Source: Escherichia phage BF17. Taken from it: a DNA stretch of 64,000 bases. The stretch is taken from sequence record MW822008.1. One strand, given 5' to 3'. Under the pieces are notes generated by a model. That model did no database searches. It worked only from the letters and a program-made list of their open reading frames with translations, and was not told the origin of the DNA. This document shows, piece after piece, positions 1-64,000 of the stretch. A program made the translations under genes and the position numbers. Within the stretch, counting starts at the first letter, position 1, and every line of letters starts with the position of its first letter.

Positions 1-124
1 GCGATGTGACTGTTCCATTACGAACACCGTGGAACGGCTACTTTGAAACGCTTCATAATGCACGAGTTGTCGCTGTTGATAACCCTGAACAAATCGATTT
101 CGATTCATTGGACTGGAAAAAACT

Positions 125-568
125 ATGACAGTACTGCACCGATTGAAGAAGGTTAAGCATCCAGTTGTATATGAGGACTGGAAACGACAGAAGTTGCTGG
201 GTGATTTTTATTACCCAAAATCTAAAGTTCTTGCGAATTCAAGATGTACATATTTCAAACATAATGATAAAGATACAGTATTTGTTGAAATGGGTTTCAA
301 TCCATCAAATACAATGTTCAGCACTAACCAAACATTTTACAAATTTCATATCCAAAAAGATTCATTTTCTATCATGATTTTAAAACTTTTAGTTGAAGAT
401 CTGCTATACCGTGGTGAACGTGTTCCTTTATCATTAGTGGATATTCCTTATAATAATTTAGAGGAAATGTACTTCCAACAGTTGACAGTACAAGAAAACT
501 TCGGTATGATAGGACTTCAAGAGTTAGAGATGATTAAGCAAATTCGTGATATCTACTTTAAGGAGTAA
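125..568 (+). CDS. hypothetical protein (EE-x-F-Q motif family)
   Basis: 147-aa ORF; C-terminal EEMYFQQLTV motif shared with >=11 other ORFs in window. Confidence 0.6.
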   Translation: MTVLHRLKKVKHPVVYEDWKRQKLLGDFYYPKSKVLANSRCTYFKHNDKDTVFVEMGFNPSNTMFSTNQTFYKFHIQKDSFSIMILKLLVEDLLYRGERVPLSLVDIPYNNLEEMYFQQLTVQENFGMIGLQELEMIKQIRDIYFKE

Positions 569-570
569 CT

Positions 571-714
571 ATGCCAGTACGTAACAGTACTTCACGCTTT
601 ACGCTTCAACAGAAAGCAGATCTTTTGAATATGGCAAACAAAGATTCTAATTTTCACTATCTAGTACTCGGTGGTTCAGTTGAAAAGATTGACCTACGTG
701 AGTGTATGAAATAA
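571..714 (+). CDS. small hypothetical protein (47 aa)
   Basis: ATG 7 nt after AAGGAG; below ORF-track size cutoff; tightly packed with neighbours. Confidence 0.4.
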   Translation: MPVRNSTSRFTLQQKADLLNMANKDSNFHYLVLGGSVEKIDLRECMK

Positions 715-727
715 CAAAGGGGATAAA

Positions 728-898
728 ATGAGCCTACGTGAATCATGGGAACAATTTAAAGAAGAGATTGGTTATCGTGGTGTTAAGATTGAACCAATCA
801 ATCGTACTGAAAGCATCAAAGCTAGTACTAATGGCACTACCTATGATCGTTATGATGAAAAGTATGGTTTACATTCTAAACCAAAGGATACTGAATAA
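728..898 (+). CDS. small hypothetical protein (56 aa)
   Basis: ATG preceded by AAAGGGGA; stop overlaps next start (TAATG). Confidence 0.4.
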   Translation: MSLRESWEQFKEEIGYRGVKIEPINRTESIKASTNGTTYDRYDEKYGLHSKPKDTE

Positions 899-1041
899 TG
901 GTGTATACTAACATTTTTACTGGTATTATGCGTAAGTTTGTTAATGGTATTGGATATGTATCCAATGACAACGGTAGTACATGGGTAAAAAATAATACGT
1001 CAGAATCTTTAGTGAAAAGTCTTCCGTATTATAAAGCTTGA
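898..1041 (+). CDS. small hypothetical protein (47 aa)
   Basis: ATG overlapping upstream stop; open frame to TGA at 1039-1041. Confidence 0.35.
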   Translation: MVYTNIFTGIMRKFVNGIGYVSNDNGSTWVKNNTSESLVKSLPYYKA

Positions 1042-1066
1042 CACATGAAAATGGAGTATGTATAAT
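1038..1066 (+). promoter_or_regulatory. sigma70-like promoter TTGACA-N17-TATAAT
   Basis: TTGACA 1038-1043, TATAAT 1061-1066, upstream of ORF at 1084. Confidence 0.55.
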
Positions 1067-1083
1067 ACTCCTATATTAATCAA

Positions 1084-1671
1084 ATGAGGATATACGAAAT
1101 GGCTGGTGTTGATAAAATTTGTGAATTCAGTGGCGATTATGAAGGTTACGAAATGTACAAGTCCAAGCGTAATCACATTCAAGTTCTGTCAAAGTACCGT
1201 AAAGAATTCCGAGGACACAAAGCAACATTGTATGTTTTTGAGAATGGATATTCTGAAGTTTTCACAAGTGGTGGGTATAGTACAGCTAACATGGCACATA
1301 TCAACCCAAACCCAACTGAAGATGATTGGAATAGTGGTAACGCTTTTCGTATTTCAATTTTGAATAAAATGAATCGTTACGACCGTTATTGTACATTCTT
1401 TGAAAATATTTCAGAATACAAGCAAGCATTAAAGAAATATAATCAACGCTTACTAATGAATTATGATTACATTCTTCATGTTCCTACTGTTCCAGGTCAG
1501 GTTAATGGTCTGTATACGAACAGTACACATGATTTAACTGCGGTGAAGCGTCGCCTCAAACGTATGTTGGGTTGTGGTAATTTAACAATCAAGGTTATGC
1601 GTAATGAATCAATGTATAACTTTTTAAATGTACTACACTACACATTGAAGGATAATAATGGAAACGATTAA
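1084..1671 (+). CDS. hypothetical protein
   Basis: 195-aa ORF with GAGG RBS and upstream promoter. Confidence 0.65.
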   Translation: MRIYEMAGVDKICEFSGDYEGYEMYKSKRNHIQVLSKYRKEFRGHKATLYVFENGYSEVFTSGGYSTANMAHINPNPTEDDWNSGNAFRISILNKMNRYDRYCTFFENISEYKQALKKYNQRLLMNYDYILHVPTVPGQVNGLYTNSTHDLTAVKRRLKRMLGCGNLTIKVMRNESMYNFLNVLHYTLKDNNGND

Positions 1672-1855
1672 GTTTATGTTTGAGGTGTTTGTTGCATTCA
1701 TCTTATGTGCTGTATCTATTGCTATTGCTTTAATCCCAGTAATCGTTTACCAAGTTAATGGTGGTACAGACCCAACAGTTGATCTGTTTCTTCGTTGCGT
1801 GGGATTCTGCATATGGTTGGCGATGTTTATGTACTATATGCATCGTGAGGATTGA
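1658..1855 (+). CDS. small hydrophobic membrane protein
   Basis: 65-aa ORF, strongly hydrophobic; start overlaps upstream stop. Confidence 0.5.
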   Translation: METIKFMFEVFVAFILCAVSIAIALIPVIVYQVNGGTDPTVDLFLRCVGFCIWLAMFMYYMHRED

Positions 1856-2688
1856 TTATGTCATTGGAAAAAGTAATTATTTCTGAATTCCGAAAGTACA
1901 TCATTGATTGTGATAGAGATATACAGCGTAAGTTCAATGAGTATCTTGACAAATATCCATATTTGATGTTTAATCCATTTGAAACTCAATCCGATGTTAA
2001 TCTTGGATTTTACATTGGGTTTACACAACGAATTCTACAACAATATGAGATGAAACAGCCAGAGGTTTGGGTAGAAACTGATTCGAATGAGACGAATGTT
2101 TTTTATCTGTACTCTTATTATGCTGAAATTGTTAGTTCAATGACGCTAGAAGGGTATCTATTCGTCAAAACATCTGATATTGAAAAAATATACATAGAAC
2201 CTGTATCTTTGGATATGGTTGCCCAGCTTCCAACAGTCCAATATTTGGATGCAAATGAGTTGACATATTCGGTGTTTGAGTACCTTAACCGAGACGATTT
2301 AACTCAAGAAATTGAGAATATGGTTTCAAAATATACCACAACTCTTATATCTAATGGTTCACTTAGAATAGAACTGATTTACGACGATACTAGTACTAAT
2401 GCAGTACGAGGAACTCGAATTGGAAAAGTTACTATACGTGTTGTCCACAATGATGTAGTACTTGGTTATATTTCGAAACGTGGTCATGACTTGTGTTTGA
2501 TTAACACATATGTTATTGAACGAAAAGAATGGAACGATTTAATGCAAAAAATCGTAGACGGAAGTGGAATTCGTGATATAATGTGTAATGAGGTAGTGAC
2601 GATGAATCCTGACATTGACTGTGATGTATATTTCCCAGTTCCTGGATTTACTCTACGTAATTTTGGTACATTAAAGGGTACAAAATGA
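1852..2688 (+). CDS. hypothetical protein
   Basis: 278-aa ORF, ATGA overlap with upstream gene. Confidence 0.7.
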   Translation: MIMSLEKVIISEFRKYIIDCDRDIQRKFNEYLDKYPYLMFNPFETQSDVNLGFYIGFTQRILQQYEMKQPEVWVETDSNETNVFYLYSYYAEIVSSMTLEGYLFVKTSDIEKIYIEPVSLDMVAQLPTVQYLDANELTYSVFEYLNRDDLTQEIENMVSKYTTTLISNGSLRIELIYDDTSTNAVRGTRIGKVTIRVVHNDVVLGYISKRGHDLCLINTYVIERKEWNDLMQKIVDGSGIRDIMCNEVVTMNPDIDCDVYFPVPGFTLRNFGTLKGTK

Positions 2689-2975
2689 AAATTTTAGAAG
2701 TCTTACTTGAAAAGGATGCATCCGGCACTCTTTATGTTGGTAATGAGTTCAGTCCTGATCCAATTGATATGATGCAGCGTATTCAAACACTGACCCAATC
2801 AATTTCAGTTAAACAACCTTTCCTAAAAGAATTGGAAATTCACTGCGATAAAGATATGGAACAACATGATAATGTTATTTCTGATATCAAAAGTCTATTG
2901 ACAAAGAATGGATATGTGGAGTATAATCCTTCTATCGTAATCGTTATCCCTGACTTTATGAAAGGAACATTGTAA
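2685..2975 (+). CDS. hypothetical protein
   Basis: 96-aa ORF, ATGA overlap. Confidence 0.6.
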   Translation: MKILEVLLEKDASGTLYVGNEFSPDPIDMMQRIQTLTQSISVKQPFLKELEIHCDKDMEQHDNVISDIKSLLTKNGYVEYNPSIVIVIPDFMKGTL

Positions 2976-3244
2976 TGACTAAAGAAGAAATGAAATCTCG
3001 CCTAAGCGAACTTAAGAAAGAACGAAAACTAGTCCGTTTGGACTGGGACATTCTTAACAAAAAAGATGAGCAATCATATGCTAACTGGAGTTCCGATAAA
3101 GTTCGCAATGACCGTTCCAAAGAAGACGCTAAACAGTTTATGGCATTGACCAAACGTTTATCTTCACTGAATAGTGAAATTACAGGTCTTCAAAAGGAAA
3201 TTATTTCAATTCTTCAAGTGGAGATCAACTCACTGTATGAATAA
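2975..3244 (+). CDS. hypothetical protein (K/E-rich helical)
   Basis: 89-aa ORF, start overlaps upstream stop. Confidence 0.6.
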   Translation: MTKEEMKSRLSELKKERKLVRLDWDILNKKDEQSYANWSSDKVRNDRSKEDAKQFMALTKRLSSLNSEITGLQKEIISILQVEINSLYE

Positions 3245-3530
3245 ACATGAAGTGATTCATTTTGATGGTAAGATTTATGTACCAAACAATGATAGTACTG
3301 AATCTTATTATCTAATCAATGCAATTATGTCAGAAACACAAACATGTTGCCGTCAGCGTCCAGGTGAGTATGAGTTCAGTCAGACCATTGGTTATTATCG
3401 TTATACTGAACTTGATAAATTTACAATCGATTCTAAAAAAGTTATTGACGTTCTCACGAAGAACGGATATAATGAATCCGAATCAAACGAAACAGAGTTA
3501 CCAGTCGTGAAATTTGTTCTAAAAAAATAA
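3237..3530 (+). CDS. hypothetical protein
   Basis: ORF track 3174-3530 trimmed to ATG at 3237 overlapping upstream stop. Confidence 0.5.
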   Translation: MNKHEVIHFDGKIYVPNNDSTESYYLINAIMSETQTCCRQRPGEYEFSQTIGYYRYTELDKFTIDSKKVIDVLTKNGYNESESNETELPVVKFVLKK

Positions 3531-3558
3531 TTAATTTTTGGGACAACGCTGAAAAGCA

Positions 3559-3567
3559 TGATATAAT
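3559..3567 (+). promoter_or_regulatory. extended -10 promoter element TGaTATAAT
   Basis: TG at 3559-3560, TATAAT 3562-3567; weak -35. Confidence 0.4.
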
Positions 3568-3651
3568 GTATATTATCGGCAGATGTAAAAATGCAAACCA
3601 TTCCTCAATGATGAGGGTTTTTCATAAAAAAGAAATAAAAGGGTATTAAAA

Positions 3652-3861
3652 ATGGCTAAAGAAACTAACGCACAAGTACTAGATATCACCGACTTCGACC
3701 GCACTGTGAACTACATTCAGTTCCAGATTCATCAAGCTGAAGAAGCTCTCGCAGTATTCCACGGTACTGGTGCAAGGCCAATCCGTTTTGCTCATCTAAT
3801 TGCATGGAAGAAAAGTCTACAAGAAGAACTTTCTGAACTGCGTAAAGCAAACCGTAAGTAA
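3652..3861 (+). CDS. hypothetical protein
   Basis: 69-aa ORF flanked by promoter upstream and hairpin+T-run downstream. Confidence 0.6.
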   Translation: MAKETNAQVLDITDFDRTVNYIQFQIHQAEEALAVFHGTGARPIRFAHLIAWKKSLQEELSELRKANRK

Positions 3862-3868
3862 TTGATTT

Positions 3869-3899
3869 CCCGCCTCATCAATGTTGATGGGGCTTTTTT
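3869..3899 (+). terminator. intrinsic terminator hairpin + T-run
   Basis: GCCTCATCAA...TTGATGGGGC stem followed by TTTTTT. Confidence 0.55.
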
Positions 3900-3926
3900 A
3901 ATAAAATACAAACTGAGGATATATTA

Positions 3927-4433
3927 ATGAGTGTTGAATATTGGTTTTTGTTTATATGTCTTGGTACACTAGTACTGATTACATTGGGCTTAATCTTCAA
4001 TACGGTAATCAGTGGTAGTAATTACTTCAAGTCCTTTCAACTTCTAATGTCAGCTATGCAGTACAGTGACGAGGCAGAAGAAACCACTACGTTGATTTTG
4101 AATAAACTTGAAGCTAACTTACTGGTTGCTAAAATTTCTTCGTGTAATACAAATATTGTATTTTATGCATCACCCGTGGACATTAATGGGTACGAAATGA
4201 GTTACCAGCCAGCCGTTGCTGAAATTTTTATTGGTTCTAAGTATTATGCATATGGATATATCCGAAAGTATTATACTGAAGCAAAAGCCGAGCTAACAAA
4301 GAAACGACCGTCAATTAAGACATTAAAGCGTATCATCGCACTAGAAAAGAAACTACGAGGTGATGTGACAAAAAATGATTCACCCACTGTAGTAAATACA
4401 AAGAAAAAAAATAACGTAGTGGAGTTGGATTAA
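3927..4433 (+). CDS. hypothetical membrane-anchored protein
   Basis: 168-aa ORF, N-terminal hydrophobic helix; GAGGA RBS. Confidence 0.65.
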   Translation: MSVEYWFLFICLGTLVLITLGLIFNTVISGSNYFKSFQLLMSAMQYSDEAEETTTLILNKLEANLLVAKISSCNTNIVFYASPVDINGYEMSYQPAVAEIFIGSKYYAYGYIRKYYTEAKAELTKKRPSIKTLKRIIALEKKLRGDVTKNDSPTVVNTKKKNNVVELD

Positions 4434-4738
4434 TGGACGCAGATAAATCAAACAGTATTCTTATTGATGTACAAACGAAGTTATTAGATGTTATGGAAAT
4501 CATCAAAGATTTACCACAAGGATATCAGTTTAAAGTTCGTGAAATGTTATCTTGTGCAGAAACGGTTGTGTCTATGTACAATGATGTGCAGCATGGAATT
4601 ATCCCTGAAATTCTTCAAGATGGTCTAAATATTAACACAAAGATTCCAGCACAAGAGCCTGAAGAGGTTGTTCAGCCTGAACCAGAACCTCCTATACGTA
4701 AAGTACTGGATCTGTCTGGCATCAAAATTAACATCTAA
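4433..4738 (+). CDS. hypothetical protein
   Basis: 101-aa ORF, start overlaps upstream stop. Confidence 0.6.
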   Translation: MDADKSNSILIDVQTKLLDVMEIIKDLPQGYQFKVREMLSCAETVVSMYNDVQHGIIPEILQDGLNINTKIPAQEPEEVVQPEPEPPIRKVLDLSGIKINI

Positions 4739-4760
4739 AATACATTCAATAGGAGAAGTA

Positions 4761-4910
4761 ATGAGTAATCAAAAAATCGACTTAGTAGTAAAACTTCAAG
4801 AGATTCAAGCACTAGCTAAAGAACTTGATGAAAAACGTGCAGCAGCAGTTGATTCACTGTGTGCAACAATTCTGACTGTTTTTGCAGATTACGAAAAGAA
4901 ATCTGATTAA
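4761..4910 (+). CDS. small hypothetical protein
   Basis: ORF track 4668-4910 trimmed to ATG at 4761 after AGGAGA RBS. Confidence 0.5.
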   Translation: MSNQKIDLVVKLQEIQALAKELDEKRAAAVDSLCATILTVFADYEKKSD

Positions 4911-4920
4911 ACATTACTTT

Positions 4921-4950
4921 ATACCCAGTCTAGTACTGGGTATTTTTTTA
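4921..4950 (+). terminator. intrinsic terminator
   Basis: ATACCCAGT / ACTGGGTAT inverted repeat followed by TTTTTTT. Confidence 0.65.
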
Positions 4951-4960
4951 AGGAAATAAA

Positions 4961-5353
4961 ATGACTGAATCAGAACTACATGAAATGATAGATTTCATTT
5001 ATGAAATGATACAAGATAAAAATAACATCAATACAATTATTTCTGGTCCAAGACAAATTGGTAATCAAATGACATATTCTTTATCTTTATGGATAAAACA
5101 GAACTACAAAGTTGATTGTTTGTATTTCCGTCCTGATATTGATGCTTATTATTTTGTCAATCATGATGCATTAATGAAACCAAATAAGCGTCCAGTTGAT
5201 GATACCTTTGTGACACACCCATTTTACCTGGCTGATTCCGAAGAAGATGAGTTTCAAAAGAACACAACGTTAAGCCCAGGTGAAATTTGCATCCCTTACA
5301 CACTAAAAGATAAAATGATTTACATCACAGAAGTTATGAAAACATGCTGGTAA
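4961..5353 (+). CDS. hypothetical protein (EE-x-F-Q motif family)
   Basis: 130-aa ORF; SEEDEFQKNTTL motif. Confidence 0.65.
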   Translation: MTESELHEMIDFIYEMIQDKNNINTIISGPRQIGNQMTYSLSLWIKQNYKVDCLYFRPDIDAYYFVNHDALMKPNKRPVDDTFVTHPFYLADSEEDEFQKNTTLSPGEICIPYTLKDKMIYITEVMKTCW

Positions 5354-5367
5354 GTGCAATGAAACTC

Positions 5368-5376
5368 TGATATAAT
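5368..5376 (+). promoter_or_regulatory. extended -10 promoter element TGaTATAAT
   Basis: TG 5368-5369, TATAAT 5371-5376 upstream of ORF 5402. Confidence 0.4.
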
Positions 5377-5401
5377 ACAAATAATGATAATAGGAGGATA
5401 T

Positions 5402-5620
5402 ATGAAATTTATTAATTTTGATATTTCTAAGGTCAAAGAATTATTTGTAAGAAATGCAGTTTATGATATCATGTTACATAACGGTACTGTACAAGAAGAT
5501 GTTGTATTGTTTTCGTTTGATGGTGAAAATCTCGAAACTATATATAAATTCAGCAACTTAGATGGTGACTTTTGGGAAACCAGTGCTGTTAAAATGTATA
5601 GAATTAAAAAGGAGCATTAA
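5402..5620 (+). CDS. hypothetical protein
   Basis: ORF track 5384-5620 trimmed to ATG after AGGAGGA RBS. Confidence 0.6.
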   Translation: MKFINFDISKVKELFVRNAVYDIMLHNGTVQEDVVLFSFDGENLETIYKFSNLDGDFWETSAVKMYRIKKEH

Positions 5621-5621
5621 T

Positions 5622-6110
5622 ATGCCAATTCGTGGTGTACCAGAACCATTAATGGAAGTTATTAAGCATGTTCGCATTGGAGATCGAGAAGTTAATCTTC
5701 GCCGTAATAACATTTTTTACTTTAAAACTTCAGAAATGAGTTCTGTACAGATTGTCATTGGTACATCTATTAAGATTACTCGTGTACTTGATGGTAGTAC
5801 TGACTTCGTTGAATATAATGTACTTACTAATAAAGTAACGCATATATATAAATGGAGTGGGTATAAAACTATTAAGTATGAATTTGACTTAGCTAGAACT
5901 GAAGAAGAACGATTTATGCTGAGTACTATCAATCCAGCAAACTATCCTGACCTTGATGCATTTTTGCTAATTTTAAAATTGTATAATGAAGCAAATCAGA
6001 AAGCCAAAGATTATGATAGAATCATGTATGAACGCCGAAAAGAACGTGCACAAAAAAGTTATGATCTGTATGATAGCCCATACGTGAAATATAGTAAGGG
6101 GTCGAAATGA
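5622..6110 (+). CDS. hypothetical protein (EE-x-F-Q motif family)
   Basis: ORF track 5562-6110 trimmed to ATG after GGAG RBS; TEEERFMLST motif. Confidence 0.6.
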   Translation: MPIRGVPEPLMEVIKHVRIGDREVNLRRNNIFYFKTSEMSSVQIVIGTSIKITRVLDGSTDFVEYNVLTNKVTHIYKWSGYKTIKYEFDLARTEEERFMLSTINPANYPDLDAFLLILKLYNEANQKAKDYDRIMYERRKERAQKSYDLYDSPYVKYSKGSK

Positions 6111-6511
6111 ATAAAGAAGTTCAAATTATCATAACTCCACCTATACAAAGTCTGGATGTATCCATTAGTGATTTTTTGGAAAAATACTATGAATGGTTTA
6201 ATGAAGATTCAGTAATTTATAACCATTCATTACCTGATGGTTTCGTTGAGCTTATTGAATTAAATGCCAAATCACTATACTTCTGTGTTGAATACAATGA
6301 TTATATGACAGATGAAGCATATCGTTTTCGTTGTACATTGTATCCTAACCATTTTTCCATTGGTTATAAAGACTATCAGTACTGCACCACAAACTATAGT
6401 GTAGAGGAAGAATTTCAGTACAATTTACTTTATCCTGATTTAGATTATACGATTGCAGTACTGTTGACTAAAATCATGGATTTTTATAAAGATAAATATA
6501 ATGCAGCCTAA
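6107..6511 (+). CDS. hypothetical protein (EE-x-F-Q motif family)
   Basis: 134-aa ORF; VEEEFQYNLL motif; ATGA overlap. Confidence 0.65.
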   Translation: MNKEVQIIITPPIQSLDVSISDFLEKYYEWFNEDSVIYNHSLPDGFVELIELNAKSLYFCVEYNDYMTDEAYRFRCTLYPNHFSIGYKDYQYCTTNYSVEEEFQYNLLYPDLDYTIAVLLTKIMDFYKDKYNAA

Positions 6512-6682
6512 GACATTTGATGAGTGGTTTAATCTACACTATAATATAAATGCAGCAGATATATACTATTTTAAGCTTGAATTGTATATATCATTGCGTA
6601 ACCCAATTGAGTACTATAACAACATTATCAATTGTGATGATTTTGGTACATATTTTAGTATAGCAGTCATGGACAAAATAAG

Positions 6683-6853
6683 ATGACACACAAAGAATGG
6701 TTAGATGAACTAAAATTTAAACATAATCCTTTTGGTTTTGGTATACGCCAAGGTCATTATGATGTGTTAAAAGATAAACAACTTTTCAAATCATTTGTAC
6801 TTGATGAGGATAGTAATCACTGGTACATCTATGAGCTTGCAATTAGGAAATAG
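6683..6853 (+). CDS. small protein, MTH-x-EW family (56 aa)
   Basis: Translates MTHKEWLDELKF..., N-terminus matches three tandem small ORFs at 8188-8674. Confidence 0.5.
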   Translation: MTHKEWLDELKFKHNPFGFGIRQGHYDVLKDKQLFKSFVLDEDSNHWYIYELAIRK

Positions 6854-6863
6854 AAGATATAGT

Positions 6864-7213
<350 letters not shown>

Positions 7214-7226
7214 CGAGGAATCCAAA

Positions 7227-7424
7227 GTGACTAAAGCAGAACTTGTAGCATTATTGGAATCATATCCCGATGATGCATGTATTGAAGTTGTTCATAGTGC
7301 GAGACATTTTGACATTGAAGATGTAGTACGTTATAATGATAAAGGTGTACTCATCATGGAACTATGTATTGGTGAAATGAAAACTGTACCCGAATCAGAA
7401 AAACGTAAAAATAGTAAACCGTAA
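7227..7424 (+). CDS. hypothetical protein
   Basis: 65-aa ORF, GTG start after GAGGAA RBS. Confidence 0.5.
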   Translation: MTKAELVALLESYPDDACIEVVHSARHFDIEDVVRYNDKGVLIMELCIGEMKTVPESEKRKNSKP

Positions 7425-7434
7425 GGAAAATAAA

Positions 7435-7653
7435 ATGGAATCTACTCTATTAGAAGTTATTAACTCATTAAACGCTGGCGACAATGTTCAAGTACTCCTT
7501 CAGGGATACCGTGTAAAAGGTTCAGTAGTTTTAGTTAATGATACCACTGTTGTTGTAACTGAAACTAACCCGTTTGACAGTAATGAACTTGCTAATATCC
7601 ATATTGATATTAAAAGTATTATTGGTGTTGGTGTAACTAAACCACAAGAATAA
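7435..7653 (+). CDS. hypothetical protein
   Basis: 72-aa ORF. Confidence 0.55.
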   Translation: MESTLLEVINSLNAGDNVQVLLQGYRVKGSVVLVNDTTVVVTETNPFDSNELANIHIDIKSIIGVGVTKPQE

Positions 7654-7674
7654 CAATTGTTATTGGGGATTACT

Positions 7675-7947
7675 ATGCATTTTGAAAAATTCAATACAAA
7701 TCGTAACACACGCATTGACGTTCTTTATGAAACACAAGACTCAATAAGCATTCGTACACGTAGTGGTGATGTATATCATGACTGTACTATTGGTTGGGAA
7801 CAGGGAAGAACACGTAGTGCAGAATTCGATAACTATCGCTTCTACCAAGGGGACACCACAATCTGGCCTGAAGACGTAGAAGATATTGCGTTTGAAGATG
7901 AACATAAAGATGAATTTATAAAATTTAATCCCAAAACCGAATCATAA
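7675..7947 (+). CDS. hypothetical protein
   Basis: ORF track 7657-7947 (TTG) trimmed to ATG 7675 after GGGGA RBS. Confidence 0.55.
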   Translation: MHFEKFNTNRNTRIDVLYETQDSISIRTRSGDVYHDCTIGWEQGRTRSAEFDNYRFYQGDTTIWPEDVEDIAFEDEHKDEFIKFNPKTES

Positions 7948-7950
7948 ATA

Positions 7951-8080
<130 letters not shown>

Positions 8081-8084
8081 AAAT

Positions 8085-8170
<86 letters not shown>

Positions 8171-8187
8171 CAATTAAAGGTTAAACC

Positions 8188-8348
<161 letters not shown>

Positions 8349-8352
<4 letters not shown>

Positions 8353-8509
8353 CACATGAAGAATGGATGAATGACATTAATTTTAGATATTCGGGTATCG
8401 GTAAATGGCTAAAGTATCATTGGGAATTCATTTCAGAGCCACATCTGTATGATAAACTTATCAACGATCCAGCATATGAAATGTACTTAATTGAACTACT
8501 GGTACGAAT

Positions 8510-8513
<4 letters not shown>
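8349..8513 (+). CDS. small protein, MTH-x-EW family, tandem copy 2 (54 aa)
   Basis: Near-identical 5' half to copy 1; ATGA overlaps at both ends. Confidence 0.5.
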
Positions 8514-8681
<168 letters not shown>

Positions 8682-8682
8682 G

Positions 8683-9136
<454 letters not shown>

Positions 9137-9164
9137 GTATCTTAACAACAGAAGGTATATTGAA

Positions 9165-9404
9165 ATGGGTAAGTATTTTGTGAGTTATAGTTATAATGTA
9201 TCACGAAAGATTCCACGTGGTGACGGAATGGGATGGTCTTATGATGCATATACTTTAAATGAGTCATGTATCATCGAATTACAAGAAAAAGACCTTGACA
9301 TTTTAAAAATCAAACAATATATTCTTGATGTTGAATTGGCACATCGTACTGATACCTATCCAGATGTAAACAACATCAGCATCTTAGTACTAACCAAAGT
9401 ATAA
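9165..9404 (+). CDS. hypothetical protein
   Basis: ORF track 9135-9404 trimmed to ATG 9165 after GAAGG RBS. Confidence 0.55.
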   Translation: MGKYFVSYSYNVSRKIPRGDGMGWSYDAYTLNESCIIELQEKDLDILKIKQYILDVELAHRTDTYPDVNNISILVLTKV

Positions 9405-9482
9405 GATAAAAAGAACTTTACTAAATAATTCCACTGGAGATTAATATGTTTAAAGATGAACGTCCAGATTTGTAAAAAGTAC

Positions 9483-9511
9483 TTGAATAAATAATTCAGT
9501 ACTGATATAAT
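9483..9511 (+). promoter_or_regulatory. promoter TTGAAT-N17-TGaTATAAT
   Basis: Extended -10; drives transcription into ORF-poor segment 9518-9870. Confidence 0.5.
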
Positions 9512-9875
9512 GAATTCCACAATCAGACGTATATGGTGTAAGTTACGTCGATGTAATCCAGAACAAGATCTCTGGTACTCTAGGAAGTGGTGAATGTTAA
9601 CCTAGACGGGTTTGATAATTGGACGATAGGCAATTATTACTTGACTAGCAGGTTTAAACTAGAGGTGACCGTCCTTCACCAAACTGGAAAACCGGATGGA
9701 CTTTTATTTAAAAGGGTAAGGCGTGGAAATATGTTTACAGAAGTTGCTTTTAGTAGCCTGTACGCCCCACGTCAAGGTAGTCGAAAGGTAAGTTAAAACG
9801 GGTGGTTATAAAGCTGAATTAACAGCGGCGTTTAAAAGCGTCACCATCCATTTTTTTTTAATTAAAGTTGGTGAT

Positions 9876-10685
<810 letters not shown>

Positions 10686-10709
10686 ACGAAATTACAATAG
10701 GAAATTAAA

Positions 10710-10895
10710 ATGCAACTTTTAATTCTTTCAATATTGTATATTATTATAATGGTTCCGATATCAATACGTTTAATTACAGTTGAACGATTTTTATCGAAAC
10801 ATGGAAATAGATCTATGATCTTTGTACCAATCGGGTTGATATTGTTTGGTATATTTTCATTTATAATGGGAATTAACGCTACATTCATTTCATAG
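10710..10895 (+). CDS. small hydrophobic membrane protein
   Basis: 61-aa ORF, two hydrophobic segments. Confidence 0.45.
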   Translation: MQLLILSILYIIIMVPISIRLITVERFLSKHGNRSMIFVPIGLILFGIFSFIMGINATFIS

Positions 10896-10904
10896 GAAAC
10901 AAAT

Positions 10905-11435
<531 letters not shown>

Positions 11436-11480
11436 GATTCCCGATTCAGTAGCTTATAAAGCAGTTCCGTGTGTGCCTAT

Positions 11481-11533
<53 letters not shown>

Positions 11534-11534
11534 T

Positions 11535-11572
<38 letters not shown>

Positions 11573-11591
11573 AGAGGTACTTCGAGTATGC

Positions 11592-11658
<67 letters not shown>

Positions 11659-11805
11659 TAATTGACATATCATTGAATGGGGTGTATTATGGTTCAAGAA
11701 GAAAACTGGGGTTTTTAACCTAACGAGGTCATTATGAAAGTAAGTAAAGAAACTGCCAAACAGCTTGAAGTACTTTGTAGTGCTGCACCTATGCCGACAC
11801 TTGGC

Positions 11806-11876
<71 letters not shown>

Positions 11877-11917
11877 AATGCGAAAGAGTATAGAGACTTG
11901 TTGGTTATCTTACTTCT

Positions 11918-12000
<83 letters not shown>

Positions 12001-12003
12001 TCA

Positions 12004-12076
<73 letters not shown>

Positions 12077-12093
12077 CAAAATAAAGGTACACT

Positions 12094-12510
12094 ATGAAAT
12101 ACAACATTGTCAAAATGGTGAACTACGTATTAAAAAACAACGCATGGTCACTGCATGATGTACAATTAGAAGATATTGGTGAAGTTAGAGTTTTTTGCTA
12201 TGATGGCGATTTGAACGAAACCACTGATTTGAGTAAATGTTTTAATATTTTTCTTGGTTATGAAATCAATAATCATTTTTATTCATTTGATGTGTATTTT
12301 GAACGAGTTAAAATCAGAATTGCTAATGTAAATAGTGATTATTATGACACTAGAATTGAATTGAATTTTGACGATATTGATACTGAAGAAAAATTCTTTC
12401 AGTACTGTCTCGTAAACGATCCAAATGGATTGACATTTGAGGACATTAAAGCTATACTTATAGTTCAAAGATTAATTCCAGAAGAGGTTATAAATCCCTT
12501 TAATGACTAG
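12094..12510 (+). CDS. hypothetical protein (EE-x-F-Q motif family), tandem paralog A
   Basis: 138-aa ORF; TEEKFFQYCLVND...RLI C-terminus similar to next ORF. Confidence 0.65.
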   Translation: MKYNIVKMVNYVLKNNAWSLHDVQLEDIGEVRVFCYDGDLNETTDLSKCFNIFLGYEINNHFYSFDVYFERVKIRIANVNSDYYDTRIELNFDDIDTEEKFFQYCLVNDPNGLTFEDIKAILIVQRLIPEEVINPFND

Positions 12511-12862
12511 TTTAATAACTCGTATAATGCAAGATGTTCGTAAGAATCTTAATACTGGTAATTTTGATGATCCTAACATAAAAATATTATGTTATGATGG
12601 ATTCACCCTAGTACATCCATCAGAATCTAATAATTTATACATAGTATATACTTCTCCTAATCTTTTGTATCGATTTGATTTATATACTACAATGGCTAAG
12701 ATAACATTAGGTGTTTCTAAGGAGCCAATTTTTATAGCAGTACGTGATTTTGAGTACACAGAAGAGTCATTATTCCAGTACTCAATGGTAAATGACATTG
12801 GTGACTTGACATTAGAAGAGATAAATGTTATAGTTGGTATGTGTCGTTTGATTAATCCATAA
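12503..12862 (+). CDS. hypothetical protein (EE-x-F-Q motif family), tandem paralog B
   Basis: 119-aa ORF; TEESLFQYSMVND...RLI. Confidence 0.65.
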   Translation: MTSLITRIMQDVRKNLNTGNFDDPNIKILCYDGFTLVHPSESNNLYIVYTSPNLLYRFDLYTTMAKITLGVSKEPIFIAVRDFEYTEESLFQYSMVNDIGDLTLEEINVIVGMCRLINP

Positions 12863-13066
12863 CTCGGAGCTTAATATGTTTTTGAATTTGTTATGCTTAT
12901 TTGGTCGTACATTGGTTCTTGCTATTATTCATACACCTGGTATTCGTAATTATGTTTCTTATGAATTTAAGAAAAATTACCACAACAATACTGAAGTTCG
13001 TGCAACTAAGATGTGCAAAGACTTCAATGGAGATGTTCCACCATTCAAGAAGTACGAGGATGAATA

Positions 13067-13351
13067 ATGGAATTTATTGTTGCACCTGATGAACTAAAAA
13101 CATTCACGTTCCGAGACAATAACAATTATCCTTATACAAATCATTCATTGAATTCATTGCATGTTATTTCAATCATTGCATCTGAATACAGAGACAATCC
13201 ATGTATTGATTTTAAAACCACTGATGGTGAATATACATGGGTAGTTCCGAACGATAAATACAGTTATCAGGGTGCAGTAGAGATCCGCGACTCGATTCTA
13301 AAGCAAATCGAAGATGGACATACTCATCCTAAACTAAACATTCAGTACTGA
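13067..13351 (+). CDS. hypothetical protein
   Basis: 94-aa ORF. Confidence 0.55.
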   Translation: MEFIVAPDELKTFTFRDNNNYPYTNHSLNSLHVISIIASEYRDNPCIDFKTTDGEYTWVVPNDKYSYQGAVEIRDSILKQIEDGHTHPKLNIQY

Positions 13352-13510
13352 AATCGTTTAACCGGATAGCTTCTAGTCGGTACTGAATTCCTCCTTTTGT
13401 CTAGAAGCTATCACTCTTTTAAAGTATAATGATATCACCCTCATGGTTCATTATATTCGTTACCCTCTAACAGTATCTTTTTATTCCTCTTTGATACTGT
13501 ATTTTAGAAG

Positions 13511-13540
13511 TTGACATTTTTACTTCTACTGTGTTATACT
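13511..13540 (+). promoter_or_regulatory. sigma70-like promoter TTGACA-N18-TATACT
   Basis: TTGACA 13511-13516, TATACT 13535-13540. Confidence 0.45.
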
Positions 13541-13543
13541 TAA

Positions 13544-13572
13544 GGCTGATTCATTATGAATCGGCCTTTTTT
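13544..13572 (+). terminator. hairpin + T-run immediately downstream of promoter (terminator or attenuator)
   Basis: GGCTGATTCAT / ATGAATCGGCC stem then TTTTTTCTTG. Confidence 0.5.
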
Positions 13573-13590
13573 CTTGTGGGGATTAATGTA

Positions 13591-14007
13591 ATGAATAAAG
13601 AAGTTATTAGTTTAATGGATGAGTATATCAACCAAACATATCGTTTTATATTTTTTAATGCATTTGAGTCCAGAACAACGTATTATTCTGGTGAATATGA
13701 GATAATAACTGGATCATTTCTTAACGGATACATGGAGTTTTTAGAACAAAGCGATAATGTGTTCATTTCCATATCTGAAAAACATGGTAATGATTATGTT
13801 ATTGATATGTGGCCTAATAAAGTAGAGATTGATACCACGCACAAAATCGTAATTGATGTGGATGAATCGTTGTATGATTTAACTGAAGATATGTACATGC
13901 AACTAAATTTCGTATACGATCTAACTAACATAAGTTATTCTAATCTAAGTAAATTATTTTATATTTGTGGTGTACTACATAAAAACGTACAACAAAATAA
14001 AGGATAA
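13591..14007 (+). CDS. hypothetical protein
   Basis: ORF track 13531-14007 trimmed to ATG 13591. Confidence 0.55.
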   Translation: MNKEVISLMDEYINQTYRFIFFNAFESRTTYYSGEYEIITGSFLNGYMEFLEQSDNVFISISEKHGNDYVIDMWPNKVEIDTTHKIVIDVDESLYDLTEDMYMQLNFVYDLTNISYSNLSKLFYICGVLHKNVQQNKG

Positions 14008-14079
14008 ACATTTAAATGTTGACAATTTACAACATAAATGGTATCTTTGAAATTGCCAGAACCCTACGAGGAAGATGAT

Positions 14080-14487
14080 ATGGTCAAAATTTTAAGTGAC
14101 AATGCAGTTGATATTGTCATTGATGTACTTGAAAACAGTAATACATTTGAGAAGAAACACAGTACTGTATACTTCGGTAAAGATTGCTGGTTGAGCTATA
14201 TATCTGATAAATCGTTTGTAATTCGTGTTGAAACGGGTGATATTGGATTTACGGTACATGCGGCACATACCAAAACTGATAAACAAATCACTGTTATTGC
14301 TGACACGCCAAGTATCTGGGATAGAATTGATGATTGTGAACACTACACGTCAACATTCTATGATACAGAAGAAGAACATTTCATGGATAGTACTGTTAAA
14401 GAATTAGCTATTCCATTTAAACTTATGAAAGCAGCAAGAGATTTTATTTTAAAATACAAAAAAATAGGAGTTGATGATGCAATTTAA
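14080..14487 (+). CDS. hypothetical protein (EE-x-F-Q motif family)
   Basis: ORF track 14038-14487; internal ATG 14080 follows GAGGA RBS; TEEEHFMDSTV motif. Confidence 0.6.
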   Translation: MVKILSDNAVDIVIDVLENSNTFEKKHSTVYFGKDCWLSYISDKSFVIRVETGDIGFTVHAAHTKTDKQITVIADTPSIWDRIDDCEHYTSTFYDTEEEHFMDSTVKELAIPFKLMKAARDFILKYKKIGVDDAI

Positions 14488-14923
14488 TGGTAAGGTTTCT
14501 AAAGTAGGTTTAGTTTTTGAAAATTGTGAGTTCATTGAGATTGATGTAAAGAATGTTTTATGGATGCATATTGCTGACGAGAAAACTCTTTGTAGTCGTT
14601 TTTCCAACGGTCTAACTATTAGTACTGGTATTGGTGAGTTCGGTATTGCATTGCGTAGTGATACACCATCGGATTTCATGGATAACTCTACACTGTTAGA
14701 CCGTTTAAAAATGCGTGATGTTACACACGTTTATCTTTATGATACTAATGGTGTTGAACAGCGTTATGTAGTTGAATGGGCTAATTATAACCTTAGTGAT
14801 CAATATTCAGTAAACCAGCGTGTTCAACTCACCCCTGGTGGTAATATTGTGTTTGTTAGTTCAACTGGTAAATTAATCAGTGTAGATGATGAAAGTATCG
14901 ATCTATTCACTTCATATAACTAA
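14471..14923 (+). CDS. hypothetical protein
   Basis: 150-aa ORF. Confidence 0.6.
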   Translation: MMMQFNGKVSKVGLVFENCEFIEIDVKNVLWMHIADEKTLCSRFSNGLTISTGIGEFGIALRSDTPSDFMDNSTLLDRLKMRDVTHVYLYDTNGVEQRYVVEWANYNLSDQYSVNQRVQLTPGGNIVFVSSTGKLISVDDESIDLFTSYN

Positions 14924-14934
14924 TATGAGCTACT

Positions 14935-15354
14935 ATGAAAACAATCAAAACACATTTCAAAGATACATGGACAGAAGTAAGTACTGGTAATATTCAAGAT
15001 ATTTTATACAGTACTGAAACTATTCATGTCTATGACGAAGAGACAGCAGCGGAGCAGTTAAAGGTATTGCATCGTAGTGTAGGTGAACACACCGAGTACG
15101 GTGTTAAACATACTCGTGAATTGGTAAGTACTGATCATATTGACACCTGTACTGTAAATCTATCAAAAGAAGAAATGTTTGATTTTATTCTAAACAATAC
15201 TTTAATAATTCATCCAGATGGATCACTATACAGTAAAACAGATGGTACACAAGTTCATAAAAAGTACAATGTGACCATCAATGATACGGTGATGTCTGGA
15301 TATGATTTAGTTGATGCAATCAACGAGTACGTTTCTATGCAGAGGTTGAAATGA
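14935..15354 (+). CDS. hypothetical protein
   Basis: 139-aa ORF. Confidence 0.6.
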   Translation: MKTIKTHFKDTWTEVSTGNIQDILYSTETIHVYDEETAAEQLKVLHRSVGEHTEYGVKHTRELVSTDHIDTCTVNLSKEEMFDFILNNTLIIHPDGSLYSKTDGTQVHKKYNVTINDTVMSGYDLVDAINEYVSMQRLK

Positions 15355-15716
15355 TTAATCTGATATATTTTACAATTATTTGTTGCATTACTATTGTACT
15401 TTGTCGTCTAATTCATGTATACTCATATCATAAAGCGTTGAGAATCGAACAAGAGATTTACAACGAAAACCGTGAGCCAGAGCCAGAGAAGCTACCCCGC
15501 TCACCATATGCATTGAAGCGTGAGATGCATTCCGAGAGTAAGAAGTGGGGTTATGCAATAACCAAGCATGGTTATATCTACACTGCTGCAAATGGCTATT
15601 TTCAAATTCACCATGATCTTTCAGTTGCGATTGGAATTTTATGGGAAATGGAGGATATAGGTGGTTATGAGCGTACTAAATTTCCAAACTTACAAAATGA
15701 TCCAGGAACTTCATGA
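15351..15716 (+). CDS. hypothetical membrane-anchored protein
   Basis: 121-aa ORF, N-terminal hydrophobic helix, ATGA overlap. Confidence 0.55.
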   Translation: MINLIYFTIICCITIVLCRLIHVYSYHKALRIEQEIYNENREPEPEKLPRSPYALKREMHSESKKWGYAITKHGYIYTAANGYFQIHHDLSVAIGILWEMEDIGGYERTKFPNLQNDPGTS

Positions 15717-15870
15717 AGAACATGATATAATTGTAGATGTAGAAAAGAAGGAAGTTGTTATGAAGAAGCAAGCATACCGCATCTTAGACAACTTCTATCT
15801 TAAGGCATTTATAATGAAGTTCTGTGCAGACGAGCACTTAACAGGACGTGTTATACGCAAGGAGTCGTAG

Positions 15871-16212
15871 ATGGACATGAGTTCAACAATTCAGTACTTG
15901 AGCGAGAATTTTGTCAAAATCATTTCACGTGGTGGTATGATTGTGCATCCTAAAACTGAAGATATGTATATCATTCGTTTTGATGCAAATTCTTATGATC
16001 AAGTACTTGTTGTTTCGAAATTAGTAGGTTATAATGAAGTCGTTCAGTTCTGCTGTACCGAGTTCGGTATCTATATTAAAGATGCAGAAACCAATGAGAT
16101 TTCACATTATTTTTATCACACACTGATGGGTACTAAAGATTTTGGATTGAAATTCAATGATTTAGTACAATGTCACTATATGTTTAAAACATACCCAGCA
16201 TCTGGGAAATAA
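15871..16212 (+). CDS. hypothetical protein
   Basis: 113-aa ORF. Confidence 0.6.
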   Translation: MDMSSTIQYLSENFVKIISRGGMIVHPKTEDMYIIRFDANSYDQVLVVSKLVGYNEVVQFCCTEFGIYIKDAETNEISHYFYHTLMGTKDFGLKFNDLVQCHYMFKTYPASGK

Positions 16213-16223
16213 GGAGTAACAAT

Positions 16224-17039
16224 ATGAGCAACATTTTCTTCAAAACCATTTCCTTCAAAAAAGAATCTTACTCTTACGCTTATGTAGATGGTAAAGTACT
16301 CAATATCGTTCTAGATGGTGTTGATGTGCCTGTTCAATTTACCAGTCATCAAGAAGCGATTGAGGGTGCTCAAGAGCTTAACAGCTTACTAAATGGTATT
16401 GAGAAGAAACCTGAAGTTAAATCTGACCTTGATTTATTGGTTGACAAAATTAAAAGTGGTGAACTATTATCAATTCTAGACCAGTGTAATGAAAAATTAC
16501 GTGGTGTTGTTGGTGATGTACGTACTACAGTTCAAGATCGTCTACTTGAGCAAGCATTCAAAGAAGTTACTAAGAAAACTGAAGAACGTGTTGAAGGTAT
16601 GATTAAAAACATTGATGACGTTCTCACTCATATGTTCACCAAGCCATACGAATCAAGTACTGATTCTGACGAGAAACAAGAAGAACCAGTAGAACGCACT
16701 AAGCCATCTATTGTTACTAAAGTTAAACATAGTTTTGGGTCACTGGATGATGTATTTGGCTTTACAAATGTACGTGTTAGTACTGATGAAAAGCCAGAAG
16801 TTGATGAAATGCTAATTGGTGACATGACAACTGGACAACTCAAAAAAGAGATTGATACCTTTGTTAATGAACTAATTAGTTCTGAACGTGCTGAAAATAT
16901 GTTTAGCAGTATTTCAGCTAACTTCGGTAAAGAAGCAACTGAGCAAGCAGTACAGGCATTCAAAGATTTGATTTACACTGTCGCAATTGCTAATCCAGAA
17001 CAAACACTGGAAGAAGTTCTACGTAAAAACTTCAAATAA
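16224..17039 (+). CDS. hypothetical acidic protein
   Basis: 271-aa ORF, AGGAG RBS, followed by terminator. Confidence 0.7.
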   Translation: MSNIFFKTISFKKESYSYAYVDGKVLNIVLDGVDVPVQFTSHQEAIEGAQELNSLLNGIEKKPEVKSDLDLLVDKIKSGELLSILDQCNEKLRGVVGDVRTTVQDRLLEQAFKEVTKKTEERVEGMIKNIDDVLTHMFTKPYESSTDSDEKQEEPVERTKPSIVTKVKHSFGSLDDVFGFTNVRVSTDEKPEVDEMLIGDMTTGQLKKEIDTFVNELISSERAENMFSSISANFGKEATEQAVQAFKDLIYTVAIANPEQTLEEVLRKNFK

Positions 17040-17053
17040 GATATAGATAAAAG

Positions 17054-17082
17054 AAAAGCCACTACATTGTAGTGGCTTTTTT
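17054..17082. terminator. bidirectional intrinsic terminator between convergent genes
   Basis: AAAAGCCACTACA / TGTAGTGGCTTTT palindrome flanked by A-run and T-run. Confidence 0.7.
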
Positions 17083-17083
17083 G

Positions 17084-18241
17084 TTATGCGTTATAACCAA
17101 CAATGACTACAGTACAGCCAAATGGTTCAACAACTTTTAATACAACATTATCATCTGCATCGAGTTCAACTTCACTTAGAACAACATGATTGTCTTCAGC
17201 ATATACTTGAACTTGTGGGAGGATTTTACCATGTTCACTGACAGGAATGGACAGTGTGTACATAGAATCACCATCAACTACCCAATCACTATCGGTATAC
17301 GTGTTGTGATATGGAGTGGTGTGTAAGGTTTTACCAATAATACTCAATGAGATTGGAGCGTCATCAGTTTGGTACACAGTAATATTACCGCTAGGATCTA
17401 CAATGAGGTCTACTCCAATTTGGAATAAATCACCACTGTATGCTTGTAGAGCAAGATACTCACCACGCTCATGCACAGTAGCTGGTACAGTTGCCATGTA
17501 CATACCATCGGACGTGTACTCAAACTGAGATAGAAGTACTGAAGTAACGAAGTCAATATCTTCTCCGCTTTCTAGTATATCAAATTCAATAGTTTTGGTA
17601 TTATATATGTCAGAAGTGAGTATGATGGTTCCTTTACCGGATTGAGTAATTGGATCAACTGGAATACTAAAAACATCATCAATTATTTCAGTTGTGAAGT
17701 ACTCGGTTCCGTCAGGAAGTATAACGGTAATACGCATTCCAGTTGTATCAATGGCTGAACCTGCGTTGAATAGGCGACCACCTACCAAATCATCACCTAC
17801 GAACGTTGGGGACATAAGGATGTTGTCTATATCTCTATCTATAATCCCGCATTCAGGGGTGTACATATTATATAGTGTTTGTGAACTACCTAGAATTGTT
17901 TTGTGCAAAAGAAACTTATAAACAAACCCAGTAGGATCTGATTCAAGTTTAGCATCTGAGTATCCTCTTACGAAAAAAGAGTTCTTTCTTATTTCACTTA
18001 GGATTTGGTCATTAGTTTTGTTGTAGTTTAATTGATATCCTTGTATATCCTTTGTTGTAATTTGTACTTTACGATAAATTACATTACTTACAGGATCAAG
18101 TAAATCATATAATCTATGGCTTCTCTGACGATAGATTCGAACATTTTTGAGTTTAGTCCCATCGTTGAGAATTGCACCATCGACTACATATCCACATTCA
18201 CCGAACTTATATCGTCCAGCAGCAGCAATCGATCTTGACAT
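17084..18241 (-). CDS. hypothetical beta-rich protein (possible structural protein)
   Basis: 385-aa ORF on minus strand with GGAGGG RBS; lone minus-strand gene within the plus-strand block. Confidence 0.75.
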   Translation of the reverse strand: MSRSIAAAGRYKFGECGYVVDGAILNDGTKLKNVRIYRQRSHRLYDLLDPVSNVIYRKVQITTKDIQGYQLNYNKTNDQILSEIRKNSFFVRGYSDAKLESDPTGFVYKFLLHKTILGSSQTLYNMYTPECGIIDRDIDNILMSPTFVGDDLVGGRLFNAGSAIDTTGMRITVILPDGTEYFTTEIIDDVFSIPVDPITQSGKGTIILTSDIYNTKTIEFDILESGEDIDFVTSVLLSQFEYTSDGMYMATVPATVHERGEYLALQAYSGDLFQIGVDLIVDPSGNITVYQTDDAPISLSIIGKTLHTTPYHNTYTDSDWVVDGDSMYTLSIPVSEHGKILPQVQVYAEDNHVVLSEVELDADDNVVLKVVEPFGCTVVIVGYNA

Positions 18242-18301
18242 TCATCCCTCCATTGGTATAATTATTATAACGTATTTATTCTAGATAGGTAAAAAAGCAC
18301 C

Positions 18302-18330
18302 TTGACTGAGTTGTGTTTTTGACGTATACT
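18302..18330 (+). promoter_or_regulatory. sigma70-like promoter TTGACT-N17-TATACT
   Basis: Upstream of ORF 18358. Confidence 0.5.
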
Positions 18331-18357
18331 TAAATGGAATATCAATAAGGGGATTTT

Positions 18358-18942
18358 ATGAGTGTTGTAGAAAAACGTTTAGTACTGAAAAATGGTAAAA
18401 TGACTGTTAAGCTATACAAAGATGAAGCTGATTCTTTTATGGCTAAAGCAATTGAGAAATCCGAACGATATAAAATTCTTGCACCTGCAAGTAAATCGCC
18501 GTATGGATTTAATCACGCTCACAGTCATTTTGTAGGGATGGTATGTGAACATGCATCATTTGTACTTTTTAATGAAATTGAAAACTATTCAGGTATTGCA
18601 CTTAACATTGATCCAGCGTTCCAAAGTGATGGTCGTGATGGTGAATGTGATATCAAAGTAAACAACTTAAGAATTGAAGTGAAAGGCATCAAGTACAAAT
18701 CGTGGACCGACTTTGGACCATGTGTTAGTACTCGACAGTTAAAAAATATACAGAAAAAAGCTGACGTTATTCTGTGGGTATTGTATAATGAGAAAAAGCA
18801 AGAATTCACATTTGAGGGATTCAACTATGTAAAAGACATTAGTTCGATTCCAGTTGTGCTAACAGGTGTACCAGGGCGACCGATGATTGAAAATCACCCA
18901 GTACTGAGTATTATTAAACCACTTCAGGAGTTACCATTATGA
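18358..18942 (+). CDS. hypothetical protein
   Basis: 194-aa ORF; a DGECDIK / IEVKG stretch could be a PD-(D/E)xK-type nuclease motif, unverified. Confidence 0.6.
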   Translation: MSVVEKRLVLKNGKMTVKLYKDEADSFMAKAIEKSERYKILAPASKSPYGFNHAHSHFVGMVCEHASFVLFNEIENYSGIALNIDPAFQSDGRDGECDIKVNNLRIEVKGIKYKSWTDFGPCVSTRQLKNIQKKADVILWVLYNEKKQEFTFEGFNYVKDISSIPVVLTGVPGRPMIENHPVLSIIKPLQELPL

Positions 18943-19166
18943 TTACTGCCACTGTATATCAAGATATTAATGAAGAATTTAATTCTAAAATTGCATTTTT
19001 ATCCTTTCCCGTATTGCCAGCTATTGGTGCTACGTTGAATCTTACAATCTGTGGCTTTGAAAAATACTATGAAGTACTAGATATTGAGTACTGTGCAGAT
19101 GTTTATTCATGCAACAGTGAGATTGCTATTCCTGTGCAAATCGACATTATTGTAAAAGAGGTTTGA
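18939..19166 (+). CDS. hypothetical protein
   Basis: 75-aa ORF, ATGA overlap. Confidence 0.5.
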   Translation: MITATVYQDINEEFNSKIAFLSFPVLPAIGATLNLTICGFEKYYEVLDIEYCADVYSCNSEIAIPVQIDIIVKEV

Positions 19167-19627
19167 TTATGTTTAAACACTTTCTAGTAATCACTGCTGT
19201 TGTATTCAGTACTTCCTGCTTTGTAGCACCAGTACATGCGGAAGACCAGCGTCAAACAATCAAGACGATTGGAACAGGGAAAGCCCAACCAAAACGTACT
19301 GCTGAAGAATACATGCCTGAGATGCGTGAACGTTACCGCCAGCAATACCGTGAAAAACATGCTAATGATAAGCCTATCAAAAAGCATAAATGGAATGTAG
19401 TCAAATCGCCATCGTTTTGTGCTGGGTATGCTAAGGTTAAGGATGAACAGCACAACAAGCAGTACTATAAAGATATGTACACATTCTATGATTCGAGGAT
19501 CTCGGATGATGACATGATGGCTGCTAAGGTTGATAAAGAAGAATTTCTTCAGGGTTATGACATGACCGATGATGACAAGATCATGGAATGTGTTGAAGTA
19601 TATGAAAAATACAGAGGTTTTGAATGA
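19163..19627 (+). CDS. hypothetical secreted protein
   Basis: 154-aa ORF with N-terminal signal-peptide-like segment ending ...VHAEDQ. Confidence 0.65.
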   Translation: MIMFKHFLVITAVVFSTSCFVAPVHAEDQRQTIKTIGTGKAQPKRTAEEYMPEMRERYRQQYREKHANDKPIKKHKWNVVKSPSFCAGYAKVKDEQHNKQYYKDMYTFYDSRISDDDMMAAKVDKEEFLQGYDMTDDDKIMECVEVYEKYRGFE

Positions 19628-20067
19628 CACTTTTGCTGATTCTAGGTTTATTAGTGTCATATTTCATTTTTCTTAACATCTTCTCTGATGCATCACATTT
19701 TGCATATGCTTCAGCTATTGCAAAACACGAAGGGATAAAGAAGTATATTCCTGCATTGTTATTCTCATATATGTACCATCCAAGGTACTTTACACTAGGT
19801 GTGTTTGACAAGTATGTATACGACGAAAAAGCACTCAATGAAATTGAATACTTTGTAAGAACTCATGCTAATAACAATCCAAAATCATTAATTAACTTTA
19901 CTGATAATCGTAAACGTGTTAGTATTAGAACTGACTTGTATCCTACCAGTCACTTTCATCTAGGTGATTGGGGTGTGTACAGGATTAGATACGAAAACTT
20001 ACTGTTACCACCATCACATGTAAGATACATAGAAAAATATTTGTTGAAATGTGTTGACTCCAAATAG
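19624..20067 (+). CDS. hypothetical membrane-anchored protein
   Basis: 147-aa ORF, N-terminal hydrophobic helix. Confidence 0.6.
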   Translation: MTLLLILGLLVSYFIFLNIFSDASHFAYASAIAKHEGIKKYIPALLFSYMYHPRYFTLGVFDKYVYDEKALNEIEYFVRTHANNNPKSLINFTDNRKRVSIRTDLYPTSHFHLGDWGVYRIRYENLLLPPSHVRYIEKYLLKCVDSK

Positions 20068-20083
20068 TAAATGGCAGTATAAT
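20054..20083 (+). promoter_or_regulatory. sigma70-like promoter TTGACT-N18-TATAAT
   Basis: -35 lies within the 3' end of the upstream ORF. Confidence 0.5.
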
Positions 20084-20120
20084 AGCTTCATACCGCAATA
20101 ACTGACAAGAGGATTTAACG

Positions 20121-20579
20121 ATGGACGTATTAGCTACTCAATTCAAACGCAACGCAGAAGAACGTGAAGGTTACCTAAGTATCAGTGAAGTGGTTGAGGA
20201 TGGATTCAAGCAGTACATTTTCAACAGTGCAATTAAACTGAAGCCAACAAAAGATTCACCGGATCGCAGCTTCACCAAGTGGATTGCATTCTGGGAAGAG
20301 TCACCAATTGCAATCGAAATGACTGTCATTACTACAGTACTAGAAACTGGTTACATCAAAGCAATTGTAGTTGATAAGAAAGTTCGTACTCTTGATGAAA
20401 TCGGGACATACCCAGCACGTAACTCTAAAGTATTTGGGTGTTTAGTTGATGGTAAGTTTATGATTGAAAAAGATGCTAAGAACTATGTAATTGATAAACT
20501 ACAAACCAGTGCTACTAAACAGGAAGTCGTAGACCAGAACGCAGTGGATGCTATTAAAAAGGCATGGGGACTGAAATAA
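20121..20579 (+). CDS. hypothetical protein
   Basis: 152-aa ORF, GAGGA RBS. Confidence 0.65.
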   Translation: MDVLATQFKRNAEEREGYLSISEVVEDGFKQYIFNSAIKLKPTKDSPDRSFTKWIAFWEESPIAIEMTVITTVLETGYIKAIVVDKKVRTLDEIGTYPARNSKVFGCLVDGKFMIEKDAKNYVIDKLQTSATKQEVVDQNAVDAIKKAWGLK

Positions 20580-21001
20580 TGTTCACACTTAGCAATGCAA
20601 AGTATCTATTTCTTATTGCTATTATTGGTTGGGTTATGGCTCCAGTGCTTAATGCACTGGGGTTTCCAGACGGACATAAACTTGTAAATGTTTCAGGTGT
20701 AATCCAGGGCATTTCATGGTATTCATTGATTATATTTTCTATATGTATTCATACTTTTGCACGTGATTGCCGCCGTCTGCTTTTTGTTAAAGTATTCGGT
20801 ACTAAGAGATATAGTTTTGTGTTTACATTTATTTTAATACCATGTATTATCTATGCTTTTGTATTTGATTACTATACTTATCTGTGGGTGTGTGGTTCTA
20901 TGTTTGTTATGTTGGAATATACAAGAACTGTTCAAAACTCATATGCTGATGAGTATTATGATCTTGAAGTTAAACGAAAATTAACGGAGCTAAACAAATG
21001 A
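20579..21001 (+). CDS. multi-pass membrane protein
   Basis: ORF track 20564-21001 trimmed to ATG overlapping upstream stop; several hydrophobic segments. Confidence 0.6.
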   Translation: MFTLSNAKYLFLIAIIGWVMAPVLNALGFPDGHKLVNVSGVIQGISWYSLIIFSICIHTFARDCRRLLFVKVFGTKRYSFVFTFILIPCIIYAFVFDYYTYLWVCGSMFVMLEYTRTVQNSYADEYYDLEVKRKLTELNK

Positions 21002-21423
21002 GGGGATACAATAAGATTTGTATTTTTGTATTTTTAGTTTGTGCAATCAATACATTTGGATATTACTGTACTGAAAACAACATTTCATATGGTTTAAATC
21101 CTTTGTGGTTTACAATTGCCAATGTAGCACAAATTGGTATTGCTGTTATGTCTGCACTTATGTTCTGTCCAATTGTCACTATGGATACTGATCATGAAAG
21201 GCTTGGATTTATCCGTGATACTGGAGACGAACCTTACAGTAGATTGATTGTGTTGTATCCATTTATTGTTATTTTAGGTACTAACATCCAACTTGGGTCT
21301 TTATCTAATAGTGTTACTTCAGCAGCCATTACAGTCTTTGCATTCACATTTTTTATGGTACACAAATCAGTACTCAAATGGCACATCACCAAAATGGCAG
21401 AGAAAGGTACAGAAAACAGTTGA
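20998..21423 (+). CDS. multi-pass membrane protein
   Basis: 141-aa ORF, hydrophobic segments, ATGA overlap. Confidence 0.6.
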   Translation: MRGYNKICIFVFLVCAINTFGYYCTENNISYGLNPLWFTIANVAQIGIAVMSALMFCPIVTMDTDHERLGFIRDTGDEPYSRLIVLYPFIVILGTNIQLGSLSNSVTSAAITVFAFTFFMVHKSVLKWHITKMAEKGTENS

Positions 21424-21482
21424 CGTGAGTTATTGAGAGATATATAATTATTACATCAAAACTGGGAAATGGTAAGGAACTT

Positions 21483-21734
21483 ATGAACATCGATAAGGTC
21501 AAAGAACTTAGTGAAGCACTAATTAAGAACGAAGAAGCTTGTGAAGAACTTCGCAGTACTATCAAAGTTGAGTACGCACGACTCCAAGGTATGCTTCAAG
21601 AATCAGAATGGGTAGTAACTAAATCTATCGAAGCAATCTATAAGGATATCGAATCCCTTTTCAACAAGAAAAGTAAGATTGAATCTGATTCATATAACAA
21701 ACGTAAAGAGTTATCTACTGCACTTGGTATCTAA
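21483..21734 (+). CDS. hypothetical protein
   Basis: 83-aa ORF. Confidence 0.55.
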   Translation: MNIDKVKELSEALIKNEEACEELRSTIKVEYARLQGMLQESEWVVTKSIEAIYKDIESLFNKKSKIESDSYNKRKELSTALGI

Positions 21735-21740
21735 AAGTAT

Positions 21741-21769
21741 TTGACATAACAAATAATATGGAGTACAAT
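21741..21769 (+). promoter_or_regulatory. sigma70-like promoter TTGACA-N17-TACAAT
   Basis: Upstream of ORF 21809. Confidence 0.5.
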
Positions 21770-21808
21770 GTGCTCCTAATTTAATTATCAGCTAAAAAGG
21801 AAAACATT

Positions 21809-22069
21809 ATGAAATCTATTCTCGTTGCAGTTAACCAGGTTGCTTCCCCATCTTTTAACTTCAAACAAGTTGTTGCTGATAATCTGAAGAAGATCTGTCC
21901 AAACGCTGAATTGACTTTCTGTGTGTTTGATTCAGAAAAAGTAACTAAAGTTGATCTAAACTATCTTTTGAACGAAGTACAAAGTATTTCTGGTGAAAGT
22001 AACTTAAAAGTTCTTCATGAGATTGCAGAAGATTATGATGCCACTCTAGTAATTTCGGAGAAATTCTAA
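21809..22069 (+). CDS. hypothetical protein
   Basis: 86-aa ORF. Confidence 0.55.
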   Translation: MKSILVAVNQVASPSFNFKQVVADNLKKICPNAELTFCVFDSEKVTKVDLNYLLNEVQSISGESNLKVLHEIAEDYDATLVISEKF

Positions 22070-22074
22070 ATCAA

Positions 22075-22494
22075 ATGATTACATTCATTCAGTACTTAAT
22101 CATTAAATTTTTTGGCTATTATACGATTGAAGGCAAAGCTACACTTGCACATAAAATCTTCGTAGCATTATGTACTGGTGATTACCCTGTATTGAATAAG
22201 TACTGTAAATCTCAAGCATGTATTGATATAATGGCACTTCGCATCTATGAGTGCCGTTCAAATAGATACAATTTTTTCCAGTACAGATATGATAAAGATA
22301 ATTTTGATAGCATTAAAATGCTAAAGAATTTATGTAATAATAAAAAGAATATGCATATATCTGAATTTGTTGCATTGTATTTTTATTTAAAAAGTTCATT
22401 ATACATGAATACACTTCAACGCTTCGATACTAGAATTAATGTATTCAACGATAAAGAATTTTATATCTATGATAAATTTTTAGATAAGGTTTAA
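22075..22494 (+). CDS. hypothetical protein
   Basis: 139-aa ORF. Confidence 0.6.
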   Translation: MITFIQYLIIKFFGYYTIEGKATLAHKIFVALCTGDYPVLNKYCKSQACIDIMALRIYECRSNRYNFFQYRYDKDNFDSIKMLKNLCNNKKNMHISEFVALYFYLKSSLYMNTLQRFDTRINVFNDKEFYIYDKFLDKV

Positions 22495-22495
22495 T

Positions 22496-22993
22496 ATGAC
22501 GACTGTTTATATTGATAAACGCTTGGGAGTATTACTTACTGATTCAAAAGTGACATCAACTGAGCAACGTTCATTTTTGAACCTATTCCCGTTGAAGCCA
22601 AAACTTAGTTATGGTGTAGTTTCACAAAAAACATTGTATGTACACGACCGACTGTTTAGTGCTTGCGGTGAAGTTAGTGAAATTAACAAAGTACTGAGAT
22701 ACTTGATTTCACAAGAGACTGTGATACCAGACCGCAAGGCGAGTTGTCACTGTGTTCTTGTGTCAAAAGATTACATCATTCACTTAATCGTTAATAAGGG
22801 TAAGTTTACCAAGAAGATTGATTATCTCCATAATGATTATACATTCTTTATGGGTAGTGGTGGTGAATACATGCTTGATGCAGCAGTACATGAAGAGTAT
22901 AATACTCTTCTTGATAAGGTATTTGATACCTTCATGGATGTTCATAACCATGATATCTATACCGATGATAATATTAATGTATACCGTTTTTGA
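22496..22993 (+). CDS. hypothetical protein
   Basis: 165-aa ORF. Confidence 0.65.
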   Translation: MTTVYIDKRLGVLLTDSKVTSTEQRSFLNLFPLKPKLSYGVVSQKTLYVHDRLFSACGEVSEINKVLRYLISQETVIPDRKASCHCVLVSKDYIIHLIVNKGKFTKKIDYLHNDYTFFMGSGGEYMLDAAVHEEYNTLLDKVFDTFMDVHNHDIYTDDNINVYRF

Positions 22994-23015
22994 TTTCATT
23001 CATTAGGAGAAGTAA

Positions 23016-23984
23016 GTGAAAAAGCTTGATTTAAATGCAATTTCTGAAGAAGTACTGGATGAGTGTTTTGCTAGTGAAGAAGTCAACGTATTAGAGGCTC
23101 TTGATTCCGTCGAAGAAGAAGAAGAACATGACGGTCACAAGTTTGAGAAACCAAAAACAGGTATCAGCTTAACTCGCCCTAAAGGGATAACGAATGAAAT
23201 GCTCATCCAAGCAGTGCGTGATGGTATTGACGTTGAAAAGAACATTGACCTTTTGGTTCGCTACAACTATCCAATGGTAGTAAGTGTTGCACGTAAGTGT
23301 ACATGTTTTATCCCATTTGAAGATAAGATTTCTTATGGTGTTGAAGGTTTAATGCGAGCAATTCATACGTTCGACACTACCAAAAATGTTAAGTTCATTA
23401 CATATGCAACAACAACTGTGTACATGACAATCTATAACGAAAGTGCAGATGCTAATTATCTAGTGCATTTCCCACGTTATATGAGTGTTAATAACATTTA
23501 TGTGAAACGTTGTGTAGAAGAGTATCAAAGGAAACATGGTAAATACCCAACTCCTGAGATGGTGTCAAAAGAGACTGGTATTGAGATTCAACACGTTAAG
23601 AATTGTCTAACTTACAATAACACTTATGTAGCATTGAATATGAAAATGAGTAATGATTCAGAAAGTACATTATCTGACATTGTTACTTCAGTTGAACCTG
23701 ATTACAACTTAGGCGTAGAAACTGTCAGTACCCCACTGGTACAAAGTATTGCAGAAATGATGAGTAACCTATCTGCCAAAGACCGTGAATTGATTGAACG
23801 TGTACATGGTATTGGTTCTTATTCTGAACCAGAAACGCTACGAGAAATCATTGAGAGTGGTTTTGAAGATGAGAAGGGTAAGGTCATGACTGCTCGTTCT
23901 TCATTGCACCGCAAGTACTCTGAAGCAATGGAACGTCTTCGTAAGATGGTGAAGACGCAAGGTTACGAGTTCGAAGATTTTTAA
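23016..23984 (+). CDS. sigma-70 family RNA polymerase sigma factor (phage-encoded)
   Basis: GTG start after AGGAGA RBS; GVEGLMRAIHTFD...FITYATTTVYMTI resembles sigma70 region 2; C-terminal ...TLREI...RSSLHRKYSEAMERLRK resembles region 4. Confidence 0.6.
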   Translation: MKKLDLNAISEEVLDECFASEEVNVLEALDSVEEEEEHDGHKFEKPKTGISLTRPKGITNEMLIQAVRDGIDVEKNIDLLVRYNYPMVVSVARKCTCFIPFEDKISYGVEGLMRAIHTFDTTKNVKFITYATTTVYMTIYNESADANYLVHFPRYMSVNNIYVKRCVEEYQRKHGKYPTPEMVSKETGIEIQHVKNCLTYNNTYVALNMKMSNDSESTLSDIVTSVEPDYNLGVETVSTPLVQSIAEMMSNLSAKDRELIERVHGIGSYSEPETLREIIESGFEDEKGKVMTARSSLHRKYSEAMERLRKMVKTQGYEFEDF

Positions 23985-23991
23985 GATTAAA

Positions 23992-24017
23992 GGGTTGACT
24001 TCGGTCAGCCTTTTTTT
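23992..24017 (+). terminator. intrinsic terminator (GGTTGAC-TTCG-GTCAGCC + T7), member of repeated hairpin family
   Basis: 7-bp stem with TTCG loop followed by TTTTTTT, directly after sigma factor gene. Confidence 0.7.
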
Positions 24018-24551
24018 ATGGGACAAATTTATTAATGGTGATACAATGATCTATGTACAATCACAATGACAGTACTGGTACTGACAATCTTCCCCTACTT
24101 CACTTGAAAATGTAAAGGATAGATGAGCTTTTCATTGTAGCGAACAGCAAAAGAAACCCGTTAGATGTGGGCATAGTTTGAACCCCTCACGGCAATGCGG
24201 CTGTATAAAGAACCACGTTAGGATAGCTGGTGGTTCCTTGATAGACATATAAGGATAACACCTTACGAATTATCTAAGGGAGAGTTATCGAATTTTGTAC
24301 AGGAAAGTTGCGTCCAAAATTTGAGTACTCACATTAAGTATTTGATTGCATAGATACTTAATGAAGATACACTATGTTTAAAAGTGTAGACCGTCATATG
24401 AAACTGAAGTAGAGAGAAACAGGATGACCCGCTTTCGCACTCATTATGAGTAATCTTCAATGCAATAGCTCTGATACCATCAGCGTCAAATTCCCCTCCA
24501 TGCGGGGGGAAGAAAAATCCCTTCCTCAAATCCCGTCAATATTAAAAGTCC

Positions 24552-24580
24552 TTGACAGTTATGATTCATTCGCGTAGAAT
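24552..24580 (+). promoter_or_regulatory. sigma70-like promoter TTGACA-N17-TAGAAT
   Basis: Upstream of ORF 24645 and the HNH gene. Confidence 0.5.
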
Positions 24581-24644
24581 ACGTAGTATTAGAAGCGAAC
24601 AGACATCTCGAAGAGATGGATGATTAACCACTAAGGAATATCTA

Positions 24645-24854
24645 ATGAATTCAGTAATCTTTTTAATTATTGCTCTTTCACCACAATCTGGTGTACAAAT
24701 CACCCCAATGAATTCAATGAATCAATGCATTGCAGTACGTGACAGTACGTATGAACAAGTAAACAGCGTATCACTTAGAACAGTTGGTGAAGAATTAATG
24801 TGGTGTTACAATAGTAATACTAAAGAGAAACTTATTGTTGGACAAACAAAATGA
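24645..24854 (+). CDS. hypothetical protein
   Basis: 69-aa ORF. Confidence 0.45.
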   Translation: MNSVIFLIIALSPQSGVQITPMNSMNQCIAVRDSTYEQVNSVSLRTVGEELMWCYNSNTKEKLIVGQTK

Positions 24855-25078
24855 GTTATGGTGTTCGTTTTGAGATTCGTTCTATTGTTACCAACAACAA
24901 GAAAGAAGCATCGGTGGATGGATCTATACGCGAATTATATCTATCATGTATCCGTGCCAAATCAGAAGCTGATGCATTAGCACAAATGTTTAGTTTTAAT
25001 TTCTTACATGGATACTATTTGGTAAGAGTTATCGAAGTTAAAAAAGTAAATTTTGGGTGTCTTGAAGGAGAACTATGA
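24851..25078 (+). CDS. hypothetical protein
   Basis: 75-aa ORF, ATGA overlap. Confidence 0.45.
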   Translation: MSYGVRFEIRSIVTNNKKEASVDGSIRELYLSCIRAKSEADALAQMFSFNFLHGYYLVRVIEVKKVNFGCLEGEL

Positions 25079-25873
25079 ATGAATACTATTGATGAATTGA
25101 TTCGCCGGAATTCAAAATACTACGAACCATCAGAAATTGTAGGTAACATTACTAAATCTGAGTTCGGCCCAAATACGCGAAAACTCATTCATGTCATGTC
25201 TCGTGATGGCTTTAAATGTGATTGTTGTGGTGAATCCAATGTGGTATTCACTTTGCATAAACACAGTACTAAAGACCGTTATAAATTCAGACCTTATGTA
25301 CTTAAAGGGAAACGCCTTGTACGCATGACGTTAGACCATAATGTACTGGACTGTCTCCAGGGCGGTAATGATAAAGAGAACATGACTGCACTGTGTGAGG
25401 ATTGTAACGCATTACGCCAGCATAAGTTTGCTGAGTACAGTGAGTTTAAACACTGGTATCATAACGCGGATCGTTCAATTGAGCCGGACGTTAACTACTG
25501 CTTTATTGAGTACATTAAGAATGCCAAAGATACATACATTCTAAAATCAATGTCACCTATTACAGTGTTCCCTGAGAATCTATTCAGTACTATGCAGCGT
25601 GATTTTAAACGTGGTATCATGAATGCATTCAAACACTTAGACAAAGGTATCAAGCACTTTGAGGTGCAATGCTTAAATGAAGGAATGAATCGTTTAGTAC
25701 AAATTTACATGAAATCATTTATAGGTGTTGACAACGCACGTCTACCAGTATATAATTACTTCATTGAAAGCGAAGAAGGTGAATCACTTCGTGATTATGG
25801 TGAAAGATTTAATAATAAAGTCTTCACTGCAATCGCAAACGAGATTCATTACTATAAACCGTATGTAATTTAA
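25079..25873 (+). CDS. HNH endonuclease (freestanding homing-endonuclease-like)
   Basis: CDCCGE zinc motif then LDHNV...GGNDKENMTALCEDCNALRQHK matches the HNH pattern; GAAGGAG RBS. Confidence 0.75.
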   Translation: MNTIDELIRRNSKYYEPSEIVGNITKSEFGPNTRKLIHVMSRDGFKCDCCGESNVVFTLHKHSTKDRYKFRPYVLKGKRLVRMTLDHNVLDCLQGGNDKENMTALCEDCNALRQHKFAEYSEFKHWYHNADRSIEPDVNYCFIEYIKNAKDTYILKSMSPITVFPENLFSTMQRDFKRGIMNAFKHLDKGIKHFEVQCLNEGMNRLVQIYMKSFIGVDNARLPVYNYFIESEEGESLRDYGERFNNKVFTAIANEIHYYKPYVI

Positions 25874-25887
25874 TTAGAGGATATATC

Positions 25888-26070
25888 ATGCAAATCATCA
25901 TTCTTATCGTAGGTATCATTCTTGGTGTATATGGTCACTCCTGGATGAACGAGAAGTTCCCTAATACCCGTCCTGAGTATTGCAGTACTAATGTATTCCA
26001 GAATGGTGAGAAACCAAAGGATAGTATTGGTAAGAAACTGGACAAAGTACTTGACGTAATCAACGAATAA
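25888..26070 (+). CDS. small membrane protein
   Basis: 60-aa ORF with N-terminal hydrophobic helix. Confidence 0.45.
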   Translation: MQIIILIVGIILGVYGHSWMNEKFPNTRPEYCSTNVFQNGEKPKDSIGKKLDKVLDVINE

Positions 26071-26079
26071 GGGTAAAGT

Positions 26080-26280
26080 ATGTTTAAATCAAATACAAAT
26101 GTTGGTAAGAAGGTTCAATTACTTGAGGATGTATCCACTATGAGTGGAACCTTCACTAAAGGTCACATCATGACTATTATTGCCGAAACATCCCGTGGGT
26201 GGGATTTGGAAGATGCTGATGGTAATCGCATCCTTGAGGCTGGATACTTTGGTCATATTGAATATAAAATCCTTGATTAA
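26080..26280 (+). CDS. hypothetical protein
   Basis: 66-aa ORF. Confidence 0.5.
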   Translation: MFKSNTNVGKKVQLLEDVSTMSGTFTKGHIMTIIAETSRGWDLEDADGNRILEAGYFGHIEYKILD

Positions 26281-26375
26281 GGATGCAACATGACTTTAGA
26301 GATTGTCTTTGGTATTGTTAGCTTAGTCGTCTGTGTGGGTTGGTTTGGGTATCTGATGATTTTTGGTGATTAATA

Positions 26376-26403
26376 CTTGACATAAGATATCAGTACTGTA
26401 TAA
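26376..26403 (+). promoter_or_regulatory. sigma70-like promoter TTGACA-N16-TATAAT
   Basis: ...CAGTACTGTATAATGTTTATATCAAA, shared with 26725 and 41550. Confidence 0.6.
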
Positions 26404-26449
26404 TGTTTATATCAAACGACACCCACTTTAACAAATAATAGGAAATATT

Positions 26450-26728
26450 ATGTCTTTTACCAAAGAAGAACGTGACCTTATTAAAAAAGCAATCTGGTTT
26501 TATGCTAATGAAGGGGAGTGCGATGAAGAAAAAGCACGTGAACTGTGTAATATCCTTGAGCAGAAACAAGAACTGAAAGTTTATCGTATCCGTGTTTTGG
26601 ATGACGGGGATCGTATTGTCCTAGCTGAAACAAAAGAAGAAGCAGAACAAATCTTCACTGATAAAAACGAAAATCCACATTGGATGGAAGAAGTCTGTGA
26701 AGTAAAAAAAGGTACTTATATCGATTGA
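26450..26728 (+). CDS. hypothetical protein
   Basis: 92-aa ORF. Confidence 0.55.
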   Translation: MSFTKEERDLIKKAIWFYANEGECDEEKARELCNILEQKQELKVYRIRVLDDGDRIVLAETKEEAEQIFTDKNENPHWMEEVCEVKKGTYID

Positions 26729-26753
26729 CTGTACTGAATAATAGCAGTATAAT
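26725..26753 (+). promoter_or_regulatory. sigma70-like promoter TTGACT-N17-TATAAT
   Basis: Same family as 26376. Confidence 0.55.
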
Positions 26754-26846
26754 GTTTATATCAAAGGGAATGCAGTGAAAGGAAAGACAGCATAATCGTA
26801 CTCGTCACTGCGTTTCCACCCTTTTAAATTAAATGAGGAATTAACT

Positions 26847-27155
26847 ATGTTTCAAACTAACACTCAAGGTTTTGTAATCATCGATTTGAACCAAAACAGC
26901 GGTTATTGGATGAAACCTACTGACGCATGTATGCAGTTTGATTTTTTAGGTTACAGGATTAGTGTAAGTACTGGTGCTTCTGTACTGCGTGGTGGTTGTA
27001 TCGTTGAACATCTGGTAACTGATCCAGAAGGTCGTGAGTATGAAATCGCAGGTTCAGTACAAGATGCCATTATGTTTGTATGTCAGCGTGAAATGAATAG
27101 TTCGAATTCAAATGCACTGACTCATGCTCTTTCTCAAGAAGTGGAGGTTCGTTAA
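26847..27155 (+). CDS. hypothetical protein
   Basis: 102-aa ORF, GAGGAA RBS. Confidence 0.6.
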   Translation: MFQTNTQGFVIIDLNQNSGYWMKPTDACMQFDFLGYRISVSTGASVLRGGCIVEHLVTDPEGREYEIAGSVQDAIMFVCQREMNSSNSNALTHALSQEVEVR

Positions 27156-27406
27156 TGAAATATATCGTAGCAGTACTCGTTGCATTTTTACTCACTGCAT
27201 GTGACGCTTCAACAAAAGAACGCACAAGTGATTTTATTCTCCCTATTGAATTACAAGAAGCAGGATGTAAGATTTATCGTATGCAAAAGGACGGTGCTGG
27301 TGTAACCTTGTATACAGTTTATTGCCCTAATGCAAATACCAGTACTGGATACAGCAGCGGTAAAACACGAATCAATACTTCAGTGATTAATGGAGTACAA
27401 CAATGA
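27155..27406 (+). CDS. putative lipoprotein
   Basis: Signal peptide ending in lipobox-like LTAC. Confidence 0.6.
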   Translation: MKYIVAVLVAFLLTACDASTKERTSDFILPIELQEAGCKIYRMQKDGAGVTLYTVYCPNANTSTGYSSGKTRINTSVINGVQQ

Positions 27407-27771
27407 GCCTTGATACAACCCGTGCAACAGATTTATTAACTCGTATGAATAATGAAGAATTTCTTGCTGAAATAAAGTACAAGCTTGAAAAACTGGCACG
27501 AAGTGCTGAAGTAATTGAAGTTGAAGGTCACTTACCAATGGACCAATTCAATACGTTCAACGAAGATATGGTTTATTATCCAAATGAAATTTGGATTGAG
27601 TGGGAGTCATGGACTAACAAAACTCTACGCATTGAAGGTTATTGTGTGAATTATGAATCTGAACCTGGTGATGTTACAAAAACTCTCTCCATTTGGTGTA
27701 CAAAAACACATGAACTCGTTGAGGTGAATTTGAATTATATGAAAGGTTTCCGTTGGGGTGATGTTCAATGA
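27403..27771 (+). CDS. hypothetical protein
   Basis: 122-aa ORF, ATGA overlap. Confidence 0.6.
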   Translation: MSLDTTRATDLLTRMNNEEFLAEIKYKLEKLARSAEVIEVEGHLPMDQFNTFNEDMVYYPNEIWIEWESWTNKTLRIEGYCVNYESEPGDVTKTLSIWCTKTHELVEVNLNYMKGFRWGDVQ

Positions 27772-28043
27772 TTAAAAAACTATTGACAGTTGTCTTTGTA
27801 TTCTGTACAATGTTTCTTACAGCATGTAATGATGACGGCAGGTTTAGTGCAAAAGACTTAGTTCGTCAGGATTGTACATTCACAGGTAAGTCTTTTATTA
27901 ACGAGTATGAAATATGTACACAATCAGGTCGTATCTGTGGTGGTTGGGAAAAACGTCAGGAGCGATTGTATGTATATGAATGCCCTGGTCATCTCAACAA
28001 AGTACTAAGCACACACAAACTTGTTTATGATAAGGTTGAATAA
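27768..28043 (+). CDS. putative lipoprotein
   Basis: Signal peptide ending in LTAC lipobox-like motif. Confidence 0.6.
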   Translation: MIKKLLTVVFVFCTMFLTACNDDGRFSAKDLVRQDCTFTGKSFINEYEICTQSGRICGGWEKRQERLYVYECPGHLNKVLSTHKLVYDKVE

Positions 28044-28258
28044 TGACTACCAATGAAATGATGCAGGTTATTTGGGATAAAGGTTGCGATCTTAAAATCA
28101 CCAGTACTGATGTTCGTGTATTCAAAACTGAATATATGGAGTACTTGGACCTTGATACTTATAATAATATTGTATCAATTGAACACAAAGGTGCAGTACT
28201 GGAAACAATTGACGTAGTACTGAAGAAAGCTACCGACCTATTAGGAGCGGCAGTGTGA
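28043..28258 (+). CDS. hypothetical protein
   Basis: 71-aa ORF. Confidence 0.55.
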   Translation: MTTNEMMQVIWDKGCDLKITSTDVRVFKTEYMEYLDLDTYNNIVSIEHKGAVLETIDVVLKKATDLLGAAV

Positions 28259-28401
28259 ATAACAAAGAGTGGGAAGAGTACCGTAAGAAGTGCAGGGAGT
28301 TTGATAAAGAACTAACTGGTACAGTGAATGCAGTAATGTGGGTATCTGTAATTATTGCAGTTCTTGCGTTGGGTGCTATTATTATTAATAAATTATTCTA
28401 A
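28255..28401 (+). CDS. small membrane-anchored protein (GTG start)
   Basis: 48-codon frame from GTG 7 nt after AGGAG; C-terminal hydrophobic helix; not in ORF track. Confidence 0.4.
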   Translation: MNNKEWEEYRKKCREFDKELTGTVNAVMWVSVIIAVLALGAIIINKLF

Positions 28402-28411
28402 GGCGAATATC

Positions 28412-28612
28412 ATGTTTACTTTATATCTCGCAGTAGTTCTCACCAATGGTGAAATCACTCGTACTATTGGTGAAGGTGTATATAAAACACCAGACCAGTG
28501 CTACTCTGCTACTCATTGGCCTCGCGATAGTGGGGATGAAACTCGCACTGAATTCAAATGCATGAAAGTAAAAGGTGATTTTGTTAACCTTAAGGTTATC
28601 GAGGCGAAATAA
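28412..28612 (+). CDS. hypothetical protein
   Basis: ORF track 28355-28612 trimmed to ATG 28412. Confidence 0.5.
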   Translation: MFTLYLAVVLTNGEITRTIGEGVYKTPDQCYSATHWPRDSGDETRTEFKCMKVKGDFVNLKVIEAK

Positions 28613-29127
28613 TGGATATTAATGAGTTGTTGATCTTATTGTTTAATCGTGGAAATGATGTAAGACGTTCTGAATATCAAGACAAAATTCACATTGAAAC
28701 TGATAAATGTTATGGTAAAACAACTCATGAGATTTTGAAGCCAAATGGCAAACGATATGCCGATGTATGTTTTCATGAACGAAGTGATGGTAGTGAAATA
28801 ATCAGTACTGAAATTGTGTTTTATGATAGATCCTCGGCAGGTTCGTATGAAATAGAACTTATATATTGTCCTGGTTCAGAAACACACAATAAACGTCAGA
28901 TATTATATGATGTTTATTCACCTCCAGGTGTAGCTGAATATTTTGTTATTGATTACAGTACTGAAGAAAGTGTGTTTCAACAGAGCTTGATTCATAACTT
29001 CCAGTTGAATGATCCAAATGTACCAAAGTTGTTCAAACTACTCGATACTATCGATGTTGATTTTGAATTTGTTATGTGCATTAGAACTTCCTTGATCGAT
29101 GAATTTATGGAACTACTTAATATATGA
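28612..29127 (+). CDS. hypothetical protein (EE-x-F-Q motif family)
   Basis: 171-aa ORF; STEESVFQQSLI motif. Confidence 0.65.
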   Translation: MDINELLILLFNRGNDVRRSEYQDKIHIETDKCYGKTTHEILKPNGKRYADVCFHERSDGSEIISTEIVFYDRSSAGSYEIELIYCPGSETHNKRQILYDVYSPPGVAEYFVIDYSTEESVFQQSLIHNFQLNDPNVPKLFKLLDTIDVDFEFVMCIRTSLIDEFMELLNI

Positions 29128-29345
29128 ATCGTTACTACATTGTGTATGAGCATGTATCTGAGTTTAATAATGTACGTGGTTATAAGAAAGAAGTACAGAA
29201 GATTGATGTATTTGTTCGTGCATTAAGTCCAACACATGCACTATTTAAATTGTTTGATGAAGTAACTAAGTACAACACACCAAAAACACAACGCTATATT
29301 GAAACAGTACATAGTGTAATACTCACTGAATATGATGGAGAATGA
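29124..29345 (+). CDS. hypothetical protein
   Basis: 73-aa ORF, ATGA overlap. Confidence 0.55.
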   Translation: MNRYYIVYEHVSEFNNVRGYKKEVQKIDVFVRALSPTHALFKLFDEVTKYNTPKTQRYIETVHSVILTEYDGE

Positions 29346-29348
29346 CAA

Positions 29349-29567
29349 ATGAATTTATATCTAGTTGAAGGGTCAGTACAAGTATCCAAGCAAGACGGAG
29401 AAGGGTATCGTTTTTCACATGTAGAATATTTTAAGTACGTAGTAAAGGCCGATGGTCAGTACGACGCAGAAATTCAGGTTGAAGAATCATTCCGTAAGAA
29501 GAATGATATTGGTAAATTTGAATACCAAGACTTACAATTCACTGTATGGCCTAGCATTAATGACTAA
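29349..29567 (+). CDS. hypothetical protein
   Basis: 72-aa ORF. Confidence 0.55.
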   Translation: MNLYLVEGSVQVSKQDGEGYRFSHVEYFKYVVKADGQYDAEIQVEESFRKKNDIGKFEYQDLQFTVWPSIND

Positions 29568-29806
29568 GATGTGGTGGTGTCATGGTGTCTACAATGTCTA
29601 TGAATATGGTAGATTCAAAATGAGCAGCACCTATGCCAGACGTGTTAATGCGAAAAACCAAGTTGATGCTGCTTGTGAGATTGTAGAGTGGTATGCAGAG
29701 TTCAATGCCATTGATTTTATGTACGAAATAGTTACAATAAATGTTGTACAAATTGACACGTCTTTGATATAATAACTGTATCAAAACAACCGCAACTGAG
29801 GATACT

Positions 29807-30469
29807 ATGTTAGTTAATCTTAATTTCATCACTTCTCCTGATTGGGCATTGCGTGGTGTTTCTTTGAACTTTAAAGAAACTAATTTCGACAACATTGGTG
29901 ATTGTACTTTAGTTAATGCTACATTTGATCCTCATCATCCTTTTTGGGCTGAAATTCATGATCCTAATGTAAACAATAGTACATCTGTTATGACTATTGT
30001 ACAGACGAAACATACAGGTATCCTCGCAGGTTACAGACCAGGACATGCGATTGAACACTTCACTGATTATGATGTAGTGGATGAGTATCCAATGATCCAT
30101 GAAGATGGAAGTTTATACACGTCAGAAGACTTCCGTGCTATCTTTAATAGTACTGATAACATTCTACCAAGTGGTCGTCCACGCCCTGAGTCTTATCTTA
30201 TGCACTCGTCTTATGGTGTAGCAGATACGCTTGAACAGATTTTGACGAAGTACAAGAACCTTATTGAAGGTCCAGAAGAAATTGTCATGTGCTATCATCC
30301 AGTCCTGAAGTCTGACCAACCAGAGAGTGGTGGGTGGCGTTGGCATAAGAATGGTGAGTACATTGGTACTAAGCGTAGTAAAGAACGCTTTGAGTACTTG
30401 TATGATGAGCCAGATGTTGAGGTTGTTTTATGTTATAATTTTCTTAAGGTGAAAAAGAAATGTATCTAG
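29807..30469 (+). CDS. hypothetical protein
   Basis: 220-aa ORF, GAGGA RBS. Confidence 0.7.
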   Translation: MLVNLNFITSPDWALRGVSLNFKETNFDNIGDCTLVNATFDPHHPFWAEIHDPNVNNSTSVMTIVQTKHTGILAGYRPGHAIEHFTDYDVVDEYPMIHEDGSLYTSEDFRAIFNSTDNILPSGRPRPESYLMHSSYGVADTLEQILTKYKNLIEGPEEIVMCYHPVLKSDQPESGGWRWHKNGEYIGTKRSKERFEYLYDEPDVEVVLCYNFLKVKKKCI

Positions 30470-30702
30470 TATTGAGTTTTGTAGTTGCATTATTGTTTAT
30501 GTTCTACCCTACACTAGTAGCAGTAGCCACTAAACGAAAGCTGGTGGATATCACTACTGTATTCTTGCTAAACGTGGCACTCGTTCTAGTGTCTATTATC
30601 ATTCCCGTGAGCTTTACGGTTATTGATATGGCATCTGTATTACTATTCGTCTTCAGTTATCTTATGCTTATTGAAGAAAAACCTGTTGACAAACGTTTGT
30701 AG
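30460..30702 (+). CDS. small membrane protein
   Basis: 80-aa ORF, hydrophobic. Confidence 0.55.
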   Translation: MYLVLSFVVALLFMFYPTLVAVATKRKLVDITTVFLLNVALVLVSIIIPVSFTVIDMASVLLFVFSYLMLIEEKPVDKRL

Positions 30703-30713
30703 TACTGTATAAT
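30686..30713 (+). promoter_or_regulatory. sigma70-like promoter TTGACA-N16-TATAAT
   Basis: -35 overlaps 3' end of upstream ORF. Confidence 0.5.
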
Positions 30714-30760
30714 GGTTCTTGTAGTCTGAAACTTAACACTTAAACTTGAGGATATAAAAC

Positions 30761-31087
30761 ATGTTATCAGTTCTAATTTCAATTCCTGCTCTAATTCTGT
30801 TATGGGTTATGGTTTTCGAATTCTTCATTAAAGACGAAACCGAGCGTGATGAGTTTCGTGAGTTGTTTATGTTAGACTCACCCATTGTACGAATCTTCTT
30901 CGTTGTAGTACTTATTTCAGTACTGTCATGGTTAGTAAGTTTTGTATTACCAATTGGACCATTTGTTTCAATTATGAATTTAGTTGAGAACATTGTTGGT
31001 ATTGTGTGGTTTACTAATGCATTGTTTGCTGGTAAAGTTTCCATTTGGTTTGATATCTTGAAAGATAAACTAACTAGTAAGAAGTAA
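30761..31087 (+). CDS. membrane protein
   Basis: 108-aa ORF, GAGGA RBS, hydrophobic. Confidence 0.6.
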   Translation: MLSVLISIPALILLWVMVFEFFIKDETERDEFRELFMLDSPIVRIFFVVVLISVLSWLVSFVLPIGPFVSIMNLVENIVGIVWFTNALFAGKVSIWFDILKDKLTSKK

Positions 31088-31165
31088 CGTTCAAAAAGTC
31101 TCTAATAGTATTAAATACTTCTGTACAAATAATATGTGCAGAAGTATTGCTCGTTAGAGGTTATA

Positions 31166-31531
31166 ATGAAAAAATATATAAGAATGATAATGGTGTTTGT
31201 AGTATTCATGCTTTATTCAAGGTTCAGTACAGCCGTACCTGCTTACCTTGATTGTATGGGAAACGATGGAACATGGCATGTACTTTCTAATGACCCACAA
31301 AATGGAAACAATATTGTCGTAGATAATGAGGTTTACCGTTTCAGGGCCGAGAGTTTGATTGGGAATAAAAAGGTATCGACATATAAATCAGATGCTGGTA
31401 TAATAGCAAATGTAATATTGATAGTGGACCCCAAGACAAAGGATGGGGATATTTACATAGTCATTTATCAAGATTCGTCGAACAAACGCGATCAGGATAT
31501 TGATAAATTGAATATTCATTGTGAACTTTAA
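31166..31531 (+). CDS. hypothetical secreted protein
   Basis: ORF track 31136-31531 trimmed to ATG 31166 after AGAGG; signal-peptide-like N-terminus. Confidence 0.6.
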   Translation: MKKYIRMIMVFVVFMLYSRFSTAVPAYLDCMGNDGTWHVLSNDPQNGNNIVVDNEVYRFRAESLIGNKKVSTYKSDAGIIANVILIVDPKTKDGDIYIVIYQDSSNKRDQDIDKLNIHCEL

Positions 31532-31541
31532 GGTATAACAA

Positions 31542-31925
31542 ATGATAAACGATGTAATGCTTTATGTATTAATTACTCCGATTCTTATTAACTCAGTAAT
31601 AACTATTTCAATGGCATTATTTGGTATAGTAGCAATTGTTTATGCGGTTAGTACTGGAAAGTATACTTTAATTAGTAAGGTTGATTCATGGTTCGCATCT
31701 GATAGTGTACCATATTCAGCTAGTATGATTACGATTGGTATTCTAATCGTTGCATTTACACTGCACTGTATTGGTTTTATTAATACAAGTATTTTTTCAG
31801 TTTTTATTGGTCTATCATTATATCCATCACTTTGGTACTTGATTTATGTAATCGATGTTTGGTATAATAACTACAAGCAGTACAAAGTGAAGAAATCCAT
31901 TTTATCCAAAGGAAACAAATCATGA
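31542..31925 (+). CDS. membrane protein
   Basis: 127-aa ORF, multiple hydrophobic segments. Confidence 0.6.
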   Translation: MINDVMLYVLITPILINSVITISMALFGIVAIVYAVSTGKYTLISKVDSWFASDSVPYSASMITIGILIVAFTLHCIGFINTSIFSVFIGLSLYPSLWYLIYVIDVWYNNYKQYKVKKSILSKGNKS

Positions 31926-32272
31926 AAGTAATTTTGTTTTTTGTTTGTATGATTATATGTGGTATGTCTTATGCAGAACCATTACCTGGACTAGTCTGTA
32001 CTGAAGGTGATATTAAACACATTTACCAAGGTGATAGCGATGACCATACTATCGTTTATATCGATGGTGAAGTGTATAATTTTGTTAAAGAACATACTGT
32101 AGGTGACATTAGTTTTACGCAGTACTCGAATGATACTGATCCCAATATGCTTGCATTTCTTCAAGTTGATGTATATGAAGAAAGTAATGGCGAACAGTAT
32201 GTTAAACTTGTGATGATGCGTAAGGCAGCAAAACAGGCAACATTCGGTGGCTTGTGTAAATATGAGGACTAA
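31922..32272 (+). CDS. hypothetical secreted protein
   Basis: 116-aa ORF; signal peptide; resembles 31166 ORF (…IVxxDxEVYxF…). Confidence 0.6.
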   Translation: MKVILFFVCMIICGMSYAEPLPGLVCTEGDIKHIYQGDSDDHTIVYIDGEVYNFVKEHTVGDISFTQYSNDTDPNMLAFLQVDVYEESNGEQYVKLVMMRKAAKQATFGGLCKYED

Positions 32273-32276
32273 ACAT

Positions 32277-32468
32277 ATGTTGATTTATCAATGTGATAAC
32301 ATTCGTGTTATGCAGCATCCATACTTACAAATCTTTGATGTGCAGCAGTATATGGAAGGTGATGATCCAAGAACCTATGGTCGTAAGTATGATTACTTCA
32401 CTGTAAAGCAGTGTCGTGACATCAAAGAAGTACGACAATTAGTTCAAGAACTTCAAAATAAAGGTTGA
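32277..32468 (+). CDS. hypothetical protein
   Basis: ORF track 32247-32468 trimmed to ATG 32277 after GAGGA. Confidence 0.5.
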   Translation: MLIYQCDNIRVMQHPYLQIFDVQQYMEGDDPRTYGRKYDYFTVKQCRDIKEVRQLVQELQNKG

Positions 32469-32494
32469 CTTCGGTCAACCTTTTTTGTTATAAT
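32463..32494 (+). promoter_or_regulatory. terminator hairpin with embedded -35 (TTGACT) and downstream -10 TATAAT
   Basis: GGTTGAC-TTCG-GTCAACC + TTTTTT, then TATAAT 18 bp after the TTGACT hexamer. Confidence 0.65.
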
Positions 32495-32523
32495 TATTTC
32501 ATCAACTACTGGGGATTTTAATT

Positions 32524-32964
32524 ATGTACGTATATCGTTTTGAACTTAAATTCAGTTATATTGAACCTAACTTAGATCCAGCAAAAACAGTAGGGCCGTT
32601 CGCACGGTACTCTTCACGATACAGTACTAAAAATGGATTTGACCGTTTGTGCATGACCACGCCTTCGCAATTCCAACCAGAACCAACTGAAGATGGAATC
32701 TATTCAATCAAACGTGGCTGGGCATTTGGCTGTCAGAGTTTGAATGATTTGTTTAAGTTCTTTACTATGGACTTGGGTAAATTACATCGTGCAGGGTTTG
32801 CTGTATCAGTATATGAAGTTCCTGATAATCATGTTGACATTGGTCGTAGTCAGGTTCAGTACTATTGTGGTAGTGCCAATCTGGTTCGTATTATGTCAGT
32901 GAGAGAAGCAAAGGATGAGTACCGCCAAAGTAAAAGAGTAATACATGAGGCTGTATATGGATAA
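32524..32964 (+). CDS. hypothetical protein
   Basis: 146-aa ORF. Confidence 0.65.
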   Translation: MYVYRFELKFSYIEPNLDPAKTVGPFARYSSRYSTKNGFDRLCMTTPSQFQPEPTEDGIYSIKRGWAFGCQSLNDLFKFFTMDLGKLHRAGFAVSVYEVPDNHVDIGRSQVQYYCGSANLVRIMSVREAKDEYRQSKRVIHEAVYG

Positions 32965-33301
32965 GACTCAAATAGAATTAAAAAAATTTGTATCGTTTTA
33001 TCTACCCAATGACCCACGTTGTACACAATATGATGTTGCATATTACAATGCATTGACTACACAGTTAATGAAGAAATTCAAACAGTGCTTGACTGTATTC
33101 AATGATGATGGTAGACGTAGATATAGAATCATTCCAATGAATGATGAAAACGATAACTACTTTGACTTTGATGTTGTTTTTCGAGCATACAATGATGATA
33201 GAATAAAATTAAATTATGAGCAAATAATGCTTGACCTGAGTGTTATCTGTGTTATAATTACTCACATAGCCGAACTTGATGGTTTAAAAGAATGGTATTA
33301 A
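32957..33301 (+). CDS. hypothetical protein
   Basis: ORF track 32945-33301 trimmed to ATG after GAGG. Confidence 0.55.
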   Translation: MDKTQIELKKFVSFYLPNDPRCTQYDVAYYNALTTQLMKKFKQCLTVFNDDGRRRYRIIPMNDENDNYFDFDVVFRAYNDDRIKLNYEQIMLDLSVICVIITHIAELDGLKEWY

Positions 33302-33315
33302 CTTAGAGGATAATC

Positions 33316-33582
33316 ATGAAGCTTAAATTACAATACAATGGTTTTACTTTGCGTAACGACACTGAGTTTGTCAATCGTTCACCCGGTGCTGAGTTGTTTT
33401 TGCGAGAGATGAACATTCCTTTCGTCATCACTACTGTTGGTGACCGTGAAGTGCTACAATACGCAGAGCATCAAGTTATTGATGTTCCGTGGTATTCTGA
33501 GCATATGTATATGGATATGGCCCGTCGCTACGACTGTAAGTTCGTAGTTGAAGGTGATAAAATTACAGTCCAATTCAAATAA
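33316..33582 (+). CDS. hypothetical protein
   Basis: 88-aa ORF, AGAGGA RBS. Confidence 0.6.
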   Translation: MKLKLQYNGFTLRNDTEFVNRSPGAELFLREMNIPFVITTVGDREVLQYAEHQVIDVPWYSEHMYMDMARRYDCKFVVEGDKITVQFK

Positions 33583-33593
33583 GGTAACTTAAA

Positions 33594-33887
33594 ATGATCA
33601 GTACTTCAGTAAATGCAAGCATCGTGGCAGACGTAGAAATGGTTAAAGAATGTACAGACGAAACCCTTCGCAACATGTACATCAATGATTTGATTTCAGA
33701 GTACGGAAGTCGTGGTGTTCATGAGTTTGTTCGCCTAAGCGGTGAATTGATGAAGAATCGCATTCGTATGAAGCTTAATGTGCATCCAAAAGCATGGGCG
33801 TTTACAATGAAGTACGCTGAAGATATTGTTGAGTTGCGTCGCAATGATGTGTATAATCGTTTACACAATGGTACATTAAAGGACTAA
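33594..33887 (+). CDS. hypothetical protein
   Basis: 97-aa ORF. Confidence 0.6.
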   Translation: MISTSVNASIVADVEMVKECTDETLRNMYINDLISEYGSRGVHEFVRLSGELMKNRIRMKLNVHPKAWAFTMKYAEDIVELRRNDVYNRLHNGTLKD

Positions 33888-33937
33888 ATTATAGGAATCC
33901 GTAAAAGGATTCCTGTTCTTGTTTATAAGGTAATAAA

Positions 33938-34162
33938 ATGAAATATCTAGTACTAGTACTGCTATTCTTGAGTACTGTTGTATGTGCTAAACCAAAGTAT
34001 CATGTAGTGTGTATCAACGAGATGGAAGGATATACTGAAACATATAAGAACCATATTGTTGAAGTTGCAGCCCAAGGTTCCTATGGGACCATCATCTTCC
34101 TTAAGAACAATGTGATTGTTCAGTACAAAAAAGATTTAAATTGTAAAGTGACTAAAAAATGA
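33938..34162 (+). CDS. hypothetical secreted protein
   Basis: 74-aa ORF with signal-peptide-like N-terminus. Confidence 0.55.
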   Translation: MKYLVLVLLFLSTVVCAKPKYHVVCINEMEGYTETYKNHIVEVAAQGSYGTIIFLKNNVIVQYKKDLNCKVTKK

Positions 34163-34232
34163 TCTAGATCAATTTTTCAGATATTCTCTGTAAATAATAG
34201 CAGTACAGAACATTATTTTACGGAGGTGTAAT

Positions 34233-34469
34233 ATGGAAACTATAATCATCATATGTGCGTTGTTTGCATTTTTGGTAATGTGGTCACCAACATTCATTGC
34301 ATATAAAATGAAAAATAAAAATGCAGAAGCAATTATGTACGTAAACTTATGTTGCATACTAACTTATGGAATACTTTTATTCTTTACTGAATTTACATTA
34401 ATCCCAGTAGTAGTTTGTTCATCAATGTTTATTTGGTTGTTTCTGCTTTATGAATCTATTAAAAAATAA
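34233..34469 (+). CDS. small membrane protein
   Basis: 78-aa ORF, hydrophobic; GGAGG RBS. Confidence 0.55.
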   Translation: METIIIICALFAFLVMWSPTFIAYKMKNKNAEAIMYVNLCCILTYGILLFFTEFTLIPVVVCSSMFIWLFLLYESIKK

Positions 34470-34523
34470 AAGATATAGGGTTGGTAATATGCCATCCCTT
34501 TTACTTTATGTGGGGTTTAATTA

Positions 34524-35096
34524 ATGAATAGAAAAGGTAAGTTCAAAGTATCAAAGAAGAACAAAAGTTCTAGATTTAGACCTATAACTTTAACTTTTAA
34601 GGCTAAAGAAGAATTAACTGCACTTAGTAAAAAGATAATTTCATCTAAGATTAAAGTATCATACGTAAATTCGGTAAAATTTCAGAAGGTTAAACCACAA
34701 GACAAACTCATTTCACTTATATTTAAACGTAATGATTTTGAGATATTAGTAGATGATTATAGAGCCTATAATGCTGGATTCATTCATGTCACTTGTAATA
34801 CCGAACTAACTGAGTTGGAACATTTGACATGTATCATAAGTGTAGATAACGGTGTGGTGAAGTACAATTTTTTACATTTTACCAATATCAATAATGGAAT
34901 GGGTGTACAATCCAGACCTATAGTACCTACATGTGATGTGACTAATTTAGCAAAGCTCAATGAAGAAGAATATTTTCAAGAAAGCATTGTAACTGAGCAT
35001 TTAGATGCTATAATAGCAACTTACAAAGAATGCATATGGGTTTTGAATGCGATAAAGCCCAAATTGTGTTTAATGAATGTCGTTCGTGATTTATAA
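34524..35096 (+). CDS. hypothetical protein (EE-x-F-Q motif family)
   Basis: 190-aa ORF; NEEEYFQESIV motif. Confidence 0.65.
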   Translation: MNRKGKFKVSKKNKSSRFRPITLTFKAKEELTALSKKIISSKIKVSYVNSVKFQKVKPQDKLISLIFKRNDFEILVDDYRAYNAGFIHVTCNTELTELEHLTCIISVDNGVVKYNFLHFTNINNGMGVQSRPIVPTCDVTNLAKLNEEEYFQESIVTEHLDAIIATYKECIWVLNAIKPKLCLMNVVRDL

Positions 35097-35109
35097 CTGG
35101 AGATGTAGT

Positions 35110-35553
35110 ATGGGTTGGATTAACGTTAATAGCATTGAACTAAATGAGCAAGACATATTTGCCTTTGTTAATTTGGTAGAGAACATTGCTATTAAAGGTC
35201 GTCTGTTTAGTTCATCGGACGGTAAAAAATGGATCTCTCTTATGAACGACAATGGCGAGATTTATGACGTTATGCAACTACCTCATTGGGCTTATAAGAA
35301 TACATCTGATGATGTGATGGCTGCTGTTATGCGTGAGTTTGAGAAGCTGCCAGGTGGTGATATTAAGAACATCGTATTCAATGCAGAACGCATGAACTAC
35401 ACACCAGAGCAGCTTCAACAGTTGGCAATTGCTGCCTATCAAGCTGCCATTAAGAAACCTGAATGTGTGATATTAAAGTACACACCGAACTTGAAGTTAA
35501 CATTAGAAGATATGGATTCCTTTATCTTCAGTTCAGAACTTAAACAGTACTGA
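35110..35553 (+). CDS. hypothetical protein
   Basis: ORF track 35077-35553 trimmed to ATG 35110 after GGAG. Confidence 0.6.
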   Translation: MGWINVNSIELNEQDIFAFVNLVENIAIKGRLFSSSDGKKWISLMNDNGEIYDVMQLPHWAYKNTSDDVMAAVMREFEKLPGGDIKNIVFNAERMNYTPEQLQQLAIAAYQAAIKKPECVILKYTPNLKLTLEDMDSFIFSSELKQY

Positions 35554-35664
35554 TTTGACTTTGGAACAACCATTTCATATGTGATATAATCTTAAGTGTC
35601 TGTTGAAATAAACAGCACATGAAGTATAAATATTAAAGTAATTTATCTCTTTAAGGAGTATGAA

Positions 35665-36048
35665 ATGGTTGATAAATGGAATAAGAAAGATCCATCGCAT
35701 GATGTGGATATTTCTGGAATTGATAATGCACATAAGCATAAGTATCTTGATTCACTAGGTCTACTAAAGCCTGACCAAAGTCTTGCACATGATCGTCCTT
35801 CACGTGAAAAAGCTTTCAGTCTAGAATCACTAGGCCATGAATTGAATCGTGTATTTGAAGATCATCCAATTTATGTACGTGATATCATTGAGAAACTTAA
35901 AGTGACTCCTAAAGAGCACTTCAAGGCAACAGTACACGCAGCATTCCGTGCACTACATGAAGCACTAAAGAAAACTCATAACCTTCGCAAGATTCATGAT
36001 GACATCGTGAACTCTATTGAAGGCGAAAAACATAAGTTTAAAAAATAA
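35665..36048 (+). CDS. hypothetical protein (shares SLGLL / PKE-x-K motifs with 36896 ORF)
   Basis: 127-aa ORF; AAGGAG RBS. Confidence 0.6.
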   Translation: MVDKWNKKDPSHDVDISGIDNAHKHKYLDSLGLLKPDQSLAHDRPSREKAFSLESLGHELNRVFEDHPIYVRDIIEKLKVTPKEHFKATVHAAFRALHEALKKTHNLRKIHDDIVNSIEGEKHKFKK

Positions 36049-36055
36049 TTAAAAG

Positions 36056-36088
36056 GGGTTGACTTCAGTCAGCCCTTTGTCGTATAAT
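36056..36088 (+). promoter_or_regulatory. hairpin with embedded TTGACT and downstream TATAAT (weak T-run)
   Basis: GGGTTGAC-TTCA-GTCAGCCC then CTTTGTCGTATAAT. Confidence 0.55.
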
Positions 36089-36257
36089 ATTTTCATCAAG
36101 TGATACAAAATACAAACAACGTGAGGTATTAAATTATGCAAGGTACTAAATTCATCATCGCTGCCCTAATCGCTGCTGTTGTAGTGGGTACAGTATGTTA
36201 TTCAATTGACACCTATATCAATACACCTAGTGTTGAACAAACCAAATAAGGGATATC

Positions 36258-36521
36258 ATGGCTGAAACATTATCACTATATGCGTTAGTACTGTTATTTG
36301 TCGGATTTCTTCCCGCACTCATTACCGCCATTCGTGTTGTTAAACATGAAGCTGCATTGATTGTATGTAGTATTGGGTCGAACATTCTATTGTATTTCTT
36401 TTTGACAAATACTATTGTACTGTTTGCTTTCTTTATCATGATTCTCTGGGTACTTGTAATTCTCGGATTCTTCATTTGGTCATTGGTTGATCCTAAGAAA
36501 AAATCAGGAGAAGTGAAATGA
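36258..36521 (+). CDS. membrane protein
   Basis: 87-aa ORF, hydrophobic. Confidence 0.55.
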   Translation: MAETLSLYALVLLFVGFLPALITAIRVVKHEAALIVCSIGSNILLYFFLTNTIVLFAFFIMILWVLVILGFFIWSLVDPKKKSGEVK

Positions 36522-36814
36522 AATTAATTATTGCAATGATGATGTGTTTGGCTTTCCCTGTACTGGCTACTCCTAATCTGGACTGCACACTGTTGCGTTC
36601 AGATGGTGACACACTTGAAATCAACACATATGAACTCTTTGGTCCAAGTGTAGTGGAGAATGAAACCACCTACAATTTCAAAGCTATTGACTTTGAAGGT
36701 AATGTTCCAGTACTAACTACAATGACTATTGACAAAACTACTTTACTCGGACGAATCACCACACAACGAGGTGAAAGTAAAACATTCACAGCGAAAGCTG
36801 ACTGTAACTACTAA
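36518..36814 (+). CDS. hypothetical secreted protein
   Basis: 98-aa ORF with signal peptide. Confidence 0.6.
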   Translation: MKLIIAMMMCLAFPVLATPNLDCTLLRSDGDTLEINTYELFGPSVVENETTYNFKAIDFEGNVPVLTTMTIDKTTLLGRITTQRGESKTFTAKADCNY

Positions 36815-36836
36815 TGGTATAGTACAGTGAAAATAG

Positions 36837-36867
36837 GGTTGACTTCGGTCAACCTTTTCTTTATACT
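36837..36867 (+). promoter_or_regulatory. terminator hairpin with embedded -35 and downstream TATACT
   Basis: GGTTGAC-TTCG-GTCAACC + TTTTCTTT then TATACT. Confidence 0.6.
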
Positions 36868-36895
36868 ATAAATATAGTCATAGAGAATAAACAAT

Positions 36896-38407
36896 ATGAA
36901 ATCTATGGAGAGAAATCAAATGCCAGGTCAATTTACTGATAAAAATGGCGGGAACATGGCAGGTCACTCTGATAAATGGAGTGAACGCAATCGTCGTCAA
37001 AATAGCTACCAAGCAGGACAGGGGTCACGTGGTTCACGTAATCAAGGGACAGGTTTAGCTGGTAAGGCAAACGCAGAAGCAGGTGAAGTTAAGAGTACTG
37101 AGAACATGACTGAGCTAGAAAAGCTACGTTATGTTAACTCATTAGGTCTTCTTAACGCAACACAGAAACAACGCCTTGCTGATATGGAACGTGCTGAGAA
37201 AGAACAAGCAGTTCCTAAAGAAGAACCAAAACCAGAAGCTCCTAAAGCAGCTAACCCTGTTAAAGAGTTATCTGATAACTTAGGTAAGATCTTTGCTAAC
37301 AAACCACAGTTGATTCAGGGTATTGTCAAAGCACTACAGGCAGTTCCTAAAGAAGAACTCAAAGGTAAAGCACAAGCTGTACTTGATGCAATGAAAGGTA
37401 ATAAGAGCACTGAACCCACTGAAGTATTCAGTACTATCATGCGTGCACTTGAAGGTACACACAAAGAAGATTCCAAAGAACCTGAACAGGGTGAAGCAAG
37501 TCTTGATGGTATTCTTAAAACTTTTGATAGTATTGGTAAAGCAGACCGTGCTAATGCCCAGCAAGTCAAGAATGTACTGGCTAAACTTGAAAACCGTTTA
37601 GAAGGTAAAGATGATAAGGTTAAGCTCGTATCAGATGCAGTTAACAGTGCACTTAAATCTTATGTACAAGGTGAGAAAAGTCGCTTCGTAACAGCTATGG
37701 ATGCTGCATTCAACACTATGAAAAAGTATGAAGCAGAACATGGTGAGAAAGTGACACCTGATGGATATCTACTACGTAAAGATGAAGAAGGTGCAGTTGA
37801 ACAGAAAGATGTTGAGCCTGAGCAAGAAGATCTACCTGATACCGTTGATATGGATGGATACATTCATCGTCCTGAGATGGAAGAGTTTGGGTCAGATAAA
37901 GAAGGTTTTGAACATGCAATGGCAGTATATAAAGCATTAGTTAAAAATCCAGATTATGCTAACCGTTTTGTTGACGAGTTTGATAGTGCATGGAATAACT
38001 ACAAAGAGAAAGGTTATGACTTCCCTGCTGAAGCTGCATTCTTTGAACTTGGTAAACTATTAGCTAAACATGGAATTGACGTTGGTTCATCTGATTCTGA
38101 CGGTATGGAAGAAGAACATCTTGAAATGACTGATAAATCAATTCATGAACTTCAAAAGTTAATGATGTGGATATCCGAGATTGGTAAAAAAGCAGGTGCT
38201 GATAGTAAAAGTATCAACAAAAATATTAGTTGGATTAAAGATAATGTTGGTAACAATGCTCGTAAACTTCAAAAGGCTTGGGCTGATTTAGTAAATGGTG
38301 CAGATGATGTTGACATTGAATCACCAGAAGCATATGAGTATGCACTAACTACACTTGATAACTCATTCAAAGAGTACGACCGTGGTGTTGGAAAGGATAA
38401 AAAATAA
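36896..38407 (+). CDS. hypothetical K/E-rich protein (503 aa)
   Basis: Largest plus-strand ORF; alternative start ATG 36920 after GGAG; low-complexity charged sequence. Confidence 0.75.
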   Translation: MKSMERNQMPGQFTDKNGGNMAGHSDKWSERNRRQNSYQAGQGSRGSRNQGTGLAGKANAEAGEVKSTENMTELEKLRYVNSLGLLNATQKQRLADMERAEKEQAVPKEEPKPEAPKAANPVKELSDNLGKIFANKPQLIQGIVKALQAVPKEELKGKAQAVLDAMKGNKSTEPTEVFSTIMRALEGTHKEDSKEPEQGEASLDGILKTFDSIGKADRANAQQVKNVLAKLENRLEGKDDKVKLVSDAVNSALKSYVQGEKSRFVTAMDAAFNTMKKYEAEHGEKVTPDGYLLRKDEEGAVEQKDVEPEQEDLPDTVDMDGYIHRPEMEEFGSDKEGFEHAMAVYKALVKNPDYANRFVDEFDSAWNNYKEKGYDFPAEAAFFELGKLLAKHGIDVGSSDSDGMEEEHLEMTDKSIHELQKLMMWISEIGKKAGADSKSINKNISWIKDNVGNNARKLQKAWADLVNGADDVDIESPEAYEYALTTLDNSFKEYDRGVGKDKK

Positions 38408-38417
38408 ACATTTAAAA

Positions 38418-38449
38418 GGTTGACTTCGGTCAACCTTTTTTTGTAAATA
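38418..38449 (+). promoter_or_regulatory. terminator hairpin with embedded -35; weak -10
   Basis: GGTTGAC-TTCG-GTCAACC + TTTTTTT. Confidence 0.6.
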
Positions 38450-38478
38450 TTGTAGAGGGTTTTATAAGAGGTAATGCA

Positions 38479-38730
38479 ATGTTTAAATATGTTTTATTTT
38501 CACTTGTATTGTTTACTGATATAGTTTATAGTACTGAATACCAGTGCTCCATTGCTAGACAGGAGTTTAGAAACGGTGAGTTCTATACCAAGTCTTACAC
38601 TAGAGGATTGGTACATGACAATAATAAAACTATAGGGTTCAATGCATTTGATAACAAAGATCGATATACGTCTGGAATACTATCTGAACGTAAGTCGGAT
38701 ATACTAGGTATCGAGCGTGAATTCCGGTGA
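38479..38730 (+). CDS. hypothetical secreted protein
   Basis: 83-aa ORF with hydrophobic N-terminus. Confidence 0.5.
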   Translation: MFKYVLFSLVLFTDIVYSTEYQCSIARQEFRNGEFYTKSYTRGLVHDNNKTIGFNAFDNKDRYTSGILSERKSDILGIEREFR

Positions 38731-39091
38731 CACGGTTGCAATGTGTAATGATATTGAGAGTACTAAGAAAGTATATACTAATGGTGAAAATACCTTTAGA
38801 TTCCACAATCTTACTACCAATGAAAGTTTATACTTCTACAACTGTAAAGAGTTCATTAAACCTGCGGATAACTCATGTGATATGCCGGAGCCAAAAGCTG
38901 CTGTATGTGAGGAACCACAATCTAAAGCTGACAAAGATTCAAAAGATAAGAAAGACAAAGCTGACAAATCGGATAAAAAAGAAAACAAAAAGAAAGCTAA
39001 AGATGATAAAGATAAAAAGTCCCCTAAGCCAAATCCATTTGAAAAGCCAAAGAATGAAAAGCCAAAACCAGACATGACATGTAAAATATAA
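38717..39091 (+). CDS. hypothetical protein with K/D-rich low-complexity tail
   Basis: ORF in +1 frame relative to upstream ORF, GTG start (first ATG at 38751); may be fused with 38479 ORF by frameshift. Confidence 0.4.
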   Translation: MNSGDTVAMCNDIESTKKVYTNGENTFRFHNLTTNESLYFYNCKEFIKPADNSCDMPEPKAAVCEEPQSKADKDSKDKKDKADKSDKKENKKKAKDDKDKKSPKPNPFEKPKNEKPKPDMTCKI

Positions 39092-39098
39092 AAGAAAA

Positions 39099-39131
39099 GG
39101 GTTGACTTCGGTCGGCCCTTTTTGCTATAAT
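39099..39131 (+). promoter_or_regulatory. terminator hairpin with embedded -35 (TTGACT) and downstream -10 TATAAT
   Basis: GGGTTGAC-TTCG-GTCGGCCC + TTTTT + GC + TATAAT. Confidence 0.65.
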
Positions 39132-39157
39132 CATTTCATCAACTACTGGAGGCAAAC

Positions 39158-39571
39158 ATGTTAAAAGTTATTTTCCGTTCTATCAGTTCATTACTTCTTA
39201 TGATTAGTTCAGTTTGTTATGCAAATGAAGTATCTGATTTATTTGAGAAGAATTACCCAACTGCACAAGAGATGGGTGTTTTAAAATGCAAGCTAACTTC
39301 GTACAACATCATCGGCAGTAAACTTGTACTGGAACATGAACGTAGTACACCAATCCCTCTAGTAGAAGAAGGTAGTACCTTTAGCTTCAAGTACGGGGTG
39401 AATGTAACATCTGGTGTAATGAACAATGTTGATGCAGAGACTGGTTCAACATGGAGTACTAGCGGTAAAGATGTGTTTCATCGTATGCGTGAAAATGGTA
39501 AACTGAAGTACGTATATGAAAGTTCATTCATGAAACGTGTATTCATTATAAAAAATTGTGTACCAGCATAA
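39158..39571 (+). CDS. hypothetical secreted protein
   Basis: 137-aa ORF with signal peptide; GGAGG RBS. Confidence 0.65.
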   Translation: MLKVIFRSISSLLLMISSVCYANEVSDLFEKNYPTAQEMGVLKCKLTSYNIIGSKLVLEHERSTPIPLVEEGSTFSFKYGVNVTSGVMNNVDAETGSTWSTSGKDVFHRMRENGKLKYVYESSFMKRVFIIKNCVPA

Positions 39572-39582
39572 GGAACAACATC

Positions 39583-39858
39583 ATGCGTTCATTTGAAAAC
39601 TTAATCGGTAAACTTCGCTTACAAGAAATTGAAGCTGATGTGAAGGAATTATCTGAAACTAAGAGTTACATTCATTTAGATGAACTGTTTATTAAGTACG
39701 GTGAGATTGGTTTTAAGTCATTATTTGTTTTTGTCATGAAGGTGCATAGTTTAAAGTACTTTGATTTGAGTTCAAAAGACGGACAACCAAATCTGTATTA
39801 CATGTATTATCTTAAGAACATAGACGAAGCTAATACATTATTCTTAGAATATATGTAG
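39583..39858 (+). CDS. hypothetical protein
   Basis: ORF track 39556-39858 trimmed to ATG 39583 after AAGGAA. Confidence 0.55.
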   Translation: MRSFENLIGKLRLQEIEADVKELSETKSYIHLDELFIKYGEIGFKSLFVFVMKVHSLKYFDLSSKDGQPNLYYMYYLKNIDEANTLFLEYM

Positions 39859-39867
39859 GGGTAAAAA

Positions 39868-40206
39868 ATGGAACAACATTTTGAATTAATTAATAAGGTA
39901 TCATTTTATGTAGTATCGTTAATTTGGGTGTATTACATGTTTTGTTACATTATTGCATTCTTCCGATACACGACCTTGTATCAACGCATATACTACGATG
40001 CACCAATTTCATTTTTGATGTTCAGTGCATGTACGTGGGGGATAATTGAAGCACTGGTATGTGGATATAGTACGGACGAATTAAATCTCGTATCGGTGTT
40101 GACATTACTAACAATTGCTACTATGATAGCTACAGTTCCGATATTTTTGCTCTTTAAACTGCTTCATCGCATCGATGAGTGGCGTAATAAAATCCCTGAA
40201 AAGTAA
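39868..40206 (+). CDS. small multi-pass membrane protein, paralog family (cluster A, copy 1)
   Basis: 112-aa; hydrophobic segments; motif F(R/K)Y-TL-x-R-YP and basic C-terminus WRNKIPEK. Confidence 0.65.
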   Translation: MEQHFELINKVSFYVVSLIWVYYMFCYIIAFFRYTTLYQRIYYDAPISFLMFSACTWGIIEALVCGYSTDELNLVSVLTLLTIATMIATVPIFLLFKLLHRIDEWRNKIPEK

Positions 40207-40215
40207 GGATTGATA

Positions 40216-40557
40216 ATGATTTTTTACACTAATGCGTTTGCTTATGCCGTTGCATCAATCTACATTGTGTACTTCTTATTTGGTGGAGTACTGTACTTCT
40301 TTAAGTACAAAACATTGTTTAACCGAATGTATCCAAATCACCCAATTGTAGTAGTACTTTTGATTATTTCTGTTGCTCACATCATTGTAGAAACAATAAT
40401 GGGTATTAGTGCAGTACATTACAGTCTAGGTACTATTGTAATTATTACTATGATCATCGCATACATTTTAGTAATGGGTTCTGGTTTATTTGGGAATGTA
40501 GCAATGAAAATGTATAATCGAATCAAAACATTACGTGATAATCTACCGGAGCGTTGA
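40216..40557 (+). CDS. small multi-pass membrane protein, paralog family (cluster A, copy 2)
   Basis: ORF track 40210 (TTG) trimmed to ATG 40216; C-terminus LRDNLPER. Confidence 0.65.
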   Translation: MIFYTNAFAYAVASIYIVYFLFGGVLYFFKYKTLFNRMYPNHPIVVVLLIISVAHIIVETIMGISAVHYSLGTIVIITMIIAYILVMGSGLFGNVAMKMYNRIKTLRDNLPER

Positions 40558-40558
40558 G

Positions 40559-40903
40559 ATGTATAATTTAAATTTAATATCATATATCATAACAACACTG
40601 TTTACTTTCTATGTCTTTGTTGGTATACTCCTACTGTACTTTAAATTTTATAAACTCTTTGACCGTTTATATCCATCATTGAAACATGAATTCTTATTGG
40701 TGATGTACATCTGTTTAACGTGTATGTCTACATTTTTCACTGTATTTGATGGTATCATCGGTATTAAAGCTGAAGATCCAAATGGGAGTACACTTGTTGC
40801 CTTTATTCTGGTAGGATTCTTCGGTACTTATATCACTTTCATTTCAACATGGTCTGTGGTTGATTATCTCATTAGATTACGAGATAAAATGCCAAATCGA
40901 TAG
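40559..40903 (+). CDS. small multi-pass membrane protein, paralog family (cluster A, copy 3)
   Basis: ORF track 40535 trimmed to ATG 40559; C-terminus LRDKMPNR. Confidence 0.65.
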   Translation: MYNLNLISYIITTLFTFYVFVGILLLYFKFYKLFDRLYPSLKHEFLLVMYICLTCMSTFFTVFDGIIGIKAEDPNGSTLVAFILVGFFGTYITFISTWSVVDYLIRLRDKMPNR

Positions 40904-40911
40904 GGGGTGCT

Positions 40912-41169
40912 ATGTTTGCATTGCGTAATAAAAATACAAAAGAGATTCTATGTATCTCAACAGTATGGGATTGTGCAGGAAGTGAAATGATTCTCGAAGA
41001 AGGTTCAGGTGATTGTGTTTATGTTGTACAGGATCGTCGCGAACTGGAATCATTACTTGACGAATTTAATGCTGGTGGAAATCCTAAAAGTACTCAATTC
41101 CCTGAGATCAGGAATCCAGCACCACCAGGCTCTTATGAAATTCTACAACTGTGGGAGATGGATAAGTAA
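40912..41169 (+). CDS. hypothetical protein
   Basis: 85-aa ORF. Confidence 0.55.
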   Translation: MFALRNKNTKEILCISTVWDCAGSEMILEEGSGDCVYVVQDRRELESLLDEFNAGGNPKSTQFPEIRNPAPPGSYEILQLWEMDK

Positions 41170-41429
41170 TGCGTCAAATGCACAAAGTAACCGAGCTAAA
41201 CAAGCGTCTGATTAAACAATCAATGTTTGAGGATAAAGAGTCTTACTATAACTTCAAACGTGCTGTAGAGGCTGCTATCCACATTCAGAAGCTTAAAGAT
41301 AGTGGATGTATTATTCTCGAAAATGGTTCTGACGTTGTTACTGATGACTTCAGTGTAGCGTTTGATGTTTCACCTGATGGTTCGCTATCAATGCCACGCT
41401 TAGGGACTGGTGACATGACTGTGTGGTAG
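41169..41429 (+). CDS. hypothetical protein
   Basis: 86-aa ORF. Confidence 0.55.
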   Translation: MRQMHKVTELNKRLIKQSMFEDKESYYNFKRAVEAAIHIQKLKDSGCIILENGSDVVTDDFSVAFDVSPDGSLSMPRLGTGDMTVW

Positions 41430-41549
41430 GTTTCACTATGGGGAATGTACCAGGCACGGTGTATGTAGATGATGCTGAGTTGAAAGAAAGCTTCAAAAAC
41501 TTATCGCATCTTGAACCACAATACGCACATGAAATGAATTTATTTTGAG

Positions 41550-41577
41550 TTGACAAACTCATTCAGTACTGTATAAT
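41550..41577 (+). promoter_or_regulatory. sigma70-like promoter TTGACA-N16-TATAAT
   Basis: ...TTCAGTACTGTATAATGTTTAT family. Confidence 0.6.
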
Positions 41578-41624
41578 GTTTATCAAGGGGATGAACTTCT
41601 CATCCCCACAATCGAGGAATTGTC

Positions 41625-42179
41625 ATGATTACTTTTAAGAAAACTGCTAACCACATCCATGAGATCTACATTAACGGTCACAAAGCTGGCCTTCTTCGTT
41701 TACTCGCCCATCATCCGAATATTACCGTATCTGATAATGAACCTAAAGATTGGCGTGTATTTTTCTTTGGAAAGTACAGTGATTTTCAAGTATCAAACCT
41801 GAAGAACATTCGTTCAGTATGCACGTTAACTGAAATTAAAGAAAAGTTAACCAAAGCATTGAAAACTAATCCAGATAGTGTTCTTCCACCTGATAACTTT
41901 GTAGAGAAAGGATATGCCTTAGCTCATTTCAAAGATGGTACTATTCAATCTATCAGTACTGAATATGAATATCAATGGACTGAGTACTTCACTTATGGAT
42001 CGCGTAATACATTGATGGCTTCACGTAGTAAATTGGAAGAAGTACTGACTCGTATGAATGAACGCGAGCGTCAATTTTATGACAAACCAGAAATGTGGAG
42101 TTCAACTTACATTGACCGTATTGACTATGTTATTATGACTCCAATCTTTGACACTGCTTACTATGATTCTTTGAAATAA
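41625..42179 (+). CDS. hypothetical protein
   Basis: 184-aa ORF, GAGGAA RBS. Confidence 0.65.
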   Translation: MITFKKTANHIHEIYINGHKAGLLRLLAHHPNITVSDNEPKDWRVFFFGKYSDFQVSNLKNIRSVCTLTEIKEKLTKALKTNPDSVLPPDNFVEKGYALAHFKDGTIQSISTEYEYQWTEYFTYGSRNTLMASRSKLEEVLTRMNERERQFYDKPEMWSSTYIDRIDYVIMTPIFDTAYYDSLK

Positions 42180-42395
42180 GGATAACTTATATGAAACTAC
42201 GTACTCGTAATCGACTGATGGATGCACTGTACCATGAACAGCTTTCACTGAATGAAGTGAAGCGTCAGTTAATGTACACATATCTGTTACCCGCTCGCAT
42301 TGCAAAACAACGTGCTAAAGAATTGCTGAAAGAAGCAATCGAGTACTGGGAATCTGATTCGTACTAATTGTCACGTTAATTAAGTGAGGCGATAA

Positions 42396-42647
42396 ATGAA
42401 AATTTTATTAGTTCTAATACTACTAATTGTTTTACCATTTACGTTAGTATCTCCTGAACTTGCATGGAATGTGTTTGTGTACTTACTATGTACTATTGTA
42501 GTAAATGGTATCTTGTTCTTAGTTCTATTCATAAATGGAATAGGACACGGTGGAGGATGGACCAGTACTGCTGATATTGTACATAAAACCACTATGTCTT
42601 TATTTGTAGTGTGGAATTTATTCTGGACTTGGTTTGTGTTCTTCTAA
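42396..42647 (+). CDS. small membrane protein
   Basis: 83-aa ORF, hydrophobic. Confidence 0.55.
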   Translation: MKILLVLILLIVLPFTLVSPELAWNVFVYLLCTIVVNGILFLVLFINGIGHGGGWTSTADIVHKTTMSLFVVWNLFWTWFVFF

Positions 42648-42657
42648 TTAAAAAAAT

Positions 42658-43029
42658 ATGAATATAGATTTGAAAGGTGCAACACGAACTGTCATACTCA
42701 TTGGGGAATATGCTATCAAGATTCCAACCTTTAAAAGTTGGAAGCTATTCTTAACAGGGATGATAGCTAACCTCAATGAACGTTCGTGGATGCAGTACTC
42801 CAAGCGTAGTAATAGTGGTATCTGCCCTACGTTGTGGTCATCATGTACTGGACTAGTAACTGTACAGAAACGTTGTAAGCCAGTGCAACATAGGGGTTTA
42901 TTTTGGCTGGAGTTGTGTGCTTTAGCATTGAATTCAGAGTTAAGTGCTGACTTCTTTTATTCAGATGCGAAGCCAGAAAACTTTGGGTATCTGTGTGGTA
43001 AGTTGGTTAAACTTGATTATGGAGATTAA
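42658..43029 (+). CDS. hypothetical protein with protein-kinase-like catalytic motifs
   Basis: AIK near N-terminus, then DAKPENFG (HRDLKPEN-like) and LDYGD (DFG-like) with kinase-like spacing; only 123 aa. Confidence 0.45.
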   Translation: MNIDLKGATRTVILIGEYAIKIPTFKSWKLFLTGMIANLNERSWMQYSKRSNSGICPTLWSSCTGLVTVQKRCKPVQHRGLFWLELCALALNSELSADFFYSDAKPENFGYLCGKLVKLDYGD

Positions 43030-43030
43030 T

Positions 43031-43303
43031 ATGTACGCACTGTATAATAAAGAAAAGAAACGATTTGCTAAGGTTGAAATTTCGATTGATACATTTGACA
43101 TGTTGGAGTACTGTATTGTAACGGACTTATATGCTAACTTGTATTACGTTCTTGATGACGTATCAGTACTGCAACGATTGCTTGAGAATTCCAAAAGTCA
43201 ATGCCAGGGCATCCATGATGGTTCATCTTATGAAACACCTGAGTGTTCCTACGGCTATCTGGACGGGTATGAGATTGTGAAGTTGGGTATTGTTGGATGC
43301 TGA
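43031..43303 (+). CDS. hypothetical protein
   Basis: ORF track 42944-43303 trimmed to ATG 43031 after GGAG. Confidence 0.5.
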   Translation: MYALYNKEKKRFAKVEISIDTFDMLEYCIVTDLYANLYYVLDDVSVLQRLLENSKSQCQGIHDGSSYETPECSYGYLDGYEIVKLGIVGC

Positions 43304-43307
43304 AACA

Positions 43308-43577
43308 ATGACCAATGATGAATTCATGGAATTTATAAAAAATATACAAAGTTCAAAAACTGGAGAAGAAAAAGAAACATATAAATTTAAAAGTTCAATA
43401 ATACTTATGAAAATGAAATTGATTTCTCATACTTTTAATGAGAAGTATGATTTTATCTTTGTGAACAGTGACTACAATGATTTAGTTTATAATATAAATG
43501 TTTTGTGGGAAGAAGAACTACAAAGCAAAATACATACAGTACGAAAACCATTAAAAAATCCTTTCAAAACGGGTTGA
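43308..43577 (+). CDS. hypothetical protein
   Basis: ORF track 43290-43577 trimmed to internal ATG. Confidence 0.45.
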   Translation: MTNDEFMEFIKNIQSSKTGEEKETYKFKSSIILMKMKLISHTFNEKYDFIFVNSDYNDLVYNINVLWEEELQSKIHTVRKPLKNPFKTG

Positions 43578-43603
43578 CTTCGGTCAGCCCTTTTTGCTAT
43601 AAT
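43571..43603 (+). promoter_or_regulatory. terminator hairpin with embedded -35 (TTGACT) and downstream -10 TATAAT
   Basis: GGGTTGACTTCGGTCAGCCCTTTTTGCTATAATCATTTCATCAA consensus copy. Confidence 0.7.
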
Positions 43604-43631
43604 CATTTCATCAAGACGAGAGGATGAATAC

Positions 43632-44147
43632 ATGACACGCATTAACTTAGTACACGTTAAAGAACTTGCTGACCAACATCTGATGGCTGAATATCGTGAA
43701 CTCCCACGTGTGTTTGGTGCTGTACAAAAACATGTTCAAGCACGTAAGCGAGTCCGTGATTTCAAAATTAACAGTACTTACCTGTTAGGTTCAGGTCATG
43801 TAACATTCTTCTACAACAAGTTATTGTACTTACAGAAGCGTCATATTGATATTGTTAACGAATGTTTGCGTCGTGGTATGAAGATTCAAAACACTGAAGT
43901 AAACGACATTAGCGGATTCCCTGCTGAGTTTTGTAATGACTACGTACCATCGGAGTCAGAGATTAAAATGTCTCGTGAGCGTTTGATTGAGAAGATACAG
44001 ATGAAGCCTATGTGGTATAAATTTACTGACGTTGAACGCCCACAGTACGTTAAAGATATGCAGGACGTAAGTGGTGATATAGAATCTAGTACTGATATGT
44101 TCGACGAAATTGAAGAACAAATCAAAGATGAAATGAATAATTATTAA
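43632..44147 (+). CDS. denV: pyrimidine dimer DNA glycosylase / endonuclease V
   Basis: N-terminus [31 protein letters not shown]...RVRDFKI...[10 protein letters not shown] closely matches T4 endonuclease V as I recall it, including Thr2 and Glu23. Confidence 0.9.
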
Positions 44148-44153
44148 AGGAAA

Positions 44154-44186
44154 GGGTTGACTTCGGTCAGCCCTTTTTGCTATAAT
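44154..44186 (+). promoter_or_regulatory. terminator hairpin with embedded -35 and downstream -10
   Basis: Consensus copy of the GGGTTGACTTCGGTCAGCCC cassette. Confidence 0.7.
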
Positions 44187-44212
44187 CATTTTATCAACTT
44201 AAGAGGTAACAC

Positions 44213-44455
44213 ATGAAACTATCTTTTATACGATTAGCAGAATTCTTCGGTACTGATATCATTACTTTACAACAAATTGCAGACAATACTTCATTAAGTA
44301 CACAAGAAGTACTTGACTTAGATGTAATTCAGTGCGATAATACGTCCATCGATTACAAAGAAGGTCTTGTCGAAAAAGATAAGATTCAGGCTAAGATTAA
44401 TGGTGCTGGACGGGTTCAGTACTGGAAAGGAGTTTTAAGTAATGTTAATTTATGA
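44213..44455 (+). CDS. hypothetical protein
   Basis: 80-aa ORF, AGAGG RBS. Confidence 0.55.
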   Translation: MKLSFIRLAEFFGTDIITLQQIADNTSLSTQEVLDLDVIQCDNTSIDYKEGLVEKDKIQAKINGAGRVQYWKGVLSNVNL

Positions 44456-45857
44456 CGAGCTTGGTGTTGGATACCATTTTACCGATGTTGTGCAATTGGA
44501 GGGTGAATATGTACGCGACGCACGAGAAGACACACCACTTGATAAAATAAAAACACTTAATTCACTAATAATAAAAAATATAATACACATTGAATTATTA
44601 CAAGGATTTGTCGTTGATGGCATAGATGAGTATAATAAAAAAAGATATTCTAAAAAATTTCGACAACCAAAATGTAATTTGAAAATAGCATTTTGGTATG
44701 ATGGTTTATTGTTCATTCAAGGTTATAAACAATTTCTTTCCAACTTAAGTTCAGGAAACTATTGTCCGGGTGAAAAAATATATAATTTAGAAAAAACCAT
44801 TTTATCTGCAAAAAATAAACTATCCGGTGGGTGTAGTATAATAACTGGGAATGGTGAGTGGCTGGGGAGAACAAATACTAAACTTTATGCACTCTGCACG
44901 AAAACCAATAAACCTTGGGAATTCACCATCGGTACACAATATTCTCAGAATTGTCCTGACTGTAAAAAAAGCAAAAAAACTAATAAAGACTTAGATGTGT
45001 TTTTTGAACAACAATGTATAAAATTAAATGCAAAATTTATTGGTATTTTCATGTATAATGGTGTAGATAATAGTATTGTCAAATCGGTATGTAATTGTTG
45101 TGGTAATGAACGTATGGATTATGGAATAACGTTTCGTGCGGGCAGTAGAAAAAGTTTATGCCCACTTGAATCAAGCAGAGTAGAAAAAATAAAAAAATCC
45201 CAATACTTACAAAATGAAGTTTTGGAAGAAAAAATAAAAACTGCAATGAAAATCCATAATATAAGATTTGATGATTCTAACAAATTTGAACCTGAGAAAT
45301 ACGCAAATGTCAAAACTACTATTATAAATTATATTGATTCGAGTGGAACCCCTGGTAGTACATGTCTTTCAAATTTGATTTATAATACAGACAAACGAAG
45401 TATTGGTTCAAAAAACATGACTAATGGTGGTGAGTTGTATACAAATTCATTTGGAAATATGTACAAACTAGGTCACACGACAAAAACAAGTCGTAGGATA
45501 TACGAACAAAATTTATCCTTCTCCAAAAAAAATATATTATGGAAAAATGAACTAATTTTAAAGTTTCCTGGTGAAAATGGGTATGGTCGAGCGATTTATT
45601 TTGAAAAAACAATTTTAGATTATGTAAATAATATAATTGATTGGGTGAAAAACGTTCAAAAAACACCAATATTCGCCCGTGGTTGTGTTGACGAAGGTGA
45701 TGGACATACTGAAACATTTTTAAAGATATATGAATCATATTTTAGATATAAATTGAATGAATTGTACTTGACATATAAAGATGAATGGGATATAATTATT
45801 TTCAAAGATGAAAAGAATTTTATTTCTAATACAAGAGATACTAAAAATGACCAATGA
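44442..45857 (+). CDS. hypothetical Cys-rich protein in AT-rich island
   Basis: 471-aa ORF; visibly lower GC than flanks; CPDC / CNCC motifs. Confidence 0.65.
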   Translation: MLIYDELGVGYHFTDVVQLEGEYVRDAREDTPLDKIKTLNSLIIKNIIHIELLQGFVVDGIDEYNKKRYSKKFRQPKCNLKIAFWYDGLLFIQGYKQFLSNLSSGNYCPGEKIYNLEKTILSAKNKLSGGCSIITGNGEWLGRTNTKLYALCTKTNKPWEFTIGTQYSQNCPDCKKSKKTNKDLDVFFEQQCIKLNAKFIGIFMYNGVDNSIVKSVCNCCGNERMDYGITFRAGSRKSLCPLESSRVEKIKKSQYLQNEVLEEKIKTAMKIHNIRFDDSNKFEPEKYANVKTTIINYIDSSGTPGSTCLSNLIYNTDKRSIGSKNMTNGGELYTNSFGNMYKLGHTTKTSRRIYEQNLSFSKKNILWKNELILKFPGENGYGRAIYFEKTILDYVNNIIDWVKNVQKTPIFARGCVDEGDGHTETFLKIYESYFRYKLNELYLTYKDEWDIIIFKDEKNFISNTRDTKNDQ

Positions 45858-46905
45858 ACAAATTATTGATATTTTAAACAAACTTGGATATGATGAAATA
45901 ACAATTAATGTGGATAAATGTACATATGATGTATTTCATCCTAAAAGAAAAATAATTTATACTGGTATGGATTTAAATAAGATCAACTTTAATACAAAAG
46001 CAATAAAATTTCCACCGTTGGATTATAACACAATAAAATTAAGTTGTGAGAATATTTTCAAAGATAGTGAATGTAAATTTTGTTATTTGGAATATAATGA
46101 AAACAAACCAAATGACACAAAAGTTTTTTATTGTGCACCTAAAAGAAAAAAACCAACCAGTATATATTATAGACATTTGGTGAGTGGTGGTATTCGTATT
46201 AATGTTGAATGGGATATTGAAGACATCTATGATAATGTCTTGATTAAAATAAAAGATATGGATGGTTTTGATATTGATCATGTTGAATATAATGAAAAAG
46301 AAACTTCAAAAACTATAATTCATTTTAAACACCCAAATAGATTATTAACAGTTAAAAATGAATTTAGATATATAATGAGAGATAATTGGTCATTAAAAGA
46401 ACCGCAGATTTCATTAGACGAAATAAATGAGATTGGTAAGAAATTTTCAAAAGAACATCCAAAATATAAGTATCTTGGATGTAAAAGATTCAAAGGTTCA
46501 AAATCGATATTATCGTTTGTTAAAATCGATAATGGAAAAATTTGGAATCCATCATATGAATCAATAGTTTATAGTAATATTAACAGTGATGTTGGTGGAT
46601 ATATTGCAAATGATATAAAAAATTTATATATATTTAAAACTGATTCATTTGTTGGAACATTTATATGCAATGAAACAAAATTTAACTTTCATAAAAATGA
46701 AAGGGAGTTTTGGTTGGATGATGGGGAGATTGAGATAATTGGACAATTCAATGAACGATATTCTTTTTTAAAAGGTATTGTAGATACAGTTAATAGTGAA
46801 ATAGAAATAGATCATGATTTAGATATTGTTGGATATACGTGTATTAGGAAAATACATAATATTGAATATATACAACAACGTTGTTATGATTTATTCAATT
46901 TATAA
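45847..46905 (+). CDS. hypothetical protein in AT-rich island
   Basis: ORF track 45808-46905 trimmed to ATG 45847; AT-rich, K/N/I-rich. Confidence 0.6.
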   Translation: MTNEQIIDILNKLGYDEITINVDKCTYDVFHPKRKIIYTGMDLNKINFNTKAIKFPPLDYNTIKLSCENIFKDSECKFCYLEYNENKPNDTKVFYCAPKRKKPTSIYYRHLVSGGIRINVEWDIEDIYDNVLIKIKDMDGFDIDHVEYNEKETSKTIIHFKHPNRLLTVKNEFRYIMRDNWSLKEPQISLDEINEIGKKFSKEHPKYKYLGCKRFKGSKSILSFVKIDNGKIWNPSYESIVYSNINSDVGGYIANDIKNLYIFKTDSFVGTFICNETKFNFHKNEREFWLDDGEIEIIGQFNERYSFLKGIVDTVNSEIEIDHDLDIVGYTCIRKIHNIEYIQQRCYDLFNL

Positions 46906-46913
46906 CAAAAAAA

Positions 46914-46946
46914 GGGTTGACTTCGGTCAGCCCTTTTTGCTATAAT
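46914..46946 (+). promoter_or_regulatory. terminator hairpin with embedded -35 and downstream -10
   Basis: Consensus copy of the cassette. Confidence 0.7.
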
Positions 46947-46974
46947 TATTTCATCAACTGATGAGGATAACGAA

Positions 46975-47745
46975 ATGACCAGAGAAGCACGTAGCATTCA
47001 AATTCAGAAAAACTTCAACTCCATGATGGTTGCTCTTGAGTGTTTGCTCGACGATAACAGTACTGTAAAAAGTATGGTTGTCAGCGGTGCACCTGGTGTT
47101 GGTAAGACTTACACCCTGTCACAACGCCTCCAGAAAGCTCATGACGCAGCAGAATGGAACGTAGCCACTATCAGTGGTAAAATGACTACTCTTGCTCTGT
47201 ACGAAGTTCTGTACAAGAATCGTCATAGCACCAACGTATTAGTACTGGATGATATGGACAGCATCTTTGATTCAGAAGACGGTATGAACCTGCTCAAAGC
47301 AGTACTGGACAGCGGTAAACGTACTGTGTCTTACATGACTAGCTCTAAGTACTTAACTACCAACGGTATCCCTAACAGCTTTGATTTTAACGGTCGTATC
47401 GTATTCATTACTAACAAAGATTTAGCACTGAATGCTAAAGCTAAAACCAAAATGTCTGCTCACTATGCTGCTCTTATGTCTCGCTCTGTGTATGTTGACT
47501 TACAGATCCAGACTAAAAGCGATATCATGATTCACATTGAAAACGTAATGAACAAGACCAATATCCTGTCAACTAAAGGTGTTAATAGTAATGGTAGCAA
47601 AGCAATCCTGAATTGGATGCTGAAACATGAAGATGCACTTCGTGCTCCTTCACTGCGTATGCCTCTGTTGATTTCAGCAGTATACAACAACAACCCGTAT
47701 GATTGGGAAGAGCAGTGCGAAAACTTGTTCCTTGAGAAAATTTAA
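46975..47745 (+). CDS. P-loop NTPase (AAA-like ATPase)
   Basis: Walker A GAPGVGKT and Walker B-like VLVLDD; 256 aa. Confidence 0.75.
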   Translation: MTREARSIQIQKNFNSMMVALECLLDDNSTVKSMVVSGAPGVGKTYTLSQRLQKAHDAAEWNVATISGKMTTLALYEVLYKNRHSTNVLVLDDMDSIFDSEDGMNLLKAVLDSGKRTVSYMTSSKYLTTNGIPNSFDFNGRIVFITNKDLALNAKAKTKMSAHYAALMSRSVYVDLQIQTKSDIMIHIENVMNKTNILSTKGVNSNGSKAILNWMLKHEDALRAPSLRMPLLISAVYNNNPYDWEEQCENLFLEKI

Positions 47746-47754
47746 TTACATGTA

Positions 47755-47786
47755 TTGACAGTACTACCATAGTGTAGTACTATAAC
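47755..47786 (+). promoter_or_regulatory. promoter-like TTGACA-N17-TACTATAAC
   Basis: Upstream of the 7-gene membrane-protein operon. Confidence 0.45.
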
Positions 47787-47812
47787 TTAATATTCACCAC
47801 CGGAGATACGAT

Positions 47813-48151
47813 ATGCTTGAGTTTTTTAATTCAGATACAATGCTTAGTATTACTTTGATTTATCTGTTTGGTTTTTTCTTTTATCATGCACTAGTTGTAG
47901 TACTATGGTATTTTAAAAAGAAAATCGTTTTCAAACTGTATCCTGATGGAAACATTTCACTACTTCTTTTCACTATTATCCAAGGTATGTTTGCAATTGT
48001 TGGTCTTATCGCACACTTAATTTATTGTGCTAATCCACAGTTGAACTCAATATCACAATATATTGTATTCCTTGGATTACTAATTTGGGTGCTGATATAC
48101 TTGTTTAATCTCATCATCAATGGTAGAGCAAAAATTCGTGGGGACTTCTAA
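47813..48151 (+). CDS. small multi-pass membrane protein, paralog family (cluster B, copy 1)
   Basis: 112-aa; hydrophobic; basic C-terminus RAKIRGDF. Confidence 0.65.
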   Translation: MLEFFNSDTMLSITLIYLFGFFFYHALVVVLWYFKKKIVFKLYPDGNISLLLFTIIQGMFAIVGLIAHLIYCANPQLNSISQYIVFLGLLIWVLIYLFNLIINGRAKIRGDF

Positions 48152-48498
48152 TGTTTGAATCTTATCTTGAGTTTTTAAAGAGTAGTTCTGTTGCACATTC
48201 AATTGCAGGGATTATTCTAACAGGTTATGTAACATTTTGGGTGGTTATGTTTCTAGGATGGTATTTTAAACGACAATTCTATAAGCGTAATGGTGAAGAT
48301 TTTATGAATTCTGTTATTAATCAATCGTTGTTTGCATCAACATTGATAGCATGTATTGTAGCAACACTCACAGGAAAGGTACTGCCAGCATTCTCCGCAG
48401 TTTACGGTACATTGGGTATGATATGTGTAGTTTTTTACTTGACCATTAAACTTTGTTGTGTTATGATTGACCTTCGAAACAAGATACCGGAGGAATGA
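48151..48498 (+). CDS. small multi-pass membrane protein (cluster B, copy 2)
   Basis: C-terminus LRNKIPEE; overlapping start/stop. Confidence 0.65.
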   Translation: MFESYLEFLKSSSVAHSIAGIILTGYVTFWVVMFLGWYFKRQFYKRNGEDFMNSVINQSLFASTLIACIVATLTGKVLPAFSAVYGTLGMICVVFYLTIKLCCVMIDLRNKIPEE

Positions 48499-48833
48499 TG
48501 GAATATTTTTTACACTTACTGCCGTGGTATATGAAAGTTAGTACTATGTACTATATTCTTAGTGCTGGATTCTACTTTCTGATGTGGTTCTTCAAACGAC
48601 CAATTTCAGTATTCATCTCTGATAACATGCTGCAATTAAAATTACACGCATGGTTTTTTATGGCGATGTTTATGCCTATTATTCACTACTCAATGATTAG
48701 TAGAGGGTTCCGTTCCAATGGTGAACCAATTATATTAGTATTCTATTGGGGTTCAACTATTGCATATGTAAGTTTGTTGTTGATCCCAGCCGTTCATAAA
48801 TTACGTGCTAAAGTTCCTGATGCGAGGTACTAA
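48495..48833 (+). CDS. small multi-pass membrane protein (cluster B, copy 3)
   Basis: C-terminus LRAKVPDARY; ATGA overlap. Confidence 0.65.
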   Translation: MMEYFLHLLPWYMKVSTMYYILSAGFYFLMWFFKRPISVFISDNMLQLKLHAWFFMAMFMPIIHYSMISRGFRSNGEPIILVFYWGSTIAYVSLLLIPAVHKLRAKVPDARY

Positions 48834-49147
48834 TGGATATCGTAACATTGATTTACACGCTTTATTCATTCTATTTTATTATGTGTTGGGTTGGATTTTT
48901 ATTTGTATTGAAGATGTTTGATTATGTTGAAAAACAGATAAAAGAATTTTGTATTCCTTTTATTGGGTCAACCATAATTAGTATTACTTGTTTGTATTAT
49001 TTGGTATGTGATCCACCTGTTAATACAGCAATGATTGACTTCATGTTATTACCAACAACAGTTATTTTTTTATGTAGTCTGATGCCACCGATTAGTCGTG
49101 GGCTAACCGAATTTAGACGCAATCAAAAGCGTAAACGAGGGATGTGA
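48833..49147 (+). CDS. small multi-pass membrane protein (cluster B, copy 4)
   Basis: C-terminus RRNQKRKRGM. Confidence 0.65.
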   Translation: MDIVTLIYTLYSFYFIMCWVGFLFVLKMFDYVEKQIKEFCIPFIGSTIISITCLYYLVCDPPVNTAMIDFMLLPTTVIFLCSLMPPISRGLTEFRRNQKRKRGM

Positions 49148-49515
49148 TGGAAATTGCACTTATTATATTAACTGCTATGTTGTTTATTAGTACAATTGTT
49201 ATTATTGGCAAGTTCTTCTGTGTATCCTTCTTGGAAACCGTATACGATGAAATTGCTGATGATTATGAATTACATGCGGGATTTTTTACTACGTATTGGA
49301 TTAGTTTATTACTACTTATCACTGTATGGATTTTACATATATTCAAATGGGGTATGGTAGATGGTGATCCAGTACTGGCAATTATCTGTGTAGTGTTTGG
49401 TCTACTCGGTGGTGCTGTCCATAATCTGATGGTAATTTGGCAAACCGTACAATATGTATTAGTTCCACATTTTCAGAGAATGCACCAAAGCATCAAATAC
49501 CGCAAACGAGGATAA
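49144..49515 (+). CDS. small multi-pass membrane protein (cluster B, copy 5)
   Basis: C-terminus SIKYRKRG. Confidence 0.65.
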   Translation: MMEIALIILTAMLFISTIVIIGKFFCVSFLETVYDEIADDYELHAGFFTTYWISLLLLITVWILHIFKWGMVDGDPVLAIICVVFGLLGGAVHNLMVIWQTVQYVLVPHFQRMHQSIKYRKRG

Positions 49516-49516
49516 C

Positions 49517-49879
49517 ATGAATAATATTGAATTATCTTTTATTGGTCAATTAATGGTAATGGCGTATACATTTATCTTCTCACTGAATGCATTCGTGTGC
49601 ATTGGGAAGTACTTCCATAAGCGACCATTATCAAATATATATGATGTAATACAAAGGAGATATAGTCCAGCATATACTGTGTTGAGTACAGCATTCAATT
49701 TTGGTTTTATTCTAATGCTGGTTGCATTATTAACATCGAGTTCGAATTTTATAACATTTGGTATTATGGTATGTTCACTAACACTGTGTGTGGTTATTCT
49801 CTGTGCATCAGTTGAGTTGATGGCGTGGATGTATAATAAGATTTCCGAAATCCATGAGCGTTTAGGTAAGAGGAACTAA
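49517..49879 (+). CDS. small multi-pass membrane protein (cluster B, copy 6)
   Basis: C-terminus HERLGKRN. Confidence 0.65.
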   Translation: MNNIELSFIGQLMVMAYTFIFSLNAFVCIGKYFHKRPLSNIYDVIQRRYSPAYTVLSTAFNFGFILMLVALLTSSSNFITFGIMVCSLTLCVVILCASVELMAWMYNKISEIHERLGKRN

Positions 49880-49880
49880 A

Positions 49881-50252
49881 ATGAGTTATCGTGAAATATT
49901 TTCGATCATTACTATTATTGTGTTTAGTTTAGGTTCTTTGATTTGGTTATTGTATTACTTCTGTGTAACCCCAGTATATAATATGCTAAATTCAGTTCGC
50001 TCTGATGTTGGTATTGTTTCTTTTATTATCTTCATGGCATATTATATGCTAAGTATCACAGGTTTGGTTTTGGTTGTTATCTTTGACCTTGGACCGAATC
50101 AAGATGGTATGGAGATGTGGGAATTGATAACGATGTTTGCATGTATGATACCTGCATTTGGTGTATGTGCTGGTGTATTTTATGGGTTGTGTAAAGGTGT
50201 AAACTACTTAAAAAATATCCACAATACTATTCGTAAAAAACGTATGTTGTAA
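49881..50252 (+). CDS. small multi-pass membrane protein (cluster B, copy 7)
   Basis: C-terminus IRKKRML. Confidence 0.65.
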   Translation: MSYREIFSIITIIVFSLGSLIWLLYYFCVTPVYNMLNSVRSDVGIVSFIIFMAYYMLSITGLVLVVIFDLGPNQDGMEMWELITMFACMIPAFGVCAGVFYGLCKGVNYLKNIHNTIRKKRML

Positions 50253-50258
50253 TAAAAA

Positions 50259-50283
50259 ATCCAGTACTATAATAGTACTGGAT
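50259..50283. terminator. bidirectional terminator between convergent blocks
   Basis: ATCCAGTACT-ATAAT-AGTACTGGAT palindrome with A/T runs on both sides. Confidence 0.65.
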
Positions 50284-50288
50284 TAATT

Positions 50289-51413
50289 TTAATTATCTAA
50301 GCCACCAATTACACTGAACAGTGTGGTAACGTCTGAACTATTATCTATGTAAGTTCTTCTACCAACATAATATAGTTGTCCTTTTGCTTGAATAAAAGTT
50401 ACGGTCCCTGTATTGAATGTTATAATATCATTGTATGTAATGTCAGGTGGTAGTGCTGCTGATAACGCAGTAACTTTACTTAATGCAGCACTAGTACTAC
50501 CATTTATACCAGCAGCAATACTACCAGTACCATAGAACTTATTATCTTTACCAATGAATACGTTGGCTGATGCTTGTGTAGCTGATGTTATTGCCTTACC
50601 AATTTGGAATGCGGTTCCTATGGTGTATGGTGTGCTCCTGGCTGCGTCTATGCTTTGTGTATATCCATCCCCTAGCTGACCATTAACTTTGTCACCACAT
50701 GAGTATAAAGTACCATTGAGGCTGTATATGATCCCACGGTTAGAGAAGCTAACAGCTTCTGCATTAGTCCATACTGGAGCGGTGTATGAGTTTACACGAC
50801 TAGCAGTAGTTCCTAGTCCTAGTATACCATATGTGTTATCACCACATCCAAACCATTGTCCAGTACTGTTTTGATAGAACACTGAACGTTCTGTTGATTC
50901 CATGCGTACAGCATCCACAGCACCACTTTTAACGAACGAAGTGGATGAGGATGTAGTACCAGTACCCAATGCACCATAAGTGTTTGTACCAATCGCATAG
51001 ATTGATCCTAGTGGTGTCATCACACGTATACAGTTATATCCCAATTGAACTTTACATTCAAATAGGTTGTCCCATATTTCAGGAACAGCAGAAAATAAAT
51101 TTGTAATTTCGAACCATGATGTTGTCGAACCAATTAATCCTATACTGCTTTTGTTTCCTAAAATGAAAACAGTTTTGTCCTTCTTAATTATCCATGATGA
51201 TAGGAAACCTATCTCACAGCTATGAACATTTGATTCTATTTGGGTAATATAATACTTAACTGTGTTATCACCCATGAATGCCGCAGCACCGGATGCAAAA
51301 AGGTTTCCAGTTTGTTTATTTAAAATGTAGTTATTGTTTCCATATACACTAACATCATAAGAACTTTCTTGTTTTTCGTTCCCATAATCAAATAACAATA
51401 CGAAAGGTAACAT
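50289..51413 (-). CDS. RCC1-like repeat protein, MLPF-leader family member 1
   Basis: 374 aa; MLPFVLLFDYGN leader variant; G-x-N-x-x-G-Q-L-G-x-G repeats (GCGDNTYGILGLG, SCGDKVNGQLGDG); GGAG RBS. Confidence 0.8.
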   Translation of the reverse strand: MLPFVLLFDYGNEKQESSYDVSVYGNNNYILNKQTGNLFASGAAAFMGDNTVKYYITQIESNVHSCEIGFLSSWIIKKDKTVFILGNKSSIGLIGSTTSWFEITNLFSAVPEIWDNLFECKVQLGYNCIRVMTPLGSIYAIGTNTYGALGTGTTSSSTSFVKSGAVDAVRMESTERSVFYQNSTGQWFGCGDNTYGILGLGTTASRVNSYTAPVWTNAEAVSFSNRGIIYSLNGTLYSCGDKVNGQLGDGYTQSIDAARSTPYTIGTAFQIGKAITSATQASANVFIGKDNKFYGTGSIAAGINGSTSAALSKVTALSAALPPDITYNDIITFNTGTVTFIQAKGQLYYVGRRTYIDNSSDVTTLFSVIGGLDN

Positions 51414-51490
51414 GATAAAATCTCCTTGTGTTATACTTTATTTAATCATTTTATAATGTACAATTTTACAGCGATTTAATTGAGGTACTC

Positions 51491-52141
51491 ATGAATAAAA
51501 GAAGTAAGTTCTATCAAGAATATTTCACTAAACATAAACGATTCACAAAAAAATACTTTACATCATCCCACCGACCAGTTGCAAGTTACAAACGTCCTAA
51601 TACTAACTATCTTGCTGGTGGCAAGTTTAGTGCAAAGTTCGAATTACTTATGCGTGAAAAGAATATCAAGATGCATTACGCAGAGACGAGAAAAAACTCA
51701 TCAATTATTTGCTCTGATTTTCTTGAGTACGGTTGCTTAACTTATAAATTCAATGATGTATATTTGTATATTGATGTTGATTGTAACAGTACTCTTATGT
51801 TTGAGATTTCAATTCACCCAAATCACAACCGTTATATAAACATTAACTTGATTGATAAAGTACTGATTGGTATATCTAGTACTGATGGTGGTGGATTTGA
51901 ATTTATTGCTTCAAAATATGATGAAGATTTCGTACTTTACCCAGTACTTGATGATGTGAAAGATATTCTCAATTCATTAAAAGGAAGTCAATACAAATTA
52001 TCTGAAGAACAGCTATTTCAGTACTCACTTATTCATGATGATATCGAGATATACTTAGAGTGTGCGAGAATCTTGGAGTATCTTTATAATGAACTAACAA
52101 CAACTGGTAAAGTGACTGCATTCACATTATATAATATGTAA
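51491..52141 (+). CDS. hypothetical protein (EE-x-F-Q motif family)
   Basis: 216-aa plus-strand ORF embedded in the minus-strand array; SEEQLFQYSLI motif. Confidence 0.65.
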   Translation: MNKRSKFYQEYFTKHKRFTKKYFTSSHRPVASYKRPNTNYLAGGKFSAKFELLMREKNIKMHYAETRKNSSIICSDFLEYGCLTYKFNDVYLYIDVDCNSTLMFEISIHPNHNRYININLIDKVLIGISSTDGGGFEFIASKYDEDFVLYPVLDDVKDILNSLKGSQYKLSEEQLFQYSLIHDDIEIYLECARILEYLYNELTTTGKVTAFTLYNM

Positions 52142-52147
52142 AAGAAA

Positions 52148-52167
52148 AGCCAGTACATAGTACTGGC
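52148..52167. terminator. bidirectional terminator
   Basis: GCCAGTAC-ATA-GTACTGGC palindrome between convergent genes. Confidence 0.6.
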
Positions 52168-52173
52168 ATTATA

Positions 52174-53310
52174 TTAAACTGGTGGAGAATTATATGGCTC
52201 AAATTTATAAGTTGTCGTAGCAGTACCAGCAATGGCGTTGTTAGCTAGTATGTACATAGTCCTGTAGTCGATTACCACTACAGTAATACTACCACCAAAA
52301 GCATAGTCTGTTATGTTATTAGTGTTGAATGGTAAATTAGATGAACTGGTCCATGTATTAGCTGTTGTGCTATTTGTACCATTGGAATAACCTACACTAG
52401 ATGCACCAGTTGTCCATAAGTTTCCATCATTGAACAAGGAGACATGGTTAGTTGTATATGATTTATTAGGTATAGAACTATCAATTGGTGTATTCCAAAC
52501 TTTAGTAACCCATGTTGTAACTGCTGTATTATTAGTAACGCCATTACCTAATGAACCATTTATTGGTATACCTCTTATATAAGAAGTGTTAGTACTAGGG
52601 TCAACATATCCAAATGTATATGTATCAAATGCAAATTGAAAACAATCAGAACTCGGTAATGTGTACAGTAATGTATATGAAGACGTGTTTATTGATGAAT
52701 TTGTACCGTTCACACCTTGGTATAAAATACCACTAGCCAATATTTGATTATTATTTTTTGTTATAGTGTTCATTGATGGATATGTTTTCACATCACGCAC
52801 ATCATTAGTCACATATGTTTGTGTTGATAATGCAACGTTACTACCATTACCTATAACCCCTGTATTTGCACCACTCCCATAAAGTGAACCATCATTCAAA
52901 AGAACCATTGTAACATTACCATTTCCCGTAATTGTTTTAATATTACTAACATCCACCGCAGCAAATACAGTTGATGTTAAATCAGTGAAACGTGTATAAT
53001 GTGATGTTGTGCCATTGATTGGTGTCGCAAAACCAGAATACAAAATTCTATTTTCTTTGGTAATAAGGAATGTGCCAGTAACACCATTTGAATGGATATC
53101 AACAATATTATCGCCCATTAATACCCAATCACTTACGAATGTTGTTGTACCAGTACCCAACCCATATGTCGTATTGTATCCACGTCCATACACTCTACCA
53201 TCACTGAGTAATGTTACCACACATTGACCACCACCACCAAGTATAACTTTTTGTATAGTACTCTTTACTTTTATATTCCCGTACTTAACCATTCTTGCAA
53301 AAGGTAACAT
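52174..53310 (-). CDS. RCC1-like repeat protein, MLPF-leader family member 2
   Basis: 378 aa; MLPFARMVKYGN; co-transcribed with member 3 (14-nt gap with AAGGAG). Confidence 0.85.
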   Translation of the reverse strand: MLPFARMVKYGNIKVKSTIQKVILGGGGQCVVTLLSDGRVYGRGYNTTYGLGTGTTTFVSDWVLMGDNIVDIHSNGVTGTFLITKENRILYSGFATPINGTTSHYTRFTDLTSTVFAAVDVSNIKTITGNGNVTMVLLNDGSLYGSGANTGVIGNGSNVALSTQTYVTNDVRDVKTYPSMNTITKNNNQILASGILYQGVNGTNSSINTSSYTLLYTLPSSDCFQFAFDTYTFGYVDPSTNTSYIRGIPINGSLGNGVTNNTAVTTWVTKVWNTPIDSSIPNKSYTTNHVSLFNDGNLWTTGASSVGYSNGTNSTTANTWTSSSNLPFNTNNITDYAFGGSITVVVIDYRTMYILANNAIAGTATTTYKFEPYNSPPV

Positions 53311-53324
53311 TCTTTTTCTCCTTG

Positions 53325-54473
53325 TTATATTGATGGCATATCCAACACATATGAGTTGCTAGTGATTGATGAATATGTAGAATTTAAACCTGTACTATAA
53401 ACATAATCACCTGCCCATAAGAATGTTCTATCCAATGTTGTATGTATTTCAATATCATCATATGATGATAATGATATTTGTGCTAGTGTATATGTAGTAG
53501 CATCAATGTTTGAACCAATACCCAAAGTACCATTGTATTGTGATTGGGAGTTTTGACCAGTTGCATATATACCAGATTTGGTTATTAAATGCTGATTATA
53601 CATTGACGTACCTTTAAACAATTTAATTAAATTAGAGTTAGGTGTTGTTATTTGTGCAGGAGCAAGTATTGTTGTTGTAGTGCCACCATCACCTAATTGT
53701 CCATATCGTTGGTAACCACCAGCGTATACCTGTTTAACTCCAGTAGTAGTTTCTATAATAAAGAATGAACCATAGCCAGTAGTATTAAAGTCTATAATTT
53801 TATTTGTACTCAAACCAACATTATATCTAGTAAATGTTGTTGCATTAGCAGAACCACCAGCATTCCCACCGACCATTTGACCACTATAATAAAATGCACC
53901 AGTACTGTCAGTATAAGCCATACAGTTCTCACTACCATAGATTTTTACTGGTGTACTGGGGAAACTAGAGGTTATATTCACACATGTATTATATTTTGCA
54001 GTAGTTCCAGTAATTTCACCATTGTTGTTTTGACCAATTGCCCAAACTGTGTCATCGGAACGTATAGCCATTGAGCTAAAAAACGATGACACAAATTGTT
54101 TAATAAAGGAACCAGGGAGGGAAGTAAGCATACTATTGATTTGTGCACTCACATTGGTCCATGTATTCACAACTGAATTGACACCTGCCGCTGCACCTGA
54201 ACCTGAACTCCACCATGATTCATCATTCTTTTTAATCAATGTACCGTTAGCAGAACAATAAACATCAGCAACTGAACTATTAACTAATATCCATTCCCTC
54301 GCTGTTGTGGTATTACCAGTACCTAGCTGTCCTGCTGCATTACTACCCTTAGCATATAAATCACCACTCTGCGTTAAAAGCATAGCATGTTGGTATCCAG
54401 TAGATAATTTCTTTATTTTTGGTAATGCTGGTGCTTCATTTCCATAATCAAACATTCTAACAAAAGGTAACAT
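53325..54473 (-). CDS. RCC1-like repeat protein, MLPF-leader family member 3
   Basis: 382 aa; MLPFVRMFDYGN; AKGSNAAGQLGTGNTT, AGGYQRYGQLGDGGTT. Confidence 0.85.
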   Translation of the reverse strand: MLPFVRMFDYGNEAPALPKIKKLSTGYQHAMLLTQSGDLYAKGSNAAGQLGTGNTTTAREWILVNSSVADVYCSANGTLIKKNDESWWSSGSGAAAGVNSVVNTWTNVSAQINSMLTSLPGSFIKQFVSSFFSSMAIRSDDTVWAIGQNNNGEITGTTAKYNTCVNITSSFPSTPVKIYGSENCMAYTDSTGAFYYSGQMVGGNAGGSANATTFTRYNVGLSTNKIIDFNTTGYGSFFIIETTTGVKQVYAGGYQRYGQLGDGGTTTTILAPAQITTPNSNLIKLFKGTSMYNQHLITKSGIYATGQNSQSQYNGTLGIGSNIDATTYTLAQISLSSYDDIEIHTTLDRTFLWAGDYVYSTGLNSTYSSITSNSYVLDMPSI

Positions 54474-54543
54474 AATTCCCTCCTTTATTCATTATACTAT
54501 ATTTAATCAAAAAGAAAAGCCAGCACTCTGTACTGGCATAATA
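54474..54543 (-). terminator. array cassette: terminator hairpin + TATAAT + AAGGAGG
   Basis: Minus strand reads GCCAGTACAGAGTGCTGGC-TTTTCTTTTT...TATAGTATAATGAATAAAGGAGG-ATG. Confidence 0.65.
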
Positions 54544-55695
54544 TTATTTCCACGGTAGAAGTGAATCTGGAACTCTTGTTGGTACATTGGTTGTTGACAC
54601 ACCTGTGAGATTTGGAACACCACATGTATATAAATTATCAGCTTCATCCACTAGCATTGTATAAGAATATCCCCTACAAAAACTACCAATTGCACGGCCT
54701 TCTAATGCAGAAAGATTCATTTCAGTAAATGTTGTTATATTTGCCACGTTTGAACCAACACCACATTGACCATTTGTATTCAGACCACATAAAAATAACT
54801 TATTATTATTTTTAATTGTACATGATGGCCCTGCAAGGTTTGTGCCAAGTTCACCCACCAACTCTATTTCACCTTGGAATGATAAATTTGGAATTAATGC
54901 ACTCATAGGAACTGGTGTTGTATTTCCAGTACCAGCTTGTCCCCTAACGTTAGTTGAAGCCACTTTGACGGTCCCATCATTAAGAAATATATAAGAAGTT
55001 TCAATTGTATTGACTGCTTTAGTCGCAGTAATAATAGAAGATTCTTGAGTAAATGTTAGTACGTTTTGTGCTGATGTTCCTGATACAAATGTATTACCTG
55101 CGTACCAATATGTGCCATCATTGAGCACTAATCCAGTACTGCGTATTGCACACCCAGCACTTCGAACATTTTCAATAGTACTATAAGTGAATTGTGTAAC
55201 GCTTGCAGTTGAACCATTTCCAAATACACCACCTATTCCCGCTCCACAGTAGAACCACTTTCCATTTTTTAAAAATACACGTAAACAACCAGATATAACA
55301 ATATTATCAATATCATCTGCAATAACACCGAAGTCAGCAAAGTTCTGTGTTACTTCAACCCAAACACCGTTGGTATCTGCTGATAATATTGGAATTACAG
55401 ACCTTGAACCAGTGTACCAAATAGTTCCATTTTTCTTAATAGCAATTGTACCTTGAACACCACCCCAATAACGTTCCACATTTGTATTGACATTAGTCCA
55501 TGAAGTTGATGTGTTAGTTGAGCCATATGCACCATTACCGCTTTGTCCATATGTTGCTGTACCATACCAATATAGATCGCCTGTAGTGTGTAAATAAAAT
55601 TTGGAATCAGCCGAGCATTGTAATCTATTTTTAAATATAGGTTTTGGCTCTGGTGCTACATTCCCGAACTTAACCATTCTTGCAAAAGGTAACAT
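54544..55695 (-). CDS. RCC1-like repeat protein, MLPF-leader family member 4
   Basis: ORF track extends to 55761 through the RBS; trimmed to MLPFARMVKFGN start. Confidence 0.85.
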   Translation of the reverse strand: MLPFARMVKFGNVAPEPKPIFKNRLQCSADSKFYLHTTGDLYWYGTATYGQSGNGAYGSTNTSTSWTNVNTNVERYWGGVQGTIAIKKNGTIWYTGSRSVIPILSADTNGVWVEVTQNFADFGVIADDIDNIVISGCLRVFLKNGKWFYCGAGIGGVFGNGSTASVTQFTYSTIENVRSAGCAIRSTGLVLNDGTYWYAGNTFVSGTSAQNVLTFTQESSIITATKAVNTIETSYIFLNDGTVKVASTNVRGQAGTGNTTPVPMSALIPNLSFQGEIELVGELGTNLAGPSCTIKNNNKLFLCGLNTNGQCGVGSNVANITTFTEMNLSALEGRAIGSFCRGYSYTMLVDEADNLYTCGVPNLTGVSTTNVPTRVPDSLLPWK

Positions 55696-55772
55696 ATTTC
55701 CTCCTTTATTCATTATACTATATTTAATATAAAAAGAAAAGCCAGTATCAAGTACTGGCATAGTATTAAGGT
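55696..55772 (-). terminator. array cassette: terminator hairpin + TATAAT + AAGGAGG
   Basis: GCCAGTACTTGATACTGGC hairpin family. Confidence 0.65.
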
Positions 55773-56903
55773 TTAAATATTTTTATAATTAATTTCTACA
55801 TAGTTACGTTGTGTTCCAGTATATCCTGGAACATTACCTAAATTTCCATTACCTGCACCAAACAGACGTTCTCCGACTGCAAAATATGTCCCATAGAAAC
55901 AACCATCAAACACAGGAACATCATTATAATTTGATATGTAATTATCCATTGAATCCATTCTAGTGTATGCAGTCAGAGTTACATTTGTACCTATACCATA
56001 TGCACCATAAGGGTTAGTACCAGCAACATAATACCCAGTGGGTGTACATATTACTGGTGAATTTGCCCCTGATCTCGTGTGGATAAATCTAAATGTACCT
56101 TCAGGTACTGGTGCTTCTTTACTGAATAATGTTGTAGCTACTACTGGGTAATCAATACCATAACTATTACCACTCAACCACGTTTTACCATCACTATCTT
56201 TGAATAATGAACAGGATTGTGTGCATCCGAACAGATTCAAATTGGTTACATTTGGAAATTTACTAATTTGTGTATATACCAGAACTGTGGTTGCGGTAGC
56301 ACTACCAAGTTGTCCACGACCATTATCACCCGCACTGTACATGTACCCATCGGTCTTTAATATTATACTAGCGTTTCCTAAAATATCAAAATCAACAACA
56401 TCCGTTTGTGTTAATGTAGCTATAGGATAACGAAAATTCACTGCCTCACCAGTACCAAATTGACAATTGGTGTTTACCCCACATCCATATAAGTTGCCGT
56501 TTTGCATTAATATAAACAAACCTGTTGTCATTTTAATTTTCTTAATATTAAGAATATCTATATCTTGGAATATGTGTGTTACATTTACAAATGTGGTTGA
56601 GTTAACAGCACTTGAACCATAATAAGAACCGTTCCCGCTACCAAAGAATTCATCGCCTTTTCTGTACATTGCACATAGACTGCCACCCCATACATCATCA
56701 ACTCCAGTGTCAATTTGAATAACTGAAGTAACACTAGTTGTTGCACCAGTGCCAAGTTCACCACCTGAATTGAATCCAAAACCATACAAATCTCCACTTT
56801 CGGTGAGCACCAAAACACTGTTAGTGGTTGTGCATGAAATCTTTTTGATATTATTAGATGGTCTTTTATTTCCGTACTTAACCATTCTTGCAAAAGGTAA
56901 CAT
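55773..56903 (-). CDS. RCC1-like repeat protein, MLPF-leader family member 5
   Basis: Trimmed to MLPFARMVKYGN; GFGFNSGGELGTGATT, SAGDNGRGQLGSATATT. Confidence 0.85.
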   Translation of the reverse strand: MLPFARMVKYGNKRPSNNIKKISCTTTNSVLVLTESGDLYGFGFNSGGELGTGATTSVTSVIQIDTGVDDVWGGSLCAMYRKGDEFFGSGNGSYYGSSAVNSTTFVNVTHIFQDIDILNIKKIKMTTGLFILMQNGNLYGCGVNTNCQFGTGEAVNFRYPIATLTQTDVVDFDILGNASIILKTDGYMYSAGDNGRGQLGSATATTVLVYTQISKFPNVTNLNLFGCTQSCSLFKDSDGKTWLSGNSYGIDYPVVATTLFSKEAPVPEGTFRFIHTRSGANSPVICTPTGYYVAGTNPYGAYGIGTNVTLTAYTRMDSMDNYISNYNDVPVFDGCFYGTYFAVGERLFGAGNGNLGNVPGYTGTQRNYVEINYKNI

Positions 56904-56980
56904 AATTCCTCCTTTATTCATTATACTATATTTAATCAAAAATAAAAGCCAGTATCAAGTACTGGCATAGTTTTATAGTA
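56904..56980 (-). terminator. array cassette: terminator hairpin + TATAAT + AAGGAGG
   Basis: Conserved cassette copy. Confidence 0.65.
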
Positions 56981-58090
56981 TCATTTCGGCATTGTAATTG
57001 CAGACCATGAGTTCGTGGTAATAGGACCTGGCACATACAAAAAAGAACCACAAGCATAAATTTGATTATTACCATCAAATACTATACTAAAATGTGCACA
57101 TGTGTATAATGCTGATTTTTCTGGGTTGTAATTATCTAAAGTTAGTGTATTGGTGAATCTACTCAAACCACCACCAGAACCATTTCTACCAAATTCACCA
57201 GTACTATATATCTTTCCTTCGGTTGTTGCGTACATATTAACATATGAAGTTGCACTTGATTTTGATATTTTATGTATCTTACTATCAATAGTAGTGGAGT
57301 TAAATGCAAATGGATATACTTGTGTGTTCGTTGTAATACCGTTACCAAGTTGACCAACATACTGCCAACCTGCGTTGTATATATTGCTGGCTGAATAAGC
57401 AAGAGTACCAGTACTGTTACCACCAAACAGTTTAACACTGGTTAACCTGCTTACTAGTGTAGTATACTGTCCTGGACTTACGCCAAGTGAACCATACCCA
57501 CTACTCCCACAACCGAGAAGTTCACCATTTGATGTTAATATTAATGTGTTATTCTGTGTACCCAATATATCAAGGACTGTATTAGCTCCGGTATTAATAA
57601 CTGAAACAAAAGTACTCTGAGCCGTGGAATACCCACCACCGAGTGAATAGTTACCATTCATGCCTCTACCATAAACAATCGAACCACTAGCATCAACGTA
57701 GTGCATTGTATCTGCACCAATTGATATCATTTTAATATTAGATATATGTGGAAATGAAGAAGTAACATTCAAACCACCCAACGGAATCGTAGTATTTCCT
57801 GTGCCTAATTGTGTGGTAACTCCATGCATTATGAATTCTTCACCCTTGATATAAAGAATATTGTACGCCCCAGCCCATGCATCAGTAACACCTTCTGAAA
57901 TTAATATCCAAGTATTTCTTGTTGCTGTATTTGTAACGTTTAACTGAAAATACGAATTAACCCCACAACCATAAAGTGAGCCATCGCCATAGAGGACGTA
58001 CAAATTATCAAGACCGCACAGTACTTTCTTTATCTTTGGATCTTCAGGTGCAATATTCCCGTAATCAAACATTCTAACAAAAGGTAACAT
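56981..58090 (-). CDS. RCC1-like repeat protein, MLPF-leader family member 6
   Basis: Trimmed to MLPFVRMFDYGN; AGWQYVGQLGNGITT. Confidence 0.85.
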   Translation of the reverse strand: MLPFVRMFDYGNIAPEDPKIKKVLCGLDNLYVLYGDGSLYGCGVNSYFQLNVTNTATRNTWILISEGVTDAWAGAYNILYIKGEEFIMHGVTTQLGTGNTTIPLGGLNVTSSFPHISNIKMISIGADTMHYVDASGSIVYGRGMNGNYSLGGGYSTAQSTFVSVINTGANTVLDILGTQNNTLILTSNGELLGCGSSGYGSLGVSPGQYTTLVSRLTSVKLFGGNSTGTLAYSASNIYNAGWQYVGQLGNGITTNTQVYPFAFNSTTIDSKIHKISKSSATSYVNMYATTEGKIYSTGEFGRNGSGGGLSRFTNTLTLDNYNPEKSALYTCAHFSIVFDGNNQIYACGSFLYVPGPITTNSWSAITMPK

Positions 58091-58161
58091 ATTTCCTCCT
58101 TTATTCATTATACTATATTTAATACAAAAAGAAAAGCCAGTATCAAGTACTGGCCTATATC
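58091..58161 (-). terminator. array cassette: terminator hairpin + TATAAT + AAGGAGG
   Basis: Conserved cassette copy. Confidence 0.65.
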
Positions 58162-58899
58162 TTAGACTGAATTGTCAGGATAATATCTCCCACGTCCCCA
58201 TATTATTCGCACAGCACCACCACCAGCAGCCGTATAAGAAGAATTATCCCATATACTACCACCACCACCATACCTCTTACCAGCACCACCACTACCAGCA
58301 CCACCATTATATGAACCATCGTAGCTACCACCAATACCATTAGCACCTTGAACAATGATACCAGTACCACCACCCGTACCAATGAACGAGGTATTATAGA
58401 ATGCACCACCACCACCGCCCCCGCCAGCACCATTTTCACCAGTGATTGCATTTCCGTTACCACCTTTACCTGTGTAGCCACCAGCACCACCACCAATGAC
58501 TGCACCACCACTTAAACCAGTGTTGCCACCATTACCACCACCATCATTAATAGCGTTAGCAGCTTTTCCACCTAGTCCACCAACCGTATATGCACCAGTG
58601 AAGCTAACACATAGTTTTTCAGTTCCACGATATAAACCGTTTTCAACTGCTGTAGTAGTGTTGGGATGTGTAAGAGAAACACTTAAGTACTCACCACCAG
58701 AAACCGGAATATTATTACGCCACGATAAGCCGCCACCAGCACCACGTTGACCACCCGGCGAAATAACACATACTGATATTTCGGTAACGCCAGCAGGAAC
58801 TGTAAATTGTGTTGTTCCTATTGTCGTGATTAATTGTTCACCATGTGGCTTATATTCAATTTTATTCCCGAACTTAACCATTCTTGCAAAAGGTAACAT
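58162..58899 (-). CDS. glycine-rich protein with MLPF leader, family member 7
   Basis: 245 aa; MLPFARMVKFGN then FTVPAGVTEISVCVISPGGQRGAGGG and long GGxGG tracts; no RCC1-like motifs. Confidence 0.8.
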   Translation of the reverse strand: MLPFARMVKFGNKIEYKPHGEQLITTIGTTQFTVPAGVTEISVCVISPGGQRGAGGGLSWRNNIPVSGGEYLSVSLTHPNTTTAVENGLYRGTEKLCVSFTGAYTVGGLGGKAANAINDGGGNGGNTGLSGGAVIGGGAGGYTGKGGNGNAITGENGAGGGGGGGAFYNTSFIGTGGGTGIIVQGANGIGGSYDGSYNGGAGSGGAGKRYGGGGSIWDNSSYTAAGGGAVRIIWGRGRYYPDNSV

Positions 58900-58970
58900 A
58901 ATTCCCTCCTTTATTCATTATACTATATTTAACCAAAAAGAAAAGCCAGTATCAAGTACTGGCTTTTACA
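58900..58970 (-). terminator. array cassette: terminator hairpin + TATAAT + AAGGAGG
   Basis: Conserved cassette copy. Confidence 0.65.
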
Positions 58971-60161
58971 TTACAATTGTCTAGGTGTATCCAGTACATA
59001 TCTATTTGTACTAGGACCACCATCATCATAAGTTCCGGTTGAATATATATTTTTCATATCAGCAGTTAGGAAAGTACGTAACGACCCTCGATATATTTTT
59101 ATTTTATCATACATAGAATATGTTATTTCTGACGGCAATGGACATGCAGTAAATTTACCAATGGTAACATTAGAACCAACACCCAATGAACCAGCATAAC
59201 TACTCGCATTTAAACCTGTTGCATATACACCAGAACTCGTAACTAGTATACTAGATTGTGCTGGGTATCCAGTATGAATTGAATACAAAGTACCGGGTGG
59301 TAAGGTTGAACTATTATTTCCTAATACTGCTCGTGCTGTACTAGACGTAGTGTTATTACCCCATGCCCCATTATTGGCGTTCCCACCCACTAGGAACTGA
59401 CGTGCTCCTGTACTTGGATTCTCCACTAAAGCACTGACTGCACCAATTGTACATACAACATATTGTAATGTTTTTGTATATGTTGTACTTGGCTGATATA
59501 AAGTATATTGATTGTATGGAGTCCATGTATCAGTAGTACTTATACCTGATGTACTACCACCAATATATAAATTATTTTGTGTATCATAAAACATTACACA
59601 GCTATTTGTTGACTGTATTCGTGCAATATCAACATTAGGCGTGACAGCTTTTACAAATGATCCATCTGTTATTTGTTGAGTACTACCAGTACCATCAGCG
59701 AATTGTCTAGCCCCACTCCAACCAGTACTCCATATTGTATTATTATCCATTAAGAAAGTAAACCAAGTAGTACCTGCATACATCTGTTTAATTGAAGTAC
59801 CTGAACTTTGTGTGTACAAATTTTCAATATATTGGTTATAACTTAAAAATGATGTAGTACTAGTTTCTAAACCAATATGACCACCATATCCACAATAAAA
59901 ATAATTTAAGTCCTTATCTTGAACTAACAAAGTTCCTTGTGTCATCCAGCAATCTTTGACATTTTCTCTAATTAATGTCCACGACCTTACTGCATTATTA
60001 TTTCCGCGACCGAACTTCCCATAACTATTATTTCCTCGTGCGTATAGTTGACCGTCAGTATAAAGTACAACCACATCAGTATCAGTTGGTATTATTTTCT
60101 TAATTAGAAGAGGTTCAGGTGTGATATTCCCATAATCAAACAATCTAACAAAAGGTAACAT
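58971..60161 (-). CDS. RCC1-like repeat protein, MLPF-leader family member 8
   Basis: 396 aa; MLPFVRLFDYGN; ARGNNSYGKFGRGNNN. Confidence 0.85.
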   Translation of the reverse strand: MLPFVRLFDYGNITPEPLLIKKIIPTDTDVVVLYTDGQLYARGNNSYGKFGRGNNNAVRSWTLIRENVKDCWMTQGTLLVQDKDLNYFYCGYGGHIGLETSTTSFLSYNQYIENLYTQSSGTSIKQMYAGTTWFTFLMDNNTIWSTGWSGARQFADGTGSTQQITDGSFVKAVTPNVDIARIQSTNSCVMFYDTQNNLYIGGSTSGISTTDTWTPYNQYTLYQPSTTYTKTLQYVVCTIGAVSALVENPSTGARQFLVGGNANNGAWGNNTTSSTARAVLGNNSSTLPPGTLYSIHTGYPAQSSILVTSSGVYATGLNASSYAGSLGVGSNVTIGKFTACPLPSEITYSMYDKIKIYRGSLRTFLTADMKNIYSTGTYDDGGPSTNRYVLDTPRQL

Positions 60162-60231
60162 ATTTCCCTCCTTTATTCATTATACTATATTTAACCAAAA
60201 AGAAAAGCCAGTACTTGATACTGGCGTAATG
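60162..60231 (-). terminator. array cassette: terminator hairpin + TATAAT + AAGGAGG
   Basis: Conserved cassette copy. Confidence 0.65.
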
Positions 60232-61374
60232 TCAATAAGCTTCCCACGGTAAGGGTGTCTTCCTAAATCCATACCTGGTTGTGGTCGCACCATCACCAGC
60301 AATGTATCGACCGATACCACATTGGTATAACTCTGTACTACTACATATAGCACCACCAATAGTACCACTACTCCACAGAATTATATTAGAATATGTTATT
60401 GGTAAATCACTACATTTAGTATATACACCAACGGTAGCAGCCCCACTAATACCACCAAACATACTTCGGTTAGCACCAGTATAATATATACCATCTGGAC
60501 TCATAAATGCAGAGGTGTAAGTTGTACTACAATCCACTGGACTTCTTATAGTATTAAGATCGCCTGGGTATGTCCTGGCACCAAAGGTGTATACATTACC
60601 ATCAGTTGTAATACCATTACCTAACTGCCCACTGTTTTGTCCACCACATGTAAGCAACAATGCAGAACCAGAAACAATTGCAGTAGCATTATACGAAGTA
60701 CCCATCGCAATAGAAGCACCAGACAATAGTTTTGGAGTAACAATAGCTGTTGTATTACCCTGGCCTAATTCACCATTGATATTTCGTCCCCATGCGTATA
60801 TAGAAGTTGTATCCAATCGACATAGTACTGAACCATAACTAAACGTATATCGCATGTCAATTACCGCATTAGGCAAATTAACCTTAGTTGCAACACTAAT
60901 AACACCACCAGTAACACCACTGTTTGCGTTCATGTTACGACCATATGCATATAAAGAACCATCTGAAGTTTTAATATGCATCATACCATCTGTACAATAC
61001 AATGCATCTATACTATCCACTGCAACCGGACCCATACTGGTAGTTATATCGGTCCACCCAAGCGTGGTAGTACTGGAAATTAAGTTATTTCCGGCGTATA
61101 GTATTCTATTATTATTAGTAACTACAACTGTATATCTGGCAGTAACACCAATTAATCGAACATCAGTATATATCTTAGACCACGCACCTAATGAATTGGT
61201 GTTTGCATCCAAAAAGCCCAACTGCCCATCTGTATTGTATCCAATACCCCATACATCACCTGCACTGTCCAATAACACTTCATGTGAAAATCCAATCTTA
61301 AAATCTTTTATTGTAGGAACTACCGGAACTGGTGCAATATTCCCGTACTTAACCATTCTAGCAAAAGGTAACAT
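60232..61374 (-). CDS. RCC1-like repeat protein, MLPF-leader family member 9
   Basis: 380 aa; MLPFARMVKYGN; GIGYNTDGQLGFLD, AWGRNINGELGQGNTT, CGGQNSGQLGNGITT. Confidence 0.85.
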   Translation of the reverse strand: MLPFARMVKYGNIAPVPVVPTIKDFKIGFSHEVLLDSAGDVWGIGYNTDGQLGFLDANTNSLGAWSKIYTDVRLIGVTARYTVVVTNNNRILYAGNNLISSTTTLGWTDITTSMGPVAVDSIDALYCTDGMMHIKTSDGSLYAYGRNMNANSGVTGGVISVATKVNLPNAVIDMRYTFSYGSVLCRLDTTSIYAWGRNINGELGQGNTTAIVTPKLLSGASIAMGTSYNATAIVSGSALLLTCGGQNSGQLGNGITTDGNVYTFGARTYPGDLNTIRSPVDCSTTYTSAFMSPDGIYYTGANRSMFGGISGAATVGVYTKCSDLPITYSNIILWSSGTIGGAICSSTELYQCGIGRYIAGDGATTTRYGFRKTPLPWEAY

Positions 61375-61445
61375 AATTCCCTCCTTTATTCATTATACTA
61401 TATTTAATACAAATAAGAATGCCAGTATCAAGTACTGGCATTATG
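61375..61445 (-). terminator. array cassette: terminator hairpin + TATAAT + AAGGAGG
   Basis: Conserved cassette copy (weaker U-tract). Confidence 0.6.
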
Positions 61446-62555
61446 TTATTTTGGTAAATCAATTTTAGTAAAGACTGCAACATCCTCGCTTGCTCCAGGA
61501 ATGGCGTAATACGATCCAGTACTATACACATCTCCATCTTTGGTTAATATTGATGTCAAACCATCACTAAAAAGAACATCCCTAATTGCACTAACTTCAA
61601 CGGGTAATTGTAAATTTGTAGCACTATATATAGCACCAGTTTGAGAATTGTTTAATCCCAAACCACGGTTCGCCCCAACACCCTTCTGATATGTACTAGT
61701 AATTACCATTTGTGTCGCAGTATTTAAGGCAGGTGAATTCGTCATAAACAACGGAGAACTATTCGGCAAAGTACTTACAGGAACTGCACGGAATGTAGTC
61801 GTACCTGAACTAAGAAAGTTTGGAGTTTGACCACATACGAAATATGATGTGCCATTATAGTAATTTAATGCATTACCACCAATTGCTGCATCGATTACAC
61901 CAGAACTACGTAATCCCCAAGTGTTAACTTGTGTTTGGCTCCCCGTGCCATGCTGCCCACTGCTATTCCATCCAGAACTATATAGCTTATTATCTAATGT
62001 AAGATACATACTATCATTCGCATTGGTCATTACTTTACGAACGTTCGTAGCACATTGAGTTAATGTGTAAATTGATGATGAACCAATACCTAAAGAACCA
62101 CGATATCCATTATCTCCTGCACCATAGAGTACTGAATTAGTGCTAAGTACAAATATTAAACCATTTGTACATACAATATTAGCAATTTCACTTACTGGTA
62201 TTGCATTTGTGAACCAACTGGTTCTATCAACTAATACAGTACTGTAAGAAGTAGTTGTGGAAGATGTGAACCAGTACGTTTGACCTGATGACCATATCGT
62301 ATTATCATTTTTAATAATAACAAGTGTACGATCACCCACGAAAAAATTAGAAACATCTGTACTTACTAATATCCATGAGGATACTGTGTTGGTATTTCCA
62401 TTTCCAGATTCACCACCTTGATTTCTACCTATGTAATATAAATCATGTGAATCTGTCAATAAGAATTGACCCTGTGTAGAAGCACCAACTTTAATTATAT
62501 TTTTAGGACCAGGTGTGATATTCCCATAATCAAACAATCTAACAAAAGGTAACAT
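61446..62555 (-). CDS. RCC1-like repeat protein, MLPF-leader family member 10
   Basis: 369 aa; MLPFVRLFDYGN; co-transcribed with member 11 (10-nt gap with AAGGAG). Confidence 0.85.
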   Translation of the reverse strand: MLPFVRLFDYGNITPGPKNIIKVGASTQGQFLLTDSHDLYYIGRNQGGESGNGNTNTVSSWILVSTDVSNFFVGDRTLVIIKNDNTIWSSGQTYWFTSSTTTSYSTVLVDRTSWFTNAIPVSEIANIVCTNGLIFVLSTNSVLYGAGDNGYRGSLGIGSSSIYTLTQCATNVRKVMTNANDSMYLTLDNKLYSSGWNSSGQHGTGSQTQVNTWGLRSSGVIDAAIGGNALNYYNGTSYFVCGQTPNFLSSGTTTFRAVPVSTLPNSSPLFMTNSPALNTATQMVITSTYQKGVGANRGLGLNNSQTGAIYSATNLQLPVEVSAIRDVLFSDGLTSILTKDGDVYSTGSYYAIPGASEDVAVFTKIDLPK

Positions 62556-62565
62556 ATTTCTCTCC

Positions 62566-63696
62566 TTAATTTAGTAATGCCCCTGGCAAATCCACTTTGA
62601 CGAATTGTGCATATGCTGAGGAATTTTGATCAAAGTTTGGTCCCAATCCATAAAATGAGCTAATGCCGTCTTCATTTGTGTATATGATATAAACGTTCTT
62701 TACATCATTTCCGCATATAAATCGAATGTCTTTCGTTTGTGTTCCCGCTGGAACATTACGAAGGTTCACAACGCCATTACTTGCATTGTTATCAGCCGAC
62801 GCAATTGGTAATTGATTTTGACCATATTGACCACGCATATTTTTTGCATCTAAACCAAACACAGTATCTGATACCGCACCAACTTTCAAAAATGAACCAA
62901 AACTATTATTGAATGACTTTGGAAATGTACCACTATAAACACTTCTCCCATCTGATAATACCGCTGAACTGAATTTCCCGCTATTCGATATGGCAAATTC
63001 ATTGTAAGGAAGTGTACCCATTTTGGTATATACAGAATATGAATTAGTGGAAGTATTATCAATAATCTTATTACCATTATATCCAATACCATACTGGTAT
63101 CCGTCTGCATCTTGAACTATACACAAAGGACCACTTGGGGTTTGTGTCAACGAAACAACACGTTCAACTTGTATATCACCAAATGTATTTCTTCGCCATG
63201 TTCTATCTATTATAGTACTAGTATTACCCAAAGATAATGCCACACTATATAATAGATTGTTTTCAGTAAAAATGGCAACATAATATGCGTGGTTAATAAC
63301 TTGCTTCATCCCAGCATCAATAACTTCCTGTGGAATATGATCAGTAACATCCAACCAATCAAGGTTAGATGATGCAATATCTGGAGTACTGAATTTGTCA
63401 AATCTAGTTGAGCCACAAACTAGCACTCTATCATCATTTGTCAAAGCCACTGTGCTAGTCTGCATATTAGAACTGAATGATTTAACATTACTAATGTTAG
63501 ACTTGTACCAACCCTTATCAGCAGCACCCACCGTGAATCCGGTTCCCATTGATCCACTTGTACTTGTACCATAAGCCCACATCTCACCACTATATGTTAG
63601 TGCCATACAGTGGCTTCCATTTGCTTGGAAATCCTTTATACCAGTGGGAGCAACCACTGTATTCCCATAATCAAACATTCTAACAAAAGGTAACAT
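62566..63696 (-). CDS. RCC1-like repeat protein, MLPF-leader family member 11
   Basis: Trimmed to MLPFVRMFDYGN; AYGTSTSGSMGTGFT. Confidence 0.85.
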   Translation of the reverse strand: MLPFVRMFDYGNTVVAPTGIKDFQANGSHCMALTYSGEMWAYGTSTSGSMGTGFTVGAADKGWYKSNISNVKSFSSNMQTSTVALTNDDRVLVCGSTRFDKFSTPDIASSNLDWLDVTDHIPQEVIDAGMKQVINHAYYVAIFTENNLLYSVALSLGNTSTIIDRTWRRNTFGDIQVERVVSLTQTPSGPLCIVQDADGYQYGIGYNGNKIIDNTSTNSYSVYTKMGTLPYNEFAISNSGKFSSAVLSDGRSVYSGTFPKSFNNSFGSFLKVGAVSDTVFGLDAKNMRGQYGQNQLPIASADNNASNGVVNLRNVPAGTQTKDIRFICGNDVKNVYIIYTNEDGISSFYGLGPNFDQNSSAYAQFVKVDLPGALLN

Positions 63697-63770
63697 AACT
63701 AAAATCTCCATATAATAATTATAATGTATTTACAAAAAAATACCAGTACGTATTTCAGTACTGGTATCAT
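63697..63770 (-). terminator. variant array cassette: terminator hairpin + TTATAAT + GGAG
   Basis: Minus strand ATACCAGTACTGAAATACGTACTGGTAT + TTTTTTT then TTATAAT and GGAG before ATG. Confidence 0.6.
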
Positions 63771-64000
63771 TTATGGTAAAATGATAGATTGTAACGAACT
63801 CATACCCAATGCTGGAACACTAGCCTGTGGTGCTGGAGAATTCAATTTTGGTGATGAAACCGCATAAGTCATTCCTGTACCCAAATCTGGATCAAAAACT
63901 ACAGCACAATAATTCCCACTATATATAAGTCCATTCTTGTATCCTTGTGCACTTTGAATGCATTTCGTGAACGTACCAATATCTGTAGTGGCATTTATTA
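63771..64000 (-). CDS. C-terminal fragment of a further beta-rich gene (family member 12, truncated by window edge)
   Basis: Minus-strand frame open from window edge to TAA (plus 63771-63773); translates ...GTGMTYAVSSPKLNSPAPQASVPALGMSSLQSIILP. Confidence 0.5.
   Translation of the reverse strand, partial: INATTDIGTFTKCIQSAQGYKNGLIYSGNYCAVVFDPDLGTGMTYAVSSPKLNSPAPQASVPALGMSSLQSIILP

Follow-up and report, generated by a model that had tools for sequence, protein, structure and literature searches.

A PeSL-type stem-loop repeat as a probable terminator, early promoter and recombination linker in an Asteriusvirus early-gene block

Introduction

Promoter-early stem-loops (PeSLs) have been described from the T4-like phages RB49/phi1, T4/PST and KVP40/nt-1 (Arbiol et al. 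2010, PMC2839356; Comeau et al. 2014, PMC4122927). They are intergenic modules of ~50–100 bp with an AT-rich stretch, σ70-like -35 and -10 boxes, a stem-loop, a Shine-Dalgarno sequence and an ATG, which recur within variable early regions; indels and replacements that separate close relatives end at them. Their stem-loops are GC-clamped by G-runs and C-runs, with G·T pairs noted; in one subclass the stem-loop overlaps the -35 (PMC2839356). In RB49/phi1, promoter and terminator activity in reporter assays, PeSL-PeSL recombination and mini-circles have all been shown (PMC2839356, PMC4122927).

Here, we describe a repeat of ~45 bases in the early-gene block of an Asteriusvirus jumbo coliphage that shares these traits. 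It is intergenic in 9/9 copies, with a stem-loop that carries the -35 in its 5' arm (9/9), σ70-like boxes (7/9), an AT-rich stretch upstream of the -35, and a siting in variable regions and at indel ends. Degraded "half" PeSLs have counterparts in the copies at 23992 and 38417, and a KVP40 copy is 82% identical to the present element. The element is thus real but of a kind already known, and it matches the published PeSL class, which the initial annotation did not recognise. In contrast to PeSLs, which occur in five variable arrangements, it has one rigid layout, in which the 5' arm holds the -35, the loop is UUCG and the U-run serves as spacer, and while PeSL activities are experimental in RB49/phi1, those considered here are predicted from sequence and comparison. 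The host also differs, in a circumstantial rather than mechanistic feature of the class: it is a jumbo phage (~350 kb) and not a T4-like myovirus (Straboviridae), and Asteriusvirus is a separate lineage, with only some of the T4-like core genes in common (PMC5259590). Our literature search found no earlier report of a PeSL-type element in the Asteriusvirus lineage.

Three further systems resemble parts of the element. Like intrinsic (Rho-independent) terminators, it has a GC-rich 8-bp stem, a stable tetraloop and a U-run; however, its phage copies are fused to a -10, with the 5' arm doubling as the -35, a fusion that bacterial copies lack. The element also resembles T4 early promoters and σ70 promoters with an extended -10. 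It shares with them TTGACT, a spacer of 17–18 nt, TGn-TATAAT, A-rich sequence upstream and a location among small early genes, on their coding strand, but here the spacer is the terminator 3' arm plus the U-run rather than free sequence. Lambdoid morons are also autonomous, transcriptionally insulated cassettes that related phages gain and lose, yet each has its own separate and dissimilar promoter and terminator, with no shared recombining repeat at its borders.

Nine copies of a hairpin repeat

The whole stretch of DNA analysed (64,000 nt; hereafter the window) matches Asteriusvirus of the 121Q/PBECO4 group at ≤99.5% identity. Searching it with the 20-mer GGGTTGACTTCGGTCAGCCC (≤3 mismatches) yielded nine copies of GGGTTGAC-TTCG-GTCAGCCC, all on the plus strand from 23992 to 46933, against 0 expected by chance. 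Of 100 dinucleotide shuffles, 0 contained a match; the nine-copy repeat is real. Searching both strands of the whole window with a profile added no copy to these nine. The hairpins start at 23992, 32462, 36056, 36836, 38417, 39099, 43571, 44154 and 46914; these are the sites first reported, except that three (given as 32463, 36837 and 38418) had each been placed one base off.

The copies share a tight local context. The upstream gene ends 6–21 nt ahead of the hairpin or with a stop codon that overlaps it (within TTGAC), a tract of A3–A7 stands directly 5' of GGG in 9/9 copies, and the next ATG is 59–62 nt from the hairpin start in 7/9. All copies have the same orientation, which is that of the genes.

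Element 1 (23987..24018) comprises an A-tract, a hairpin at 23992-24011 (GGGTTGAC-TTCG-GTCAGCCT; minimum free energy -13.9 kcal/mol) and T7, and starts 7 nt past the stop of a phage sigma-factor gene. Element 2 (32457..32494) has a perfectly palindromic hairpin at 32462-32481 (AGGTTGAC-TTCG-GTCAACCT, then T6), a predicted -35 (TTGACT, 32465-32470) and a predicted -10 (TGT-TATAAT, 32489-32494); the TGA stop of the upstream ORF falls within TTGAC, and the next ATG is at 32524. In element 3 (36051..36088), the hairpin (36056-36075, -16 kcal/mol) has a UUCA loop, with the -35 at 36059-36064 and TATAAT at 36083-36088. A variable cassette follows (36136..36814, plus strand; a small ORF and ORFs of 87 and 98 aa), closed by element 4 (36831..36874; hairpin 36836-36855, -35 36839-36844), which has TATACT (36862-36867) after a 17-nt spacer. 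This copy overlaps a T4-type late-promoter-like sequence, TATAAATA, at 36867-36874 and lies upstream of a 503-aa gene annotated as a virion structural protein in relatives.

The perfectly palindromic hairpin of element 5 (38412..38443; hairpin 38417-38436) is followed by T7. In element 6 (39094..39131; hairpin 39099-39118, -18 kcal/mol), the 3' arm GTCGGCCC results in two U·G wobbles; its boxes are at 39102-39107 (-35) and 39126-39131 (TGC-TATAAT), with the next ATG at 39158. The last three copies have the consensus hairpin and TGC-TATAAT: element 7 (43566..43603; hairpin 43571-43590, -35 43574-43579, -10 43598-43603), element 8 (44149..44186; hairpin 44154-44173 at -18.4 kcal/mol, -35 44157-44162, -10 44181-44186) and element 9 (46909..46946; hairpin 46914-46933 at -19 kcal/mol, -35 46917-46922, -10 46941-46946). 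Element 7 is upstream of denV and is its predicted driver, and element 9 is predicted to drive the gene of a 256-aa AAA-type ATPase.

Terminator half

All nine copies fold into RNA hairpins of 8–13 bp with a C-G-closed tetraloop, mostly C(UUCG)G, and a T-run. The stem has 8 bp with 4–5 GC pairs, extendable to 13 bp through the A/U flanks. Free energies are -12.7 to -19 kcal/mol (z-scores -3.8 to -6.1), and 3–7 T follow every hairpin, although the U-run is short (5 U, then GC). A GC-rich stem of at least 5 bp, a loop of 3–8 nt and a U-tract on the transcribed strand are thus all present, and the GenBank record of relative UE-S1 independently marks the element sites as terminators, and as terminators only. 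The first reading of the GC stem, UUCG-type tetraloop and U-tract as an intrinsic-terminator form agrees with the folding energies and with RNA-type sequence variation, and we consider that the hairpin and U-run probably act as a terminator.

The RNA-type variation also bears on a different interpretation, in which GTTGAC-N4-GTCAAC over the -35 is a palindromic operator bound by a dimeric phage or host regulator that would shut the early promoters off, with RNA structure irrelevant. Inverted repeats over a -35 are classic operator positions, and the palindrome of a second promoter family in the window, CAGTACTG, abuts its -10, so palindromes are common in promoters of this phage. However, pair 4 is U·G in 71/82 distinct copies, where an A-to-G change breaks the DNA palindrome but keeps the RNA pairing. 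The outer pair covaries and is never unpaired (GC 57, AU 15, GU 9, UA 1), although this is one pair only and the 82-copy set was pre-filtered for pairing. The loops seen across copies belong to three stable types of RNA tetraloop, UUCG, UACG and GNRA, and the antisense strand folds 4–6 kcal/mol more weakly wherever a wobble is present. The A-tract and T-tract flanks, with a T-run in every copy, and the use of the same hairpin as a stand-alone terminator in bacteria likewise argue against an operator. We consider this interpretation very unlikely as the main explanation, but an operator is compatible with terminator and promoter functions and does not exclude them.

Promoter half

Downstream of the hairpin, six copies (32462, 36056, 39099, 43571, 44154 and 46914) have TTGACT-N18-TATAAT, with a TG extended -10 in 4–5 of the six (36056 lacks TG), and copy 36836 has TTGACT-N17-TATACT. 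The match to TTGACA-N-TATAAT is 11/12 in the six and 10/12 in the seventh. At 23992 and 38417, no acceptable -10 is present at the expected spacing: element 1 reads TTTTTTTATGGGAC there and its orthologues in Turkey3, vB_Ec-M-J, UE-S1 and JNE01 also lack a -10, and element 5 reads TTTTTTTGTAAATAT (GTAAATAT). Element 1 would thus be a terminator-only ("half") copy, and element 5 a terminator-only or degraded one. The initial annotation overstated this half. It had placed promoter boxes in every copy, which holds for seven of the nine, and TATAAT 17-18 bp past TTGACT, which holds at N18 in six, the N17 copy having TATACT instead. Its nine-fold constant string, hairpin plus T5, GC and TATAAT, occurs exactly in only four copies: 39099 (with GTCGG), 43571, 44154 and 46914.

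If the hairpin were only a terminator, the TTGACT in its stem would be incidental and the downstream genes would be expressed by read-through or from unrelated promoters. The two copies without a -10 and the UE-S1 annotation are consistent with this, as is the occurrence of the same 22-mer, in single copy and as a terminator, in the chromosomes of Acinetobacter, Exiguobacterium, Bdellovibrio and others, a plain terminator without a -10. The phage copies differ, however: a -10 at the fixed spacing of 16–19 nt follows the hairpin in 66/75 unique phage copies (58 of the 66 with TGn) vs 2/26 bacterial ones (Fisher p = 5e-11, counting -10 matches of at least 5/6). In a wider phage set, 101/117 unique copies have a -10 at this spacing, 83/101 of them with TGn. 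Variation among the phage hexamers is confined to positions 4 and 5 (TATAAT 36, TATTAT 35, TATACT 12), just where σ70 tolerates it, and this is the σ70 pattern. Past the -10, different phage families have unrelated sequence, and the box has therefore not simply travelled with the hairpin. The wider searches required TTGAC, which is both stem and -35, so its invariance alone cannot separate promoter constraint from inheritance of the stem. Finally, efficient termination would leave the downstream genes in need of a promoter, and there is no other within the 59–62 nt before the ATG. Altogether, a terminator without promoter function seems quite improbable.

Strong σ70-like promoters in the window are strongly biased in strand (40/41 on the plus strand, all within 1–48.5 kb). 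Many other strong promoters of the same early block have no hairpin. The consensus match, the hairpin-to-(-10) coupling found only in phages and the strand bias of such promoters together point to a promoter step.

The same anatomy could instead serve delayed-early or middle promoters read by a phage σ70-family factor. A candidate gene (23016-23984), in which Pfam finds sigma regions 2 and 3, lies directly upstream of element 1, and σ region 3 contacts the extended -10 (TGn) that most elements have. However, the -35 and -10 are near-perfect for host σ70, and a host-type promoter is simplest for expression before any phage protein. The same element also occurs in Aeromonas 65, CR8 and Brochothrix A9, which are not known to share the sigma factor. 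In relatives of the 121Q/PBECO4 group, RpoD-like promoters are reported to be concentrated in the presumed early region (PMC5259590), which also argues against reading by the phage factor. We therefore consider it unlikely, and prefer host σ70 as the reader of the putative early promoters.

Distribution and cassette turnover

Elements are found at syntenic sites in all seven relatives compared (Turkey3, vB_Ec-M-J, 121Q, PBECO4, UE-S1, JNE01 and Salmonella phage SD-15_S21), with flanking identities of 72–99%; absence from otherwise syntenic relatives, which would have pointed to a recently spread repeat, was not seen. The hairpin also occurs in RaK2-like, Erwinia and Yersinia jumbo phages and in Vibrio, Aeromonas, Cronobacter and Brochothrix phages. 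Orthologous sites despite flanks at only 72–88% identity, and across genera, indicate that the elements are old and maintained.

Gains, losses and swaps of gene cassettes between relatives start and stop at the elements. 121Q, PBECO4 and SD-15_S21 have a reduced cassette between elements 3 and 4, with a single 114-nt ORF; UE-S1 lacks the cassette and retains a single hybrid element, as after a precise deletion. At element 7, homology with all seven relatives begins at -4 or -5. Element 8 is a breakpoint in 6/7 relatives: where the window has one element, 121Q, UE-S1, vB_Ec-M-J and JNE01 have a half element, two ORFs and a full element. Homology resumes at -5 to -17 of element 9 in six relatives. 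The cassette between elements 8 and 9 (44213..46905, plus strand) holds three ORFs: one of 80 aa that is conserved, and an AT-rich pair (471 and 365 aa) with no Pfam match. The pair is shared with phage Turkey3 only; it is absent in SD-15_S21, and the remaining relatives have an HNH endonuclease or other ORFs instead.

Breakpoint clusters coincide with elements in 6/28 cases vs 0.85 expected (p = 1.6e-4, uniform null), and breakpoints hit 6/9 element-bearing gaps vs 4/19 others (p = 0.035), although BLAST alignments are prone to end at conserved islands and the relatives do not count as independent samples. Adjoining regions of the window that have no elements are at least as plastic, so the elements are not required for genome plasticity.

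This turnover, together with the near-identity of the copies, could also be expected of a dispersed repeat, selfish or neutral (MITE/REP-like, or the target of a homing endonuclease), that spread recently and has no regulatory role; in vB_Ec-M-J, HNH homing-endonuclease genes (27319-27732 and 29492-30607 there) lie directly upstream of elements. Against this stand the orthologous intergenic sites in diverged relatives and other genera, the single orientation matching the genes, the fixed distance to the downstream ATG and the lack of any copy inside a gene. No terminal inverted repeats or target-site duplications other than the hairpin itself were seen around the copies, and the marks of a MITE/REP-like repeat (either orientation, non-orthologous sites, terminal repeats, target duplications) are not those found here. 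We regard such a repeat as highly improbable. The "mobile or regulatory repeat" first suggested agrees with cassette indels and replacements that end at the elements.

Proposed working of the element

We consider it quite likely that the element is a PeSL-type cassette module of the Asteriusvirus early-gene block, combining terminator, early promoter and recombination linker. In plus-strand RNA, the A-tract, GGGUUGAC, UUCG, GUCAGCCC and U5 would form a stable hairpin and U-run that ends the upstream transcript and leaves it a protective 3' hairpin. In the DNA, the -35 hexamer TTGACT would consist of the 5' arm and first base of the loop, and the spacer of 17–18 nt of the 3' arm and T-run, with TGn-TATAAT as the extended -10. 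Host σ70 RNA polymerase would start ~7 nt past the -10, giving a leader of ~25 nt, a Shine-Dalgarno sequence and the ATG. The copies at 23992 and 38417, which lost their -10 or never had one, would be terminators only. Our literature search found no Asteriusvirus transcript 5' or 3' ends, and both functions are deduced from sequence and comparison.

Together, the two roles would turn single genes and short gene groups into insulated transcription units, as was proposed at the outset. Intergenic position, RNA structure and coupling to the -10 support this for all but the two terminator-only copies. The two cases originally named fit: denV, encoding a pyrimidine-dimer glycosylase (Pyr_excise, E = 9e-15), is a one-gene cassette (43632..44147, plus strand) bounded by elements 7 and 8, and the AT-rich island is the three-ORF cassette bounded by elements 8 and 9. 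A linker role is shown by the comparative breakpoints, with a mechanism of recombination that we infer: as near-identical direct repeats of ~45–60 bp, the elements would offer portable homology for the deletion, insertion and exchange of cassettes between related phages.

Nine composite elements in a putative early gene block

The hairpin GGGTTGACTTCGGTCAGCCC was matched nine times in the window with at most three mismatches, always on the plus strand (hairpin starts at 23992, 32462, 36056, 36836, 38417, 39099, 43571, 44154, and 46914, by which the elements are named), and in none of 100 shuffles of the window, which bears out the plus-strand hairpin repeat of the initial annotation. A profile built from the nine copies found no further ones in the 64 kb besides reverse images of the same sites. 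Each hairpin has an A-tract on its 5′ side and a T-run on its 3′ side. The same annotation had placed a TATAAT behind every copy, which holds for six: these read TTGACT-N18-TATAAT, with TG two bases upstream in all but 36056. Copy 36836 instead reads TTGACT-N17-TATACT, and no acceptable -10 stands behind copies 23992 and 38417. We refer to a hairpin with a promoter as a full element and to a hairpin without a canonical -10 as a half element.

All nine elements lie between genes. The stop codon of the preceding gene is either 6–21 nt from the hairpin or formed by the TGA within TTGAC, and the next ATG follows 59–62 nt past the hairpin start in seven of the nine copies; with both codons this close, the entire intergenic space is a single module. 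The plus-strand block of small genes that houses the elements also encodes a σ70-family factor (23016-23984), DenV (43632-44147), and an AAA ATPase (46975-47745). Strong σ70-type promoter matches number 41 in the window, 40 of them on the plus strand and all of these within 1–48.5 kb. Evidently, the plus-strand block is the early region, with the hairpin-bearing promoters as one subclass within it. This block also carries a cluster of six tRNA genes at 7991-12077 (Ser-tga, Ser-gct, Met, Asn, and two Thr-tgt), which were the only Rfam matches over the whole window at the gathering threshold; none fell at the elements.

Predicted terminator function of the hairpin

On the plus strand, the elements fold into hairpins of 8–13 bp with energies of -12.7 to -19 kcal/mol and z-scores of -3.8 to -6.1; wobble-containing copies lose 4–6 kcal/mol on the antisense strand. 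We compared stems across 82 distinct copies, drawn from the window, from seven relatives, and from IMG/VR and pre-filtered for pairing. At the fourth pair, 71 copies have U·G and 9 have U-A; at the fifth, 76 have U-A and 6 have U·G. The outermost G-C pair covaries (GC 57, AU 15, GU 9, UA 1) and is never unpaired. Changes in the arms are all A-to-G transitions opposite U, which keep the RNA pairing and break the DNA palindrome. The dominant tetraloop is UUCG, with UACG or GNRA otherwise. The wobble-type changes and the loop types bear the marks of selection acting on the RNA of the sense strand. Given the pre-filtering of the set and the five pairs that the -35 holds fixed, the covariation evidence is modest; with one stem pair varying freely, support for an RNA structure comes mainly from the wobbles and loops. 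Together, these features suggest terminator activity, and the GenBank record of the relative UE-S1 already annotates these sites as terminators.

The U·G wobble does weaken the antisense hairpin, and we considered whether selection had favored it for abolishing a -35 or a terminator on the antisense strand. A promoter-specific reason is unsupported, as the wobble also occurs in 18 of 26 promoter-less bacterial copies of the hairpin.

Fusion of the hairpin to a -10 in phages

Two results argue that the TTGACT of the stem would be used as a -35 rather than being incidental. Of 117 unique phage copies, 101 show a -10 hexamer (A2 and T6) behind a spacer of 16–19 nt, usually 17 or 18, and TGn is present in 83 of those 101; five of the 117 are perfect palindromes counted again as their own reverse images. 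Besides TATAAT (36), TATTAT (35), and TATACT (12), a few other hexamers occur. They vary freely at positions 4 and 5 and are fixed at 1, 2, 3, and 6, as σ70 would predict. Beyond the -10, the sequence is unrelated from lineage to lineage.

As a control, one genome per bacterial species was scanned for the same 22-mer hairpin, which was found 26 times, as single copies in contigs of Acinetobacter, Exiguobacterium, Bdellovibrio, Vibrio, and Bacteroidetes. Under the same selection pattern, a -10 stands behind the hairpin in 2 of 26 bacterial copies vs 66 of 75 unique phage copies (Fisher p = 5e-11 when a -10 must match at 5 of 6 positions or more). Since bacterial copies nearly always lack a -10, the hairpin alone is a generic good terminator, and in bacterial chromosomes it is evidently a plain one. 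The contrast indicates that in phages the hairpin is specifically fused to a -10, with its 5′ arm serving as the -35. The bacterial 22-mer has the form GGTTGACTTCGGTC(A/G)(A/G)CC(C/T)TTT and occurs in several Acinetobacter species and Bacteroidetes MAGs, among others (bacterial contigs L046-L071).

These patterns point to promoter activity of the elements. The initial proposal that a copy may both end the upstream transcript and start the next is the best-supported reading, with both activities predicted from sequence and comparison.

Conservation and cassette turnover among relatives

The phage belongs to the 121Q/PBECO4 group of Asteriusvirus jumbo coliphages, and the window best matches Turkey3 (99.5% over part of the query), vB_Ec-M-J, fEgEco12, and CMSTMSU. 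The initial annotation had noted that absence of the element from syntenic relatives would suggest a recently spread repeat without regulatory function. This is not the case: syntenic intergenic elements are present in all seven relatives examined (Turkey3, vB_Ec-M-J, 121Q, PBECO4, UE-S1, JNE01, and Salmonella phage SD-15_S21), with flanks of 72 to 99% identity.

The elements coincide with edges of homology. Homology restarts at -4 or -5 of element 43571 in all seven relatives, at -3 of element 44154 in six, and at -5 to -17 of element 46914 in six, and homology blocks stop within element 36056 and resume at -6 or -7 of element 36836. Across five relatives, 6 of 28 breakpoint clusters lie at elements vs 0.85 expected (p = 1.6e-4), and breakpoints hit six of nine element-bearing gaps vs four of 19 others (p = 0.035), figures to be read knowing that BLAST ends snap to conserved islands and that the relatives are not independent.

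The cassettes themselves vary. Between elements 36056 and 36836, the window has three ORFs, 121Q, PBECO4, and SD-15_S21 have one, and UE-S1 has none, the flanks of the missing cassette overlapping there on a single hybrid element. After denV, where the window has one full element, four relatives have a half element, two ORFs, and then a full element; this half element is AAAGGGTTGACTTCGGTCA joined directly to the ribosome-binding site of another gene. An AT-rich ORF pair (44442-46905) is shared with Turkey3 only, is absent from SD-15_S21, and is replaced elsewhere by an HNH endonuclease or other ORFs, the right end of the slot always lying at element 46914.

Within 44213-46905, the end of a conserved 80-aa ORF (44213-44455) is overlapped by the start of the next large ORF or ORFs, which differ per relative: 471 aa and 365 aa in the window, an HNH endonuclease or a 488-aa or 474-aa ORF elsewhere, and nothing in SD-15_S21. 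The 471-aa and 365-aa ORFs are both AT-rich (GC about 0.30) and had no Pfam match. This region is a hot slot for cargo exchange. In vB_Ec-M-J (L004), free-standing HNH homing-endonuclease genes (27319-27732 and 29492-30607) are inserted directly upstream of two elements, at sites that hold different cargo or none in the window; part of the cassette turnover there may be due to homing.

We rejected the idea that the element-bearing segment is the most plastic part of the window, as relatives cover 1–22 kb and 49–64 kb even less. Thus, the elements are used as junctions, yet they are not the sole route to plasticity, the element-free flanks being at least as variable.

Occurrence in other phages

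A 51-nt element query matched 168 phage records, among them all RaK2-like jumbo phages, at 4–9 places each, as well as Vibrio schizo-T4 phages such as KVP40, Aeromonas phage 65 and relatives, Certrevirus (CR8, POP15), a Stenotrophomonas jumbo phage, and Brochothrix phage A9 (Herelleviridae, Gram-positive host). From Asteriusvirus/RaK2-like phages to A9, the module is near-identical, AAAGGGTTGAC-TTCG-GTCAGCCC-T5-(TGn)-TAnnnT. The copies in KVP40, Vibrio D480, Aeromonas 65, CR8, and A9 are intergenic and are followed by a -10, SD, and ATG, and 32 bases of the Aeromonas 65 copy are identical to the Asteriusvirus consensus.

Co-transfer of the element with its neighbors is unsupported, because the flanking genes of these five phages gave no significant tblastn match in the Asteriusvirus region. 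Horizontal spread of the element alone is possible. Convergent origin is plausible, since a -35 in the 5′ arm leaves few free positions, with constraints also on the 3′ arm, the C-G-closed UUCG loop, the U-run spacer, the TG, and the -10. A broader and rather doubtful reading is that the module is more than a family-specific PeSL (promoter-early stem-loop, see below): either a "plug-and-play" insulator traveling horizontally among unrelated lineages or a recurrent, convergent minimal form of terminator plus promoter in ~45 bp. In both cases it would be a general design rule of the genomes of large virulent phages.

In seven RaK2-like IMG/VR contigs (L012, L020, L023, L024, L030, L039, and L043), some elements drive short ORF-free sequences with a common motif (...CATTGGCAGATA...TAACCCAYWGGGTGC...). 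These are possibly small RNAs; none had an Rfam match at the gathering threshold.

Other regulatory sequences in the window

A second, unrelated composite repeat lies on the minus strand at 52149-61442 (copies at ~52166, 55758, 56965, 58153, 58962, 60224, and 61438). It consists of the hairpin GCCAGTAC-TTG-ATACTGGC, then TTTTCTTTTT, then TTAAATATAGTATAATGAATAAAGGAGG, and precedes the majority of genes in an array of about 11 tandem RCC1-like paralogues, whose proteins are just 25–35% identical and whose ~70-nt intergenic module is nearly identical. The repeat looks like a terminator fused to a promoter (late-like TAAATA / TATAAT) and a shared leader, which would mean that the phage applies an "insulated cassette" strategy in another gene block with a different sequence.

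A third promoter family, on the plus strand (-35 starts at 8684, 9105, 10244, 26377, 30686, and 41550), has the form TTGAC(A/T)-N8-CAGTACTG-TATAAT-GTTT(A/G)TATC. The palindrome CAGTACTG adjoins the -10 and could be a regulator-binding site; its AGTACT core is common to the minus-strand hairpin family.

Directly past the sigma-factor gene and element 23992, ~620 nt (24020-24640) contain no ORF. This stretch opens with a GGGACA-N16-TGATACAAT promoter, is kept in relatives, and is marked as a repeat_region in the UE-S1 record. It had no Rfam match, a permissive search of 23980-24680 gave chance-level matches only, and its fold reached a z-score of just -2.15. Possible identities are a non-coding RNA and a replication or regulatory region.

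At 36867-36874, the T4-type late-promoter consensus TATAAATA shares sequence with the -10 of element 36836. The 503-aa gene downstream, annotated in relatives as a virion structural protein, may thus be started by early as well as late signals.

Relation to PeSLs and implications

Promoter-early stem-loops (PeSLs) of T4-like phages combine an intergenic AT-rich stretch, a σ70-like promoter, and a stem-loop, with five subclasses by stem-loop position, one of which overlaps the -35; "half" PeSLs occur too (PMC2839356, PMC4122927). Their promoter and terminator activities were shown with lacZ fusions, and PeSL-PeSL recombination yields mini-circles and indels (PMC2839356, PMC4122927). The BF17 elements have all the sequence-level defining features of PeSLs; they are known here from sequence, whereas PeSL activities are known by experiment, and their lineage is Asteriusvirus rather than Straboviridae. 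The elements thus correspond to an already described class; of interest are its extension to jumbo phages, the rigid single architecture, and the phage-vs-bacterium control.

Our literature searches found no description of composite terminator-promoter elements in the RaK2/121Q group, no relevant paper for the sequence motif, and no Asteriusvirus transcriptome, and "PeSL" as a whole word returned mostly unrelated acronyms. The RaK2 genome paper does not mention promoters, and the CBB and PA5oct papers give promoters and terminators in separate lists.

Comparing phage and bacterial copies of one hairpin for the presence of a -10 is a control that could be reused to find composite signals elsewhere. 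For phage engineering and synthetic biology, the ~45-bp module offers a compact insulator part that is ready to use. Promoters and terminators have not been mapped in Asteriusvirus/RaK2-like jumbo phages; the elements provide a concrete, testable map of the early region, in which units are predicted to be short or monocistronic, denV alone being an example. They account for the exchange of orphan-gene cassettes, including likely host-takeover/anti-defense genes and homing endonucleases, without upsetting neighbors, and they take the PeSL concept past the Straboviridae.

Follow-up and report, generated by a model that had tools for sequence, protein, structure and literature searches.

Most small, early inner-membrane proteins of virulent and temperate phages whose function is known, such as T4 Imm, P22 SieA and HK97 gp15, are superinfection-exclusion factors; T4 Imm has two transmembrane (TM) helices and is encoded by a single gene. 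For phages RaK2 (PMC3622015) and CBB (PMC5259590), no canonical holin has been described. The DNA analyzed here, a stretch of 64,000 nucleotides designated 'the window', belongs to an Asteriusvirus, a 121Q/RaK2-like jumbo coliphage. In this RaK2-like genome, a family of small membrane proteins is present as tandem, divergent and lineage-restricted paralogues. Our preferred reading, to which we give about one chance in three, is that they form an early inner-membrane protein set shielding the infected cell, with superinfection exclusion as the favoured form.

Ten genes in two tandem clusters

A preliminary description of this DNA had placed ten open reading frames (ORFs) in two tandem clusters, packed with overlapping start and stop codons. 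All ten (m1 to m10) are present on the + strand, and are given below with their juxtamembrane motif, C-terminal tail and PHROG match.

m1, 39868..40206, + strand: ORF of 112 aa, three predicted TM helices, cluster A; motif FRYTTLYQRIYY, tail WRNKIPEK; phrog_19285 (4e-48)
m2, 40216..40557, + strand: 113 aa from ATG 40216, three predicted TM helices, cluster A; motif FKYKTLFNRMYP, tail LRDNLPER; phrog_19285 (2e-49)
m3, 40559..40903, + strand: 114 aa from ATG 40559, three predicted TM helices, cluster A; motif FKFYKLFDRLYP, tail LRDKMPNR; phrog_19285 (weak, 4e-4)
NTPase gene, 46975..47745, + strand: P-loop/AAA NTPase (Pfam AAA families), context of the array only
m4, 47813..48151, + strand: 112 aa, three predicted TM helices, first gene of cluster B; motif WYFKKK; phrog_19454 (1e-46)
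m5, 48151..48498, + strand: 115 aa, three predicted TM helices, cluster B; motif WYFKR, tail LRNKIPEE; phrog_19046 (3e-50)
m6, 48498..48833, + strand: 111 aa from ATG 48498, or 112 aa from 48495, cluster B; motif WFFKRP, tail LRAKVPDARY; phrog_27396 (1e-58)
m7, 48833..49147, + strand: 104 aa, three predicted TM helices, cluster B; variant motif FLFVLK, tail RRNQKRKRGM; phrog_33258 (2e-50)
m8, 49147..49515, + strand: 122 aa from ATG 49147, GTG 49144 possible, cluster B; motif GKFFCV (variant KFFCV), tail KYRKRG; phrog_26405 (1e-60)
m9, 49517..49879, + strand: 120 aa, cluster B; motif GKYFHKRP (variant KYFHK), tail HERLGKRN; no significant PHROG match
m10, 49881..50252, + strand: 123 aa, final gene of cluster B; variant motif YYFCV, tail HNTIRKKRML; phrog_27618 (6e-47)
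Hairpin, 50258..50284, scored on both strands: terminator-like, 12-bp stem, between the convergent m10 and first RCC1-like gene

The stem of this hairpin belongs to a family (CCAGTAC...GTACTGG) that also precedes most RCC1-like genes.

Database orthologues and the annotation of 121Q served to choose the start codons. The start of m2 is probably ATG 40216 rather than TTG 40210 of the mechanical ORF (backed by P0025 and 121Q gene 208), and that of m3 ATG 40559 rather than GTG 40535 (backed by P0030, P0031 and 121Q gene 209); for m6 and m8, ATG 48498 and ATG 49147 are the probable starts. With these corrections, the tight packing is borne out in cluster B, where stop and start codons overlap by 1 nt at m4/m5, m5/m6, m6/m7 and m7/m8, and gaps of 1 nt are left at m8/m9 and m9/m10. 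Within cluster A, 9 nt separate the m1 stop from the m2 start, and 1 nt the m2 stop from the m3 start. All ten are real genes under purifying selection (dN/dS 0.10 to 0.50).

One very divergent family

The ten proteins, 104 to 123 aa long, constitute one very divergent family, as the preliminary description had proposed. Pairwise BLASTP among them was significant for m1-m2 (1e-9) and m2-m3 (1e-7) only. From the other pairs, and from the 12 to 13 bits that m6 and m7 of the window reach against an HMM of the other subfamilies, one could argue that there is no family, but a set of unrelated small hydrophobic ORFs alike through TM composition alone. We consider this very improbable, as similarity beyond hydrophobic composition was found by two profile methods, both of which exceeded their controls.

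The first was hhalign, run on orthologue profiles. It linked m1 to m2 (2e-13), m4 (5e-5), m5 (1e-5) and m10 (1e-4), m5 to m6 (1e-8), and m8 to m6 (3e-5), m9 (6e-5) and m10 (2e-5), so that true pairs lie at 1e-4 to 1e-13; m5 is the best-connected member of the similarity network. The 121 forward versus reversed controls all stayed at 7e-3 or above, and no match was obtained with an unrelated membrane protein of 83 aa (42396-42647). The second consisted of HMMs built leaving one subfamily out. Window members of eight subfamilies scored 26 to 43 bits (m4, 32; m9, 26) and other orthologues there up to 51 bits, while composition-matched shuffles reached a maximum of 7 to 17 bits. Taken alone, m6 (12.9 bits) and m7 (12.4 bits) of the window are marginal, and they are joined to the family through their orthologues: a K64-1 protein of the m6 group scored 32 bits, and the phage A4 orthologue of m7 29.3 bits (5e-8). 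The weakest tie to the family is that of m7.

Further results speak against unrelated ORFs. An iterative HMM search of 774 ORFs (the window plus nine related loci) converged on 80 proteins, ten of them in the window, and all encoded in the two clusters. In an independent metagenomic array outside the training of this HMM, six genes scored 26 to 52 bits; one gene of the array had already been found by an earlier A1 profile search. Finally, alignments are full-length and co-linear, with invariant Phe and Arg/His columns in common.

In PHROGs, eight of the ten proteins match a family of their own at 1e-46 to 1e-60, for a total of seven families, all of unknown function. Cross-hits of m5 to phrog_19454 and phrog_27396 were obtained, and phrog_16874 ('membrane protein', moron/host-takeover category) was also touched by m5 (2e-5) and m7 (0.011). 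Families kept separate and without function in PHROGs are thus united here as one superfamily with a common topology and signature. Searches of Pfam, NCBIfam, PADLOC and PDB, and for similar folds, returned nothing informative.

Membrane topology and conserved signature

With a 17-residue hydrophobicity window, m6 showed two segments and the other nine members three. Three long helices (13-38, 55-76 and 81-111) and two short ones make up the AlphaFold2 model of m5 (pLDDT 72.7). Of the three to four segments initially proposed, three are therefore retained and a fourth is not. Each protein is predicted to cross the membrane with three TM helices, in an N-out/C-in orientation. Following the positive-inside rule, the short acidic N-terminus and loop 2 would be periplasmic, and the basic loop 1 and basic C-terminal helix cytoplasmic; Lys+Arg totals over nine members were 4 for the N-terminus, 27 for loop 1, 2 for loop 2 and 41 for the C-tail.

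The juxtamembrane motif attributed to the family holds as F[RK][YF]xxLxxRxYP in m1 to m3 and W[YF]FK[RK] in m4 to m6, but m7 to m10 have variants only. The whole family has a core of two positions in common: a near-invariant Phe where TM1 ends on the cytoplasmic side, and an Arg/His within the C-tail. Around these, the conserved signature reads aromatic residue, Phe, basic residue at the TM1 end, with a Tyr about 8 residues on, and hydrophobic-x-x-hydrophobic-[R/H]-x-[K/R]-hydrophobic in the tail. The C-terminal tail is indeed basic, but its motif is not purely a protein motif: the tail codons CCGGAG (Pro-Glu), CGAGG (Arg-Gly) and AAGAGG (Lys-Arg) also provide the following gene with its Shine-Dalgarno sequence, so that the motif partly reflects a nucleotide constraint.

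Promoters and timing of expression

The family genes lie in an arm rich in sigma-70 promoter-like sites. Near-consensus sigma-70 sites number 36 on the + strand of the window (482-46946) and 1 on the - strand, compared to 2.4 per strand in shuffled sequence. Two promoter-like sites are relevant to the clusters.

39102..39131, + strand: near-consensus sigma-70 promoter-like site (TTGACT, 18 nt, TATAAT)
47755..47783, + strand: sigma-70-type promoter-like site (TTGACA, 17 nt, TACTAT), directly upstream of m4

The second site, which has an inverted repeat within its spacer and is followed by GGAG 8 nt before the m4 ATG, is conserved in 121Q, JNE01, Turkey5 and phAPEC6, where the downstream genes are 38 to 82% identical. 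No strong sigma-70 site lies directly before m1; the site at 39102..39131 is the nearest strong candidate, and could drive the transcription unit holding cluster A. The virion-associated RCC1-like genes have a different upstream motif, which is common to them and absent from both clusters. T4-late-like TATAAATA is likewise absent near either cluster, its only two copies in the window being at 35625 and 36867. We infer that both clusters are transcribed early by the host sigma-70 RNA polymerase, a timing read from promoter-like sequences only; literature searches yielded no transcriptome for this phage group. They are probably two tightly packed, translationally coupled operons. In phage CBB, regions of RpoD-like promoters rich in short ORFs were assigned to early host takeover (PMC5259590).

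Virion mass spectrometry easily overlooks small hydrophobic proteins. Among the listed entries of the phAPEC6 virion proteome running from gp010 to gp035c, the orthologues gp012c-017c and gp028c-029c are absent (PMC7247149). Within the range of these entries, we infer that the family proteins are non-structural.

These data bear on the possibility that the family, in whole or in part, supplies the holins, pinholins or antiholins missing from RaK2-like phages and sets the time at which a signal-anchored endolysin is released. The proteins are built like class I holins; neither a T holin nor an RI antiholin is reported in the RaK2 paper (PMC3622015); the CBB paper does not contain the word holin, and the endolysin it describes has a TM domain at the N-terminus (PMC5259590); and the 121Q endolysin gp532 is adjoined by no multi-TM protein. 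We nevertheless find such a role improbable. The promoter context is of the sigma-70 early type, with neither TATAAATA nearby nor the upstream motif of the RCC1-like genes; in 121Q, about 140 kb separate the clusters from the endolysin orthologue; and no lysis cassette is known that resembles a set of ten or eleven retained paralogues. No match to holin or immunity families was found in Pfam, PHROGs, NCBIfam or PADLOC, and the fEgEco12 paper lists a holin among the annotated lysis genes of that phage, whose family genes are annotated as hypothetical proteins.

Age and variability of the arrays

The preliminary description had supposed an expansion within this phage, but the paralogues and their order proved to be older. 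In K64-1, a Klebsiella Alcyoneusvirus, an array downstream of the same NTPase has a near-identical order: m5-like, m5-like, m4-like, m6-like, m7-like, m8-like, m10-like, plus one more member. Against the window HMMs, its proteins scored 77 bits (m6-like), 65 (m7-like), 43 (m8-like) and 111 (m10-like, gp392). Since orthologues of m4, m5, m6, m7, m8 and m10 are in nearly the same order in K64-1, the array did not arise by recent expansion. On a metagenomic contig of an uncultured relative (L010), the same position is occupied by an array of family members; the array of Salmonella phage Munch at this position is smaller, with about four genes. The NTPase is the upstream neighbour in every lineage examined (121Q, JNE01, Turkey5, A4, K64-1, Munch and L010). 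The array is ancient, its paralogues having been distinct since before the genera split. A match to m7 was obtained in 44 phage records, and in every one it covers 80% or more of the gene; in 121Q and CMSTMSU the matching stretch is broken in two. Copy number varies, the m4-type being duplicated in 121Q, the m7-type in JNE01, and the m5-type in K64-1, which has no separate m9-type.

The family genes share 25 to 65% identity in phages that have 94 to 100% identity in the flanking genes. With phage A4, identity is 94 to 99% for flanking genes (dS 0.05 to 0.5) and 25 to 65% for the family genes, whose dS is roughly 1.4 and above, three genes being saturated beyond computing. With 121Q, the dS of adjoining family genes spans about ten-fold (0.14 to 1.46), which suggests gene-by-gene exchange; between phage lineages, whole arrays change together. 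Among divergent orthologues, TM3 is least conserved (27% identity, against 44 to 47% for TM1, loop 1 and tail). Neighbouring small non-membrane ORFs are likewise variable, so that variability may belong in part to the region.

The paralogues might be subunits of one early hetero-oligomeric inner-membrane complex (ring, channel or scaffold), in which the conserved cytoplasmic motifs would serve subunit packing or the docking of a soluble phage partner. Paralogue identity and order kept since before the genera split, the presence of m7 in 44 of 44 matching records, and the joint change of whole arrays are consistent with this, as are the 1-nt overlaps and the Shine-Dalgarno sequences inside upstream tail codons, which point to coupled, roughly stoichiometric synthesis. 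We still regard it as unlikely, given the copy number variation among 121Q, JNE01, K64-1 and Munch, and an exchange between neighbours that is hard to square with co-adapted subunits.

A low probability is also given to host-directed early effectors, each paralogue binding and neutralizing its own target among the inner-membrane proteins of the host. Such targets could be transporters, components of cell division or stress sensing, or membrane-anchored effectors of abortive infection or defence. Such a set would resemble the immune-evasion membrane-protein arrays of large eukaryotic DNA viruses. The early-type promoters, a conserved core next to a variable TM2-TM3 region, allele replacement among close relatives infecting different strains, and the confinement of the family to one phage lineage infecting Enterobacteriaceae all agree with it. 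However, no similarity to known anti-defence proteins was found (PADLOC was negative), no host target could be inferred, and phages of Escherichia, Klebsiella and Salmonella keep the paralogue set, whereas more gain and loss would be expected if the targets were strain-specific defences.

A possible role in membrane protection

Under the preferred reading, superinfection exclusion, the proteins would jointly guard the cytoplasmic membrane of the infected cell against further attack, by blocking genome entry, or membrane damage, by competing phages. The fast-changing TM2-loop2-TM3 hairpin would give each paralogue its own specificity, and the conserved cytoplasmic signature would have a common role in insertion, assembly or partner binding. 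Exclusion or anti-defence fits the sigma-70 early-type promoters, the lack of detection among the listed phAPEC6 virion entries, and allele replacement in close relatives; the same evidence, together with the distance to the 121Q endolysin orthologue, disfavours a classical late lysis cassette. No homology to any exclusion protein was found in Pfam, PHROGs, NCBIfam, PADLOC, PDB or fold searches.

Periplasmic exposure is tiny and the best-conserved residues are on the cytoplasmic side, which counts against exclusion; a cytoplasmic partner would account for these features no less well than a block to DNA entry. Likewise, because all paralogues are kept, their order is conserved and coupling is tight, subunits of one complex would suit as well as independent specificities.

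Comparison with known systems

The family is integral to the membrane, looks early rather than virion-associated, and has a paralogue order conserved across genera. Class I holins of the lambda S105 type resemble it in size (about 105 to 123 aa), three TM helices, N-out/C-in topology and a highly charged basic C-tail, but it differs from them by its early-type promoters, ten paralogues, and lack of an adjacent endolysin and of any holin-family match. With T4 Imm, P22 SieA and HK97 gp15, no sequence or profile similarity was detected in Pfam, PHROGs or NCBIfam; like the family, however, these proteins are small, phage-encoded, located in the inner membrane and variable between relatives, and they are non-structural and under early promoters, as the family probably is. 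Compared to T4 Imm, the family has three TM helices and 10 to 11 retained paralogues in two operons, and exclusion is suggested by analogy.

Layout of the two gene clusters

The window matches the genomes of Asteriusvirus (121Q/RaK2-like jumbo coliphages, about 350-385 kb). At the DNA level, the closest matches are to CMSTMSU, WPEC3, Turkey3 and fEgEco12, with 97-99% identity over only part of the query. Its G+C content is about 34%, and genes are oriented on the + strand up to position 50252 and on the - strand beyond it. The features considered here are listed below.

Features of the window
39868-40903, + strand: cluster A, three small membrane-protein genes (m1 to m3)
42396-42647, + strand: gene for an 83-aa membrane protein
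44442-45857, + strand: large ORF (471 aa)
45808-46905, + strand: large ORF (365 aa)
46975-47745, + strand: P-loop/AAA NTPase gene
47760-47781: inverted repeat, AGTACTAC-CATAGT-GTAGTACT
47813-50252, + strand: cluster B, seven small membrane-protein genes (m4 to m10)
48480-48497, 49130-49146, 49500-49516, 49865-49880 and other gene junctions: dual-coding Shine-Dalgarno sites within the C-tail codons of the upstream gene
50289-63711, - strand: about 11 paralogous RCC1-like genes, roughly 370-400 aa

All of the open reading frames claimed in the preliminary description (10 of 10) are present at their coordinates. Comparison with orthologues and with the 121Q annotation suggests four corrected starts (m2, ATG 40216; m3, ATG 40559; m6, ATG 48498; m8, ATG 49147), and with these the tight packing that had been claimed holds in cluster B, where 1-nt stop/start overlaps or 1-nt gaps are found throughout. 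Upstream of each start, a Shine-Dalgarno sequence of the GGAG/GAGG type lies within the 3' end of the preceding gene, so that part of the 'conserved basic tail' is dual-coding: the tail codons for Pro-Glu (CCGGAG), Arg-Gly (CGAGG) and Lys-Arg (AAGAGG) form the ribosome-binding site of the next gene. Because of this constraint, the protein tail looks more conserved than it is. The tail motif is not solely a nucleotide signal, since it is also found in m3 and m10, both without a downstream family gene. The basic C-terminal tail noticed earlier is thus a real motif, m3 and m10 included, but its conservation derives in part from Shine-Dalgarno coding.

In every lineage examined, the array (the tandem family genes) has the NTPase gene as its left-hand neighbour. 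More than 1,300 phage records contain NTPase homologues at 37-41% identity; T4-like phages are among them, and there the protein is often mislabelled thioredoxin. In Asteriusvirus, a promoter-like site separates the NTPase from the array. The two large ORFs had no counterpart in the 121Q, JNE01, Turkey5, A4, SD-1_S14 and phAPEC6 loci and no match in Pfam. In some related records, the interval corresponding to 44442-46905 carries annotated HNH or homing endonucleases, which suggests that these ORFs are probably a mobile insertion.

One family of membrane proteins

Pairwise, composition-corrected BLASTP among the ten members was significant only for m1-m2 (1e-9) and m2-m3 (1e-7), with m4-m5 marginal (0.03). 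As this is too weak for most pairs, orthologue profiles were used instead, one per member, built with orthologues from 121Q, JNE01, Turkey5, A4, SD-1_S14 and phAPEC6. Comparison of these profiles by hhalign joined nine members in one network, with links inside cluster A (m1-m2 2e-13, m1-m3 1e-9), between clusters A and B (m1-m5 1e-5, m1-m4 5e-5, m1-m10 1e-4) and within cluster B (m5-m6 1e-8, m6-m8 3e-5, m8-m10 2e-5, m8-m9 6e-5), most of them aligning 75-113 columns. None of 121 forward-versus-reversed control comparisons was better than 7e-3, and the unrelated 83-aa membrane protein of the same region had no hhalign match to any family profile.

Starting from the ten proteins, an iterative HMM search of the 774 ORFs of at least 60 aa from the window and nine loci converged on 80 proteins, all on the + strand and all in the two clusters; within the 64-kb window, it picked m1 to m10 and nothing else. 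When the HMM was built with one subfamily left out (a subfamily being one member plus its counterparts in related phages), the window members of eight subfamilies scored 26-43 bits, compared to at most 7-17 bits for composition-matched shuffles and at most 8 bits for reversed sequences. Window m6 (12.9 bits) and m7 (12.4 bits) were marginal in this test; in their orthologue groups, a K64-1 protein reached 32 bits and a phage A4 protein 29 bits, respectively. Because its A4 orthologue scores, m7 joins the family by transitivity, and it is the weakest link. Similarity beyond hydrophobic composition, on which the preliminary description had made its proposal depend, was therefore found, the profile links being better than the shuffled and reversed controls.

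In PHROGs, the proteins are spread over seven separate families of unknown function (19285, 19454, 19046, 27396, 33258, 26405 and 27618), and weak full-length cross-hits among these follow the same pattern. Full-length HMM matches of 1e-46 to 1e-60 were obtained for m1, m2, m4 to m8 and m10; the match of m3 was weak (4e-4) and that of m9 not significant (0.046).

Predicted topology and signature

With a 17-residue window, three hydrophobic segments were detected in nine members; m6 has two by this measure and three by alignment to the other members. Of the three to four segments announced earlier, three predicted transmembrane (TM) helices are thus retained, but the fourth is not. Lys and Arg residues total 4 in the N-terminus, 27 in loop 1, 2 in loop 2 and 41 in the C-tail, a distribution that predicts an N-out/C-in topology with very little periplasmic exposure. 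An AlphaFold2 model of m5, computed from a 42-sequence alignment, was of moderate quality (pLDDT 72.7, pTM 0.51) and placed helices at residues 2-11, 13-38, 42-53, 55-76 and 81-111, TM3 running on as the basic tail helix.

Among 44 non-redundant sequences, the cytoplasmic end of TM1 carries an aromatic residue followed by Phe (98%) and then a basic residue (61%), with a Tyr about 8 residues after this motif in 72%. The Phe is invariant in the 42-sequence alignment. The tail signature, in the same 44 sequences, reads hydrophobic-x-x-hydrophobic-[R/H/K]-x-[K/R]-hydrophobic, the [R/H/K] column being basic in 100%. The TM1-end aromatic-Phe-basic motif and the tail motif together are taken as the signature of the family. 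Between divergent orthologues, identity is lowest in TM3 (27%), rises to 36% in TM2 and 38% in loop 2, and reaches 44-56% in the N-terminus, TM1, loop 1 and the tail.

Distribution among phages

A word-indexed search of 5.8 billion proteins and an exhaustive HMMER scan of 1.84 billion representatives each returned 24 proteins. Truncated fragments aside, the matches are full-length (about 100-140 aa), and those that were checked trace to RaK2-like phages; no cellular homologue was found in these searches beyond phage-like contigs labelled E. coli. Distant members occur in the Klebsiella Alcyoneusvirus phages RaK2, K64-1 and Muenster, in the Salmonella phages Munch, 7t3, SE_PL and PHA46, and in Klebsiella phage fENko-Kae01. 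A related-locus search of IMG/VR with query P0040 found nothing.

In K64-1, the P-loop NTPase gene is followed by two short ORFs (gp384, gp385) and then by the family genes gp386-gp393, which subfamily HMMs assign as m5-like, m5-like, m4-like, m6-like (77 bits), m7-like (65 bits), m8-like (43 bits) and m10-like (111 bits), plus one extra member; this order is nearly identical to that of the window. Munch has about four family genes between the NTPase and the convergent RCC1-like genes. On a metagenomic contig (L010), eight small genes accompany the NTPase and convergent RCC1-like genes. Scores of 26-52 bits were obtained for six of these small genes, and the array combines members of the cluster-A and cluster-B types. 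A 42-aa soluble peptide (MKPEQWIIDDMRxMR...YLDLLxWYVKVLNSKE) is well conserved inside these three arrays and is missing from the window and from the Asteriusvirus loci.

Copies of the 42-aa peptide
K64-1 locus (L009), 1149-1277: gp385
Munch locus (L008), 12689-12817: 532
Metagenomic contig (L010), 1817-1945

Ancient paralogues with divergent alleles

Sharing of the array with K64-1, Munch and the metagenomic contig indicates that the paralogues are older than the split of these genera, so that the superfamily is ancient; by the searches above, it is also lineage-restricted. The preliminary description had spoken of an expansion in a phage; this does not fit paralogues found in nearly the same order in K64-1 and as arrays in the two other relatives. 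Later changes are local: an m4-type gene is duplicated in 121Q and an m7-type gene in JNE01 and Turkey5, and A4 and K64-1 have a single cluster-A gene.

Throughout the family, dN/dS ranges from 0.10 to 0.50. Since m7 looks split in 121Q and CMSTMSU, a dispensable family was considered and rejected: in each of the 44 matching phage records, the match spans 80% or more of the length of m7, and it is in one piece in 42 of them, 121Q and CMSTMSU alone having two pieces.

Compared to A4, the NTPase, a DenV-type glycosylase and genes nearby share 94-99% identity (dS 0.05-0.5). For the ten family genes, identity falls to 25-65%; their dS is at least about 1.4, and in three cases too saturated to compute. 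The drop in similarity is sharp and falls exactly at the NTPase/array junction. Judged by these comparisons, the clusters are hypervariable modules. With respect to 121Q, dS within the array varies from 0.14 (m6) to 1.46 (m10); this spread suggests that divergent alleles are exchanged by recombination, in some cases as single genes. The 83-aa membrane protein is 96-100% identical in 121Q, phAPEC6, JNE01, Turkey5 and A4, in contrast to the family genes, which are 25-65% identical to those of the three divergent phages JNE01, Turkey5 and A4.

Promoters and expression class

Near-consensus sigma-70 promoters (at least 11 of 12 positions) were matched 36 times on the + strand (482-46946) and once on the - strand, compared to about 2.4 per strand in shuffles. 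Most lie just upstream of gene starts. Behind many of the + strand sites comes a similar stretch, for example CATTTCATCAAC. In its entirety, the + strand arm has the appearance of an early region driven by the host RNA polymerase. Directly upstream of m4, a promoter-like site (TTGACA, 17 nt, TACTAT, then GGAG) is kept in 121Q, JNE01, Turkey5 and phAPEC6, while the downstream genes are only 38-82% identical. The inverted repeat lies within the spacer of this site and is conserved in the same four phages; its role might be that of an operator, or of a hairpin at which the transcript of the NTPase gene ends. Downstream of m10 lies another hairpin, with a 12-bp stem, that scores as terminator-like on either strand. 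The element upstream of most convergent RCC1-like genes is a different one, a hairpin (GCCAGTACTTGATACTGGC plus T-run) followed by the conserved motif TTAAATATAGTATAATGAATAAAGGAGG.

In the phAPEC6 virion proteome (PMC7247149), RCC1-like orthologues are virion proteins, and the family orthologues gp012c-017c and gp028c-029c are not among the entries examined. TM segments, promoter-like sites and this non-detection predict small inner-membrane, early, non-virion proteins. For phage CBB, RpoD-like promoter regions full of short ORFs were linked to early takeover of the host, and the motif ATAAATA to late genes (PMC5259590). No description of the family was found in the literature on Asteriusvirus, phAPEC6, fEgEco12, UE-S1, RaK2 and CBB and in a jumbo-phage comparative review; as no transcriptome was found for this phage group, we infer early timing. 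The two operons are probably early and translationally coupled.

Possible functions and significance

RaK2-like jumbo phages, which are being developed as therapeutic agents against E. coli, Klebsiella and Salmonella, lack an annotation for more than 80% of their genes, and jumbo phages are known to be rich in uncharacterised paralogue families. What is new here is the definition, from sequence comparison, of one family of three-TM proteins predicted for the inner membrane. At least seven orphan PHROG families are merged into one superfamily, for which a topology is predicted and a sequence signature and a probable expression class are given; its evolutionary pattern is one of old paralogues that keep their order and of alleles that are swapped between close relatives. 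We give about one chance in three to a role in superinfection exclusion or membrane protection. The main rival readings, a hetero-oligomeric complex and host-directed inhibitors, are each less likely and about equally so, and a holin or antiholin function ranks below both. Should an exclusion or anti-defence role be true, phages with different alleles may exclude each other, which would affect cocktail design, and host range would be affected as well. If they turned out to be the missing holin system or a hetero-oligomeric channel, this would be a lysis or membrane mechanism of a new sort. The proteins are small, can be cloned and lend themselves to direct tests.

Comparison with known systems

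Scans of Pfam, NCBIfam and PADLOC gave sub-threshold noise only, the best E-value of a profile search against PDB sequences was 0.03, which is not credible, and fold searches returned generic helix bundles only. A match to holin or immunity families, proposed earlier as a check, was not obtained: no holin family was hit in Pfam at E<=1, in PHROGs at E<=0.1 or in NCBIfam, and no immunity or exclusion family, T4 Imm included, in Pfam or PHROGs.

In architecture, the family proteins equal class I holins (about 95-130 aa, three TM, N-out/C-in, charged C-terminus), and a function as holin or antiholin would fill a gap in these phages, since no canonical holin is reported for RaK2 (PMC3622015) or CBB (PMC5259590), whose endolysin has an N-terminal TM domain (PMC5259590), and no multi-TM gene flanks the endolysin gene gp532 in 121Q. 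Yet this function is unlikely: no described holin family is matched in sequence or profile, ten paralogues are retained, and instead of a late lysis cassette, a sigma-70-type promoter before m4 and an early-type arm were found, with gp532 (254 kb) about 140 kb from the clusters (106-116 kb). The 121Q endolysin orthologue itself (L012, 4192-5118) has an N-terminal TM segment. No multi-TM holin candidate lies beside it; the ORFs nearby, of 43 and 61 aa, are single-TM, and none matches the family. Similarly unlikely is a phage-built hetero-oligomeric inner-membrane machine, either a holin/pinholin channel or pore for the RaK2-like signal-anchored endolysin or an early membrane-remodelling complex without counterpart in model phages. 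For the exclusion or protection reading, the nearest functional analogues would be the early inner-membrane exclusion proteins T4 Imm, P22 SieA and HK97 gp15, a likeness drawn from established knowledge of these systems and not from homology.

Follow-up and report, generated by a model that had tools for sequence, protein, structure and literature searches.

Analysis of a 64,000-nucleotide stretch of DNA from Escherichia phage BF17 (sequence record MW822008.1, hereafter the window) identified a small gene on the plus strand, at 42658-43029, whose product is best read as a stand-alone minimal kinase that comprises Hanks subdomains I-VII only and acts on host or phage targets. We give this reading a probability of about one half. 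The gene, referred to here as the mini-kinase gene, runs from an ATG at 42658 to a TAA at 43027-43029 and encodes a protein of 123 aa (QXN76544.1) with a predicted mass of 13.9 kDa (~14 kDa). An earlier note on this DNA had drawn attention to the reading frame and to three kinase-like motifs within it (AIK, DAKPENFG and LDYGD). All are present exactly as placed there, and a possible Gly-rich-loop equivalent (G7...V12) and a glutamate of helix alphaC (E41) can now be added to them.

The source of the gene is an Asteriusvirus, i.e. a jumbo coliphage of the 121Q/PBECO4/G17 type, and over 42000-44200 the DNA shares 98.5% identity with phage Ecwhy_1 and 96% with 121Q. The window encodes one copy. 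Orthologs include 121Q gp215, G17_00098 and Ecwhy1_544, and in related genomes the 372-nt ortholog (121Q gp215, Ecwhy1_544) is labelled "hypothetical" throughout. The reading frame is a real gene under coding constraint, with a dN/dS of 0.22-0.29 against close orthologs, among which the few amino acid replacements all lie outside the motifs, and it is intact in more than 30 Asteriusvirus genomes.

Conservation was assessed in the best 160 of at least 1,201 clusters of relatives, with mutual identity of no more than about 50%. The putative equivalent of the Gly-rich loop, G7-A-T-R-T-V12 (42676-42693, plus strand), is conserved at G7 (97%), T9 (82%), R10 (98%) and V12 (91%), and forms a beta1-beta2 hairpin in the AlphaFold2 model described below. 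Of the pattern GxGxxGxV only G7 and V12 are present, with the correct five-residue spacing, the other glycines being replaced. Judging by that spacing, these two residues may correspond to the second Gly and the adenine-contacting Val of the pattern (G52 and V57 of PKA), while R10 is specific to the family. The AIK near the N-terminus (A19-I20-K21, 42712-42720, plus strand) had been compared to the beta3 'VAIK' lysine, and the comparison is borne out by the 99% conservation of K21 and its position in strand beta3 (residues 18-23) of the model; P23 (98%) and G34 (99%) are similarly well kept. It is followed by the segment N38-L-N-E41 (42769-42780, plus strand) in the helix at 28-43 that corresponds to alphaC, where N38 is conserved in 98% and E41 in 99% of relatives, and by G65 (96%). 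The distance from K21 to E41 is 20 residues, as against 19 in PKA (K72 to E91).

The catalytic loop, D103-A-K-P-E-N-F-G110 (42964-42987, plus strand), is of the Ser/Thr-kinase type (D-x-K-P-E-N), and D103, K105 and N108 align to the catalytic loops of TTK (SDLKPANF) and PKA (D166-N171). Position 103 is D in 63% and E in 36% of relatives (99% acidic), position 108 is N in 67% and S in 31%, and K105 and G110 are kept in 86% and 99%, respectively. The changes at 103 and 108 are coupled, with D103 and N108 together in 82 members and E103 and S108 in 48 (the loop reading E-x-K-x-x-S in one subfamily), as is expected of two residues lining one metal/phosphate site. The equivalent of the Mg-binding DFG motif, D120-Y-G122 (43015-43023, plus strand), lies within L119-D120-Y-G-D123 (43012-43026), such that the protein ends one residue past DYG. 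D120 is conserved in 100% of relatives, Y121 in 91% and G122 in 88%, and D120 aligns to the DFG Asp of both TTK and PKA, which agrees with the DFG-like character proposed for LDYGD. It follows D103 by 17 residues, compared with 18 in PKA (D166 to D184), in keeping with the kinase-like spacing noted earlier. K21, E41, an acid at 103 and D120 are all retained in 156 of the 160 relatives, and when 150 members were aligned separately with MAFFT, only the columns of K21, E41 and D120 were invariant. Protein kinases use this Lys-Glu-Asp triad to position ATP and Mg, and chance matches are essentially excluded as an explanation of the motifs. Against the reading as a minimal kinase stand the absence of the His and Arg of HRD (the residues before D103 being Y-S), the single Gly in place of GxGxxG, and the one third of the family in which E and S replace the catalytic Asp and Asn.

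An AlphaFold2 model of the protein, built with a 13-sequence alignment, has a pLDDT of 90.2 and a pTM of 0.80. Its N-lobe is a five-stranded antiparallel beta-sheet with alphaC (strands 2-4, 10-15, 18-23, 58-61 and 68-71, helix 28-43; pLDDT above 90), in which K21 lies in the third strand and N38 and E41 lie in the long helix. The N-lobe is followed by a helix at 79-92, a short helix, the D103-N108 loop and a beta-hairpin at 109-118 (beta7-beta8, strands 109-112 and 115-118) that directly precedes D120-Y-G at the end of the chain. In the model the topology is that of a protein kinase from beta1 through DFG, and its secondary structure and spacing suggest a salt bridge between K21 and E41 and a cluster of D103, N108 and D120. 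Searching PDB with Foldseek gave 1,775 matches, and all of the 50 listed are protein-kinase-like, mostly TTK/MPS1 but also Legionella Lpg2603, CK2 and MSMEG_1954, with probabilities of about 1.0 and query-normalised TM scores of 0.5-0.65. A fold search of BFVD returned family members first and then viral Ser/Thr kinases. The minimal or truncated protein-kinase-like fold that the earlier note had suggested, with structure prediction against kinase folds as a check, therefore stands: kinases are what the searches return, and the motifs fall on the catalytic positions of TTK and PKA. We consider a kinase-like fold very probable.

Sequence-only searches gave no significant match to any kinase. The best PDB profile match, obtained with a 150-member profile, places "DaKPeNFGy...lVkiDYG" on "SDLKPANFLI...LKLIDFG" of TTK at E=0.05, which is below significance. 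Alignment of the family to PKA with hhalign (using a PKA query sequence checked against 1ATP) is likewise non-significant (E=0.18) but has the expected register, with D103, K105, P106, E107, N108 and D120 on D166, K168, P169, E170, N171 and D184 of PKA. No match was found with the single protein in Pfam, NCBIfam, PADLOC or PDB sequence searches, or with a 13-member profile against PDB. Pfam scanning of the 150 members gave sub-threshold matches only, to ABC1 (E=4e-4) and FAM69 PIP49_C (E=1e-3), both of which fall on the catalytic-loop/DFG segment, and the curated kinase models (Pfam Pkinase, RIO1, APH, Kdo, ABC1 and others) gave no significant match.

The protein belongs to PHROG 4301 (E=3.5e-42, residues 2-122 on profile positions 40-167 of 225), a group that carries no functional annotation. 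A word-indexed search recovered 13 relatives of 118-127 aa, and an exhaustive profile search raised the number to at least 1,201 cluster representatives (E<=1e-3), of which 643 pass E<=1e-10 and almost all are 110-135 aa long; a family-pattern scan of genome contigs found no relatives. A few GenBank records (pEa_SNUABM_5, Kc263, AH04 and PAKlein3) name members as 'serine/threonine kinase' or 'STE family protein kinase catalytic domain', so the resemblance has already been caught by automatic annotation. Literature searches found no paper that describes the family or its truncation at the DFG motif. A reading of the members in Pseudomonas siphoviruses as 5-hmdU DNA kinases was considered, and no support for it was found.

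Homologues sit in the accessory regions of very different phages. Among T4-like phages they are found in JS10, upstream of rnlB, and in PhiZZ30 and the BASEL phage PaulHMueller, between ipI and tRNA genes, the latter copy lying at 146967-147344 of MZ501098.1. Others are in Vequintavirinae A5-4, Felixounavirus SWJM-02, Drexlerviridae GaoY1-9D, phi G17 and Moonfish, in jumbo phages of Aeromonas, Erwinia, Ralstonia and Pseudomonas, and in PaMx11-like siphoviruses. Copies about 69-79% identical are common to PhiZZ30 (Tequatrovirus; 3001-3381 of the compared locus sequence), A5-4 (Vequintavirinae; 2956-3381), phi G17, Moonfish and GaoY1-9D, from which the Asteriusvirus copy is more distant, at about 41% identity. 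The occurrence of such similar copies in unrelated coliphage families indicates recent horizontal transfer among E. coli phages, which is typical of accessory host-interaction genes. The mini-kinase gene thus has the behaviour of an accessory gene that is mobile across phages of unrelated lineages.

What sets the mini-kinase apart from described kinases is its end point. The protein ends at residue 123, and the activation segment with APE, helix alphaF and helices alphaG-I (subdomains VIII-XI) are absent. To our knowledge, every characterised kinase relies on alphaF as the anchor of its catalytic and regulatory spines, and the absence of this helix is an argument against an active minimal kinase. 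A parallel is offered by OspG of Shigella and NleH1/2 of EPEC/EHEC, which are also kinase cores without subdomains VIII-XI (PMC12756638). OspG is catalytically active: it phosphorylates both itself and CAND1, and E2~Ub activates it (PMC12756638). However, even OspG keeps helices after its DFG (the chain in 4q5h has 169 residues compared with 123, i.e. about 50 more), its structure-based identity to the mini-kinase is about 15%, and it is a type III secreted effector that acts in eukaryotic cells; given the setting of the mini-kinase in a phage and the bacterial cytoplasm, ubiquitin binding and type III secretion are implausible for it. HopBF1, a 'minimal protein kinase' effector of plant pathogens that works by mimicry of an HSP90 client, is also about 50 residues longer, has a residual C-lobe and is 10% identical. 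The atypical kinases RIO and Bud32 and the archaeal RNA kinase Ark1 have 173-270 residues and continue with helices past the metal-binding loop, they carry other catalytic-loop signatures than the mini-kinase, and PDB sequence and profile searches with the family found no match to them.

Among phage kinases the obvious comparison is with the gp0.7 kinase of T7 (T7K), whose broad phosphorylation of host proteins disarms defence systems (PMC13645617). The mini-kinase resembles it as a presumably early, phage-encoded protein of kinase fold. T7K differs in its length of 359 aa with a DNA-binding tail, in its PHROG (2828 as against 4301) and in the DPV at 213-215 that contrasts with the DYG at 120-122 of the mini-kinase. 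Comparison of the two with hhalign gives an E of 0.86 and a probability of 0.04% on an irrelevant segment, and HMMER finds no match. The T7K homologue of Asteriusvirus is a separate gene of 213 aa, ten genes upstream of the mini-kinase gene, and both can be named in UE-S1 (UES1_179 for the T7K-like gene, UES1_189 for the mini-kinase) and in Sharanji (WNN14432.1 and WNN14422.1, respectively). Equation of the mini-kinase with the 'T7K homologue of jumbophage G17' (PMC13645617) was therefore rejected, the T7K-like gene being another (UES1_179, WNN14432.1). The kinases reported from the BASEL phages are T7K homologues and Doc only (PMC13645617), and neither of the two kinases listed in the Sharanji paper is the mini-kinase (PMC11895373). 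No homologue of UES1_179 was found in the 64-kb window. At 38368-39579, where the flanks are conserved with the UE-S1 locus (4745-5582), unrelated ORFs of 83, 124 and 137 aa take the place of UES1_179, and the T7K-like kinase locus is thus a case of gene-cassette replacement.

In the mechanism that we propose, the N-lobe (K21, E41), the alphaE-equivalent helix, the D103-x-K105-P-E-N108 loop, the beta7-beta8 hairpin and D120-Y-G would together make up subdomains I-VII. Mg-ATP would be held between the beta-sheet, with its G7/V12 lid and the K21-E41 pair, and a platform of D103-N108 and D120, and the gamma-phosphate would be passed on, the likeliest acceptors being Ser/Thr (or Tyr) residues in proteins of the host or the phage. 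Since the peptide-binding apparatus is missing, substrates would be recognised by a surface other than a C-lobe, by self-association or through a bound partner, as with E2~ubiquitin and OspG. It is likely that the mini-kinase binds ATP, and we lean towards phosphotransfer, while protein substrates combined with an anti-host or counter-defence role can be proposed only tentatively. The mobility of the gene between unrelated phages would fit a role in host takeover or counter-defence. No defence-system match (PADLOC), fused domain or conserved neighbour that would indicate a substrate or role was found.

The same missing parts could be read in another way. With none of the usual peptide-substrate-binding elements present in the model, the protein may be an active phosphotransferase for a small molecule, a nucleotide or a nucleic acid, comparable to aminoglycoside and choline kinases or to the archaeal Ark1, a 2'-O-kinase of RNA; possible targets would be RNA or tRNA, a nucleotide used in signalling, or an antibiotic-like compound. 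The family is basic (median pI 9.0, median net charge +3.7), in T4-like phages the gene immediately precedes rnlB (JS10) or adjoins the tRNA cluster (PhiZZ30), and elsewhere homologues occur near DNA ligase and polymerase genes. However, such nucleic-acid-enzyme neighbours are not conserved across 20 locus groups, and the TTK and PKA alignments identify a catalytic loop of the Ser/Thr protein-kinase type. D-x-K-P-E-N is the signature of Ser/Thr protein kinases, whereas small-molecule kinases have the Brenner motif (H-x-D-x-x-x-x-N), which is carried by APH and choline kinases. As the loop of the mini-kinase is the former and not the latter, protein substrates are favoured, and we regard a non-protein substrate as unlikely.

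It is also rather improbable that the protein binds nucleotides without catalysis, either as a pseudokinase-like switch or as a sponge for ATP or another nucleotide that works by sequestration or as an allosteric partner of a host protein. Such a role would suit a small protein that lacks the alphaF scaffold thought necessary for an active kinase and that has, in a good part of the family, Glu (36%) and Ser (31%) at the catalytic Asp and Asn positions, and sequestration of signalling nucleotides by small phage proteins is an established means of counter-defence. Yet the residues that pseudokinases usually lose are the ones best kept here (K21 and E41 at 99%, the acid at 103 at 99%, K105 at 86% and D120 at 100%), and the coupled change from D/N to E/S has the appearance of maintenance of a metal/phosphate site and not of decay. 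OspG, moreover, is still catalytic without subdomains VIII-XI (PMC12756638). Because the catalytic residues are the best-conserved positions of the family, the pseudokinase that the earlier note had offered as one option is unlikely, and the reading as a minimal active kinase is preferred.

The note's other option was a gene split from the ORF that follows (43031-43303). That the stop codon comes directly after the DFG-like motif, three residues past D120, is correct, and it is the norm of the family, in that 120 of the 160 divergent relatives (75%) stop 2-3 residues after the DFG Asp. The ORFs directly downstream of homologues in different phage groups are mutually unrelated or absent; they include ORFs of 75, 80, 85, 97 and 102 aa as well as genes for an RNA ligase (JS10) and a 'hydrolase' (PAKlein3). 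The homologue in lambdoid prophages of Salmonella is a solitary gene flanked by Rz, for lysis, and Nu1, for the small terminase; about 400 nt separate it from Nu1, the next called gene, and a mechanical ORF scan of this gap found only short ORFs of 48-58 aa. Clustering of the neighbours within 4 kb over 20 independent locus groups found no conserved partner, the sole recurring neighbour being a DUF4326-like ORF in 3 of the 20. In favour of a fragment, the ATG of the downstream 90-aa ORF lies one base after the mini-kinase stop, the mini-kinase covers only positions 40-167 of the 225 in the PHROG profile, and there are a few relatives of 205-273 aa (OBP_197, 273 aa; Kc263 gp027, 267 aa; RP31 ORF183, 209 aa; P0119, 257 aa). 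However, the C-terminal tails of these long relatives have no Pfam match, either as fused domains or otherwise, and show no mutual alignment of the kind expected of a kinase C-lobe. Since ending after DYG is the family norm and the downstream ORFs share no similarity, the idea of a split gene, or of a frameshift joining the two ORFs, is rejected. Together with the coding constraint and the intact Asteriusvirus copies, this leaves the reading as a fragment of a longer kinase (split by frameshift or assembly), or as a decaying pseudogene, largely refuted and very improbable.

The mini-kinase gene is the fourth of six tightly packed plus-strand ORFs at 41625-43577. The predicted transcription unit is headed by a sigma-70 consensus promoter, TTGACA-16-TATAAT (41550-41577, plus strand), with 12 of 12 consensus matches. 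The three upstream ORFs (41625-42647, plus strand), a 184-aa protein of PHROG 22186, a 58-aa protein and an 83-aa membrane protein, have a conserved order in Ecwhy_1, 121Q and UE-S1. The two downstream ORFs in the same predicted unit (43031-43577, plus strand), of 90 aa (PHROG 8563) and 95 aa, are specific to Asteriusvirus and are not partners conserved with the mini-kinase family. The unit is closed by a hairpin and T-run terminator (43571-43590) with the -35 element of the next promoter in its stem (43571-43603, plus strand), which starts denV. In the window there are 23 TTGAC-N17-19-TATAAT sites, all on the plus strand and between 1038 and 46946, compared with 0.61 expected by chance. This array suggests dense promoters for host RNA polymerase, i.e. 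early genes, and the promoter at 41550 would be used by the host sigma-70 RNA polymerase for early transcription of the mini-kinase gene.

Several further features of the window were observed. Many of the 23 promoter-like sites share an extended AGTACTGTATAAT -10 region, and the first ~47 kb resembles one large array of early host-RNAP mini-operons. A 33-nt repeat, GGGTTGACTTCGGTCAGCCCTTTTTGCTATAAT, occurs in four copies (39099-39131, 43571-43603, 44154-44186 and 46914-46946), with variants near 32465 and 36059. It consists of a GC hairpin and T-run, with the -35 element TTGACT in the stem, followed by TG-TATAAT, i.e. a fused terminator and promoter. Two of the copies bracket denV (43632-44147, plus strand), and a longer, 56-nt form of the element, compared at 43568 and 44151, shows 89% identity. 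The product of denV is a DenV-type pyrimidine-dimer glycosylase (endonuclease V) of 171 aa, in which the Pfam and PHROG profiles cover residues 1-133 and the acidic C-terminal ~38 residues lie outside them. The 95-aa ORF before it (43290-43577, plus strand) has two weak matches below threshold, one to the colicin/pyocin immunity proteins of Pfam (E=0.0047) and one to HEC-09, a candidate defence family of PADLOC (E=0.0018), which overlap on the protein. Upstream, at 39868-40206, 40210-40557 and 40535-40903 (all plus strand), are three tandem paralogous multi-pass membrane proteins of 112-122 aa that are 26-29% identical (E values of 5e-12 and 5e-10), with basic tails of the form R/K-x-x-(I/L/M)-P-E/N-K/R.

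Kinase cores that stop at the DFG motif, in a phage family of this size, are an extreme variant of known kinase architecture. The family spans T4-like, rV5-like, Felix O1-like, T1-like and jumbo phages and Salmonella prophages, and it escapes Pfam, NCBIfam and structure-mining pipelines that drop short proteins, such as the recent structure-based survey of kinase-like domains that discarded those below 150 aa (bioRxiv 10.64898/2026.09.18.752743). We suggest, as a possibility short of an expectation, that this is the smallest autonomous kinase catalytic module known, one of ~120 residues (subdomains I-VII) ending at the DFG glycine, active without alphaF-alphaI or an activation segment, and deployed early by many phage lineages against host or defence proteins. 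The C-lobe helix alphaF is currently viewed as the hub of the catalytic and regulatory spines; if active, the family, which retains all the residues for ATP, Mg and phosphotransfer while dropping all that follows DFG, would define the true minimal catalytic core and would offer a 14-kDa scaffold for engineering. The presence of a homologue in the BASEL phage PaulHMueller, which grows on E. coli K-12, makes the question directly testable. If the suggestion is true, counts of phage kinases that leave this family unrecognised, such as that of the BASEL survey, are too low, and alongside T7 gp0.7 the mini-kinases would form a second class of early kinases in phages, both widespread and horizontally mobile.
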